A program made the position numbers and the translations under genes. Below, in pieces: positions 1-64,000 of a stretch of DNA of 64,000 bases (positions are counted from its first letter, which is position 1; each line of letters opens with the position of its first letter). The notes beneath the pieces were generated by a model. That model saw only the letters and a list, made by a program, of their open reading frames with translations. It did no database searches and was not told the origin of the DNA. The stretch is from Nemertoderma westbladi. Its lineage: Eukaryota; Animalia; Xenacoelomorpha. The stretch is from contig JAUCBJ010000550.1 in NCBI GenBank assembly GCA_032718475.1, positions 1-64,000 of the forward strand. The letters run 5' to 3'.

Positions 1-620
1 TAGATAGAATAAGTGATTTTTTAAGTCACTTTAGTTGATTATTTCAGCCTTTCTTTAGATTTTTATATTAGTTTTTCAGTTTAGTCTCAACCCCCCTCCG
101 GTTGGGAGGGAGGGGATAGATAGAGAGGGAATATTTTTAAAATATACTAAATATAATCAATATAACTATTCCGGATGCACGCCACCCCCCCCCCCCCCCC
201 CCCCTTAATGTAAATATATATTCGTTATTAAGGATCTCTCCTCCCTCATGTTGTTTGTAAAACTGCGGACCGGGTGTTTGAGTTACAGTAGATCAATAAC
301 CCGACTAACTTTTATTGTTTGTTTAAATCACTCATAAGGAACGTAAGTCATTAGGGCCTACTGAGACCGACAGTACAACATAAGGATGCTTACCCTATAA
401 TATGGCTCGCCCCAAAAAATAATTATATAGTCCAGCTAGAAACCATCGATTTCTTTACAAAACTATCATTCATTATTACCAAAACGCAATCGTTATACCG
501 GTAATGTAAACAAACCACTGCGATATATCGCCTAATAAGCCACGTCCTGTCTTCGCACTCAAGCAAACCGTCAGGTGGGATTGGGTATGGGGCGAGCCAC
601 GCATTGAGCGATATCTTCCT

Positions 621-1025
621 TACTACTAGGATCGGCATGCTGCATTGCAGCTGCATTTTTAAGAATGCTGTGCCGGCTTATCGACAAAATTGCACCGCCA
701 CAACTCCCTATCACCCATGACATTTGCTAGATCATCCGCATCTTCAAGGCCAGTGTCCTTGAAGATGCGTCTCAAGAAAGTCATGGGCTGTCCACCATGC
801 TTATTCACTCCATGAGGCTGCCAAAGTACAAGATTATGCACTGGCTGGTCCTCACGGCGAAAACAATGTCCTGCAAAGCGGATGCGATTTTGTTCTAGTG
901 TCAAGCTTGGGGGAACCAATGAGACACCTCCAATGATATATAGTGTCTGGTTGGAGATATGTGCATTGTACTTGACACAATGAACCCGGCGTAGCATTCT
1001 TGTGAATGTGCCATCCAGAGATTCA
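621..1025 (-). mobile_element. 3' fragment of RTE-clade (RTE-X-like) non-LTR retrotransposon
   Basis: The translation LDGTFTRMLRRV...RFAGHCFRREDQPVHNLVLWQP resembles the RTE ORF C-terminus. It has a short 3' UTR ending in (TAG)n. Related copies lie at 40006, 42155, 55980 and 58313. Confidence 0.8.
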
Positions 1026-4000
1026 TTTCTGCATTTCATGTCATTTCTGCACACATACTTTAGACAAAGAAATATATGGGAGAGACACTGTTACCCCTAT
1101 GTGATCGCATCAACCGAGCTTAGTTCCTTGAGCTTCTTTATTACTAACCAGCAATTCAAATTGAATAACACAAGATTTCTTCATGAGAGAGTAACACTGT
1201 GTGGATAAGGGATTGAACTGTGCAGTAACCTATTTAAGTTAGAACCCAGTCAAATACAACCGTATGATTGGCATAGAGCAGGAGCCTGTAAATCAATTAT
1301 ACCCTCATATAAATCATATAGGGTGCAATATTATGATGGATTGTACAGCTGGGTGTTGCTTAAGGGTTTTCCCCCCGCAAACTATATCTGGGACACGCGG
1401 TACAATTTGGAATAAACGAATTCAACCTACTTAGCTACGCACGCCAACCTAAGCGTGTGGGGTGCATTAATAAATAGGAATGCTTCGTGTGAGGGCTGAG
1501 AGAGCCTGTTCTACCTACCATCCCAAAGATATTGAATTAGATCGCCGCCATCTTGTGCAAATAAAGGGGGGCTTGTACGAGCGAAAATAGGAGATAAGAT
1601 ATTTCTGTTATCTAGAAGCCAAATTATCTCCAAAACAAAATACAATGAAATGCGAGTAAATATATAGAATTCCTGCAACTTTATATCAGTGTCTACGACC
1701 TGTTACGTCAGTTTTATTTTGTGTGTCACTTTGGCAGTTTAATTGGATGTGACATTTTAGACTAAGGGAATAAGCTTGTCTGGTTGCTCATTCAGTTCAG
1801 GTCCACTGTAATTTGCGACTAGACATCACATGATGTAGCCACTCTAGGCCGGCAATACAATTTCCTTGAATAATTACATTATTGATTATTTTTATTCCCT
1901 TTATGTGTCAATCATGAAGATTGCGGACGATGACTCAATATTTCATCACCAGCAGTAGTGCCCAGACAAATATAAAGAAAATTCAATGTATCTTAAATTA
2001 ATTATGCCATATCCTATTTCAAAGGTAATCATCCACACACGAACAGTAGTGCTAAGGTGATATAGGTGGACATGTCTCCAGAGAGTAATCATATTAAAAA
2101 AACGGTACAATGGTAACCTAGCTTCTTCTGGGGAAGTAAAGAACGTGTTGGTTGTTATGGTGTGTTCAACATTGGGAGTTAGTGTGCCCCCCCCTGCCTT
2201 TTAGGTGATAGTCAAGAGAGAGGAGACTATGGTTCGGGTTGCCTCAGGTGTTTTGTTTTCCGCGTTCGCCGAAAATTTATAAAAAGTAAAACGCGAAATT
2301 TACAAAACTCCTAGATGTACCGGTACTTAGCCCTAATACATAATACAAATCTACAAGCAAGCTAGAGACCAAGTTCCAAAGGTCGACTCCTCTACAAATA
2401 ACTCTCACAATAAATGACCCCCACCCCTCGCACCCTTATACCTTCACTTTAATAGTTGCTAAGATGCCCGAACAGGAAATAAATGATTTAAAATAAATAA
2501 AAGATTTTCTTAATATATTAAAGAAAAGAAAGTAATGTTGATCTAAACCACATTGTATGTTATATCGAATATCGCAGATAATAACAACTAGGGGTATAGT
2601 GAACGTAGCATATTGTATTTCTTATTGAGAGAATGATAGGTAGAAAAATATATAAAGAAAATGACCCAAGGAAATAGAACTATCATTACATCGACGCAAT
2701 TAAACCACCAAACAAATTATTTAATTATTTATATTTGTAATACTGATCTAGATACTCAGTGAAAATAACCGTCTGCCAATATTAATTTTAATAAATAATA
2801 ATGTATTATTTAAAAATGATATGTATGAGACACGTTATTGTGTGAATAACAGGGAATTATCAGTGTTACTAATAAAATAACAAACAAGTTTACCGCACAA
2901 CAAATATATATAGTATATATGCGGCCGTGCAATGGTTAATACCAAACACAACGATTGTCTTATTAACTATAAACAATAAATTATATCCGTATGCGAACAA
3001 TAAGCAATAAATATCAAATGTTGTATAAAATCAAATAATAATAACATTAATTAATCAAATCAATTTGTTATTCAAACCCAACCCAAAATAGCTTAAATAA
3101 CAAGACTAAGCGACATACAGACAAATTAAACCTTGGGATTTAGAGAACAATGTCATTCAGTCCTGGGAAGCTTCGAAGCTACTCAGTGAAATATAACTAA
3201 TTTATATATGGTGAAATAAGTAGAGCTTTATGTGATAAGAATAGTCATATTAAATTATCGAGTTGCGGCGATTTTATCAGAGAAGAGAAGATTAGATGAT
3301 ATAATAATGTTAATAGTATTTCATACCTGGATTAGGGTTTCATTTTAATATTAAATGTATCGTAACTTATGTATCATAAAAATCGACCAAAAGTAAGAAC
3401 CAAGCCCCCCCCCCCCCGCGTCTAATTATCAAAATTGTGAGCATAAACACGCACAAACCATAAACAAAATTGTGTTCGTGGGGAATTTACGGGACACCAA
3501 AGTGTAGCATGTACAGTACCGGTACATAGTATATCAAATAAAGATTCTATTAATTTCTTCCAACAGAGTTTGATTAATTTCGGTAAATGTTTGAACAATT
3601 TTAGCGCTTTCTCGAAGATAAATTGAGAGCGCCTGTTTAACTGATCGCAACTTAACTTGCTAACGCTAATCAGGCATTGTATACTTCGTGGCTCGCCCCA
3701 CATAAAATAAACGATACACAAGGAACTGTCTATAAAAAAAGATCTCCGACGGGTTTGCCTATCTATTAGTATGGAGATGTACATGGGGTAACAAAAAAAC
3801 TTACACCCTAAAAAATAAAGGTAACTAACAAAATAAGATAGGGTTAACTCACTATGGCACAATACATGATCCCAACCAGAACACGCAACATAGCACAACA
3901 ACCACTAAAATACCGCGTGTTAATAAAATCCAACCAAACCTAAAGTGTTGGTTATTAAATATTAATTAATTTTTATTTACAAAATAAAGCTAACAATTAC

Positions 4001-4276
4001 AGATGTTTAATATAATGATGTAATTAATTTCTAGAAAATTTCATTGATTTTCGTACACCTGTCATTTAACGGTAAACCAATTTCATTTTTTTACAATGAG
4101 ACAGAAGGATTTATAGATAATGTATCTAAATTATATTTAATATCATATTCTATCTATTATGGAAGATGATGTTACTTTTATACCACTGTCTGGCTGTCCA
4201 TATTCTATACATTTAGATGGGGGGGGGGGGGGGGGGGGGGTAAATAGACGCAAGAAAAATTAACCATTTTCCAGGG

Positions 4277-4759
4277 GAAAATCGACGTAAATAACAGCTG
4301 ATTACTCGGAAAATCGACGTAAATAACAGCTGATTACTCGGAAAATCGACGTAAATAACAGCTGATTACTCGGAAAATCGACGTAAATAACAGCTGATTA
4401 CTCGGAAAATCGACGTAAATAACAGCTGATTACTCGGAAAATCGACGTAAATAACAGCTGATTACTCGGAAAATCGACGTAAATAACAGCTGATTACTCG
4501 GAAAATCGACGTAAATAACAGCTGATTGATTACTCGGAAAATCGACGGAAATAACAGCTGATTACTCGGAAAATCGACGTAAATAACAGCTGATTACTCG
4601 GAAAATCGACGTAAATAACAGCTGATTACTCGGAAAATCGACGTAAATAACAGCTGATTACTCGGAAAATCGACGTAAATAACAGCTGATTACTCGGGAA
4701 ATCGACGTAAATAACAGCTGATTACTCGGAAAATCGACGCAAATAACAGCTGATTACTC
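4277..4759. repeat. 32-bp minisatellite (~15 copies, GAAAATCGACGTAAATAACAGCTGATTACTCG)
   Basis: Near-perfect head-to-tail copies read directly; one copy has a 4-bp GATT duplication; no spacers. Confidence 0.97.
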
Positions 4760-6833
4760 ACAAAAATAAACATGTAACTTGTTCGATTGGTTTTCGTTTA
4801 TTCATTTGGTTAGAATAAAGCGTCACTGCAACCTGGTCCATATTAATTAATTCGCCTAGATAGAACCCCCCCCCCCCCCCCGATTTACTAGACTAATTAC
4901 GTGTCAAAACACAGAAAACTAGCCAATATTGAGATTGAGACTTTATGTACATAGGGGTCTACAGAAATTCAAAGAATCAATTTAACACGAATTAATTTTT
5001 ACTGTGTTAAGTTCTTTAAAAATAAGAGAAAAGACGAAAACGTAAGACGCATACGACCTTTCCTACGCCTCGTACCGAACGTAACGAACAACATTTTGAG
5101 ATGTTAGTGTAATGGAATAAAATTGAAAAGGTTGCAATTTGAAAAGCGATAAACAAATATAATAAATAAATATATAACGGACTAACGCTGAATGTTTGCA
5201 GAAGATGTCTGTAAGTAAATGTCGGTTTTACGAACTTGTTAATTTTTAAATCCAAAAACATCGGTTTGGAAAACCCATATTTTCATATAGCCATAGTGGT
5301 ATATTAATTACAGAGGTACCGGTAGCTAGATGCCAATAGGTTATATGTGAGAGAAAATCTAATTCCTTGACCATGAACGCATTTGGTTGGGTCTAACGGG
5401 AATGGGCGAGCTTAAATTATCTTGATCGTAATTGGCTTTACAGGACTAAAGTTTTAAAATGTAAACAGTAAGTAATGTTCAGCATTGTTTTAACTAAATA
5501 AATCGATTACGCAAATCAGGCAGCCGACAAAACAGAACGGAAATTGTATTAAACGCTCTAAGTTCACTGGAATATAAAGACAGTAGTTAACCGGAAACTG
5601 GAGTAATTATTATTCCACATCAAGGTACCATAAAAACAAACAAACAACATATGTTGGTACGTAGATGTCGGCAACAAGAAACAGTGAAAACGATGGCTCA
5701 ATGTGTCTTCTAACAAGAATCTTCTATCAAAATCTTGCAAATTGCGCGCTTCTCAATTATAATATTCCTGATATCTTCTATGAAGAATCGTATTTAACAA
5801 AAAAGTCGTAGATGTCTGAGTAAATCACAATAATTGACTACAAGAAAAGATCAGTATGCTGAAATGTAATGAAATGACTAATGAGGCAGATGAATGTAAG
5901 AGTAATCCGTAAGAGTAAGATGTAAGAAGTAATCCTCTGCAAACATAGTTTTGACACTGGAAAGAGCAAAGAGATACAATTTATAATACATTTCGACCAA
6001 AACCCACAATTTTTTGTGATAAACATAGAAGCAACGTCATCATATATTCGAATATATGCAATATATAAGAAAGCACGCTGTTTTCATAATAATTTTAAAG
6101 AAATATGGGGAACAAGGTAGACATTCCCGTACCGCCTAAATTTATATAACATTAATGTTAAAACATTTCAGCCGTCGGATCAAGTATTGCTCTGCTCTGC
6201 CCCATACGATAAAGAGAAACTAGAGTACCGGTAATTAAAACCAACCGAACAGGCACCATATAAAGCTAAAGGCTATTTAATTTAATTCGTATAAAATTAT
6301 TACAATTTGCTACGTAGACAAAATATACCAAGTTGTCCAAGAATATATTATATATGCCGTTCTGTAATATTTAAAAAATATACCAAAACGTGTTTGTGGG
6401 TTATCTATCTGCTGCTGCTCGCACAGTAAAAGGTAACTCGTCAAACTCTAACTAACTCGTAACAACTGCCTCTATCTACATAATATCAACATCAATGGTC
6501 TCACCTATATGTACCATATACACCAAGAGCAAGGCTGCACTTACCTGTAAAAGTTAATGGCAGCGGAGAAACCTGTAGCTATGTCTGTCTGTTTTTGACA
6601 AGGATAGCAATGAGTTGTTAGGTAGATTGCGATCAACAAGAGGTACAACGCACTTACCGTACCTTTTAAATGTCCAACATATTAAATAATATGTCATATA
6701 TATAACAATAATATATCGAATATATACTATCTTATAATCAATCATAATATTTGAGAAACCGGCGTAGATTCTATGGACAACTTTGGTATATCAAGATTCG
6801 CAATGTTTTATTTTTAAACTATCGGTTCTGGTT

Positions 6834-9194
6834 CTAGTAGCTAGCCAACCTCTCCGGGTCGGGTTGACCCGGGGACGAGTCGGCTTCCGAGTTGGTCGAG
6901 ATATCGAGGTTCCCGGACGGGGAGACCCTCCCGGACGGGGAAACCCTCCCGGACAGACTGGCGCTCAGGGCGACCAACCGGTCCGGATTGTCCGAGATGT
7001 TCAACCGCGAGAGAACGTCCAGAATCCTCGCGGAATCCCCAGTTTTATTGCCCCCGAGGGGGGGCGTTGTTGTCCCTCCCTCCTCCAACGGTTTATCCCC
7101 CCCGCCGACTCCAGCCGCTCTCTTAGTCCGTGCCATCACGTCCGCCAACCGCTTCCTCCGCTGTTCCCTCTCCTGTTCCGCGCGTTCCGCACGTTCCTTC
7201 TCCATCTGCGAGCGTTCCGCTTCAACTCTCTCCCGTTCCGCGCGCAACTCATCCTCCCGTTCTACCCGCGCCGCAGCCGCTCTCTGTTCCTCAACCAATC
7301 TGACGCGTTCCCTCTCCTGCTTACGTTCCGCCTCCTGTACGCGTTCCTCTTCCTCTCTCCGTTCTGCCTCCTCCGCCAACCGTTGGCGTTCCTCCGCAGC
7401 TACCAGTTCCCTCTCCAGCCTCTCCTCTTCCCCTCTCCTTCTTCTCTCCTCCACTTCCAACTCCTCCGCCTCTCTCCTCTCTCGGGCTACTCGTCGTTTC
7501 TCCGCTAACTTCACCCGGTATTCCTCCTCGGTCACCCCGGCAGTGGAGGAACGAGAGGGCGAGAGGCAGCGTTCAGCGCCGCCGACAGGGGAGAGGGCGC
7601 GTTGGGGAGATAGAACGCGTTCCGTGTGCTCAGGAGAAGTAGCTGGGACTGCAGGCGAGCGTTTCGCACCAACAGGCGAGCGTTCTGCACCAACACTCGA
7701 GCGTTCCGTATGTTCAGGGGAACGTTCTAACTCTATTTCTATCTCCCCAGTTTCAGCAGCTGTGGAGGAGGAACTCACCTCGTCGTGTTGAACCTTCGGA
7801 CCGTGAAGAATCTCCACCACGGGGTCCATCCCGTCCTCTGGGAGCTCCAGTCTGGGGACCTCGGTCTCCGTGGGAACGTCTCCAACCGCCGGGGGAGTCT
7901 GCCTCCCCGGTACAACCGCCGTCGTCGGTTTCGGTTTGAGTTTCGGCTTAACCGGCTGAGTTTGTCTGAGGGTGACGAGCGGCTGCTTGATCTTCGGGGG
8001 CCCGGCGGGGGGGTTCCTGGACGCGGGTGGCCGAGGGGGCACAGCGGGGGGCCGAGGGGCAGTCGCCTTCTGGGGGCCGCGCCTCGGGAGCGGCTGGTAT
8101 GAAACCGACTTCTCTTGCCGCGCCTCGGGGCGCGCCCGTGGCGCTGTGCCGGGCGCCTCCGGTTTGACCCGCGGCTCCGACTTGACCCGCGGCCGGGCGC
8201 GGCTTTCCGGGTCCCCGGCAACGCCGCCCCCGCGACGCGGGCTGACCGGGGTCACGGCCCGCGCCGATACCGACCGCTTGGGGGCGCTGTCGCGCGGGGA
8301 GTCCTGTGAGTTCGCCCGGGGTCTCTCTTTGGCGGCCGCGAGTATTACCTCCCGTCTCCGGGCCGCCGCCGCTGTGCGGATGCACTGAGCGCTAGCGCTG
8401 CGCCGCGCCTGCGCCCGCTGGTAACACTCCTCCGTACGTCTCAACAACGCTTCTCTCCTCTCGGCTTCCTCTCTCTGTATTCGCTTCCTTCTCTCTTCCA
8501 CCTCCCGTCTGTGATCATCTTCACGACTTCGCCGTTCCAACAACTTGTTGTGCCGTTCCACAAAATATTTCTCTTGGCGTTTCCGTTGTTGGCGGAGTTT
8601 AAAAGCGAGAGCTGAGCCGTCAAGGACGGGGCGGTATAGTGTAGCGACTCGGGGTACTGGTACGGTTGAACCCGGACGAGCGTCGCCACGTGTGCTGCCG
8701 CTCTGCGACACGTTGGCCGATGTTGCTCGGTTAGACGCGTCGCTGCGGGGAGTGAAGGCATCACTAGGGCTGCTCAGTTCGTTACTACGGGGAGTAGGTT
8801 CATTGTTATGGGGACTAAGTTCGTTGCTACTGGGAAGAGCTTCGTTGCTAGGGGGACTAAATTCGTAGCTATGAGGAGTAAGTTCGTTGCTACGAGGAGT
8901 AAGTTCATTGCTATGGGATGTTGTATTTGTCTTGGACATGCTACCGGTATTCAATTCAATTTCATGGCAATTATATGATTCCGCATAGCCAGGCTGGATT
9001 GAGGATTCAACATTAACCAATGGGTCGGTGACCTTGATCTTAGACATAATACCGGTAGTTCCAGAATCCCCTCTACTTGAATCGCTTTCAATTAAGTCAA
9101 ATGAAACAGCATCAGTGGAAAGTGGCACTGGCACAGTTTCAATTCCATTAACCTGAACATCATCGCCAGTAGCAGTACCTCCACTCGCTTCCAT
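6834..9194 (-). CDS. MAP7: MAP7/ensconsin-family microtubule-associated protein (single coding exon visible)
   Basis: 786-aa ORF with an N-terminal charged coiled coil (EVEERRKRIQREEAERREALLRRTEE), a Pro/Arg-rich linker, and a C-terminal MAP7 domain (AGVTEEEYRVKLAEKRRVARERRE...EREQRRKRLADVMARTKR). The start codon is not verified. Confidence 0.8.
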   Translation of the reverse strand: MEASGGTATGDDVQVNGIETVPVPLSTDAVSFDLIESDSSRGDSGTTGIMSKIKVTDPLVNVESSIQPGYAESYNCHEIELNTGSMSKTNTTSHSNELTPRSNELTPHSYEFSPPSNEALPSSNELSPHNNEPTPRSNELSSPSDAFTPRSDASNRATSANVSQSGSTRGDARPGSTVPVPRVATLYRPVLDGSALAFKLRQQRKRQEKYFVERHNKLLERRSREDDHRREVEERRKRIQREEAERREALLRRTEECYQRAQARRSASAQCIRTAAAARRREVILAAAKERPRANSQDSPRDSAPKRSVSARAVTPVSPRRGGGVAGDPESRARPRVKSEPRVKPEAPGTAPRARPEARQEKSVSYQPLPRRGPQKATAPRPPAVPPRPPASRNPPAGPPKIKQPLVTLRQTQPVKPKLKPKPTTAVVPGRQTPPAVGDVPTETEVPRLELPEDGMDPVVEILHGPKVQHDEVSSSSTAAETGEIEIELERSPEHTERSSVGAERSPVGAKRSPAVPATSPEHTERVLSPQRALSPVGGAERCLSPSRSSTAGVTEEEYRVKLAEKRRVARERREAEELEVEERRRRGEEERLERELVAAEERQRLAEEAERREEEERVQEAERKQERERVRLVEEQRAAAARVEREDELRAERERVEAERSQMEKERAERAEQEREQRRKRLADVMARTKRAAGVGGGDKPLEEGGTTTPPLGGNKTGDSARILDVLSRLNISDNPDRLVALSASLSGRVSPSGRVSPSGNLDISTNSEADSSPGQPDPERLASY

Positions 9195-10140
9195 ATGTGA
9201 AATTATTTTAAAACAGTAGGCTTAGGCTATGACTACGCCTCAGCCTGACAGCACTAAACTGTTTGTAAATATATGTCATATATCACTGTATCAGCATCAG
9301 CATGTACCGCATATGAAATATATGTAACTTTCTTCATCGTCTGATATTGAGGCAGAGTGAGGTGATATATAATAAATATGATGCAGCAAAATTCACTGTT
9401 ACCGGTACCGTATATAAAGAATCTGTCTGACTGTTTATGCCTATATCTGTATATGCTATACTATACCAGTATACCGGCACTACGCCAAATGTTATTTTGA
9501 ATATTGCCAGGTATATTTTTCACGCGTTTAAACTACGTGCCATCCAGGCTGCAAATGAAGTGCAAAAATCGCAACGCGTTATGCGCGTATTTGAAATAGT
9601 GCGCGGTAAAAGCGCGCGGAATTGAAATAAAGGTGCGCGAAATTATGTGAAAGACAACAAAAGTGCGCGTTGTGCGCAGTAATCTGTGCAAAAGATCAAA
9701 AGTCATAAAGTGCGCGTACAGGTGGATGAGGTGTAAAAAAGTTTACATGCATGCGAAGTGAGAAAAATTATTTGCCACAAAAAATTTCGCTCGCTTCGCT
9801 CGCGTCTCTTTCCATTTTGCATTGTCAGATTGTTCAAAATGTCGAAATTTCGCTGACTTTTAGTTTTGCACGCGTTTCTTTTTCATTTTGCACTGTTACA
9901 ATGAAAAAATTTGCTCGCTTCGTAAATTACCGTAATAAATAGAAAGATACACTGTAGAACCTTTCGAGTAACTGCAACAGATTTGTAGTAACTGTAGACA
10001 CTGTTCAGCTGTTTGGCCCTTCGCGCATCACGTGAGTTGCATGAAATATATATACGCACAGTATTGGCCCTTCGCGCAGCATGTTAGATACACACACATA
10101 ATGCATAACAGCATAGTATATAGACCAAAGCGTACTATAT

Positions 10141-11115
10141 GCAAGGCAGCAAGGCCATGCCATCGAGTTAACTGGGCAGCTGGGGGCGTTGACTGGACTG
10201 GGGCACTGGGGGCAAGATTTTTTTTACAACAATTTGATATTTTGATATGGGAAGAGTTCTATAAATTTTAATTTGCTGCAATTTGATCAATGGACGTACT
10301 TGAAGCCTCCTCGTTAAGTAAGATACAAAATTTTATGGTAGCTAGTGATTTAGGGAGGTTTAGCTAGTACTGTAGTAATTTCGACACTGGCTGACTGGTT
10401 CCGACATCCTACTGTTCTACTTCCTACAGTCCTATAAATATTTTCTAGTAGCTAGTTTATATTACTATTTATTTGTATAGAAAATGTTCCAGAAGATGTT
10501 AGGTAGTTTTTGAAAAAAAAAGTTTTGAAAATATTTTTATTGATTTTAAACACGTCCAGACGTCAGTACGTTTTAGAACGATTCCATGCGTTTTAAATAG
10601 AATCCATATTTTTTTCTAAAAAAGGTTCTAGAACAAAAAATATTTGTTCTACCGGTAAAACATAATTAAAAAAAAATTAATAGCTAACATATTCTGGAAC
10701 ATTTTCTATAGGCCTACAAACAAATAGTAATAAAAAGTACTGTAGCTAGTTAGCTACTAGGCCTACAAAATATTTATTGAAGGAAGTAGGATGTCGGAAC
10801 TCGGAACCAGTGTCGAAATTACTAGCTAAACCTACCTAAAACACTAGCAACTAGCTACCATAAAATTGTGTATCTTACCAAGGACAGAGGACTTACCGGT
10901 AACTTGACTTAACGAGGATGCTTAAATTACGTCCATTGACCAAATTGCAGCAAATGAAAATTTATAGAACTCTCCCCATATCAAACTGTCAAAATCAAAT
11001 TGTTGTAAAAAAATCTTGCCCCCAGTCACCGCCCCCAGTTAACTCGATGGCATGCAGGCATGGCCTTGTCTATAGTAAGTAGGCCTACCGCTACCGGTAG
11101 GCCTTGCCTTGATAT
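10141..11115. mobile_element. Foldback/MITE-like element with ~380-bp inverted arms
   Basis: 10141-10540 aligns to the reverse complement of ~10630-11115 (e.g. CATCGAGTTAACTGGG/CCCAGTTAACTCGATG and GAAAATGTTCCAGAA/TTCTGGAACATTTTC). Confidence 0.9.
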
Positions 11116-12139
11116 AGACACACGGATGGGACCTCGATCGATCACCACGTGAATTACGTAATACAGTAATAAATAGGCTGATAGGTAGAGACTTAGTACA
11201 ACCCATCGAGCAGCATGCGAGTAATATCCACAAATGCTGTAATGACTAATATGCAGTAAATATAGATAGATTATATATCAGTATATTATTGACTAAAATG
11301 GAATACTACAGTCAGACAGTACTAGGCCTATATAATAATAAACAAAATATACATAGCGGTTCGCTGGCATTTAGTCCTAAATCAAAAATTAAGTCACTCA
11401 CTGCTGCACTGTCAGACTGGTGGACCCTTCACGCGCAGGCAGGCAGGTGCAGCATGTGCAGTGCAGATGTCTGGATGTGTGTTACATGAAATAACGGGCA
11501 GAAGGCAGGAAGGGTGCAGGAGTCTGGGAGTGAGCCGGACACTTTACCACACTGCCATTTCAGCATTTCAACACAGGCCATTTCGACACAGACTGACAGA
11601 AATTCTGTAACGAAGTGTCTTGTGTCGGTAGTTCCTGATTTCTGCTACTGTCTGACTGTGTTATACTGTCAGACTGTTACAGTGTTAGGCCTATACTACT
11701 GTACTAAGGTGTCCTGTCAGCCTGTGCTGCCAGGCTGCTGTGTCAGTGTGTTCGGCAGTTTGGCTAGGCTAGACTCAACAGGTCAATTGTCAACTATCAC
11801 GCTGTCGTTTGCAATTTGACTGTAGGCAGCGAGAGAGACAGAAACCGGTCCAGTCTGCCAGTCCAGTCCGCCAGTGCAGTGACAGTACTGCAGTACCGGA
11901 ACTGCAGTACGACTGTACGAGTACAGCTGCTGAGCTGCAGTCAGTCCAGTCGTGTGTGTGTAGTCTAGCAGGCTGCGAGTTGAGTGCCTGGTTCTCCTCC
12001 AGTCTACCAGTACTGCAGTAGCAAAAAACTATTAGTTTCTCTCTTTCCGGTTCGATAACCTTATATATCCTTTGTGTAGCAGCGCAGCTACTATATATTA
12101 TAATGTAGCTGTACTGCTGTAGTTATAGGGGTGGGGTGG

Positions 12140-13450
12140 GCGCTTTAGGTCAATGGGTACAAACAAAGGTCAATGGGTACAACGAGTCAAAGGGAACAAA
12201 ACGTGTCAAAGGTTACAACATGAAAAGGTACGACGAGACAAAGGGTACAAACCAGGCGGTCAAAGGGTAGTTAGTTTAGTTTATTTATAGACCAGACCAG
12301 CACATAATATAATTTAAACACACAAATTAAATGTACAATGTTGAACGTTCTAGTCTACGAGTTACTAATATTTCAAATAATATAAATTATACTATTAGAA
12401 TTTAAACACTCAAATTAAATGTACAACGTAGTCTACGAGTTACTAATATTTACCGTAATAGTCCCAAGTATTATCAATAATTTGATCAAAATAAATAATA
12501 CCAATTACAACTTACAGGTAATGTCCGAAAAACCTAAAACCTATATTATCGAAAGTGAATATATCATGGTCGAGTATTTTCCATACGGCATTCAAAACAA
12601 TAAATATAATACTAGTGGTGTCCTAAAAAGAAATAGATAGATAATTAAATAAATATATACAATAATTATTGTTGCTAATAACCGAAAACAATTGTTTGCA
12701 TGTATTTCAGTCACACTAAAATAGAGTAAGAATTATATTAAATCTCTCAAGGAAAAGCCTCAGAAAGTTTGTATGCCATTTCTGCACCGTCAACCCACGA
12801 CAATTTTCCAAATTCACATATGTCGTCCAAGGGACATTCGCGACGAATAGTGTCTGTCAGCTTACAGGCTGTACAAAAACGTGGTACAACATGTGGTACA
12901 AAACAGGACGTCAAAGGGTACAAACAAAACGAGTCAAAGTGTATAACATCAAAGGGTCCAACGAGTCAAAGTGTATAACATCAAAGGGTTCAACGAGTCA
13001 AAGAGTACAAACCAGGCGGTTATTTAGTTCGTATATTATTTTGGTTAGGGTTAGTTGGTCAGGCCTCAACCATAACTGATTAAAACTGTCATGTAACCCG
13101 AACCCTAAATCATAATCTAAGAAATTTAGCGGAATTTCTGACATTATTGACATCTAGGCCCGAAGGGCCGTTAACTTAGGATGATGACTTAGACTTAGGG
13201 TTACATGACAGACAGTTTTAATTAGGGTTGAGGCCGCCACTACAATAACCAGCGAGGTTCATACAGTATAAAAATCCCTGTTGTTCACTTTGTCCTGTTG
13301 TAGGCCTACCCTTTCTATAACATTTGTACCCTTTGACGTGGTTTTTGTACCCTTTGACATGCCTGTTGTTCACTTTGACCTGTTGTATCCCTTTTTCCAT
13401 TTTTGTACTCTTTGACTCAATGTACCCGCATGTACCTACAATTGACTCGG
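12140..13450. mobile_element. Foldback-like element with repeated subterminal CAAAGGGTACAA motifs
   Basis: CAAAGGGTACAA-like repeats at 12150-12270 and 12880-13015; inverted TTGTACCCTTTG copies at 13320-13440; internal GGTTAGGGTTAG. Confidence 0.55.
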
Positions 13451-13527
13451 AATCGTGGGGTGGGTAGTTTGAGTTAATAATGGCGTTATTTGGGTGGGAT
13501 GGTGGTCATACAGTACTGTACGTACAG

Positions 13528-13679
13528 TAGGGCTCCCAAACCACTGCGTTATTTAACGTGTTGCGCTATTTCCAAAAGTTTGCCTTGCGTTATTCGACTA
13601 TTATTGAGCAAAACCCATGAAAATTGCGTTAACAAAAAATTATCAGTTTTTGCGTTATATATATGTGAATGAGCCCCTA
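13528..13679. mobile_element. Small MITE-like element (TAGGGCTC...GAGCCCCTA ends)
   Basis: Short imperfect terminal inverted repeats and internal TGCGTTA repeats. Confidence 0.35.
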
Positions 13680-14241
13680 TTGCATTCCCAATACAGTAGG
13701 CCTACAGTAAAGGAATACTGTAGGGTCAATATAATTTATGAAAACAATTACGTTGAAATTACACATGCATACATCTCTAGCAATTCATATTATATTGAAC
13801 CTTTTAGACCTTAAATATAGATGCATTAGCAGCTAATTATTCTCCAGTCAGTATAATATTGTGTGATCAATATTTGAGTTATACTGTACAGAAAATTCTA
13901 ATTGTTCTCCTCCTGCGAACCTATCTCTGAACTGAACTGAATTCCAGTTCGTTTATTCCAAAAAGCCTGAAAAAGATTATTTTTTTATTACTATTATTAA
14001 TCAATTAATAAGTGTACAAAAAAATTACAGCTATGAAATTAATTGTTATTTTTTTCAATTAATTTTTTTAGATTCTATGAAGTGTTTTCGTTGCAATAGC
14101 TAGTGTTTCATTCCAAAACTTACATATATATAGCTAATTTTACTCGCGATATTTTTACCCGCGATATTTTAATTCTCTATTTTTTATTCTCGATATTTTT
14201 ACTCTCGAAATTTTAAGCCCCCCCCCCCCCCCCCCCCCCCC

Positions 14242-14841
14242 TTAATATTAATAATATAGTAGCACATTTTCTGACCAAAAAGTCGAATTTTTGAAACATA
14301 TCCTACCTGATGCAGAATTTCATGCTGAATCCAAATATGGAAACCGTTTTCCCATATGCTTATCTCTAAGAAAAGAGCTTTAGAATGAGCCTAAAACGGC
14401 CTAAAACGGCCACTAGAACTGGAGATTATACATTTTGAAGATCTCCGATGACCGATAAGTCTATTCCGTGTAATCCCGCAAAGACCGCAGAGTCGCTTAT
14501 TCGAATCCCGTCTTCATTCCGGAGACTTGAAGTTGTCTTATAAACTGACAAGTAGGTCCAATAATCATAAAAAAATACCTTCTCAATTAAAATTTTGTGC
14601 TCTTTCTCGTGGAGACAACCAATTGGCACCACTGGGCACAGAAATTTGCAGAAATTGAATGCAAACCCCAAACTTCATCGCCTTTGCCGATATCGCGATA
14701 TATCGGAGCCAGTATCTTCTATCCCAGATATCTCGAAAACTAATCTTTCCATATTTGGATTCAGCATGAAATTCTGCATCAGATAGGATATGTTTCAAAA
14801 ATTCGTCTTTTTGGTCAGAAAATGCGCTACCCTCCCCTTAA
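14242..14841. mobile_element. TIR MITE with TTAA flanks (Kolobok-like), inserted into a 15-bp tandem repeat
   Basis: ~85-bp inverted arms 14259-14345 vs 14748-14830; TTAA at both ends. The ACTCTCGATATTTTT repeat continues on both sides (14140-14215 and 14852-14960). Confidence 0.7.
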
Positions 14842-15549
14842 CTCTCTATAATTTAACTCGCGATATTTTTACTCTCGATATTTTTACTCTCGATATTTTT
14901 ACTCTCGATATTTTTACTCGCGATATTTTTATTCTCGAGATTTATAAACTCGCGATAAAAAATGTAAAAAATTATTTTAAAGAATTAATTTAGTCATATG
15001 TTCATTGACTGGACTGCACAAAATAGTTAAATTAACCGATTAGAAGGTATAACAAACATTTTAAAAATTATTATTATTATTAATAACTATAGACTTCGCG
15101 GACAAGTGAGATGAGGGCTACAGTAATACCGTACAGATACTCTTGGTAGATATTTTCCCACGAAATAAATATGGTTAATTTTATATTGTATCAATTCATT
15201 TTATTATTATTATTATTTAACATAATTAATTATATAATTATACATTAATTTATAATAAATTACAAACATATAATACTGATATATAGATATATAAATAAAA
15301 CTGTATACTATTGATATACAGTAACAGTACCGGTAATATATAAAACACACAAAGGTACCGGTATCTGCAACATGAAATAATTATTATTCCCTCATAATTA
15401 TAGTATTGCTACATATTGGAAAGTAGAAATGGACGAATATAATTTAACTATAAAAATTCTATAACGAAATCAAATTTCTGCTATCCAAAAGAGCCATGCA
15501 TGTCAGTAATCAGCTGACGACATTTACTGTACATTTACTGTTTACTATA

Positions 15550-15766
15550 GCTGGGCGCGGGTGTTCCGACCAGAAGGCCGTGAGTTCGAACCCCAGAGCA
15601 ATCCAGTATTATTTAAGCTGAGTCAGTACCCCAGTGGAGTACAAGGACAGTCTAATCTGATATAACACCGGTAGTGTAGCGGCCGTCTGACTGTCAAAGT
15701 GAAAGTATCTTGCCAGTATACATACCGCGCTCATAGGTTGAGCTACTTCCCTGTGCTATGGATATG
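15550..15766 (+). mobile_element. tRNA-derived SINE-like element (decayed)
   Basis: Pol III B-box GAGTTCGAACC at ~15582 in a GC-richer island; no complete cloverleaf. Confidence 0.45.
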
Positions 15767-15814
15767 TACCAAGGACTACCGGTACTCTACTTAGAGTACC
15801 GATAGTCCTTGGTA
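15767..15814. mobile_element. 48-bp TA-bounded hairpin mini-element
   Basis: TACCAAGGACTACCGGTACTCTA-CT-TAGAGTACCGATAGTCCTTGGTA: 23-bp stem with one mismatch. Confidence 0.75.
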
Positions 15815-16439
15815 GGCGCAGTAGGCCTATATTATAACTAGAAAGGATTGAATAGCAATAGAGAGGGAATGAGAGTTTTCGAACTTGGAATTAATAGTGT
15901 CGAGTGTCGACTCAACCTTCAATAACAGATAGAGATCAAGAGAGTTGTATCCGGGTTTACTTTACAAGTTGTACACAAAACAAATACCAATTTTTCTTGA
16001 ATTTAATAAATTTGTTATCCTCACCTGACGTGGTTCCTGAGAAATCCCCATTCTGAGGGAAGCAAATACAGCATAGCAGTACGTCAGCTGATCACTGATT
16101 GAATACAAACTTATCGTACCAAAGCGCTTCTACACTACTACTAATTTCCAGATACATTATACAACAAACTACTAACTACATACACTATGGACCATGTATA
16201 TTATATATACAGTAACCCAATTAGACTGAACTACTAATTCTAGAGCTATTAATAGCTACTGTACCTATGTAGGCCTATATTATATTAGCGATAGGCCTAC
16301 CTCTTCGAGTGTAAATAAAACGCACGATTAATCGCCATCTCAGGCTAAAATTAGCAAAAATATTGCATCTGGAATATTATGGTGACGATTATCATTTATT
16401 GTTAAAATTTAAAAGTTTTAAAGTACTGTAGGCCTATTA

Positions 16440-17150
16440 TTGGCACAATTCCGACATAAAATTGTTTTAAAGTATTATTGGCACAATTCCGAAAATTCAA
16501 CATTTTAAAGTTAAAATCATTTTAAAGCATCATTGGCACAATTCCTAAATATAACATTTTAAAGTTAAAATCGTTTTAAAGTATTATTGGCACAATTCCG
16601 AAATTTAACATTTTAAAGTTAAAATCGTTTAAAGTATTATTGGCACAATTACTACAAAATCGTTTTAAAGTATTATTGTCAAAATTCCGACATTTAACAT
16701 TTTAAAGTTAAAATCGTTTAAGGTATTATTTGCACAATTCCGACAAAATCGTTTTAAAGTGTTATTGGCACAATTCCGAAATTTAACATTTTAAAGTTAA
16801 ATCGTTTAAAGTATTATTGGCACAATTACTACAAAATCGTTTTAAAGTATCATTGGCACAATTCCTAAATTTAACATTTTAAAGTTAAAATCGTTTTAAA
16901 GTACCATTAGCACAATTCGTAAATTTAACATTTTAATGTTAAAATCGTTTTAAAGTATCATTGGCACAATTCCTAAATTTAACATTTTAATGTTAAAATC
17001 GTTTTAAAGTACCATTAGCACAATTCCTAAATTTAACATTTTAATGTTAAAATCGTTTTAAAGTATCATTGGCACAATTCCTAAATTTAACATTTTAAAG
17101 TTAAAATCGTTTTCAAGTATTATTGGTACAATTCCGAAATTTAACATTTC
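16440..17150. repeat. AT-rich ~54-bp tandem repeat (with ~37-bp deletion variants)
   Basis: TTGGCACAATTCC..TTTAACATTTTAAAGTTAAAATCGTTTTAAAGTA repeated ~14 times. Confidence 0.92.
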
Positions 17151-17633
17151 TAGCTTATCAGTTAAATCATATGCTCAGCTGTCTGTTTTGAACTGGCTTG
17201 TGTAATAATGGGGTCCCAAACTGTAGTACAGTAGGCCTACAGATAACACCGAAAAACATTTAACTGATTTTTTTATGATAATGCTGAAAAAAGTAAATCC
17301 TCTCACTGAACTCAGATACATATTTCGATTCGACAATCGTTTTAATGTGAAATATTTTTATTTCAAATTCACTGTTTACAATATCTGGTCATTTTCCATT
17401 CTGATAACTGTAATGGTACGTCACTGACAATTTGCTAAATTACAACATTTTCTGATAAATGAAATTGTTCATAATATACATTACACTGACTAACAATATC
17501 TAAACCACAAAGTACCTCCATTCGCATTCGTAACTGAACCAAAACATTTAGACCAAATCATTTGGAATTCCTCAGGATGGACACCTGTGTATTAACCAAT
17601 TATTCATTCAATCCAATATATTTTCAAGCAAAT

Positions 17634-20600
17634 TTAATTATCTTGCTGCAGTGATAATAAATTGACCCTCTGTTTGACCTTTTTCTGATCGGCGATCTGA
17701 TCTCTGAGTTCCAACAACTGGCCACTGAGTGCAGCTACGCGTTCTGTTGTGGCCGCCAGCTGAACTTGCAAAGACCTTAACTCTGATTCCTGACTGTCGC
17801 CATCGTCTGCAGCCAATGACAGGGCGCGCATTCTCGGGAACCAATCATGATTACGACTCTCCACCAATCCGTGGACATACCATTCGGGCCCTGTAAACTC
17901 AGTAGGATCTTTCACTCTAACGAGCACTATAAAATAAAGGTAACTCCACATGTTGTGTTCTAAATTAATATGTTCTTCAAACGACACTGTTCTATTATCA
18001 AAAGCGCTTCTATCAAGCGAGCAGATGAAACATGTATTTTTCAGGATTTCGTCGCGTTGCTGTTTATCACCTCGGAGATCGGCAAAAGTGTCGATGATGA
18101 CTCCGAAAATAAGGTTAAGAGTGATGATGATGACGATGAAAAAGAACAGCAAATCGTATATGACACGAACGATAAAGAGGGGTTCAGAAGAAGATGGGTG
18201 TCTAAGAACATCACCAATGCCTCCGCCATTGCGTAAGCCTTGATTTAAAGTGGTAATGATACACATTATTAGAGTGTCGCAAGCGAGTTCTTTAAGATCA
18301 TCATCATCTTGGATGACGTTTGTACCATTAATGATTTCAGTGACAAAACTGTATCCATCGTGATGTACACCATCATCATCGGGATCGCACTTGTCATCTA
18401 GACAAGCGCCGGCCTCCTGAGGAACTGGATCAACTTCAACCATAAAGTCTTCTCTAAAAAGGAGGTAGCCTACAATAGAAAATAGATAGACAAGAATGAC
18501 AGCCAGAACAGCGGTGAGGACAATAGAGCGACCATTGCGAGTAACAGAACGAATTACGTTGAAAAGAGTTTCTTCTCTGTATACAACGTCAAATAGTAGG
18601 ATACTGTAAACAAAAGGATGTACATAGATTCCCAGAACAATGATCACAGTATAGCCAATATGGTAAAGGAATTCACCATCTGAAATGACTTTGGATATAC
18701 CTTTGCTAATTGTACCTCTGTTTCCCAAATAACTAATAATGAAAATTATTTTATTCATGACATTAATTACACCAAGTGTGAACAAAACTGGTACAATTCC
18801 TAAGGAATAAATTAAAGTGAATATCAGTGACAACACAAAAGATCTAAGACCAGTTATTCGAGGTATAAAGATCAATGTTAGAGTAGATAGAAATAGAGCA
18901 GTCCAAATAAGTATCAAAATTCGCTTGTCTAAATCGTAATCGGTGGCCTCAAATGGATAGAATAGGGCCACAATAAGGTTACTGATAACAGCCAAATTAA
19001 ATGCAATGCTCCCCCATAAACTCATCCTTTGGCTTAAGAAGAACAAGACGGAATGCTCTCTGAGTCGACATTGCCATTTCATTTCCCAAAACATATCATC
19101 ACAGTGCTGATAGAAAGCCGGCACCTTGCTGCCCTGATCGTCACGCTCTGTCGTTAAGTAGGCCTGGTTTTTGGTCTCATCTGTGAGGAACTGACAGACC
19201 CGGGGAATGGGAAACACGATCTGTTCCAAAGAGTGGCCAGCTCGCACTACTTCAATCTGGGCTGTTCTTTTCGCATAGTAGCTAAGAGCTTCGTCTGATG
19301 TGTTTTCAAGTTTGCCATCAGTTTTCAATTCAGTCATCAACTCCTTGTTGTGTTGAGCTAATTGGTGGGCTAATATATATACATTGTGGCCGACAGATTG
19401 GGACGATGATTCTTTGCCACTGATTATATCGTCTGATGATATTTCTGACTCCATTGAACTGCATCTTTCTAAACTATATGCAGTTTTTATAACATCTATA
19501 AGGTCTTTTGTACTCATATTGTAGAGAATACGTTCGGCAGTCTCGGAGTCATTTCTGCTTTCCATAATAGCTAGTAAGAGTTTTGAAGCATTGTCTTTGA
19601 CATCCAACACCAAATCCATGTGCTTAAATCCCAGTGGGTTAATGTCATTTATAACCAAAGCAATAATTATATCGATGCCATTACTTTCATGTGTTGTTAT
19701 GGCAGTTTGATTGTCATGGCAAGGTCCTTGGCAATATTCTGTTAGGGTCTGCAATGTTTGATTGACTAAATGGACATTGTATTCGTTGATGTAAAGGCCC
19801 AGTAATCCGAGACCCCCAGTCGTGCTGCCACAAATGCAATCCAAAAACTGAAGGCATCCGCAAACCATGTTAAAGTTGGTGCGACTTTCTTGGGATCGCA
19901 GGTAATTCTGCAATTTAATGTTATGGTTTTCGCATAAAAGTTGAAGGAATCTCAGAATTGGTTGCATCACTTGTACAGGAGAACTCAAGGTTTTTCTTGG
20001 TTCCGATTTGTTGGTTTCCACATCTAGAATCGATTGAGATTGAGCTGATATACCCAATATAGCTTTTGTTGAACTATAATTATCACCTGCGGACTTATTA
20101 AGATTAGATGTAAATGTACCTGGCCTTTTTAAAGATTGTTTTCTTGGCTGCTCATCCTCTGTCACCGTATGAATGGACACTCCAGCCTTGATTTCAGCCA
20201 TAGCCTCATTAATTTTGTCATAAAATACCGCAAAGAACTTCTCAGCTTTGTTTTCACTACAAAGTAATTCGAAGAAAGACTGCTGAATTATTCCATTTCC
20301 TCCTTCGAGTAAAGCGATGCCTAACTCTACTGTACCTATAAAGATAGCAATATCTGTGGTGTGGATCACTAAGTTTACTATAAGACGACTAGCTCCTTGA
20401 CTATCAAGGTTACGCTGAATTTGACTCAGTGATAGATCAGATCGCCCTTTAGCCGGTAATACCTTAAATTCACCATTTACTTCGTGTACATTCAATGTTC
20501 CAAAATACCACTTAAGTAATGAGAACCGAAGCTGTTTGCTTTTCAAGTTGAACTCAACATCCTCAATTGAAACACCTGGAATTAACATTTCTTTTAGTAT

Positions 20601-22301
20601 TTTAAGAACCTTTATACAAAGTTTATCCTCATTTTGCTCTTCGAGATGATCTGTGTGTTTGATGAATGTAGCTATGAACCCACCAGATTCACAGTGTAGG
20701 TATGGCTCTGTGTCTTTAGGGAAAAGAAAGGATGGATTGTGCAGGACATCAACCAGCACTGAGAGTTCGGCTTGAATGAACATCTTGAGGCGATTATCAA
20801 GACTTTTTACAACATTGAGCAGGCCTCCAACAATATTGCGATAATCTCTCGACATTCCGACCAAAGAGTCTCGATCAAGAGTACGGCTGCGGAAAGGTTT
20901 CAAGAACCCCCACTTACTGGAATACATATTGGAATGGAATTCGACATCTTTGGGGATTGGTAATTCCTGTACGTGGCAAATATTGATGAGAACTTTAACG
21001 CAAGACTCAACAGCAAACCGTTGATTCCCTGTTAACCAGGAATAAGAAGCAATAGTGCTCATTGATTCAACTAGTTTTTGTATTGCCGTTTTTCTTAATT
21101 GAACGGCAGAAGTTTGATCGAAATAGGGACTCTTGAAAAAGGCGTTTACAACATTAGCTATTGTATCCGTAACATAATGTTCTAGTTTGACGTCAATATG
21201 ACAGCGATCGGAACCGGGCGAGCTAATTCGTCTGATATCCAGGAGGAAGTTGTCAAAAAGTTGCCACATATGGTTGGAGATATATATTTCCTTCATTTCA
21301 ACTTCTGTATCGATGTAGCAGTGGTTGAGAAAATTTATGTATGAATCCTTCACCTCTGGAAGGCAGTCTGGATGAACAACAACAGCTGTTATTGTGTCAA
21401 GTGGTAGGAGAGAGTGGCATTTAATTTCTGTGAAGACATTCTTACCTTCCGTGCATACTGCCAACAAACGCACAAGGTGGATATGGAAGAGTAGAGGCGA
21501 TGTTGGATTGGTTGTATCTCGGAACGACCGCATCATAGCAACCAAAGTATCCAATGCCTGCACATCGTTATAGAAGAGAAGCACTTCATCACCCGAGTTG
21601 CTAAGTTCAGCCATCAACATATCTTGCGTCTTTCTAATGAATCGACCGTCACATTTCACTATTGTTTGCAAAAACTTAATGTACGTAATATTTCTGCCAT
21701 AAACTTCAATGCAACGTACAATATGCTGCACAATTCGCTCACCAACACTGTTACACAACTCAAAATTGTTAAAAAATATTAGTCGACACGTTTCTGTTTC
21801 CAAGAGAGAAAGAAAACTTCGGTCACCATGCTGGCAAAACATAATCCTATCTAGATAGCGAAATAGTAACGACTGGTTGTTGGAGTTGTTCAGACAAAGA
21901 TTTTGCAGGAAACTGTGGCATAAACGTTTGATCTCGTTCATCCGTAGATCGAAAGGATCGCAACTCATGTCGAGCAGCTCGAGAACAACCGAATGAGCGC
22001 CCATATTCTTGAGTAGCTGTTGTTCGTGTCTCCTGCTGCGTCTACCGGTAGGCCCATAATCGACACACAGTTTTATCAACCTGATTAAAATGTTCTGCAG
22101 TCGAACGTAGTTCTGTAAGGAACTCGATTCTATTCGAGGTCCGTGTTGTAAGTCTAGAGGAGCTCCTTCTTTGCCGAGTTTCTGGATTACATTCTGGCCT
22201 GTCTCGTTGTCCTTCCGTTTACTAATTTTCTCCCCTTTCGCTGGTCTATAGATCCACAACTCCGATTTCTCCTCTAGTAGACGAATTTCATCCAGATCTC
22301 T
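17634..22301 (-). CDS. ITPR: IP3 receptor terminal exon (4668 bp; ARM2-3/RIH-associated region, 6 TM channel, Zn finger, C-terminal coiled coil)
   Basis: Acceptor CAG|AGAGATCTG. Motifs LLAVCTEGKNVFTEIKC, FLQLLCENHN, GGLGLLG, TEYCQGPCHDNQ, pore GLRNGGGIGD, LIFGVIIDTFADLR, CFIC...HINLEHNMW. Confidence 0.98.
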   Translation of the reverse strand, partial: RDLDEIRLLEEKSELWIYRPAKGEKISKRKDNETGQNVIQKLGKEGAPLDLQHGPRIESSSLQNYVRLQNILIRLIKLCVDYGPTGRRSRRHEQQLLKNMGAHSVVLELLDMSCDPFDLRMNEIKRLCHSFLQNLCLNNSNNQSLLFRYLDRIMFCQHGDRSFLSLLETETCRLIFFNNFELCNSVGERIVQHIVRCIEVYGRNITYIKFLQTIVKCDGRFIRKTQDMLMAELSNSGDEVLLFYNDVQALDTLVAMMRSFRDTTNPTSPLLFHIHLVRLLAVCTEGKNVFTEIKCHSLLPLDTITAVVVHPDCLPEVKDSYINFLNHCYIDTEVEMKEIYISNHMWQLFDNFLLDIRRISSPGSDRCHIDVKLEHYVTDTIANVVNAFFKSPYFDQTSAVQLRKTAIQKLVESMSTIASYSWLTGNQRFAVESCVKVLINICHVQELPIPKDVEFHSNMYSSKWGFLKPFRSRTLDRDSLVGMSRDYRNIVGGLLNVVKSLDNRLKMFIQAELSVLVDVLHNPSFLFPKDTEPYLHCESGGFIATFIKHTDHLEEQNEDKLCIKVLKILKEMLIPGVSIEDVEFNLKSKQLRFSLLKWYFGTLNVHEVNGEFKVLPAKGRSDLSLSQIQRNLDSQGASRLIVNLVIHTTDIAIFIGTVELGIALLEGGNGIIQQSFFELLCSENKAEKFFAVFYDKINEAMAEIKAGVSIHTVTEDEQPRKQSLKRPGTFTSNLNKSAGDNYSSTKAILGISAQSQSILDVETNKSEPRKTLSSPVQVMQPILRFLQLLCENHNIKLQNYLRSQESRTNFNMVCGCLQFLDCICGSTTGGLGLLGLYINEYNVHLVNQTLQTLTEYCQGPCHDNQTAITTHESNGIDIIIALVINDINPLGFKHMDLVLDVKDNASKLLLAIMESRNDSETAERILYNMSTKDLIDVIKTAYSLERCSSMESEISSDDIISGKESSSQSVGHNVYILAHQLAQHNKELMTELKTDGKLENTSDEALSYYAKRTAQIEVVRAGHSLEQIVFPIPRVCQFLTDETKNQAYLTTERDDQGSKVPAFYQHCDDMFWEMKWQCRLREHSVLFFLSQRMSLWGSIAFNLAVISNLIVALFYPFEATDYDLDKRILILIWTALFLSTLTLIFIPRITGLRSFVLSLIFTLIYSLGIVPVLFTLGVINVMNKIIFIISYLGNRGTISKGISKVISDGEFLYHIGYTVIIVLGIYVHPFVYSILLFDVVYREETLFNVIRSVTRNGRSIVLTAVLAVILVYLFSIVGYLLFREDFMVEVDPVPQEAGACLDDKCDPDDDGVHHDGYSFVTEIINGTNVIQDDDDLKELACDTLIMCIITTLNQGLRNGGGIGDVLRHPSSSEPLFIVRVIYDLLFFFIVIIITLNLIFGVIIDTFADLRGDKQQRDEILKNTCFICSLDRSAFDNRTVSFEEHINLEHNMWSYLYFIVLVRVKDPTEFTGPEWYVHGLVESRNHDWFPRMRALSLAADDGDSQESELRSLQVQLAATTERVAALSGQLLELRDQIADQKKVKQRVNLLSLQQDN

Positions 22302-22844
22302 CTGTGGTATAATAACAAAGAAATTTAATTACTATTATCAAAAAAAGCAAAAGCTATATATTAATAATAATAATATAACTATATGATAATGTTATATTAT
22401 ATTAATAATGAATTTAATTACACGACATTACTAAAGAACAACGGATATATGAAACTGGCACAAGCGGATTTAACTATTTGAAAAACTACAACAATTATTT
22501 CTTGCCATTTATAATAATCACAAAAAAATAACTTAAATAAAGAGCGTTTGTTTAAAAATGTTTCCATTTTTTTATTAACACTAGTACCTTACTGTATTTC
22601 ATGTACAAGAAGCTACTTATTCAAGATGATACAAATTAAATGTTATTATATCTTGCCTGAACTGAACATAAATATCAACAAAATTATTTAGAAGTGAAAA
22701 TCTCCCAAATCTACTAATTATTATGATCCAAAGTAGAATGATAGTATAATAATTCAGGTACTGTAATTTTATATCTATTTAGATGGATATTAACAATTAT
22801 TATAATTATACGACTAACGGTCAATATATTTCAAAATAACTCAC

Positions 22845-23027
22845 CTTAATTTGTCTATAATTTTCCACATCCTCATTGGATATCAGCAATTGTATTTGTT
22901 TGAACGACATCATCATCTCTTTACGTTGAGAGAAATGGCGGAAAAGAAGATGCAGAGCGCTGCTTGTTAGGGGGGCGTAGTCGTGCATGGTTAGAGACAG
23001 TAGAACGCGTAGAACGCGGCACCCACC
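22845..23027 (-). CDS. ITPR: ITPR exon ([20 protein letters not shown]...ENYRQIK)
   Basis: AG/GT boundaries, phase 0-0; matches the ITPR LRVLLHLTMHDYPPL...FRHFSQR motif. Confidence 0.95.
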
Positions 23028-23591
23028 CTAGAATTATAATAATAATAATTCCATAATATATAGGTAATAATCAATTTGTAATAAATCTATTAATTTTAAT
23101 TAATTAAATTAATAAATTTTCGCGATAATACAAAAAAGTGCAGGAGAACTTTTCAACATCTTCAAAAACCTTTCAAACGGGGATTTCGGGGTCGGAGATT
23201 TCAGTTCCGATGTCAGTTTTTATATTTGATTGAAATATAACATAACTATAACATAGCTTACTGTTATACTAATATCCATAGAACCCTTACTGCACATACA
23301 CCAAAGTGTTACGCAGGGTTCATGACGTAAGACAATGGTCACTTAACATATGAGGCGTTGTACGATTGTTATTATCAATACCCAGCAACGCCCTGCAGGA
23401 ACTACAAAAAGGACTTGCAGTGTACCTGCTACTACCGCCTGTGCGTGTGCATAAACTTGTTCTATGGCAGGCAACTGGCGATTGGAAATATGGTTGATAA
23501 TGTAGATTAATTGGGTGGGTTACATGGTTGATTACAAACTATATTGTGCGAAGTGGCAGTGACGGCTGGCGTGTCAATGTAAATGGATTAC

Positions 23592-23739
23592 CTGGCCATC
23601 TAAATCAAGTTCATTATCTATCGGCATATCACCGAACATCTCTTCCGCTTGAACCGCTATGCCTTCTAAGTCAACGCTGCCATCATCTCTCGATTCCGCG
23701 TTAAATTCCCGTTTATATATAGATAATAATGTTGACATT
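23592..23739 (-). CDS. ITPR: ITPR exon (MSTLLSIYKREF...ELDLDGQ)
   Basis: AG/GT boundaries, phase 2-0; KREF and LDLDG motifs. Confidence 0.93.
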
Positions 23740-24012
23740 CTAAAATAATAACAAACAAGTAAATTTATCTCACGTACCTAAACATAAATTGATAATTATT
23801 TGAGGAGCACATAGAGGGCCATCTGAAATTCGTTAGTGTAAAATAAGTAAATTTTCTTCTCGTAAAAGTAAAATTTCGCCAGGGTTTACGCACAAAGTCT
23901 AACAACATATTTCCAGCACGTTTATGGACATATGTATTTAATTGTATATGTATTTATAGACAGTATTAGTACAATTTAGAAGAGGAAAAGCGTTCATCTT
24001 CATATAGCTAAC

Positions 24013-24232
24013 CTGTAGTCCAGTCTCACATTGATAATAAAATCTATTATTTCAGTGATGCGAAGTTTAGTCAACAGTACAAACTCATCAGGTTTATCGG
24101 TGTTATCATGTTGCGATGCAACGGCAGCCCCTCCTAGAATGATGTTGGTTGGTAACACCGACATCGCCCTAATTGATGACGCTATGGATTTACTTTGAGT
24201 CGAATCAGATAAGAAACCGGACCGGTCGAATC
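24013..24232 (-). CDS. ITPR: ITPR exon (...TKLRITEIIDFIINVRLDYR)
   Basis: AG/GT boundaries, phase 1-2; matches ITPR [20 protein letters not shown]. Confidence 0.93.
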
Positions 24233-24730
24233 CTGATAAAAAATATATAATATTTCAGAAAGATATTTTTAAAGAAATTACAATTTGTAATAACGTCTGT
24301 TACCTGAACTATGAAGTTAATATATTTTTTATATTGTTTTTGTATATTATTTTTTTACAATTTTTTCTTACTTTTCTTACAAAATTGTGTTTAGTTCTGC
24401 TTAACCCAATCCAACTACCACAAGGAAAACAACTGCACCAATGACCAAACCCAACTAACTACAAGTTCTACAAACAATAGGCATAGCCTATATTATTCGA
24501 TTCAGATAAAAAAGTGAGTTCGTTGTGCTCGTTTCCATGGTAAGGAATACTAGTTTAAAAAAAATAAAAAATAATAGCAATTTGCTCAAAATGCGCCAAT
24601 AATTAATTAAATAACATTTTTTCGTCCAACTTTCCGCCAATTTATTAAAGAAACACGTGATTTTGTGCGTAAAAATAGAACGCTGTGGGGACCAAGGGAG
24701 AACATTTAGATTTAAAATATGAACATTCAC

Positions 24731-24892
24731 CTTTATTAGAACTGTTGTTTGTGTGATCCAATAGCTTTAACAATGTCTTCGTAAGTCGAAGGAGGTCATT
24801 TAAAGAATAGAAACCGAAATGTATGAGATGACGAGCAAGATTGACTACATGGTATGTAAACCTGTTCTCCTCCTTGTTTCTGAAAAGTAGAC
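24731..24892 (-). CDS. ITPR: ITPR exon (...[27 protein letters not shown])
   Basis: AG/GT boundaries, phase 1-1; conserved VVNLAR.LI.FGFY...LLRLTK. Confidence 0.95.
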
Positions 24893-25130
24893 CTGAAAAG
24901 TAATTATATCGGAAATATTACAAAAGATTGATCTCCATCAAGTTATCTTTTCAAACAGCAAACCAACTCAAACTAATTGAAAACACTAACTAATGATTTA
25001 ATAAGAACTCTGGAGTTCGACCCCACGTCATATCCTTTTTAACGGATGACACATCTTACATGGCATAACTCGCCCATACTAATAGTATAATTCTTTAGTT
25101 GTTGACAAACTATTTATTAGCTGAACCTAC

Positions 25131-25282
25131 TTGACCGACTCCCCAAGTTATAAAGATATTTCTCCACAAAGGTAATGGTGTCAACAAACTTAGGAGGGTC
25201 AGTTTCCTGTGGTCTACCCTGCATTCCTTTGTTGCTATCGTAGTCTTCTATAGAAACCTTAAGTGGCACTTCCGACCATAAC
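25131..25282 (-). CDS. ITPR: ITPR exon (LWSEVPLKVSIEDYD...FVEKYL)
   Basis: AG/GT boundaries, phase 2-1; continues the YAR|LWSE motif. Confidence 0.92.
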
Positions 25283-26212
25283 CTGCAATTTAAATATTGA
25301 ATATTTCATTATTCATTGAAACAGCTTCTTTTTCTGCCTCTTTATAGACTTAAGAATTTTGAAAAATGATAAAGTTTATAAAAATGACGTTTTTAATTAC
25401 GGTATTAAATTAAGTTTATATTTATACATGTGAAGTCTAATTGGTTTCTTCGATTTATGCTACAAACTACGTAAGTGTATTCTCGAATTTCTTACAACCA
25501 AATAGTTACATCTTGGTCTCCTTGTTTTGAAATTTAACTAAAAGTTTCGTTTAGTATTATTGATGTAGAAACGTTAGAACATACAAACAATGTATTTGGG
25601 CGCGAACGAAAAAGTAAGTGAGCTTGGTATAAGGGAATCACAATGTTTAAACCGTTGTCTGTCGGGTTGTCTGTCTGTCGCCTAATGTTAGAAGACTAAT
25701 AAGTCAATATAAAATAGTCAATGTTTTCAAGCCAAACTTAATAGTTTAATAAATAGTTAAATGTATAAAACGGAAAGTGTACCCTTTTAGCAACCAATAA
25801 TACTGAGAGACATCATAACGTTGGAATATAACTAGGCATAATAACGTAAATAACGAACCGGAATGTTGTTTTACACAGATTAAAGTTAAAAAGCAAGAAA
25901 TATAACAATTTGGTGCTCATGTAGTCGCAATCTGTCAAAACACTTATACATAATTAGCGTGGGGGACATCCGCTTGGCGGCGATTAGGTAACTGTTGAAA
26001 TATAGAGGTAGGCCTACCCGGTACCCGGTGCCCGGTTACCCGGTGTCCGGTGCCTGGTACCCGTATGCTAAACCTGCTTACTTCGTTCTGCGCAAAAGGC
26101 CCAAAGAACGTGTTTACTATTCATACAGACTGAAAAATTGTTGCGATTATTTTTGATATGCCCCGTCCTAGCGGTAGTCGTACAGTGCAGTGTATTATAA
26201 TGTTTTACTAGC

Positions 26213-26425
26213 CTTGCATAGCGTACGGGAGTTATTGTCTCCTGGGGGTCCCTGTCTACATGCATATGCAGCAAAAGACGACTTAACGCGGCTCTTAGAT
26301 CGAAAGGTAGACTGTTATCTGCCATGCAGCGGAGTATCAGACTTATACCTAGTTGATCGCAAAGTGCGTTAATCCCAATGTATTGTCTATCCAAACACAT
26401 CTGACTGAACAAGCCGAGTTGGTGT
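26213..26425 (-). CDS. ITPR: ITPR exon ([15 protein letters not shown]...[17 protein letters not shown]), probable GC donor
   Basis: Highly conserved MCLDRQY and [10 protein letters not shown] motifs. Frame is kept with the next exon's natural acceptor only if the donor is AG|GCTAGT. Confidence 0.92.
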
Positions 26426-27240
26426 CTGAAAATTAAAAGACAGGTTTTTAAGACTACAAATTTTGGGTGGTTTTTTGGACAAAAAATAATGGCTCCAATT
26501 AATCAAATATATCTGTTACACTTAGATATGTTTAGTCAGAGAGCTCTTATTAGCCTCGCATGCTAAAGGATGAGTGGGACCGAGGTCATAAGAAAATAAA
26601 GTAGAAACTTCGTCGAATTTATTAGATTTGATCCATACTAACTTTTCGTTTCAAGGCAACTAGGGCCTCCACAGACTTTTAATTACGATTTAGGCCTAAG
26701 AGAAAGCCAGTGGGAATCTACCCAGCAATAATTATTTTATATTAATTAAATTATCTTGATGTTTGTGTCCCCACTATTGATTTTGCCCCATATTTTATTT
26801 CATATTAATTCTAATAGTACAGATATACAGAAATTATACGGAAATTAAACAACCGATACCGATATACATTATAAAAAACAACATTAAACCAACAATCAAC
26901 CACTCTCCACTAAACTATTCAACAAACAACTGCACTGCATTCACCCTTGTGAAAACGACATACTAACTAAATAAATTAGATAACGGTATCTAAAAAAATA
27001 TATATAGTAGGTCATGACCCACCTATAACAATACATAATGTTCGAATGTTCGATTCCAGTTACAAATAACAGTTTAAGTACTAATTAATTATTAGAGTTT
27101 TAATAATGATCACTTATGCATCTTTATTTACTTATGTATGTATTTCCTATTGATTCATATAATTTTGTTAGGTTTTCCCCGGGTTATAGTCCAACGTCTA
27201 TACTAGTATTATCTTGGGGTAAAATAGATATCGAATATAA

Positions 27241-28576
27241 ACAACATGACCCGTAATATAATGTCATTTGTCATTTTCTGATGAATAGGACCCAAGGACG
27301 CCTTGTACGGACCCCCAAATTTTTCTACAAATCTTTATTCTTTATCTTTAAAAAAAGTGTCTCCGTCGTGTCTCGTGTTGGTACTAGTGGAAAGCTGACC
27401 GTGCAAGGATTCCAAATATGAAAAAATATTTCCATTTGGTTGGGAAATAGCTGAGATATTGGCATTCGAATTTCGCATGTATTTGCTTCCACTGCAGGCC
27501 ATTTATTCTATTAAATAAATACACAATTTTCTAGAACATTTTGATTATATATGAATAATATATCCATACTAGCATGGCCTACTATATATATTATATATTA
27601 TTATATATACATTCTATATAGTAGGCCATGATACTAGTATTATCATGTAGGCATTGCATTGTTGCCAATCTACTTATGAGATAAACAAAATGTTCTAGAA
27701 TATTGTGTATTTATTTAATAGAATAAATGGCCTGCAGCGGAAGCAAATACATGCAAAATTAAAATGCCCATATCTCAGCTATTTCCCAACCAAATTCAAA
27801 TATTTTTACATATTTGGAATACTTGCACTGTCAGCTTTCCACTAGTGCCAAAATTACTAAATGTTTGAAGAATAACTGCGGTGTAACTCGGTGCAATATC
27901 GACAATGACACTTTTTTTAAACGCTTGTAGCTAAAGATTGAAAGCAAAAATACAAATTTTGGCTCACCCAGTCAGTGGTCGGGAGGTGAAACTAACTATG
28001 TTTCAAATTTCATGCAATCTCATTAACTTGTAGAAAAATTTGGGGGGGGGGGGGGGGCGGGGTGCTCACCTGAATTACGACACTATATTCTGGGACATGG
28101 TGTACAGTTGTTGCACACTCATGAGATAAATAATAATATACGTTCTAGAATGTTATGTATTCATTAAATGGAATAATTATTAATAATTATTCTCCAGTGA
28201 AAGGTAATTCTTGCAATCTTTGAACGCCTATATCTCAGCTGTTTCTCAACGAAGCTCAGACATGTTACCTATTTGGAATCCTTGTCATGCAAGCTTTCCA
28301 ATGATGTGTACGTACGTACAGGGGCCTAATGTGAAGAATGGCCACGATAGGATGGGTGCAATATCACAAAATACACTTTTTCTAAAACGCTTAGAAAAAA
28401 ATTAAAGGCGAAACCGGAAATTCCGGCTTCATGGTAACAACCCCGGTGAGTTGAACTAGTTGTGTTTCAAATTTCAAGCAATATGATAAAGATTTGTAGA
28501 AAAATTGGGGGGGGGGGGGGGGGGGGGGGGGGCCGAGTCATCAAGAAAAGACACTATAAATACGGGTCATGGTGTA
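27241..28576. mobile_element. Foldback DNA element with duplicated right arm and central hairpin insertion
   Basis: 27310-27545 is the inverse of 27686-28060. 28100-28576 is a diverged second right arm. Termini are CATGACCCGTA / TACGGGTCATG. A CATGGCCTACTATATA...TATATAGTAGGCCATG hairpin lies at 27573-27630. Confidence 0.8.
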
Positions 28577-28764
28577 TATTTAGTGGGGCGTGGGGGTGGG
28601 GGGGGGGGGGGGAATAAAATACTATGGGGGAAGCTCCTTCTACTGAGGGTGTGGAAAATTTAGTAGAATTAAAAACAAGTAGAAAATAGATTATTAACAT
28701 TTAAAAAGCATTGATTTTGCGTCAATCAATTAATTAATACTGCAATAGTTGAATAAGACTCGTA

Positions 28765-30414
28765 ATGAAGAATGTTAATTATGTAGAATCAGAAGACGTT
28801 GAAAATGTCGATGTTGTAAACATCAACAATGTTAAAGATACAGGAATAGCTAAGTCAATTTCCATCCGATCTCTCGAGTCAACAGGCCAAAATGGAGAAA
28901 ACATTTCAACCACCTTATTGGGAATATATGTGTTATTTATGTTGGTATTCGGAATCTCTCTCGTGATATCTTCACATTTGCAGTTGGAAGTGACTAACAC
29001 TCACGTTGAATGCTTCTCTATATACGTGTACGTTCTGGGTATATTGTCACTTATTACTGTCATTGCGTTTTCCATGAAAGAGTTGAATGCCCCGGTAGAC
29101 CATAGCAATGGCAACATGTTCTTAAAGGCTGGGGCTCTGTTGTTCTTCATGGCAAGTTTGACGGAAGACGGTATTGATGTCACTATTTGGTATAAATATG
29201 AGCAGCACCACGTCTTAAACGCTACATTCCCGGCCACTATTGTGATCCGAGCAGTTTTTATGGGTACTCAACTTATGGCACTAATTCTCTATTCCGGAAA
29301 ATGTCTACAAGTCCACCAAACAATATCCAAATGTTGCCTAGCCCAATGCGTCATGGGTAATGTATTTTTGTGGTTTCAAACAGGAATTATGGAAGCTGTC
29401 GAATCTCTACATCGTGAAAACCCAAGAAACATGACATCGGACTACTTACATCCTGTTACCATTGGAAGCAGTCTGGAAAATATTCAAAATCTTTCAAGAA
29501 CTTTCTTCATACCATGTCGCATTGAATACTGCCTAATGGGTGCGACAATGATGTATTTCATGTTGAGAAATGTTGGTACTTCCCCATCAGAAAGTGGACA
29601 AGCCTCTTGTACTTTGACCGACATTGATGTCAAAACCACCTCGTCTCAAACCGTAGATGATAAATCAGTCTCTTTGGCTATTGGATTAATAGCAGGATCT
29701 ATATGTTTAGTATCCAGTTTTGTTGTGATCATAATATCATCAGTGTTACTTACAGAAGCCGCAGAAAAGAAATTAGAGACAATCTTCGTTAAAAATAGTT
29801 ATGTTGGATATTATATCACAATACAAGTAATTATGAGTGTTTGTGTAGCGATTTTAGGGTGGTCCATGCGTGTTAAACATACCTTCGAAAAGAATGAAAA
29901 AATTTACTTGGATAGAGCATTGCTGTTAATATCCCTTGGAGGTGCATTCGTAATGATATCTTTCAGTTTTATTGCCGGAATTTACAGTGACAATTCAAAA
30001 ATAAACCAACGTATACTACTGTTTGTTACTTACGGCACTTATATGTTTCAAGCGAGTTTACAAGTAATTGTTATACTTGATGGATTGCATCGGCGCGCCC
30101 ATGCGGCTGGTGAGAAGTGGAGCAAAGGCCTTGTATTATTTATTATATTTGGAAATATATCATTGTGGATAGACAGCATTTTTGAGACAAAATTCAACAC
30201 AGCCGTGATTCAGATTGAGTTCTTTGATTCTTGGCAGATGATACTGCACACGATGAGTCCTTTAATGATTTACTTCAGGTTCCATTCAACTGAATGCTTT
30301 TGCGAAATTCTGCATCATGCCTATTCAACTAAAGTTGGAGAGAAAAAGGAATCAAAGATGTCATGGGAAAGAACCCTGAGTAGAAAAATTAGAAGACAAT
30401 TATCATTGAAATAG
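28765..30414 (+). CDS. OTOP: Otopetrin-family proton channel, paralog A (intronless, antisense in ITPR intron)
   Basis: 549 aa, ~12 hydrophobic helices; GNVFLWFQTGIMEA, PCRIEYCLMGATMMY, NISLW, PLMIYFRFHSTEC (otopetrin NxxLW, IEY and FYRxHS motifs). Confidence 0.9.
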   Translation: MKNVNYVESEDVENVDVVNINNVKDTGIAKSISIRSLESTGQNGENISTTLLGIYVLFMLVFGISLVISSHLQLEVTNTHVECFSIYVYVLGILSLITVIAFSMKELNAPVDHSNGNMFLKAGALLFFMASLTEDGIDVTIWYKYEQHHVLNATFPATIVIRAVFMGTQLMALILYSGKCLQVHQTISKCCLAQCVMGNVFLWFQTGIMEAVESLHRENPRNMTSDYLHPVTIGSSLENIQNLSRTFFIPCRIEYCLMGATMMYFMLRNVGTSPSESGQASCTLTDIDVKTTSSQTVDDKSVSLAIGLIAGSICLVSSFVVIIISSVLLTEAAEKKLETIFVKNSYVGYYITIQVIMSVCVAILGWSMRVKHTFEKNEKIYLDRALLLISLGGAFVMISFSFIAGIYSDNSKINQRILLFVTYGTYMFQASLQVIVILDGLHRRAHAAGEKWSKGLVLFIIFGNISLWIDSIFETKFNTAVIQIEFFDSWQMILHTMSPLMIYFRFHSTECFCEILHHAYSTKVGEKKESKMSWERTLSRKIRRQLSLK

Positions 30415-30679
30415 ATAAAAATCAGATATGAAGAAAAAAATATTGGTGATGGTTGATTTTTATTTATTTATTTTTTTATTTATTGGTGATGGCCGATAAA
30501 AAAAAATACGTAAACACGCAACCGTATAATTAACTGGAGATGAACATGTTGTTTAAGGGATGTTGTTTACTAGTACAACTTAGTAATTGAATTTCACCAT
30601 TATTAATGAGCTAAAAAACAACTTTGAAAAAAAACATTGGGGAGAGAAGACGCAGAAGAAAACATTAAATTCGAAATAT

Positions 30680-33600
30680 AGGTGCCATAATCAATGGGGT
30701 TGGAGGTGTCATTCTCAATGGTGTTGGAGGTGTCATACTCAATGGGGTTGGAGGTGTCATTCTCAATGGGATAGGATGTGTCATTCTCAATGGGATTGGA
30801 AGTGTCATTCTCAATGGGGTGAAGTGTCATTCTCAATGGGGTTGGAGGTGCCATAATCAATGGGATAGGAGGTGTCATTCTCAATGGGGTGGAGGTGTCA
30901 TTCTCAATGGGATTGGAAGTGTCATTCTCAATGGGGTGAAGTGTCATTCTCAATGGGGTTGGAGGTGCCATAATCAATGGGATAGGAGGTGTCATTCTCA
31001 ATGGGGTGAAGTGTCATTCTCAATGGGATAGGAGGTGTTATTTTCAATGGGGAGGAGGTGTCATTCTCAATGGGGTTGGAGGTGTCATTCTCAATGTGGT
31101 GGAGGTGTCATACTCAATGGGATAGGAGGTGTTATTTTCAATGGGGAGGAAGTGTCATTCTCAATGGGATAGGAGGTGTCATTCTCAATGTGGTGGAGGT
31201 GTCATACTCAATGGGGTGGAGGTGTCATTCTCAATGGGGTGAAGTGTCATTCTCAATGGGATAGGAGGTGTCATTCTCAATGCGGTTGAGGTGTCATACT
31301 CAATGGGGTGGAGGTGTCATTCTCAATGGGATAGGAGGAGCCATTCTCAATGGTGTTGGAGGTGTCATACTCAATGGGGTGGAGGTGCCATTCTCAATGG
31401 TGTTGGAGGTGTCATACTCAATGGGGTTGGAGGTGTCATTCTCAATGGGATAGGATGTGTCATTCTCAATGGGATTGGAAGTGTCATTCTCAATGGGGTG
31501 AAGTGTCATTCTCAATGGGGTTGGAGGTGCCATAATCAATGGGATAGGAGGTGTCATTCTCAATGGGGTGGAGGTGTCATTCTCAATGGGATAGGAGGTG
31601 TCATTCTCAATGTGGTGGAGGTGCCATAATCAATGGGGTGGAGTGTCATTCTCAATGGGATAGGAGGTGTCATTCTCAATGTGGTGGAGGTGCCATAATC
31701 AATGGGGTGGAGTGTCATTCTCAATGGGATAGGAGGTGTCATTCTCAATGGGGTTGGAGGTGTCATTCTCAATGGGGTGGAGGTGTCATTCTCAATGGGA
31801 TAGGAGGTGTTATTTTCAATGGGGAGGAGGTGTCATTCTCAATGGGATAAGAGGTGTCATTCTCAATGGGATTGGAAGTGTCATTCTCAATGGGGTGAAG
31901 TGTCATTCTCAATGGGATAGGAGGTGTCATTCTCAATGTGGTGGAGGTGTCATACTCAATGGGGTGGAGGTGTCATTCTCAATGGGATAGGAGGTGTCAT
32001 TCTCAATGGGATTGGAAGTGTCATTCTCAATGGGGTGAAGTGTCATTCTCAATGGGATAGGAGGTGTTATTTTCAATGGGGAGGAGGTGTCATTCTCAAT
32101 GGGGTTGGAGGTGTCATTCTCAATGTGGTGGAGGTGTCATACTCAATGGGGTGGAGGTGTCATTCTCAATGGGGTAGAGGTGTCATTCTCAATGGGATAG
32201 GAGGTGTCATTCTCAATGGGATTGGAAGTGTCATTCTCAATGGGGTGAAGTGTCATTCTCAATGGGATAGGAGGTGTTATTTTCAATGGGGAGGAGGTGT
32301 CATTCTCAATGGGATAAGAGGTGTCATTCTCAATGGGATTGGAAGTGTCATTCTCAATGGGGTGAAGTGTCATTCTCAATGGGATAGGAGGTGTTATTTT
32401 CAATGGGGAGGAGGTGTCATTCTCAATGGGATAGGAGGTGTCATTCTCAATGGGGTGGAGATGTCATTCTCAATGCGGTGGAGTTGTCATTCTCAATGGG
32501 ATATGAGGTGTCATTCTCAATGGGGTGGAGGTGTCATTCTCAATGGGGTGGAGTTGTCATTCTCAATGGGATATGAGGTGTCATTCTCAATGGGGTGGAG
32601 GTGTCACTCTCAATGGGGTGGAGATGTCATTCTCAATGGGGTAGAGGTGTCATTCTCAATGGGGTAGAGGTGTCATACTCAATGGGGTGGATGTGTCATT
32701 CTCAATGGGGTGGAGGTGTCATTCTCAATGGGGTGGAGATGTCATTCTCAATGGGGTAGAGGTGTCATACTCAATGAGATAGGAGGTGACATTCTTAATG
32801 GTGTAGAGGTGTCATACTCAATGGGATAGGAGGTGTCATACTCAATGGGGTGGATGTGTCATTCTCAATGGGGTGGAGGTGTCATTCTCAATGGGGTGGA
32901 GGTGTCATTCTCAATGTGGTGGAGGTGTTATTCTCAATGGGGTGGAGTTGTCATTCCCAATGCGGTTGAGGTGTCATTCTCAATGGGGTAGAGGTGTCAT
33001 ACTCAATGAGATAGGAGGTGTCATACTCAATGGGGTGGATGTGTCATTCTCAATGGGGTGGAGGTGTCATTCTCAATGGGGTGGAGATGTCATTCTCAAT
33101 GGGGTAGAGGTGTCATACTCAATGAGATAGGAGGTGACATTCTTAATGGTGTAGAGGTGTCATACTCAATGAGATAGGAGGTGTCATACTCAATGGGGTG
33201 GATGTGTCATTCTCAATGGGGTGGAGGTGTCATTCTCAATGGGGTGGAGATGTCATTCTCAATGGGGTAGAGGTGTCATACTCAATGAGATAGGAGGTGA
33301 CATTCTTAATGGTGTAGAGGTGTCATACTCAATGGGATAGGAGGTGTCATACTCAATGGGGTGGATGTGTCATTCTCAATGGGGTGGAGGTGTCATTCTC
33401 AATGGGGTGGAGGTGTCATTCTCAATGTGGTGGAGGTGTTATTCTCAATGGGGTGGAGTTGTCATTCCCAATGCGGTTGAGGTGTCATTCTCAATGGGGT
33501 AGAGGTGTCATTCTCAATGGGATAGGAGGTGTCATTCTCAATGGGGTGGAGGTGTCATACTCAATGGGATAGGAGGTGTCATTCTCAATGGGGTGGAGGT

Positions 33601-36450
33601 GTCATTCTCAATGTGGTGGAGGTGTTATTCTCAATGGGGTGGAGTTGTCATTCCCAATGCGGTTGAGGTGTCATTCTCAATGGGGTAGAGGTGTCATTCT
33701 CAATGGGATAGGAGGTGTCATTCTCAATGGGGTGGAGGTGTCATACTCAATGGGATAGGAGGTGCCATACTCAATGGGGTGGAGGTGTCATTCTCAATGG
33801 GGTGGAGTTGTCATTCTCAATGGGATAGGAGGTGTTATTCTCAATGGGGTGGAGTTGTCATTCCCAATGCGGTTGAGGTGTCATTCTCAATGGGGTAGAG
33901 GTGTCATTCTCAATGGGGTATAGGTGTCATTCTCAATGGGATAGGAGGTGTCATTCTCAATGTGGTGGAGGTGTCATTCTCAATGGGGTGGAGGTGTCAT
34001 TCTCAATGGGGTGGAGTTGTCATTCCCAATGCGGTTGAGGTGTCATTCTCAATGGGGTAGAGGTGTCATTCTCAATGGGGTATAGGTGTCATTCTCAATG
34101 GGATAGGAGGTGTCATTCTCAATGGGGTGGAGGTGTCATTCTCAATGGGATAGGAGGTGTCATTCTCAATGGGATTGGAAGTGTCATTCTCAATGGGGTG
34201 AAGTGTCATTCTCAATGGGATAGGAGGTGTTATTTTCAATGGGGAGGAGGTGTCATTCTCAATGGGGTTGGAGGTGTCATTCTCAATGTGGTGGAGGTGT
34301 CATACTCAATGGGGTGGAGGTGTCATTCTCAATGGGATAGGAGGTGTCATTCTCAATGGGATTGGAAGTGTCATTCTCAATGGGGTGAAGTGTCATTCTC
34401 AATGGGATAGGAGGTGTCATTCTCAATGGGATAGGAGGTGTCATTCTCAATGGGATTGGAAGTGTCATTCTCAATGGGGTGAAGTGTCATTCTCAATGGG
34501 ATAGGAGGTGTTATTTTCAATGGGGAGGAGGTGTCATTCTCAATGGGATAAGAGGTGTCTTTCTCAATGGGATTGGAAGTGTCATTCTCAATGGGGTGAA
34601 GTGTCATTCTCAATGGGATAGGAGGTGTTATTTTCAATGGGGAGGAGGTGTCATTCTCAATGGGATAGGAGGTGTCATTCTCAATGGGGTGGAGATGTCA
34701 TTCTCAATGCGGTGGAGTTGTCATTCTCAATGGGATATGAGGTGTCATTCTCAATGGGATTGGAAGTGTCATTCTCAATGGGGTGAAGTGTCATTCTCAA
34801 TGGGATAGGAGGTGTTATTTTCAATGGGGAGGAGGTGTCATTCTCAATGGGATAAGAGGTGTCATTCTCAATGGGATTGGAAGTGTCATTCTCAATGGGG
34901 TGAAGTGTCATTCTCAATGGGATAGGAGGTGTTATTTTCAATGGGGAGGAGGTGTCATTCTCAATGGGATATGAGGTGTCATTCTCAATGGGATTGGAAG
35001 TGTCATTCTCAATGGGGTGAAGTGTCATTCTCAATGGGATAGGAGGTGTTATTTTCAATGGGGAGGAGGTGTCATTCTCAATGGGATAAGAGGTGTCATT
35101 CTCAATGGGATTGGAAGTGTCATTCTCAATGGGGTAGAGGTGTCATTCTCAATGGGATAGGAGGTGTTATTTTCAATGGGGAGGAGGTGTCATTCTCAAT
35201 GGGATAAGAGGTGTCATTCTCAATGGGATTGGAAGTGTCATTCTCAATGGGGTGAAGTGTCATTCTCAATGGGATAGGAGGTGTTATTTTCAATGGGGAG
35301 GAGGTGTCATTCTCAATGGGATAGGAGGTGTCATTCTCAATGGGGTGGAGATGTCATTCTCAATGCGGTGGAGTTGTCATTCTCAATGGGATATGAGGTG
35401 TCATTCTCAATGGGGTGGAGGTGTCACTCTCAATGGGGTGGAGATGTCATTCTCAATGGGGTAGAGGTGTCATTCTCAATGGGGTAGAGGTGTCATACTC
35501 AATGAGATAGGAGGTGACATTCTTAATGGTGTAGAGGTGTCATACTCAATGGGATAGGAGGTGTCATACTCAATGGGGTGGAGATGTCATTCTCAATGGG
35601 GTAGAGGTGTCATACTCAATGAGATAGGAGGTGACATTCTTAATGGTGTAGAGGTGTCATACTCAATGAGATAGGAGGTGACATTCTTAATGGTGTAGAG
35701 GTGTCATACTCAATGGGATAGGAGGTGTCATACTCAATGGGGTGGATGTGTCATTCTCAATGGGGTGGAGGTGTCATTCTCAATGGGGTGGAGGTGTCAT
35801 TCTCAATGTGGTGGAGGTGTTATTCTCAATGGGGTGGAGTTGTCATTCCCAATGCGGTTGAGGTGTCATTCTCAATGGGGTAGAGGTGTCATTCTCAATG
35901 GGATAGGAGGTGTCATTCTCAATGGGGTGGAGGTGTCATTCTCAATGGGGTGGAGTTGTCATTCTCAATGGGATAGGAGGTGTCATTCTCAATGGGGTGG
36001 AGTTGTCATTCCCAATGCGGTTGAGGTGTCATTCTCAATGGGGTAGAGGTGTCATTCTCAATGGGGTATAGGTGTCATTCTCAATGGGATAGGAGGTGTC
36101 ATTCTCAATGTGGTGGAGGTGTCATTCTCAATGGGGTGGAGGTGTCATTCTCAATGGGGTGGAGTTGTCATTCCCAATGCGGTTGAGGTGTCATTCTCAA
36201 TGGGGTAGAGGTGTCATTCTCAATGGGGTATAGGTGTCATTCTCAATGGGATAGGAGGTGTCATTCTCAATGGGGTGGAGGTGTCATTCTCAATGTGGTG
36301 GAGGTGTCATACTCAATGAGATAGGAGGTGACATTCTCAATGGGGTGGAGGTGTCATACTCAATGAGATAGGTGTCATTCTCAATGGGATAGGTGTCATT
36401 CTCAATGGGATAGGTGTCATTCTCAATGGGATAGGAGGTGTCATTCTCGG
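30680..36450. repeat. 5.8-kb satellite of 21-24-bp units (core GTGTCATTCTCAATGGG + variable G-rich linker)
   Basis: Read directly; ~250 units with higher-order block duplications. Confidence 0.98.
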
Positions 36451-37138
36451 GCCTTGAGGTCATTCTCTTCTGATGATAACTGAGTGTGTTTTGGTTGTTA
36501 TTGCAGATTATATACATAATATATATTTAATTCCATTTAATAAAAAACGAATAAATTGATTATATATATAGACATAGCCTTCTAAACTTTTAAATATGAG
36601 CACATTCCGACTATATGTAATGTTGAATTTGAAAACTATGAGAACTATGACGGACAATAGTACTGTTCCTACGGAGGCAACGTAAGGGAGAGGCATGGGC
36701 AGCAACGGCATCCAGCACGCCGATCGTACTGTCACTTTCTAACCAAAACGCGAACTTGGATAGTGTTTCTATGGAACAACACATCAGCAAAAATAGTGAT
36801 GCACAGGTCAGGCTGATTGATAATACAGGTGCTTCTGCAATATATATTACAAGAATGAGTGGAAGTCATAGATAAGTGATTATTAAATTCAGTCAAGTAA
36901 TTAATTACATCATCAAATTGGACTAATGTTGTTTAGTTTTAATTCCAATACTAACTATTATGACAGTAATCCCTTACAGAATGGTATTTGATAAACAAAC
37001 AACACTTTGACCTTCCAAGTCAAGTTGAGAATAAAATAACATGTTATTCAATTTAAACATTGATAGTAAGTCAGAATTGAGAAATGTATTCAACTATTAA
37101 TTAAATCAGAATATTTAAAAACCCATTGAAAATACAAT

Positions 37139-38836
37139 ATGGATAATGCTTGCTATTACTTACATGAGAATCAAAATATTGAAAGTATTGAAAATCCTAA
37201 TGGTAATGATTGTATAGTTACCGAACCACCAAACCTGGTATCGGACACCCCAAACACAACAGAAACACATGAGACAACCAATAATGACAAGGAGGGAAGA
37301 GACGTGATATATTTTAACCCATTAATCTGGATATACGCACTGTTGATGTTAACAATTGGAATATCTCTGACTGTGTCATCGGAAATACAAACGGAATTTC
37401 AATACCGCGTTGAAATTTACTCAATATGTGTTTATGGTGTTGGAATTGTAGCAGTACTTCTCCTCCTCAAAGTCTTATTTGACGAGAAGTCTGCACCGAT
37501 AGACTACCATAATGGGAGTATGTTTGTAAAGGGTGGAATATTTATTTTCTTTTTTGCCAGTTTTACTCAGGAATGTATTGACAGCGCAGTCTTCATGAAA
37601 ATGCTACAGAAATGTGGAAAAGATGCCGCTTTTCCCTTTTATATAGCCGTTCGAGAGTTATTTATGGCTGTTCAGGTGATTTTCATAATCCTACATTCTC
37701 AAAAATGTCTCCAAAATAATAAAATGATTTCAAAACTTTGCTTGGCACATTGCATCATGACAAATCTGTTTCTATGGTTTCAAACTGGAATTGAGCAAAC
37801 ACAAACACCCATAGATCTGAAGTGTAATTCAAACTCTAGCGCACCTGTAGAGGGTCTGCTGCATATTCTACAAGAGTTCACTAAACCTATAATTTCTCCT
37901 TGTCGTATTCAATATTGTCTCATGGCATCATCAATGTTGTTTTTCATGTTTAGGAATATTGGGATAAATCAGATGAGCTTCCATGGACACACACATTTAA
38001 GGAATTCCCTATCATCAAGCTCTATCTATTCAAATGGAACTACCGTGACACCTAATGAACAATTGAACGGAGGCGCATTGTGGATAATCGCTGGAGTTCT
38101 TTCAGGGACTTTATGCACACTAACTACAATAAGTGTAATTATTATATCACAAGTATTGCAGGAAGGAGAAACCCCAGAGCTATTAGCAGCGTTAATTACT
38201 CACGGCTCATTTCTAATTATCACCATGTTGATTATGAGTGTAAGCGCTGCAATAATTGGTTGGTCAATGCGATTTCGGCATAGTCTTCAGAATGAAACAG
38301 GAAAAATACATGTGAATGCAGTCATACTCCAAGTATCCTTAGCTGGGATATATGTAGTTTATGGGTATGGCTTTTTTGTGGTTCTATACGACACGAAATT
38401 ATACGAAATTCGTATAATTATGTTGATAAATTATATATTTTCCGTATTTCAAGCGACCGTTCAAACAATTGTTGTTTTGGACGCATTGCGTCGAAGTAGG
38501 AATGTTTCGAAAGAGGGTAAATGGAGCAAAGGATTGGTGATATTCTTATTGCTCGCGAATATTTCCGTTTGGATTGACAGACTATTCGAACTGGAGTTTA
38601 AATTCGATACAAGTAGGGTTGAAGGGTTCCATAATGGGAGGCTTTGGTTGGTTATTCTTCACACGATGGGGCCTCTGGTTATACACTACCGGTTCCATTC
38701 CGCCGAATGTTTGTGGGACATTATCAACCACGCCTATTCATCGAACTCGGAAGAAAAGAGAGAAAGAGCGGTCACCTGGTTGACAAACCTCAACAGAAAA
38801 TCGTCAAATCTTATCGGCACAGTCGTCAACCAGTAA
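37139..38836 (+). CDS. OTOP: Otopetrin-family proton channel, paralog B (intronless, antisense in ITPR intron)
   Basis: 565 aa, colinear with paralog A; TNLFLWFQTG, PCRIQYCLM, KWSKGLVIFLLLANISVW, PLVIHYRFHSAEC. Confidence 0.9.
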   Translation: MDNACYYLHENQNIESIENPNGNDCIVTEPPNLVSDTPNTTETHETTNNDKEGRDVIYFNPLIWIYALLMLTIGISLTVSSEIQTEFQYRVEIYSICVYGVGIVAVLLLLKVLFDEKSAPIDYHNGSMFVKGGIFIFFFASFTQECIDSAVFMKMLQKCGKDAAFPFYIAVRELFMAVQVIFIILHSQKCLQNNKMISKLCLAHCIMTNLFLWFQTGIEQTQTPIDLKCNSNSSAPVEGLLHILQEFTKPIISPCRIQYCLMASSMLFFMFRNIGINQMSFHGHTHLRNSLSSSSIYSNGTTVTPNEQLNGGALWIIAGVLSGTLCTLTTISVIIISQVLQEGETPELLAALITHGSFLIITMLIMSVSAAIIGWSMRFRHSLQNETGKIHVNAVILQVSLAGIYVVYGYGFFVVLYDTKLYEIRIIMLINYIFSVFQATVQTIVVLDALRRSRNVSKEGKWSKGLVIFLLLANISVWIDRLFELEFKFDTSRVEGFHNGRLWLVILHTMGPLVIHYRFHSAECLWDIINHAYSSNSEEKRERAVTWLTNLNRKSSNLIGTVVNQ

Positions 38837-39346
38837 ACATCGGTGAAGGATTTAGTAATTTTATGAATCATTTCGAAGTATATAATTACTCTTGCCAGCA
38901 CATCTCAATTGTTTAAATAAAATATTGCACTGTTTTTTTTCCATGAAATTTACATAGTGTCATTGATGCCATAAAAGTGAACGTTGAAAATTTCCATTAT
39001 CATTGAACCTCTGCGCTCTGCTACCAGTTCCTATGTATCTCTAACTCTAAGTATGTCCACCACCTTAGTGATGTTTAGTACAGAATCAGTGCAAATTATT
39101 TTAGTAATCTTATGGATTTATCAGAATTGAATTTGGTACGTGTTATTCAAAATTACACGCTAATAGTGCCTACCACAAGTAAAATATCAGTAGGAATAAA
39201 TAAAACAGTGATAGAGCTACAGTTCTGCGCGCCAGCTCTTTAATTTATAACGAGATAACGAGAATACGGTAGTAGAAAATATTTGTGCACAAAAAGTGAG
39301 CATCAGAAACTGAATGCTGAAAAAGCTAGATCACCAATAGACCAAG

Positions 39347-39590
39347 CAGCAATTTGGTCTAGTGGTGATATTCCTGGGCTTCCAATCAAGAGACCCTGGT
39401 TCGATCCCTAGATGGGGCAGCACTGTTTGGGCACAGCGATTTAAATTGATGCAGACAGGCCCCCAGCCCTAGCTTTCATCCTTCACTGGTCATCGATAAA
39501 TAGGAAGCAAGGCAACTTGGGAAACAGAGTGGGAGGGTTTACTGGTGGTGAACAGGCATTCCTTGGCTTAAATGAGCCTAAAAGATTCTT
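39347..39590 (+). mobile_element. tRNA-derived SINE with Nin-like core domain
   Basis: A-box TGGTCTAGTGG and B-box GGTTCGATCCC; core GCTTTCATCCTTC..GGTC..GATAAAT. A homologous inverted fragment lies at 52589-52744. Confidence 0.75.
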
Positions 39591-39791
39591 CTATTCATAC
39601 TGAAAAGCAGTAGTAAAAGTAGAACTGGGTTATTACCATATCATGCAAGGCTATATTGATAGGATAACTCAGTTGAGTCGTCTTACATTTACTGGCTGGC
39701 TGCTAGTACTTCCTTGCAGTAGCCGCAATAGCATAATTATCAATGCGATGTTACCCACTCATGCGATAATCACGCAAGTAGATTTATTTAC

Positions 39792-39931
39792 CTGTAATAT
39801 TGCATAAGTTTAACATCCTGGGTTTCTTTACTTTGCGCTACGTCGCGTAAAGCTTTTATCTGGGTACCGTTGTCCCACATCAGAACAACACAATCTTCGT
39901 CGTGCTCACCTGTAAATGTATCCAGTATCAT
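39792..39931 (-). CDS. ITPR: ITPR exon (MILDTF...VVLMWD...LMQYYR)
   Basis: AG/GT boundaries, phase 0-2; YYR joins HQL of exon 26213-26425 across a 13.4-kb intron. Confidence 0.9.
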
Positions 39932-40005
39932 CTGCAAACAGAAAATAAAAAAATTAGAGCAAAATTTATAGATCTAAATTGTATTATGATGGAAAATATA
40001 TTTAT

Positions 40006-40400
40006 AACATTGGAGGTGTCTCATTGGTTCCCCCAAGCTTGACACTAGAACAAAGAAGCCTCCGCTTTGCAGGACATTGTTTTCGCCGTGAGGACCAGCC
40101 AGTGCATAATCTTGTACTTTGGCGGCCTCATGGAGTGAATAAGCGTGGTGGACAGCCCATGACTTTCGTGAGACGCATCTTAAAGGACACTGGCCTTGAA
40201 GATGCGGATGATCTAGCAAATGTCATGGGTGATAGGGAGTTGTGGCGGTGCAACTTTGTTGATAAGCCGGCATAGCATTGTTAATGCACGCTGCATTGGG
40301 CTTGGCAATTGTGGATTGCATGGTGGTGAAAAAATGTTTTTGTTAAGCCGGCATAGCATCTCAATGTGAGATTCAATGCAGCAGGTTGATTACAGTAGTA
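40006..40400 (+). mobile_element. RTE LINE 3' fragment
   Basis: Nearly identical (inverted) to 660-935. Confidence 0.8.
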
Positions 40401-40514
40401 GTGTGATGGTAATACTGGACGTAAAGACGCGGTAATGACGCTAGACCTAACAATTTTGGACCTAATAAACACGTAATTGTATCAAATTGATAACATTGTA
40501 ATCGGATCGCATAC

Positions 40515-40650
40515 CTCATCGTTCTGTACCTTCATCTCAATGAGAATATCCGAGTTGGCGGGGTTGAGAATCGCCTTGCATATGAGTTCCTGGGTAACTG
40601 GAATCGCTCGGTTGTTACTAACACAAAGATCACTAAGATATTCCAAGAAC
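40515..40650 (-). CDS. ITPR: ITPR exon ([30 protein letters not shown])
   Basis: Near-identical to the canonical ITPR RIH domain. An alternative in-frame donor is possible at 40530. Confidence 0.95.
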
Positions 40651-40951
40651 CTAAAACCGATTCAATCAAATCATTTAATTACTTAGAAGTGAACGACTAT
40701 TAAATAAACGCGATAAAGACGATACTAATATTAGTTCTAGTGGGAAAAATATAGGGTTTGATGAAAGAGAAACAGGCAATTTTTTTAATCAATAAGTTAT
40801 GTGAAGCAACACCTCAAACTTACACTAAATTTATAAATTCTGTAAATTTTTGGGCATATTAGTCTGCATAAAATATTCCCAGTTATGAAGGACATGCCAC
40901 AAAGAGTTTAACACTATTTTACAAAAAAATTAAAAATTTAATTCTACTCAC

Positions 40952-41084
40952 CTGTAATCTTTGCTATTTTTCCTGACTAAACTAACGAATGTGTCGATCT
41001 CTGCGCTGCTGATGTGTTTCTCTAACAACTTCCTGTTGTTTTGAAGCAACGCTGTAATTGTATCTTCGGCCAGAATGTCATAAC
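40952..41084 (-). CDS. ITPR: ITPR exon ([36 protein letters not shown])
   Basis: AG/GT boundaries, phase 1-2; very high conservation. Confidence 0.97.
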
Positions 41085-41689
41085 CTAAATATTCGAGATC
41101 GAAAATGTAGGAGAATTTGATCGGCATTTACAAAACATAAATGTGGTTTCCCGATACTAGGCCAGTTTATATATCAAATTTTCGGATTTGAAACGGTGGT
41201 TCTGAGCAATCAATAATTAATTAAAGGTGTATTTTCTAAAAATATTACAAATAAAAAAATTTGAATGAATGATATGACTTTTGGTCAACTGTAAAAATTA
41301 TTTGAAACTCGTAATGGTTTCCCACTGGAAAAACATATGTTTGTTGTTTTACAATTCATAAACAACAAGGTTTACCACTTTGAACACTACCAATCATCGA
41401 GAGAGGTAGGTTGTAAGGTACATTGTCGGGACGAGCGCAACGAGGAGGCGGAAATAATTCTTTGTGAGTAATTTACATATAACTGAAGTATAAACTCATT
41501 CCCAATTCAAATCCGAAATTTAATATAAATTGGCATTCTGTAAGTGGTCACCAAGAATACAATAGGCCTAACCATTACATACATAACAAGCTGATATAAT
41601 AATAATTATTACTATTATATTAATAAATATGTTAGATATATCTATTAATATATATTTATCATGATAATGAATTGATTAATCTTTTATCA

Positions 41690-41740
41690 AACTTTGTGCG
41701 TAACCCCTGGCTTAACGGTCGAAGAAAACTTTACTTTAAT
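41690..41740 (+). mobile_element. Isolated SINE/LINE 3' tail
   Basis: TTTGTGCGTAACCCCTGG...GAAGAAAA(C)TTTACTTT; also at 62140-62228 (+), 23865-23920 (-) and the 3' end of the SINE at 51741. Confidence 0.65.
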
Positions 41741-41821
41741 ACTTTATTCATAACAAAGTGAAATATATTACACTTTATTTTTGGTACCGGTCTGATAAAT
41801 TTTTGAGAAACTGACACTTAC

Positions 41822-41945
41822 CAATTTGATTTTGCATAAATCCAAAATATTTTCCAATGTATTCTTGATTCTTTCTATAATCTTGTTGAGATAATCGAAG
41901 AATGCGGTAACACAACTGGCACATATGTTTAATAGCTGAATGTCT
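41822..41945 (-). CDS. ITPR: ITPR exon ([22 protein letters not shown]; IP3-binding YRK)
   Basis: AG/GT boundaries, phase 0-1; conserved [10 protein letters not shown]3-contact motif. Confidence 0.97.
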
Positions 41946-42154
41946 CTAATAATAAAAACGAAGAACGATAATTAATTAAATAAATCTTCATTTCATTTAT
42001 TAATTAAGAAATGTTATATCACTTTTAGTCACAGAATAATATTAAATTAATTTATATTAAAGCTTACGGGATATGTTCTTACATTTGGGGAATTTTCTGA
42101 GCTGCAGGTTGCGGCGCCGTGATTCATGATTCTTAGAATGTAATAATAATTAGA

Positions 42155-43250
42155 ATACTACTACTGCTATTGGCGTGCTGCATTGCTGCTGCATTATATA
42201 TATATATTACATATATATGAAGAATGCTCTGCCGGATTGTCGACAAAATTGCGCAGCCACAACTCCCTATCACCCATGACATTTGCTTGGTCATCCGCAT
42301 CTTCAAGGTCAGTGTCCTTTAAGATGGGTCTCCATCACTGGAGCTTATGCCATTACGATCACAGATTTCTTGAGGGCTGTCAAGGTTCACTGTCATAATT
42401 TTGGTCTTCTTGGAATTTACAAAAAAACCAACACTAGAAGCAACCTGCCCCAATGAGTAGATAAGACGTTGGGCTAGTGATTCTGACAATACCCCTAACT
42501 AAGTCATCAGCAATCAGCATCACCCCATCTTTAAAGATGGTCTAAGGACATGCGTAGAACAAAATCAACCAGAATTATGAATAATAATGGTGCAAGTGTG
42601 TCACCCAGAAGGCTCCCCATAAGACTTCGAATAAAACTGCATCACCATCAGCAGTAGACACAAATGTTGTCGAACCATCGTGCAGTGATCTGATAGCTGC
42701 AATAATTTCATCAGGAATCCCATATGCTACCAGAATGCTGAACATACGTGGTCGGAAGACTGAGTCGAAGGCTTTATAGACGTCAACAAAGATAATAACC
42801 AGTTGTCAGTCTTTCTTTGTTGAGAACTGTTCGATTATTATTATAAGCGCCAGAATAGGCTCCATGGTCCCACGACCTTTACGGAACCCATTTTGGTTCA
42901 CACGTAACAGTCTCTCAACAGGATCCCTGATGCGATTTAATATAATTCTATTGGATAGCTTTGCAGCATTCGAGAGTAACGAGATTCTACGAAATGATCC
43001 ACGGGTTGTTAGGTTGCCCTTCTTTGGGGCTGGGACAAAATTATTTGTTTTCAGTTCTTTACGGACGCTCTTTGTTCTATACATGTCCACAATAATGGGG
43101 TGAATGCGCGTTTAAAGACCTCAGGGGGCACGCCATCTACTCCACTGGCACGATTGACGATTGCACTGGCACTTGAAATTCCTTGCTGCATTCTTGATTT
43201 CAGCAAAGGAGAAGTTACCAATAAATGGGGATATCGGTGAGCCTGAGCAC
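42155..43250 (-). pseudogene. Decayed RTE-clade LINE (reverse transcriptase remnant joined to 3' end)
   Basis: PKKGNL...RRISLLSNAAKLSNRIILNRIRDPVERLLRVNQNGFRKGRGT; further RT motifs are disrupted by stops and frameshifts. The 3' end matches 621-770. Confidence 0.85.
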
Positions 43251-43884
43251 ATAATAAGGATAGATTCGTTTCAGGTTCAAAATTCAGTAATTATTGTTTA
43301 TGTAACTGATATATTTACTGCAAAGATCTGATCTTTTGGTGCTGCTTGTTATCCGAACAGTAAGTCCTGACATACCCGGCGTACACATAAATTATATCTT
43401 TGTTACACTACGTAGCACATAATTGTGAATATAAGTTTGATATCCTGGGGGGCCACCTTTACTTCTATATCATAGGGGTTAAATAAACAGACAATGTGCT
43501 GGATCCCAAAACTGTATTATTCAAGACGAATGTGCCCCTAAGTATTTAAAAAAATAAATGTATAATATAAGAATTACTCTCATGTTTTATAGTTTCGATT
43601 AGATGAAATATATGAGCACTGTTATATAAGAACGCATTATATTATTAGATATAAATACAATCTAAAGTAAAGTCTTATTCAGAGTTCATAGAGTCGAAAA
43701 ACAAATGCAATTTAAGTTTAAAAATTAAACCCATGGATTGCCAGCCAATAAAATAATGGGATTTTTTAGTCGCAAAGCCACATCTACATATTATAATGGA
43801 AACGAAATTGCAAGATTTAATAAATTAGCACAAACAATCCCTTAATGTAAGGGATTGTTAATCCCTGTTCGAGTCCCTCTACGT

Positions 43885-44620
43885 ATTTGACAATCATTGT
43901 CATATGGGTGATAATCATTGACACATATGAGATAATCATTGTAACAGAAGTAACAACCATTGACACATATGTGATAATCATTGTCACAGAAGTAACAACC
44001 ATTGACACATATGTGATAATCATTGTCACAGAAGTAACAACCATTGACACATATGTGATAATCATTGTCACAGAAGTAACAACCATTGACACATATGTGA
44101 TAATCATTGTCACAGAAGTAACAACCATTGACACATATGTGATAATCATTGTCACAGAAGTAACAACCATTGACACATATGTGATAATCATTATCACATG
44201 TTTGACAATCATTGTCACATGGGTGATAATAATTGTCACAGAAGTAACAATCATTGTCATATGGGTGGTAACCATTAACACATATGTGATAATCATTGTC
44301 ACATTTTTGACAATCATTGTCACATGGGTGATAATAATTGTCACATGTTTGACAATCATTGTCACAAGGGTGATAATAATTGTCACAGAAGTAACAATCA
44401 TTGTCATATGGGTGATAACCATTGACACATATGTGATAATCATTGTCACATTTTTGACAATCATTGTCACAAGGGTGATATATACAGTTGTCATTTCATT
44501 GGGGTAACTCATTGTCATATGCTGATAACCATTGACACATCTGATCAATCATTGTCACATAATATTTCACAAACTATTACTCAACATGTACGGTGATAAT
44601 AATTGTCACAGAAGTAACTG
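43885..44620. repeat. 21-bp minisatellite with 42-bp higher-order unit (AATCATTGTCACA core)
   Basis: Read directly; the ORFs on both strands are by-products of the repeat. Confidence 0.93.
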
Positions 44621-45009
44621 ACTCAATCACTTGATCAATCATCTGATCCAATAACTTAGTCCAAATAATCTGACTCCAAAGTACATCTATCAATTATCTA
44701 TCCAGAATAACCTAGTGCAAATACTTGATCCAAACTATCACATCAATCTGTCTACTGGGAAATAACTCTTCACAACATATCTGATCAATCATTGTCACAT
44801 TATTATCAATCTGTCACATGCATAACTACATCTGTCACAGAACTAATCTGATCCAAACTACTGTACGGGTGATAATAATTGTCACAGAAGTAACTCCAAT
44901 CATTGTCTACTGGGCGATAACTACTCTACTCCAAACTACTCTGACTCCAAATACTCTGTCACAGAACTACTCTACTCCATTGCTCTACTGCGAGATCACT
45001 CTTGCAATC

Positions 45010-48000
45010 TCTCTACTCCAATCTACTCTACTCCAATCTACTCTACTCCAATCTACTCTACTCCAATTACTCTACTCGAATTACTCTACTCCACTACTCT
45101 ACTCCAATCTACTCTACTCCAAACTACTCTACTCCAATCTACTCTACTCCAATCTACTCTACTCCAATCTACTCTACTCCAATCTACTCTACTCCAATCT
45201 ACTCTACTCCAATCTACTCTACTCCAATCTACTCTACTCCAATCTACTCTACTCCAATCTACTCTACTCCAATCTACTCTACTCCAATCTACTCTACTCC
45301 AAACTACTCTACTCCAAACTACTCTACTCCAAACTACTCTACTCCAAACTACTCTACTCCAAACTACTCTACTCCAAACTACTCTACTCCAAACTACTCT
45401 ACTCCAAACTACTCTACTCCAATCTACTCTACTCCAATCTACTCTACTCCAATCTACTCTACTCCAAACTACTCTACTCCAATCTACTCTACTCCAATCT
45501 ACTCTACTCCAAACTACTCTACTCCAAACTACTCTACTCCAAACTACTCTACTCCAATCTACTCTACTCCAATCTACTCTACTCCAATATACTCTACTCC
45601 AATATACTCTACTCCAAACTACTCTACTCCAATCTACTCTACTCCAATCTACTCTACTCCAATCTACTCTACTCCAATATACTCTACTCCAATATACTCT
45701 ACTCCAAACTACTCTACTCCAATCTACTCTACTCCAATCTACTCTACTCCAATCTACTCTACTCCAATATACTCTACTCCAATATACTCTACTCCAATAT
45801 ACTCTACTCCAAACTACTCTACTCCAATCTACTCTACTCCAATCTACTCTACTCCAATCTACTCTACTCCAATATACTCTACTCCAATATACTCTACTCC
45901 AAACTACTCTACTCCAATCTACTCTACTCCAATCTACTCTACTCCAATCTACTCTACTCCAATATACTCTACTCCAATATACTCTACTCCAAACTACTCT
46001 ACTCCAATCTACTCTACTGCAATCTACTCTACTCCAATCTACTCTACTCCAATATACTCTACTCCAATATACTCTACTCCAAACTACTCTACTCCAATCT
46101 ACTCTACTCCAATCTACTCTACTCCAATATACTCTACTCCAATATACTCTACTCCAAACTACTCTACTCCAATCTACTCTACTCCAATCTACTCTACTCC
46201 AATATACTCTACTCCAATATACTCTACTCCAAACTACTCTACTCCAATCTACTCTACTCCAATCTACTCTACTCCAATCTACTCTACTCCAATATACTCT
46301 ACTCCAATATACTCTACTCCAAACTACTCTACTCCAATCTACTCTACTCCAATCTACTCTACTCCAATATACTCTACTCCAATATACTCTACTCCAAACT
46401 ACTCTACTCCAATCTACTCTACTCCAATCTACTCTACTCCAATCTACTCTACTCCAATCTACTCTACTCCAATCTACTCTACTCCAAACTACTCTACTCC
46501 AATCTACTCTACTCCAATCTACTCTACTCCAATCTACTCTACTCCAATATACTCTACTCCAATATACTCTACTCCAAACTACTCTACTCCAATCTACTCT
46601 ACTCCAATCTACTCTACTCCAATCTACTCTACTCCAATATACTCTACTCCAATATACTCTACTCCAAACTACTCTACTCCAAACTACTCTACTCCAAACT
46701 ACTCTACTCCAAACTACTCTACTCCAAACTACTCTACTCCAATCTACTCTACTCCAATCTACTCTACTCCAATCTACTCTACTCCAATCTACTCTACTCC
46801 AATCTACTCTACTCCAATCTACTCTACTCCAATCTACTCTACTCCAAACTACTCTACTCCAATCTACTCTACTCCAATCTACTCTACTCCAATCTACTCT
46901 ACTCCAATCTACTCTACTCCAATCTACTCTACTCCAAACTACTCTACTCCAAACTACTCTACTCCAAACTACTCTACTCCAATCTACTCTACTCCAATCT
47001 ACTCTACTCCAATCTACTCTACTCCAAACTACTCTACTCCAATCTACTCTACTCCAAACTACTCTACTCCAATCTACTCTACTCCAAACTACTCTACTCC
47101 AATCTACTCTACTCCAATCTACTCTACTCCAATATACTCTACTCCAATATACTCTACTCCAAACTACTCTACTCCAAACTACTCTACTCCAAACTACTCT
47201 ACTCCAAACTACTCTACTCCAATCTACTCTACTCCAAACTACTCTACTCCAAACTACTCTACTCCAAACTACTCTACTCCAAACTACTCTACTCCAAACT
47301 ACTCTACTCCAAACTACTCTACTCCAAACTACTCTACTCCAAACTACTCTACTCCAAACTACTCTACTCCAAACTACTCTACTCCAATCTACTCTACTCC
47401 AATCTACTCTACTCCAATCTACTCTACTCCAAACTACTCTACTCCAATCTACTCTACTCCAATCTACTCTACTCCAATATACTCTACTCCAATATACTCT
47501 ACTCCAAACTACTCTACTCCAAACTACTCTACTCCAAACTACTCTACTCCAAACTACTCTACTCCAATCTACTCTACTCCAAACTACTCTACTCCAAACT
47601 ACTCTACTCCAATCTACTCTACTCCAATCTACTCTACTCCAATCTACTCTACTCCAATATACTCTACTCCAAACTACTCTACTCCAAACTACTCTACTCC
47701 AAACTACTCTACTCCAATCTACTCTACTCCAATCTACTCTACTCCAATCTACTCTACTCCAAACTACTCTACTCCAAACTACTCTACTCCAATCTACTCT
47801 ACTCCAATCTACTCTACTCCAATCTACTCTACTCCAAACTACTCTACTCCAAACTACTCTACTCCAATCTACTCTACTCCAATCTACTCTACTCCAATCT
47901 ACTCTACTCCAAACTACTCTACTCCAAACTACTCTACTCCAATCTACTCTACTCCAATCTACTCTACTCCAATATACTCTACTCCAATATACTCTACTCC

Positions 48001-49450
48001 AAACTACTCTACTCCAAACTACTCTACTCCAAACTACTCTACTCCAATCTACTCTACTCCAATCTACTCTACTCCAAACTACTCTACTCCAAACTACTCT
48101 ACTCCAATCTACTCTACTCCAAACTACTCTACTCCAAACTACTCTACTCCAAACTACTCTACTCCAATATACTCTACTCCAATCTACTCTACTCCAATAT
48201 ACTCTACTCCAAACTACTCTACTCCAAACTACTCTACTCCAAACTACTCTACTCCAAACTACTCTACTCCAAACTACTCTACTCCAAACTACTCTACTCC
48301 AAACTACTCTACTCCAAACTACTCTACTCCAATCTACTCTACTCCAATCTACTCTACTCCAATCTACTCTACTCCAAACTACTCTACTCCAAACTACTCT
48401 ACTCCAAACTACTCTACTCCAAACTACTCTACTCCAAACTACTCTACTCCAAACTACTCTACTCCAAACTACTCTACTCCAATCTACTCTACTCCAAACT
48501 ACTCTACTCCAAACTACTCTACTCCAATCTACTCTACTCCAATCTACTCTACTCCAATCTACTCTACTCCAAACTACTCTACTCCAATCTACTCTACTCC
48601 AATCTACTCTACTCCAATCTACTCTACTCCAAACTACTCTACTCCAAACTACTCTACTCCAAACTACTCTACTCCAAACTACTCTACTCCAAACTACTCT
48701 ACTCCTAACTACTCTACTCCAAACTACTCTACTCCAAACTACTCTACTCCAAACTACTCTACTCCAAACTACTCTACTCCAAACTACTCTACTCCAATCT
48801 ACTCTACTCCAAACTACTCTACTCCAAACTACTCTACTCCAATCTACTCTACTCCAATCTACTCTACTCCAAACTACTCTACTCCAAACTACTCTACTCC
48901 AATCTACTCTACTCCAATCTACTCTACTCCAATCTACTCTACTCCAAACTACTCTACTCCAATCTACTCTACTCCAAACTACTCTACTCCAAACTACTCT
49001 ACTCCAAACTACTCTACTCCAATCTACTCTACTCCAATCTACTCTACTCCAAACTACTCTACTCCAAACTACTCTACTCCAATCTACTCTACTCCAATCT
49101 ACTCTACTCCAAACTACTCTACTCCAAACTACTCTACTCCAATCTACTCTACTCCAATCTACTCTACTCCAATCTACTCTACTCCAAACTACTCTACTCC
49201 AAACTACTCTACTCCAAACTACTCTACTCCAAACTACTCTACTCCAAACTACTCTACTCCAAACTACTCTACTCCAAACTACTCTACTCCAAACTACTCT
49301 ACTCCAATCTACTCTACTCCAATCTACTCTACTCCAATATACTCTACTCCAAACTACTCTACTCCAAACTACTCTACTCCAAACTACTCTACTCCAAACT
49401 ACTCTACTCCAAACTACTCTACTCCAAACTACTCTACTCCAATCTACTAT
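45010..49450. repeat. 4.4-kb 15-bp satellite (ACTCTACTCC + AATCT/AAACT/AATAT), ~295 copies
   Basis: Read directly; the + strand is essentially G-free. Confidence 0.99.
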
Positions 49451-49799
49451 TCTCCAATCTTAATTGTTTCTATTTTGAACAACTTTTATTATAGGATAGG
49501 ATCTAGAGATCTACTGATTTTAGATATTATTCATGTTTAAGCACTTCCGATTCCCACCATGGTGACAACGCTTGCCATCAGGGTGACAATGATTGTAGAA
49601 AAAGGTGGTAATATTGGCGGCAATCAGACAAATCAGTTGAATATATTAGTTTATTTAAATCCGCATTAAATAGGGAAACTTCTTAAATAATTCCATTTTC
49701 ACTTCTATTTTTCAGAAGTGAAATTATAAAAACGTCATATTATAGCAAGAGCATAATAAATATATAAGAAAGAAATGCTAATATCTACGTATCAAAGTA

Positions 49800-50274
49800 T
49801 TAAACCATAGTATTGAATTCAACGAAGCTATCATCTGAGTTTATCGAAATCCCTCTGTCGAGACGTCCGTAGGCCTCGGCCAGCACGAGGTTGTCGTCAT
49901 TGTCGTCGAGAGCCTCGTCGTCTGTTAGCCTGATGTCGTTGGCGCTATCGGCGAGGTCATCCCGACTTCCGAACCGACATGGGATGGTCGTGGCGTTGGT
50001 TCCGGCCCGGTCCGGGAGCACTGGGTACAGGATCGGGGAGTCCGAGGAGAACGGGAAGGCGGAGGTGTACTGGAACCCGTACGGACGGCGAACGAACACC
50101 TTGGGGTAGAGAGAGGCCAGCGTCGGGTTCGGGATATAAGGATCCGTGGTTAATTCATCAACAGTATACTCCTGGATCTCTTCGATAAGGGATATAATGT
50201 CTCTAACTAAGTCGTTAGCGATAAGATAGAGGCAAGGGGAACCTCCATTCATAACGTGTGCACAAGCGACGAAA
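49800..50274 (-). CDS. MTMR10/11/12-like, terminal exon
   Basis: Acceptor TTTCAG|T completes CG|T (Arg), giving LWSECYLR-FVACAHVMNGG, which continues the 3-PAP-like C-terminal motif; acidic tail. Confidence 0.8.
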
Positions 50275-51304
50275 CTGAAAGTAAACGAATATATAATTCT
50301 AAATATAATACTAAATTTATTTAAGTGAAATTAAATACTCTAATACTAAACACAAATCTATACTGCATTGTTTAATTAAACAACAATGTTCAATTGTGGG
50401 TTAACTTTTCGCTTTTTTTTTTATCGACGCCGTACACTTACACCTACACATTCCCCGGGCTGGTTATTGCTGGATACACATTACAACTTACATGTTGTAT
50501 TATTTAACATTAACAATTAAATCAATTGGATTTGAGCTGATTATTCAACGGCAATAAATAACATTTTAATATGAAAAATAAACATGTTGTTGTACATTGC
50601 ATTAATTAACTCTAATAATTCCAATCCCGGAAATAATAACACATTCGCAATGAAATATTTAAAAATAGGGTTATGTTATTCCTAGAAAAAAATAGTACAT
50701 TTATTTTTCAACACTCCTGTATCTGCCTGATATTTTAATAAGACTTTGTTTAATCCGGTTACGGATATTTAATAGGACAAAATTAAAGGCAACGTTGAAG
50801 AAATTGTGAAGGATTGTATTTCTTTTTGTCAACTCGAGCTGTATATTATTTTAGGGATGATGAGTTTGTGGTGGTTCGTTCATCGACGTCCTTTAATTTG
50901 CCTATTTCTAAATTTTGCACAACGTTAAACACCAAAAATCCTCATTGAAGGGGTTGGTTGCAGGTGTGGTAGGCCTAGGGTAACTGATTCAGGTGATAAT
51001 ACTATATTGAAAGTTTCTAGCTTAAATAATGCCGTGCCTGTACGTAGATTGATACAAAATTTGGCAACCCTATATTGTATATTCTCTGGAGCAAGACACA
51101 TTTTTTGCCTAATTTGAATTAAACTATTGGTTAAAAGTCCAGTTAAAAGTACAGTCCAGTCAGTAGGCAGAACTAAAGTAAGTAGAGAAAATTACAAACC
51201 CCATATCAAGAAAATAAGGTTGACAGTTATTACAGTAGCCCATGTAAAGTATACCAGAGTTTCTGCTGTTATATTTCAGTTTGCCCCCATGTGAAGAATA
51301 CCAG

Positions 51305-52516
51305 GGCCGAGTAACTCAAAAAATCTTGAGATTGACCTTGAAACTAACCTTGAATCTATTTTACTCGTATTCCTATCGGAAATATTTCAAGTTAGACTTG
51401 AGAATTTCCTCAAGGTAAACTTGAAATTTCAAGCCGGTAACAAAGTAAATCTTGACATTCGTTGAAGTCAAGGTTCGAGATAAATGTCAAGGTAGCCATG
51501 GAGGTACTGTACGTTCAAATTTCAAGGTATCTACAAATCATCGATTCAGATGTTAGCTGTTAGCTTACTGTACCGGTTCCATAAGAGGCATTTTTGCAGA
51601 ATACACGAAATTTTTAAATAACACTCACTTTAACATGAATATAACATGAATGATGGGTACAGTAGAGTTATACTCCGAAGTATGTATACTAGTATAGCTA
51701 TTATTATTGATATAATAGCTACCGGTATTATAATGTGTTAAAAGTAAATTTTCTTCGGCCGCTAGGCCAGGGATTACGCACAAATTTTGACGACTTATTT
51801 CCAGTGCGGTCCCCCCAGAACTTTACTCCCCAGAGGAAACTCCAGTACTCATTTAGCTACCACTTAAGGATGCAAGGCAGAGATGCGCCCTGGCTGGTCC
51901 CTTTAAAGCATTCGTGCCGAAACGAAAACTGCCCTGACCAATGCGGGGATCGAACCCACGACCTACGGGAGATGTGAATTCAATGCAACCACTACACTAC
52001 ACTAAGGTTGGACCTGGTAGTTAGCTTATGGTTTTTATATCGCAAATCCTAATGCTTTGCTATGGTTTTTTATATGGCAGCAGAGGTAGTACAGAATTTT
52101 TGAAAAAGTGTTCAGTAATAAACGTGTGGTATCGTGACCTACTACAACAGTATAACACGACCCGGAATTCTGCGACCGGCCATAACATATATACAGTAGA
52201 TCAACTTGAAAGGGATACTAAACTTGGGAGAAACGAAATTGCGACAACCATGGAGAATCGGAAAGCCTAGGAAAGGGATTATATAGCGGGTTTCTCTGCA
52301 TAACCAAGGCAACTGCTCAAATAAAATAATATGTCGTCCATCTTTAATTCTCAAGGTGAGCCTTGAAATTTCAAGTTCCACCTTGACTGAATATTGCTTT
52401 GAGTAACCGGCTTGATTTAAACTCAAGAAAATCATACTCAAGGTAAAACTTGAGTTTCAAGGTGTCCTTGAGGTGGATTTAAAGGTCAATCTCAAGATTT
52501 TTTGAGTTACTCGACC
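51305..52516. mobile_element. PIF/Harbinger-like MITE (GGCCGAGTAACTCAAAAAATCTTGAG TIR; CAG/CTG flanks)
   Basis: ~35-bp TIRs at 51305 and 52516; internal CCTTGA/TCAAGG repeats. Confidence 0.75.
51741..52010 (-). mobile_element. tRNA-derived SINE (Nin/Deu-like core, TTTAC tail)
   Basis: Minus-strand B-box GGGTTCGATCCCC and core GCATCCTT...TAAATGAGTAC; 3' tail shared with 41690 and 62170. Confidence 0.75.
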
Positions 52517-52588
52517 CTGGTTTTCACTAAAACAAAGGTTTCAGAAGGGCTGATTCTAACCAAAACAATAAACGAATAAGTATCTATA

Positions 52589-52744
52589 AATGGGAGAATC
52601 TTTTAGGCACGTTAAGCCAAGGAATGCCTATTCATCACCATGGGTGATCTTCTACAGTAAACCCTTCCACTCTGATACACAAGTTGCCTTGGTTCCCATT
52701 TATCGACCACTGAAGGGTGAAAGCCAAGGTTGGGCTAGGCTTGT
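52589..52744 (-). mobile_element. 5'-truncated SINE with 14-bp target-site duplication
   Basis: AATAAGTATCTATA at 52575-52588 and 52745-52758; body matches 39465-39590. Confidence 0.8.
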
Positions 52745-52953
52745 AATAAGTATCTATACAGGTTATAAGACGGAAATAAACGCTATAAAACACTTAATTC
52801 GGAGAAATTTGGAAAAACAAATTCTTCATAATAAAATTCCAGTAGAATTTCGACCGAAAAGTGAAAACCTGGTATTCTTCACATGGGCGTAGTTATTTAA
52901 CCTTAAAATTAATTGACACACAATTAATAACAAATATCGTAAACTCGACTTAC

Positions 52954-54935
52954 CGTAAGTAGCATTCCGACCAGAGATTAAGGTTATTAATTTCATGTTT
53001 TGGAATCAGCCTTTTTGATTGACATCCATTTGTTAGAGTTGCTGATATGCCGAATAAATCGTTCGGTATGTTGGAGCTGAAACAGTAAGGATTGTAAAAC
53101 AGCGACTCTCTAGACGAATTGATATGAATAGGCCAATCCCAAACCGAAGGGTAGTTTATTGGAGCGACGGAGACCCGCTGGTTTGAGCGGGAGGGGCCAT
53201 TGTAACCCGATTGGATGTGGTCCAATGGGGACAGGCCAGGGGGCAGAGTTTGTGATTGGCTGTGGTGCCAGACGCGGTCGCCCGGTGAGTCCCACATAAA
53301 CTGGTCGAAAGTTCCCATAGTAGTTGAATCCCATAGAGTAACGAGATAGTAAGAGGAGAACTCGAAACGATGGGGGAACTGGTTAATGAGTTGGTAGACG
53401 CAGTCGAGGAACAGAAGGAACACTGGGGAACGCTGGTTCTTCGGGTTTGCAGACGTGTCTGGGTTGCTTAGCAACCCCAATCGGGAGAGGAAGGGGTGAC
53501 CCACTGCGACAAACTCGCGTTGTACCAACGACTCAAATCCCAGACGAGTACGGCAGTGCGGGTCGAGTAGGAGTTGGACAAGACAACAGATGACGCAACT
53601 GAAATCTCTCCCGAAACCCTCCCCGTAACCCTCGACAACTATGACATTGACCGCGTCGACGTCCACTATATCTGCGATCCGATTGGATACTTTCAAGCAC
53701 TTCGAGACGTGGTGCAGCCACTGCGAGGCCTCGAGAGAGGAACAAAATCGGCGGTCGTTCGACCAGTACTTAGTCGAGGTGCAGATCTCGAGTAGCTGAC
53801 TGTAGCTAATCTGTAGGTCTGCCAGAGAGGGGCACACCTCATCGCCTGCCTCAGTGTCTACAGACCAACGGGAATCCGTTGGGGACTGTCTCTGATCTAA
53901 TTTGTAGACGTAAGGATCGGTGTTTCTCTTCTCGTATTGACTCTGAAGTTTGACTCCCACTCTCATAGCAATAAGAAATCTCTCCCAGTCCATTTGAGGC
54001 GCTAAACCTAGTTGAACTAAAACGCTTCGAATAATACTGACATCGTTGGAATGGGTGTAAGACCAAAAAGGAGGACGTTTTGTAATAAAGGCACCAATAA
54101 ATCTCGAAAATTCCGGCCCCTTGAATCCATTCGGAGGATAGCTGGGAACAGCAAAATATTCCGGCATAGTTACGAACTTTCTGCAGCCCAAGTTGTAATG
54201 GGTTACTTGATATTTTTTGACGTTTAGGCGAGATAATTCCATCTTCCAATCTTCCTCTTTACTGTAAGTCGGACGCAACACATCGAAATATCGCGCTGTT
54301 GTACCAACCTCGAAGCAATACAAATCCTCACGCCTACTCGGATGTATCTGGCTGAGTAGAGCCAAAGTAAAACACTTCGCTAAATTACTATCCGTGTTTT
54401 GGAAACCAAACAGCAACACACGAAAATCCTTGCAAATTATTTTTAATTTCTGGATTCCGTGTTTTATTCGACTGTTTCTTGTCAACAGTTTTATCTTTTT
54501 CGTGGAAACTTTGTAAATAGAGTCAAAGCACGTTAAAGCAATGTCATTTTTTCCAAGGAATTTATTATGGCTATGAACTGTTTCAGTGAGCTCAATTGAC
54601 ACAAAAGAGAGTCTGTAATTTGTAAGTATTAATTTCCCCATGACTCCTGCTGAGTCATTCCTACCAATTATGTATTTAACGCATTTCTTTAAGGAACTAA
54701 TTATCACTTCTCCAGGAAATAGTTCCATCGATGTATCAACGTCTAGAGTAGACACTGGCGATGTAGAGTTAGAACGTTTCATGAAACGGGAACCAATTAC
54801 ATTATCAGACCGAGTACTGCGGTCTACCAACGAGCTGGAACTAATGAAGAACCTTGGGGCGTGAGGACCATCGATAGAGGATGTGTGGCTCCGCAAACGA
54901 TTAAACATCTTCTCAACATTTTTAACTTTATCCAT
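52954..54935 (-). CDS. Myotubularin-related pseudophosphatase (MTMR10/11/12 clade), main exon; nested on the same strand as ITPR
   Basis: PH-GRAM (GKLILTNYRLSF, CKDFRV); SQWLHHV; GRDFSCVICCLVQLLLDPHCRT..GFESLVQREF..GHPF; SPVFLLFLDCVYQLINQFP..FEFS. The catalytic HCSDGWDR motif is absent. ATG at 54935 (the track ORF starts at an upstream TTG); donor CG|GTAAGT. Confidence 0.9.
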
Positions 54936-55741
54936 CTTCGCGGAAATAATACATATATTCAAAAAATATCCCGAAGACAATAAATAATAATCATGTTTTA
55001 AATAAAACTGATACCAAACACTAATATCACAGTAATTACTGTACTATTTCCCTGTTGCTATGATACTACATAATATTAAACAACAAAGGAACACCGAAGA
55101 TATATAATTACATCCCATCATAATCATATGTCTAGCCTAGAAAAGATTAAAAACACAATGAGAATAATACGAATTGAGTTTGGCAGAGATTAACAATATA
55201 CAGTAAGTTTTAAAATTTAATACATAAATTAATCACCAAACACAGAGGACGGGACGTTTTATATAATTTAGTTCGATATTAAAATTACTCTCTGTAACAC
55301 TGAGTATTTTATATTAATTGTGTTTCCAATACCAATAATGAATGAATTACACAAGCAAGACACAACCCGGAAGTATTCAACGCTAACATTTTTTGTTTGA
55401 TTAAATAATATGAGTTGGCGAACATTGCATTACATTTCTACCACAAAGATCAACGGTCGCTTAGTAAGAGACAAAGTGGTATCTATGGCAACCACGCCAA
55501 CTAAAGGGTGATAGGATACATATAATAATATAATTCAGTTATTTACAATTAAATGCAATATGATAAATCAACTAATATTAAGGTTCTTTCAATTACAATA
55601 ATGTTGGTTTATATTTGTTAAAGCGCATACCAGGCCTATTTAAGCGTGTACATAAATTAAAAGCCATATATCATATTGCACGGTATATAACAAATGAATT
55701 AACATATCTGATGGGGTTGACTACTGTAAGGATAAACTCAC

Positions 55742-55899
55742 GGGGTCAGACAGTTCTTCAAGCGTAACAGCTGCTGTTCCACGACCGTTAAACGTCGCCT
55801 GTAGCAACCGAAATAATTGGCCCAGAATATTCTGTTCCCGCATTAGTTTTTGTCTCTCTCTATCCGGTTCCGTTACTTGGATTGTAAGAGCAGAATTAC
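55742..55899 (-). CDS. ITPR: ITPR exon (PDRERQKLMREQNIL; IP3-binding core)
   Basis: AG/GT boundaries, phase 1-0; RERQKLMR IP3-contact motif. Confidence 0.97.
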
Positions 55900-55979
55900 C
55901 TAAAAAACAAACCGCCACTCTCAGTTCTATACTACCATTATAAACAGTATGCTGCATTGTAGCGGCATATAAATTAAAA

Positions 55980-56158
55980 ATGCTACACCGGCTGTCCAGT
56001 ATCCACCACGCTTATTATCTGCATGAGGCTGTCAAAGCAGAAGATTGTGCACAGGTTGGTCATCACGGCGAAAGCAATGACCTGCAAAGCGGAGGCGGTT
56101 CTGTTCAAGTCTCAAGCTTTGGGGGGGGGGGGGGGGACCAACGTGACATCTCCAATAT
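55980..56158 (-). mobile_element. Diverged RTE LINE fragment
   Basis: Aligns to 780-935, with a G5 run expanded to G16. Confidence 0.7.
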
Positions 56159-57166
56159 TGAGTTGTTAACAAGTTAATATTAATATCGTTTTAAATGATA
56201 AATAAAATGAATGATAATGAAGATGTATAGGGTATGGGTGGAGATGCGTGCATTGTACAATAAAACCGGCGTAGTATCGTTAAAGCTAGAGCCGATAGAA
56301 ATTAGACCCCAGTATTTTTCACCACTCAGTTCTATATCCTATGTAATAATGGAGCTTAAAGTGTTTGATACGGATACATATTTAAGGCTCTTGGGTTACC
56401 CACAACTAAATGGTAAGACTATACATTTATTTTTTCTTTTATTTATCCCGAAAAAGGCACATGTGGAGTATATCAGTGTTTCTGATGTTATATTTCACTT
56501 TTTAAACTACAGTAGGTCGGCACTTAGTAATTTTGTAAATGTTTTGAATATATAATAAATTGGCCACAATGTCAAAAACAATTATTACATATTATAAAAT
56601 ATTATTACGAATCCACTTCTCCATGATCTCCTTGTGAAGGTTGTTAACCTTGGATCGAATGCTACACAACTTCACACTCAGTATGACACCAGAATTATTA
56701 AAGGAGAGTAGCTCTGTATGGAGTTATAACGTATATTTTATATGATGTCGTTCAACTAACACATCTTACTTCACAGAAATCCTTGCTCTACAATCAATAC
56801 CATTCAACAACTACATAGGATTTTCTCACAAAGATAGAATACATACATACTGTAGGAATTCACGTACAATTCGTCACATCCAATTAAATTAGTTAATTTC
56901 TGACTTAGCGAATTTTAAGAATTGTTTACAGAAAGAATATAAAAGTAGCCTAATGCGTTTATTTTTGATGAATTAATTTGGTTTGAACATACGGTTTTAT
57001 AATTTTTTGATCATTATTAGTACGGTGCATTCTAAATCGCAATATATTTATTATATGTGCGGCGACTTATAAACGTACATTTCTGCAGTGTCATGCTTTT
57101 TTATCTTCATGTGAGTGAAGTATACCAGACTTGCTGTTGCCAGTCTTGATTTACTTTGCATTTACC

Positions 57167-57388
57167 ACCATATGAAGAATACCAAGGGTTTTCACTATAA
57201 ATACGGTTACAAAAGGGCTGAATTTAACCAAAACAATAAACGAAAAGTATCTGTATAGGTTATAAGATACGAAAGAACCGCTATAAAACACGTAATAAGG
57301 ATAAATTTCGAAAATTGCAAATCCTTCGTTTAAACAATTCCAATAGAATTTCAACCGAAAATTGGAAATCTGGTATCCTTCACATGGG
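57167..57388. mobile_element. ~220-bp MITE (empty copy of the 51286-52887 host element)
   Basis: TIRs CCATATGAAGAATACCA/TGGTATCCTTCACATGGG; colinear with the pieces flanking the insertions at 51286-52887. Confidence 0.8.
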
Positions 57389-58312
57389 CGATTTTCTTAT
57401 TGGATATTATTCCGTGTACATACTGCAGATACTTTAGATCGAGTGTCACCGGCATCCGCAGAAACAATGCCTCACCCTCCTGATAGAGATTAATTTATGT
57501 ACAGTAATGTTATTGGCCTGATGAGATATGTATTAAGAAAATAAACCGCACGAAATATTAATTATGTTGCAAAGACGTCCAAAACAAAGACCAAAGACCC
57601 CCTAACGCTCTTTTGGACTCTCGCGTTAGGTAAAACGCGACTTGACCTCTTTGTTTTGTACTCACCCTCCAAAATGTTATGTTGTACAATAATAATAGTC
57701 AGAATTTGTTAAGTTTCTATTTCATTGACTGTTTGTTTATCTTATTGAACTCCCTGATTTTCTAATTCCCTTCTTAAATCGACTTCGTACCGCGTAGAAA
57801 CAGTCATGTTAATTGAGCAACTGGCCTAGAAGTAATATTCCAACTAGTATTGTCGCAATAAAGTATAGTGCATTACCAGATTTGCTAACGGCAGCAGGAC
57901 CAACACAGGACTACTGTAGAACAAATCTGTCACTGTTGCGGTGGCAGTGTCCTTCTAATCTGAAAGGTAGTGTCTGCAGAGTGATAGTCGGCACAGGTTC
58001 CATATAGAGAATTCCCTCGCGTTTCTCAAAATGACCATCGAATTTTGTAACAAATGTCTCGTAGAATCGGCATCGCAGCAGTAAACTTATTATGGATACC
58101 TGAGGTGAAGCAGAGGCAGCAACACTGAATCGTAAACTTTACAAAAAATTGTTACGATTGTTAGTTTACTTTATATGGATATTATCTTTACGAGTCTCCC
58201 TTTATGTGTCGGTCCACATATCGAGACAGGAGTGATGGTAGTCGCAGTGGACGTAACATTTATGGGACGCCGGCAAAATACTGTAGAATAGAATTTGAGC
58301 TCCAATACCACA

Positions 58313-58395
58313 TACTACTAGGATCGGCATGCTGCATATTGCAGCTGCATTTTTAAGAATGCTGTGCCGGCTTGTCAACAAAATTGCACCGCCAA
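58313..58395 (-). mobile_element. RTE LINE extreme 3' end
   Basis: Near-identical to 621-700. Confidence 0.75.
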
Positions 58396-59741
58396 TACCA
58401 CATGGTGAGATTCAGCATTCATGATAAAAAAAAAGATGCGATGTTGGTAGACCAGTCTTGTTCTAGAATTAACCCGAATGCCGGTACACCTGGAATCCCT
58501 CCAAACCACGCACGCGTTTGGACTTTACTTGGTCATATCAGAGTATATATATACCCTGTAAAGTTATGAGATATGTGAGACCCATCAAGGGACCTCGTGT
58601 CTTCTGCCGTAAAAGCCTAGCAGATGTTGCCAAATAGCAGCACAGGCTCTACATTAAGTGAATTAACGGCACCAGGAATACATTTCGTTCAGAGAAGGTT
58701 TCATTCCATGTGATTCCCATTTCCTTGATAGTTTATGGTTTGTTGTCCTTTCGTTCGTACTCGGAGGTCTTCAACGGATCTCCGAATCCTTGATCTAGAT
58801 ATCAGTAGCCAGCAGGTCGGTAACCTGCTAGGGGGAATCAAAGTTAGAGTTCGATTTTGGTCTTTGTGGCATTTACAAATTGGACGCTGCCTGTTCCAGA
58901 ATGTGGAGTAAGCTTTCGGCACAAGATTTAACTGAAATTTAGAATTAAAGGCCTCTCACATGTAAAGTAAGATTTCCTCTACTTCTACTAACAGAGGCTG
59001 GTTGTAATTACACACCATCTATATTATGTTGTTCAAGAGATATTGGCAGCAAATAGTTCACCAGAGTAATGGAGCTTGGAGCATGGACCTTGTTTTGGCA
59101 AATTGTTGTTGTCAATGTGAATTCCTTCAAGAATTATGCTGGGGAAGAATAAGTATCAATAAAGTTATTGCTATAAGATACTTTCTGTTTCATAACAAGA
59201 ATACGATAATTTAATGTTTCCTATATTTAGTTGAACAATAGCTATAATTAACGAACCAATCATCATATTCATCTGAAATTTGGTAGGGGTTACCTACTGT
59301 ATGTACATCGCTTAATTTGAAATTATACATACAGTCGGACATTCTATAGTGATTCGGTTCAGACGGTTCTATAATTGTACCCCTTTACTAAAGTTAATCT
59401 ATACTTCTTGCTGCGCGAAGGCCCCATGGACGTGTTTCCCTGTATCATATTTTGTCACATGTATCATATTTTGTCACTTGAATTATATTTTGTCACTTGT
59501 ATCTGATTATGTGATGTAAATTATAGAGATGATAATATCTGTTTTTTAATATTTTAGATTCTTACTTCTTCAATAGGCTGTTATTTACAAACAAACATTC
59601 CACACAAATAATCAATTTCAAGACGTTTATTTCTCTGTGAACTAACTCGCATGAGAGACTATTTTAGCGAAATCTCGTTTCGAGACATAGGTAAATTCAA
59701 GTATCAGATGAGAATTAACCATCGAGCATCACACCTCTGTA

Positions 59742-60485
59742 ATGAGCCGTGTCTTGTCATTCGGCATTGGCATTACTACTCTCTTCGTTGGCTTGGTACA
59801 TGGCGTTAATGTTACCTGCCGCCATGGACGCCTGCAGACCATGTTATCCTCCAACCATGACAATGTGGCAGATTTGAACTGGGATTGGCGCGACACTGGG
59901 GGATCGTTAGTAGCAGGTTTAGGATCTGTCTCGGATGAGCAATGCCCAGTTTGTCATATGTGGGAGTCAATGTCAGCAACCTTCTTGAAGCAATACCCTG
60001 AGTTAAAGGTTATGGCCGGCGCGAGATACGAAACCTGCGCATACGGTGGTGGTTGCGAAGCCCAATCCGAACACCCGTGCACCAACTTCACAGAGTTTAT
60101 GCAGGAGTTTTTAGACGCGGAATACGGCACAGGAGTAACAGTGTCGATTATAGAGAGCTTTTGCATGGAAATATGCTGCGAAGGGGCGGAAGTCTGCAAC
60201 TCAATTGACCATCCCGAATTCCATTTACCCGCTTATATAAACAGCGACGGGACCTACAACTGGGAACATCCAGTCTGGCAACTTGATCTGGATGGAAACC
60301 CGATACCTTACAATAGAGCGGGACCTGAAGATTCAACAACAACAACAACAACAACTACTACTACTGATCCTCCTACGACCGCAACACCGGGCAGTTCTAC
60401 ATTGGTTGAAAGCTTCGCTAACAAAATATTTGGAAGTTTCAATGTTTTTCTTGTTGCTTTTATGGGTTTATTGTTTTTCCATTGA
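59742..60485 (+). CDS. Secreted, probably GPI-anchored Cys-rich protein, Ly6/uPAR (three-finger)-like; antisense in ITPR intron
   Basis: N-terminal signal peptide, 10 Cys ending in CCEGAEVCN (LU-type CC-xn-CN), Thr-rich stalk, and a hydrophobic C-terminus with no cytoplasmic tail. Confidence 0.75.
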   Translation: MSRVLSFGIGITTLFVGLVHGVNVTCRHGRLQTMLSSNHDNVADLNWDWRDTGGSLVAGLGSVSDEQCPVCHMWESMSATFLKQYPELKVMAGARYETCAYGGGCEAQSEHPCTNFTEFMQEFLDAEYGTGVTVSIIESFCMEICCEGAEVCNSIDHPEFHLPAYINSDGTYNWEHPVWQLDLDGNPIPYNRAGPEDSTTTTTTTTTTDPPTTATPGSSTLVESFANKIFGSFNVFLVAFMGLLFFH

Positions 60486-60682
60486 TTTTTGACTAATTGA
60501 CAATCATTAGTGAGGCTGATTTTGCCTTTGCACTTTTCATGGAAATATATTTATCAATATTATATGGTGTTTTGGTATAGGTAAACTTGTTTACATCATT
60601 CGTGCTGCCCTGAAAGGGTATCGGTATATTGGGAGATTTTCCTAAAAGAGAACGAATTCTATACAGCTTATTGTCTCTACAT

Positions 60683-62024
60683 GGGCATTTCCACAGAAAA
60701 TGGGACACGATATGAAAATAAAACTTTAAAAAATAAGCAACATGTCATGATTTAATGGGTAAAATCTCATAAATTTTTCGAATTTGACAAAATTTACATT
60801 GATTTGAGGGTATAAAGTAGGAAATTTTACGATTATATCGACCATCATCAAGACTAATGTAAAAACAAAAAAAAAATACCAAAGGCAAAATATTTTTGTT
60901 ACTGTTTATCCATATAGGCTATCCTTGGTATCATTGTAAACAGCCGTAAATGCACATTCCAATGAGGTAGTTCTACGCCATAAACATAGAACGCTTCTAA
61001 TACAATAAGCATTAAAAGCTACCTGTATCCAATTGTAACGTCCGACACATTTTTTACATTTTTTCTCAAATACTTATCTATTGTATGGCAAACCATATCA
61101 AAATTAAAATGACTCAATGCCGACGTAAGATGGCGTCTTTTGTGTCATTTATAACAATCCAGGCTACTATAAAGTCTGTGATTTCAGTGATTGAAGTTCA
61201 GTAACGTCCGACACCTGTAACGCCCGACACTATTATTATTATGTATTTAATGTCTGAATTGCAGTGTATAATGTAAAGGCATATTCCAGAACTGTATTGT
61301 TTATATGCATGTAGGCCTACTACTAAATACTAGGACCTAAAACATAAAATCTTTTTGTCCATATGATTTTCAACAATAAAATAAATATATAAATAAAAAT
61401 AGTTTTCAATAATTGCGATTTACAATTCAAAATTCACACCTTAGTATTTTGATAATATATTTGGTAATTCTTGGTGAAATTTAAAATGGTTTTCAGATTC
61501 GGAATCTACAGATGAAGGCGGTTCTAATGATATCTAGAGTACATTCCATAGACAAAAAATATAGCCGACATAAAGCCAAATAAAGCCATGGTGGCTAAAT
61601 ATTGCTAATTTTTAAGTAACGTCCAACACGAAACGTCCGACACCATTCCGCACAACTTTGAATTGCAAATGTCGGTTTCAAAAGATCTGCAGTGCAATTG
61701 CGAAAACCTTTTCAAAATATAATAGTTTAGCTATAATTTGAGCTCAACAATAATAACATACCAGTCTTCGGCATTAATTGCAATCAAAAATAAAATTTGT
61801 GGAATAAAAAGTGTCCTATTTTTGTAACGTCCAACACCTTTTTAAAAGTCAACTTTGTAAGAAGAATCACGTTTCCCAATGCAAAGTATTTGCGCTATTC
61901 TGAAAAATTAATAAATTGTTTCATTTATTCAATGCAATCTGATGTCAAAAGTATTTTCGGAAATTTAAAGAAAAACATTCAAAATTCGAGAATGTCCGTA
62001 ACGTCCGACACCGTGGAATTGCCC
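60683..62024. mobile_element. Non-autonomous TIR element with repeated TAACGTCCGACAC motif
   Basis: Ends GGGCATTTCCAC / GTGGAATTGCCC; the motif recurs ~7 times (61037, 61202, 61218, 61617, 61632, 61825, 61999). Confidence 0.7.
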
Positions 62025-63356
62025 ATACGAAACCCATACGAATTTAATTATTTCGTTTTGGGTATTTTATGTAGAATCTTAAAATTAAAGTCAGTATTAA
62101 TTATATACTGTAATTAACACAGAGCTAATAACAGTCTGAACATTGACCGCACTGGATATAGATCGTCAGACTTTGTGCGTAATCCCTGGCCTAACGGTCG
62201 AAGAAAATTTACTTTTTTACTTTTACTTGTTGTCTGTAACAAAATCTCAATTTCATTAAAAAATAGCGTTTGAACAATATACCGGGAAAAACAGCAGTAC
62301 TACGGTTATCGCTTTGTCAGGAAATTATGATAACCAGTTTTGTACTATACCGAACTAGACTGCTGGATATTTAATGAGGTAATTTATTTATCATCATAAG
62401 TATAAAATTAAGACATCACCTGCTTAAAATACGGCTAACATTCTTTGGTGACATTTATTTAAATTTTAATTTTGTATATCTCCTATAAGTGAATTAATAT
62501 CTATAATGTTTAATTATTATATTAAGTTTCAATCAGTATAATATTTTTCTTATAAATAGACCTCAAGTGTCGGTTTTACTAAACATACCATTCCAATGGT
62601 GTAGACTGTGAGGCTGGCTGTTCTTACGTCATGTTACTTACCGCACCAAGACTCATTAAAGTGTCAACCGGGAGCAACTTAGTAAAACCTGAGAAGCAAT
62701 TACAACAATGGCTCATAATTATGAAAAAGATTTTTGTTTTTCATAAAATACGAATTTATTATTCCAGGATTAGCATCACCTCATTAGCATCATTCCAGGA
62801 TTTCACATCCCCTTGCTCAGGTTAACCACAGTACTGGTCTACTGTTTGAGGATTCATACATACATATACATACCAGATAGTGCAGGTAAACGTTCAGACA
62901 CCCTCGCCGTCGCCATACGCCTCCCTAAAACTTACACTGCATAAAAGCAACGAATTACGGTTAAGTTGATTGATGACGGATATGAAGTCTACCGTGAAGT
63001 AGGCCTACACTGTACAGGAATACAAGTGACATTCCTCAAATTTAGCAATAAAGCTAGTGTAGTTGAAGGTAAAAGACGTCATATTTTGGCAAATACCTTG
63101 TTTCCCTTGTATCCATGCGTTTGTAAGGAAAAAGTCAAATCTTATATACGTTAAGACGTCGGTAATAAATCGCTCGGAAGGCAATATTTTAGAATAAAAG
63201 ATTACAAAATACATGACATTTAAACTTGACAAGCACCAACTATTGGTTGTATTTGAAAGATCCTGAAATAGAACCGCCCAAAACTGCATGATTATTTTTA
63301 ATGTTTTCGTACCACCATACTACAGTATAAATATATTTATAGACCCCCCAACTTAC

Positions 63357-63549
63357 ATCCGGTGTTAGGGACCCCGGCAACAAACGCAACGAGGTCACTG
63401 AGTAGATTATTGGTAGACTTTCGATCGCTCTGGTTCATCTGGCCGGTTTCCAACTTTATTGCGAGAACGGATAGAAGACTAGAGGCATCATTGGCGAAAT
63501 CTAGATCGCGTACCTCCACTGGGTCCACCGGGACAATAGCAAAGGCTTC
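63357..63549 (-). CDS. ITPR: ITPR exon ([23 protein letters not shown])
   Basis: AG/GT boundaries, phase 0-1; canonical [12 protein letters not shown]. Confidence 0.97.
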
Positions 63550-63889
63550 CTACAGAACAAAATCATAGAAACAAAAACAGTTCCAGGGCCTTCGAGCTAT
63601 AGAAATGTAAGACACCAACAGATCAAATCTACAATAATGCCGTACCAGTAATAGTGGGGCTCTCGAAGTGTGTGTAGTGTGAATCAAAATACTATTTTAA
63701 TTGTTTCCGACAGGTATGCTTTCAGACCCACCACACACTGACACACATCCATTTGCACATCGACCCAAGTATAATTAAAAACATACCCAATTACGTAAGC
63801 TGCTTAATATAAAATCATCTACGACATTCTACAGTTATGAAATAAATTTGAATTGCAATGTATGTAGTCAGTTTAAATTGAGATCAAAC

Positions 63890-64000
63890 CTTGTCTTCCT
63901 TCAGAGGCGCACCTCCAACTTTCAGGCGTTCGGGTTTATCTTCTGCAGAATCGAGAGCTAACTGAGTGGAATGTATCCAAGTGTTGGAACACAAATGGCG
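63890..64000 (-). CDS. ITPR: ITPR exon, partial ([12 protein letters not shown]...LKEDK; MIR/beta-trefoil); gene continues beyond window
   Basis: Matches ITPR RHLCTNTWVHST...KEDK; donor AAG|GTTTGA. Confidence 0.93.

What the first reader, a model, noticed from the sequence alone, without database searches (positions are those of the whole stretch)
496..63007. Window-wide excess of TA-anchored micro-insertions (TAGGCCTA, TACCGGTA, TACAGTA/TACTGTA, TAGCTA): candidate transposon-footprint mutational system
Seen: by manual count TAGGCCTA occurs 17 times (10709, 10758, 11080, 11323, 11686, 13301, 13697, 15822, 16270, 16292, 16429, 17232, 26009, 41563, 50970, 61312, 63000; none in CDS). TACCGGTA occurs 16 times (496, 2318, 3517, 5317, 6226, 8942, 9050, 9400, 10650, 10894, 11092, 15328, 15356, 15777, 22043, 51720). 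A rough expectation at ~33% GC is below 1 each. The motifs chain through shared TAs: TACAGTAGGCCTACAGTA (13692), TACTGTAGGCCTA (16424), TACAGTACCGGTA (3512), TACCGGTAGCTA (5317). Established: Tc1/mariner excision (e.g. Sleeping Beauty) leaves TA-CAG-TA or TA-CTG-TA. Inference: several TA-targeting families with different ends (CAG, CC/GG, GG/CC) repeatedly insert and excise, and each scar creates a new TA target. The GGCC and CCGG classes are not textbook footprints and could point to an uncharacterised mobile system.
Basis: partly seen in the sequence, partly recalled or inferred. Interest (0 to 1): 0.85.

Follow-up and report, generated by a model that had tools for sequence, protein, structure and literature searches.

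The report
Several transposon scar types at TA
Short TA-bounded words are tens of times too common in this animal's non-coding DNA; four of them can be seen as six-base additions at a plain TA, and they are most likely scars left when several different cut-and-paste jumping genes cut themselves out, although none of those jumping genes was found.

Summary
TACAGTA/TACTGTA (42 vs 11-12) and TAGCTA (21 vs 8-10) are also enriched, and no other TA-NNNN-TA palindrome comes close. Flanks are unrelated. At four sites inside repeats (10650, 10709, 10758, 13301) another copy or arm lacks the six bases, so these are real indels at a duplicated TA. Against a process active now: 0 of 11 unique-DNA sites were empty in other samples, and the TACCGGTA in the IP3-receptor exon is not an insertion. 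The GGCC class prefers G-TA-C/A-TA-C targets (12 of 18); the CCGG class does not (3 of 16), which points to separate families. Best reading (0.75): accumulated excision footprints of IS630-Tc1-mariner/pogo elements. CAG/CTG is the textbook Sleeping Beauty footprint, and CCG-ended TA-targeting pogo elements are published. The GGCC donor is unknown; no donor or transposase lies in the window and no genome is held. The mechanism is known; the density and the GGCC class were not found in print, but this scan reports the pattern in several other genomes.

The parts
10709..10716 (.). TAGGCCTA scar in the right arm of a fold-back repeat; the left arm has a single TA (6 bases fewer)
   Evidence: arm-to-arm alignment
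10758..10765 (.). TAGGCCTA scar; the left arm lacks 6 bases here (one flanking base also differs)
10650..10657 (.). TACCGGTA scar; other copies of the repeat family run on from the first TA without CCGGTA
   Evidence: table 7: loose ends behind 10651 in 25 contigs of X1 and 20 of X3 (consensus agreement 0.64-0.67)
13301..13308 (.). TAGGCCTA scar in a repeat family; part of the family and the neighbouring internal duplicate lack the 6 bases
   Evidence: table 4: 6 left out at 13301, depth 550 of 1322 (X1), 422 of 731 (X2), 236 of 829 (X3), X4 no cover; alignment 13274-13337 vs 13359-13416
10133..11077 (.). high-copy fold-back (MITE-like) repeat bounded by TA and CTATA arms; supplies the empty-site comparisons; not a donor of the GG or CC scars
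   Evidence: depth about 22,000 vs about 56 in unique DNA (X1)
9222..17633 (.). scar-dense interval between the 5' end of the MAP7-like ORF and the 3' end of the IP3-receptor gene: 12 of 18 GGCC, 7 of 13 non-coding CCGG, 19 of 42 CAG/CTG and 11 of 21 GC sites, in 7,580 of 38,044 non-coding bases
   Evidence: limits chosen after seeing the data
13692..13709 (.). chain CAG-GGCC-CAG through shared TAs
16424..16436 (.). chain CTG-GGCC
17227..17239 (.). chain CAG-GGCC
3512..3524 (.). chain CAG-CCGG
5317..5328 (.). chain CCGG-GC; present in all four runs, with one substitution at 5319 in X4
9281..9290 (.). polymorphic 8-base indel readable as TA-TCACTG-TA versus TA (or a 5-base duplication plus CTG); absent in X3 and X4
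   Evidence: table 4
352..360 (.). single TAGGGCCTA, a 7-base variant that hints at G-rich donor ends
   Evidence: a second such form in one X4 contig at window 9597 (table 7)
22043..22050 (-). TACCGGTA inside the IP3-receptor exon: not an insertion, the protein aligns without a gap
496..63007 (.). span of all 18 TAGGCCTA and 16 TACCGGTA sites

Best explanation
These words include real small insertions at a duplicated TA, and they are most likely the accumulated excision footprints of several TA-targeting cut-and-paste transposon families of the IS630-Tc1-mariner/pogo group. Shown: enrichment, unrelated flanks, six-base indels against an empty TA at four sites, and class-specific target contexts. 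Inferred: an element inserts at TA and duplicates it; on excision the transposase cuts 2-3 bases inside each end; end joining keeps those bases. CAG ends give TA-CAG/CTG-TA. CC(G) ends would give TA-CCGG-TA and GG(G/C) ends TA-GGCC-TA, either by filling two 2-base overhangs or by annealing 3-base overhangs through their self-complementary last two bases (CG, GC). Each scar adds a TA. CAG/CTG and CCGG scars also create the G-TA and TA-C neighbours that the GGCC class prefers, which would explain the chains. Some scars were then copied inside other repeats.
For: Enrichment about 13-50 fold for the two octamers; of the 16 TA-NN-N'N'-TA palindromes only these two are strongly enriched. Empty TA seen at 10650, 10709, 10758, 13301. 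Best flank similarity among 2,278 pairs is 14 of 20 AT-rich letters. TACAGTA/TACTGTA are the canonical Sleeping Beauty footprints, and Tc1/mariner footprints equal the first or last 2-4 bases of the element (PMC6943129, passages). Tc1 leaves 2-base 3' overhangs (PMC4490562, passages); taCATGta is a known but rare Tc1 footprint (PMC3520976, passage). CCG-ended, TA-duplicating pogo elements occur in animals (PMC7386202 supplement 3 rows). GGCC sites sit in GTAC/ATAC in 12 of 18 cases against 14% of all TAs (P 5e-7), CCGG sites in 3 of 16 (Fisher P 0.007). One-mismatch neighbours: GGCC 9 vs 8.7 expected, CCGG 22 vs 11-12, compatible with different ages.
Against: No donor: no TA-flanked inverted-repeat pair with GG, CC or CAG ends that is a plausible element, and no transposase domain in 121 short ORFs or 9 other ORFs. 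No filled allele, and 0 of 11 unique sites empty in divergent haplotypes; none of the 12 indel rows in 4900-9500 is +GGCCTA or +CCGGTA at an orthologous site. At 13301 much of the family depth was not scored as lacking the motif, so direction rests on the internal duplicate. In worms the usual Tc1 footprint is +4 (PMC12632400, passage), yet TAGGTA/TACCTA is not enriched here (18 vs 20-22). In rice, natural excisions are mostly messy (8 of 94 perfect; PMC4423477, passages), unlike these uniform scars. The CCGG neighbour excess is only P 0.06 after allowing for background misfit.
Confidence: 0.75

Rival explanations
1. A transposon-independent repair or replication process (for example polymerase-theta or other end joining at breaks in TA-rich DNA) writes these short inserts.
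For: No donor found. The region has many other short duplications and indels, including 8-base inserts readable as a 5-base duplication plus CTG (9281, 10365).
Against: Theta-mediated inserts are copied from nearby sequence and are varied (PMC4490562, passages); here the cores are fixed and flanks unrelated. One class equals the published Sleeping Beauty footprint. The palindromes do not extend into the flanks (0 extra bases at 21 of 34 sites, 1 at 12, 2 at 1).
Confidence: 0.1
2. The words are selected protein-binding sites that cluster upstream of a gene.
For: Clustered upstream of the MAP7-like ORF; kept at 11 of 11 sites in other haplotypes apart from one substitution; TAGGCCTA shows no excess of decayed copies. 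PMC3520976 read the analogous TACATGTA excess in Phytophthora as a binding site.
Against: They appear as whole six-base indels inside high-copy repeats (four sites); three or four unrelated cores share the same TA...TA frame and chain through shared TAs; they also lie in introns across the window.
Confidence: 0.06
3. Most of the excess comes from passive copying inside repeat families or local duplications rather than from independent events.
For: Six of the 34 sites lie in or at the edge of one fold-back repeat and one in a second repeat; 13301 seems shared by several family copies; 15777 is mirrored in a local 48-base palindrome; 8942 and 9050 share downstream sequence.
Against: At least 11 sites lie in single-copy DNA by depth; flanks are unrelated; at 10650 the other family copies lack the motif.
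Confidence: 0.06

Closest known systems
Sleeping Beauty canonical excision footprints TACAGTA/TACTGTA (PMC6943129, passages read)
   Same: Identical 7-base words, enriched 3.5-fold here; terminal bases between two TAs.
   Different: Here they are inherited and accumulated in a natural genome; no CAG-ended donor was found in the window.
Tc1 footprints of C. elegans: 2-base overhangs, usual +4 TACATA/TATGTA, rare taCATGta (PMC4490562, PMC12632400, PMC13148408, PMC3520976; passages read)
   Same: TA-xy-y'x'-TA geometry of the +6 form.
   Different: Cores are GGCC and CCGG; TACATGTA is absent (0 vs 1.3); the +6 form dominates and the +4 GG/CC forms are not enriched.
pogo superfamily, Passer and Fot-like families (PMC7386202, passages and supplement 3 rows)
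   Same: TA duplication and CCG-starting inverted repeats in animals fit the CCGG class; one GGG-starting, TA-duplicating Fot-like element (Entamoeba) was among the rows seen.
   Different: No footprints appear in the passages seen; other GGG/GGC rows seen have TAA or TAAA duplications; membership of the unknown donors is untested.
Genome-wide natural excision scars in rice (PMC4423477, passages read)
   Same: DNA-transposon excision as a source of indels, often near genes.
   Different: Rice scars are irregular deletions and fillers; here they are uniform 4-6 base inserts dense enough to top the k-mer list.

Membership tests
IS630-Tc1-mariner/pogo excision footprint | TA on both sides, single TA at the empty site | tested here: met
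   four sites (10650, 10709, 10758, 13301)
IS630-Tc1-mariner/pogo excision footprint | core equals the terminal 2-4 bases of a known TA-targeting element type | tested here: inconclusive
   CAG/CTG equals Sleeping Beauty; CCGG fits published CCG ends; for GGCC only one GGG/TA row from a protist was seen; none tied to this genome
IS630-Tc1-mariner/pogo excision footprint | resident element with matching ends, TA duplication and DDE/D transposase | tested here: inconclusive
   none in the 64 kb window; no whole genome held
IS630-Tc1-mariner/pogo excision footprint | same site seen with the element present, or empty, in another allele | tested here: inconclusive
   0 of 11 unique sites differed in three samples; contigs drop rare variants
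IS630-Tc1-mariner/pogo excision footprint | independent events in unrelated flanks, avoided in coding DNA | tested here: met
   TAGGCCTA 0 of 18 in ORFs; 3 TACCGGTA in ORFs, one shown not to be an insertion
IS630-Tc1-mariner/pogo excision footprint | transposase-dependent formation, with cut position 2-3 bases inside the ends | not testable with these tools
   needs an excision assay
hAT/RAG hairpin footprint (P nucleotides; definition from own knowledge) | palindrome mirrors the flanking host sequence | tested here: not met
   cores fixed; extension 0 bases at 21 of 34 sites, at most 2
PIF/Harbinger footprint (ends GG(G/C)CC, target TAA/TTA per PMC4423477 Table 1) | 3-base TAA/TTA duplication | tested here: not met
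   only TA is duplicated at the three GGCC empty sites; T-TA-A context in 1 of 18
transcription-factor binding site | conserved in place between species | not testable with these tools
   no related genome; IP3R equidistant (55-62%) from all annotated animals listed

The most novel reading that the evidence does not exclude
An undescribed TA-targeting transposase family with GG-starting ends and a G-TA-C/A-TA-C target preference made the GGCC scars, and scars of the CAG- and CC-ended families build its preferred target. The families then feed one another and have written about 1% of the non-coding DNA here, leaving a countable, roughly datable record of germline excision by families that may have vanished.
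Probability: 0.35. Interest if true: 0.62.

Novelty: new variant of a known kind. Interest (0 to 1): 0.42.

Why it matters
Excision is normally invisible in a genome sequence. If these words are footprints, they count past excisions family by family, give each transposase's target preference and end-joining outcome without experiments, and explain why such palindromes top motif searches and get read as binding sites. A rough sum puts the inserted bases at about 380 of 38,044 non-coding bases (1%). The mechanism is textbook, and the scan already holds similar reports from other genomes, so this window adds a multi-class example rather than a new system.

Tried and rejected
No whole genome is held, so no genome-wide count or donor search was possible. 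A metagenome scan with a pattern from the fold-back repeat found 0 loci. No RNA holder listed. I guessed from gap counts that deletions at 5317 and 6311 would match the motifs; one search placed them at 4953 (10 bases) and 6402 (a TATC duplication) instead. A GGC insert at 9460 that would make TAGGCCTA comes from a match of about 33 bases to another locus and was not counted. Two divergent contigs (X3, X4) carry a net 5 extra bases in 15249-15440, but the row was hidden, so the letters are unknown. TACGTA, TACCGTA, TAGGCTA, TAGGTA, TACATGTA and longer TA-CAG/GG/CC-Nk-TA forms are not clearly enriched. Candidate donors rejected or left open: fold-back 10133-11077 (CT ends); 14260-14829 (TA|GC arms, but it runs on into a C-rich end and TTAA, so more likely a TTAA element); 15767-15814 (TA|CC..GG|TA, 44 bases, single-copy depth, more like a local palindrome); 51241-52890 (ends do not fit a TA duplication cleanly). 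Hairpin (hAT) and Harbinger origins failed their tests. Literature: searches listed no paper describing TAGGCCTA or a genome-wide excess of such footprints (one search listed 40 of 283 papers and 25 of 63, judged by title and abstract start; no search used TACCGGTA as a term; most subscription papers and bioRxiv supplements are not covered). In the pogo supplement I saw 62 of 99 'GGG' places, all 5 'GGC' places and only a few of 330 'CCG' places.

Full report
Setting. The window is animal DNA: an IP3-receptor gene on the minus strand, two otopetrins, a myotubularin-like gene, a MAP7-like ORF and a reverse-transcriptase fragment. The IP3R is 55-62% identical to vertebrate, mollusc, annelid and arthropod proteins alike (120 best of 2,415 hits listed), so no close annotated relative was found. 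No whole genome is held.

Observation. After masking ORFs and tandem arrays (38,044 bases), counts against Markov-2/Markov-3 expectation are: TAGGCCTA 17 vs 0.37/0.81, TACCGGTA 13 vs 0.46/1.00, TACAGTA+TACTGTA 42 vs 11.1/12.3, TAGCTA 21 vs 8.0/9.5. Of the 16 TA-NN-N'N'-TA palindromes only these two are strongly enriched; TACTAGTA (4 vs 0.9) and TATATATA (17 vs 6.8) are mildly up and TACATGTA is absent. TAGGCCTA avoids ORFs (0 of 18, P 0.004). Three TACCGGTA lie in ORFs. The one at 22043 is not an insertion: the IP3R aligns to the solved IP3R type 1 sequence without a gap there. Those at 8942 and 9050 are in frame in the N-terminal part of the MAP7-like ORF, each just before an in-frame ATG, and may be duplicates of each other or lie in a leader.

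Are they insertions? The fold-back repeat 10133-11077 allows an arm-to-arm test (252 matches, 16 mismatches in the aligned core). At 10709 one arm has TA-GGCC-TA and the other a single TA; at 10758 the same six-base difference holds with one flanking mismatch. The arms differ by about a dozen other indels, among them an 8-base block at the TACTGTA of 10368 and a 30-base block that contains the TACCGGTA of 10894, so not every motif there is a simple scar. Contigs of four public runs (three samples at most) were laid on 4900-16430. Other copies of a repeat lack six bases at 13301 (depth 550 of 1322, 422 of 731, 236 of 829; no cover in X4), and the window's own internal duplicate also lacks them; the remaining depth suggests that the scar has itself been copied within the family. 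At 10651, 25 contigs of X1 and 20 of X3 leave the window and continue with the sequence that follows the motif, so the family lacks CCGGTA there. Only 12 of 104 indel rows were shown in that call. Thus 4 of the 34 sites have a visible empty counterpart.

Are they polymorphic? In single-copy DNA 4900-9500 all 12 indel rows were shown; none removes or adds GGCCTA or CCGGTA at an orthologous site, and the five TACCGGTA there are present in all four runs (one substitution at 5319 in X4). Six more sites in 15328-16299 are spanned without a six-base gap by X3 or X4 contigs (table 8). So 0 of 11 sites were empty. X1 and X2 are nearly identical to the window and may include its source. The scars are therefore older than the split of these haplotypes, which differ by up to about 2% (21 differences in 928 bases, X4). 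One polymorphic indel, 8 bases at 9281, reads as TA-TCACTG-TA against TA and could be a longer remnant of a CAG-type end; a 5-base duplication plus CTG fits equally.

Separate families. Collapsing each motif to its target, TAGGCCTA sits in GTAC in 7 and ATAC/GTAT in 5 of 18 cases (background 3.9% and 10.3%; P 5e-7 together), TACCGGTA in 3 of 16 (Fisher P 0.007). Four of the 12 GGCC junction contexts are supplied by neighbouring CAG/CTG words, at three sites. One-mismatch neighbours show no excess for GGCC (9 vs 8.7) and a possible excess for CCGG (22 vs 11-12; P 0.003, or 0.06 after allowing for background misfit), compatible with GGCC being younger. Ten chain junctions were found: CAG/CTG-GGCC 4, CCGG-GC 2, CAG/CTG-GC 2, CCGG-CAG 1, CAG-CTG 1, and no GGCC-GGCC. 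This fits the idea that other scars build the GGCC target, but the numbers are small. All four classes concentrate 3-8 fold in 9222-17633, upstream of the MAP7-like ORF (limits chosen afterwards).

Mechanism. Tc1/mariner transposases cut a few bases inside the element, and end joining leaves the first or last 2-4 bases between two TAs; for Sleeping Beauty this gives TACAGTA or TACTGTA (PMC6943129, passages). Tc1 leaves 2-base overhangs (PMC4490562, passages), usually repaired to +4 (PMC12632400 and PMC13148408, passages) and rarely to taCATGta (PMC3520976, passage). By inference, the +6 classes arise from filling two 2-base overhangs (GG or CC ends), or from 3-base overhangs CCG or GGC that anneal through their self-complementary last two bases. 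The second route would unify all three classes under one 3-base cut and fits the lack of TACATGTA and of +4 GG/CC forms. The first is favoured for GGCC by two TAGGGCCTA forms (window 352; one X4 contig at 9597), which GGC ends cannot give. TAGCTA may be a trimmed product or a further family; it has no clean empty-site test here.

Donors. None was found: TA-flanked inverted pairs with GG, CC, CAG or GC ends gave only internal arm matches, motif-to-motif matches, LINE copies and a 44-base local palindrome, and 121 of 128 short ORFs scanned (seven that were scanned before or lay within larger ORFs or arrays were left out) gave no transposase domain. A 64 kb window cannot exclude donors elsewhere. 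In print, CCG-starting, TA-duplicating Passer and Fot-like pogo elements are listed for animals; among the GGG/GGC rows seen, one Entamoeba element has GGG ends with TA, one primate row is doubtful, and the rest have TAA or TAAA (PMC7386202 supplement 3).

Novelty. Eight literature searches listed no description of TAGGCCTA footprints or of such a genome-wide excess; coverage is limited. A rice study shows natural excision scars genome-wide, but irregular ones (PMC4423477, passages). This scan holds 15 notes with TAGGCCTA in at least 5 other genomes, some of them bacterial and unrelated, and two report pogo/Fot-like donors with G-rich ends; these are unchecked leads, not support, but they make the pattern common rather than special to this window. 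Verdict: real, probably excision footprints of several IS630-Tc1-mariner/pogo families; new variant of a known kind; interest 0.42.

Noticed in passing
window 17634-22328 (-), with small exons at about 24648-24917, 26071-26502 and 55724-56011: The IP3-receptor gene ends in one 4.7 kb ORF (1,563 codons) while its upstream part is split into small exons over at least 35 kb; this looks like 3'-biased intron loss.
   Followed up: partly
window 28753-30414 (+), 37130-38836 (+), 52950-55043 (-): Two intronless otopetrin genes and an intronless myotubularin-like gene lie between IP3-receptor exons, so they appear nested in its introns, the last on the same strand.
   Followed up: partly
window 30680-36448 and 44921-49460: Large minisatellites (23-base unit, about 248 copies; 15-base unit, about 303 copies) with extreme GC skew; further arrays at 4276-4759, 16457-17149 and 43884-44450.
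   Followed up: no
window 14213-14845: Very high-copy repeat (depth about 144,000 vs 56 in X1 in the bin 14525-14909) with 85-base inverted arms, set between TTAA words in a 15-base tandem array; Kolobok-like by recalled features, untested.
   Followed up: partly
window 15767-15814: Near-perfect 48-base palindrome bounded by TA; its first ten bases recur at 10876 at the start of a 30-base block present in only one arm of the fold-back repeat, and both lead to a TACCGGTA.
   Followed up: partly
window 621-940, 40003-40298, 42217-42332, 56002-56159, 58313-58394; RT fragment 42809-43111: Several truncated copies of one repeat, 79-95% alike, next to a reverse-transcriptase fragment; probably 3' ends of a LINE.
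   Followed up: no
window 26997-28580 and 51241-52890, 56450-57391: Nested fold-back or MITE-like repeats of other families, with unresolved ends.
   Followed up: no
window 59712-60485 (+): 257-codon ORF with a signal-like start, several cysteines, a threonine run and a hydrophobic end; no Pfam match.
   Followed up: partly
window 15249-15440: Contigs of X3 and X4 carry five more bases than the window here; the letters were not shown and could be a polymorphic CAG/CTG scar.
   Followed up: no
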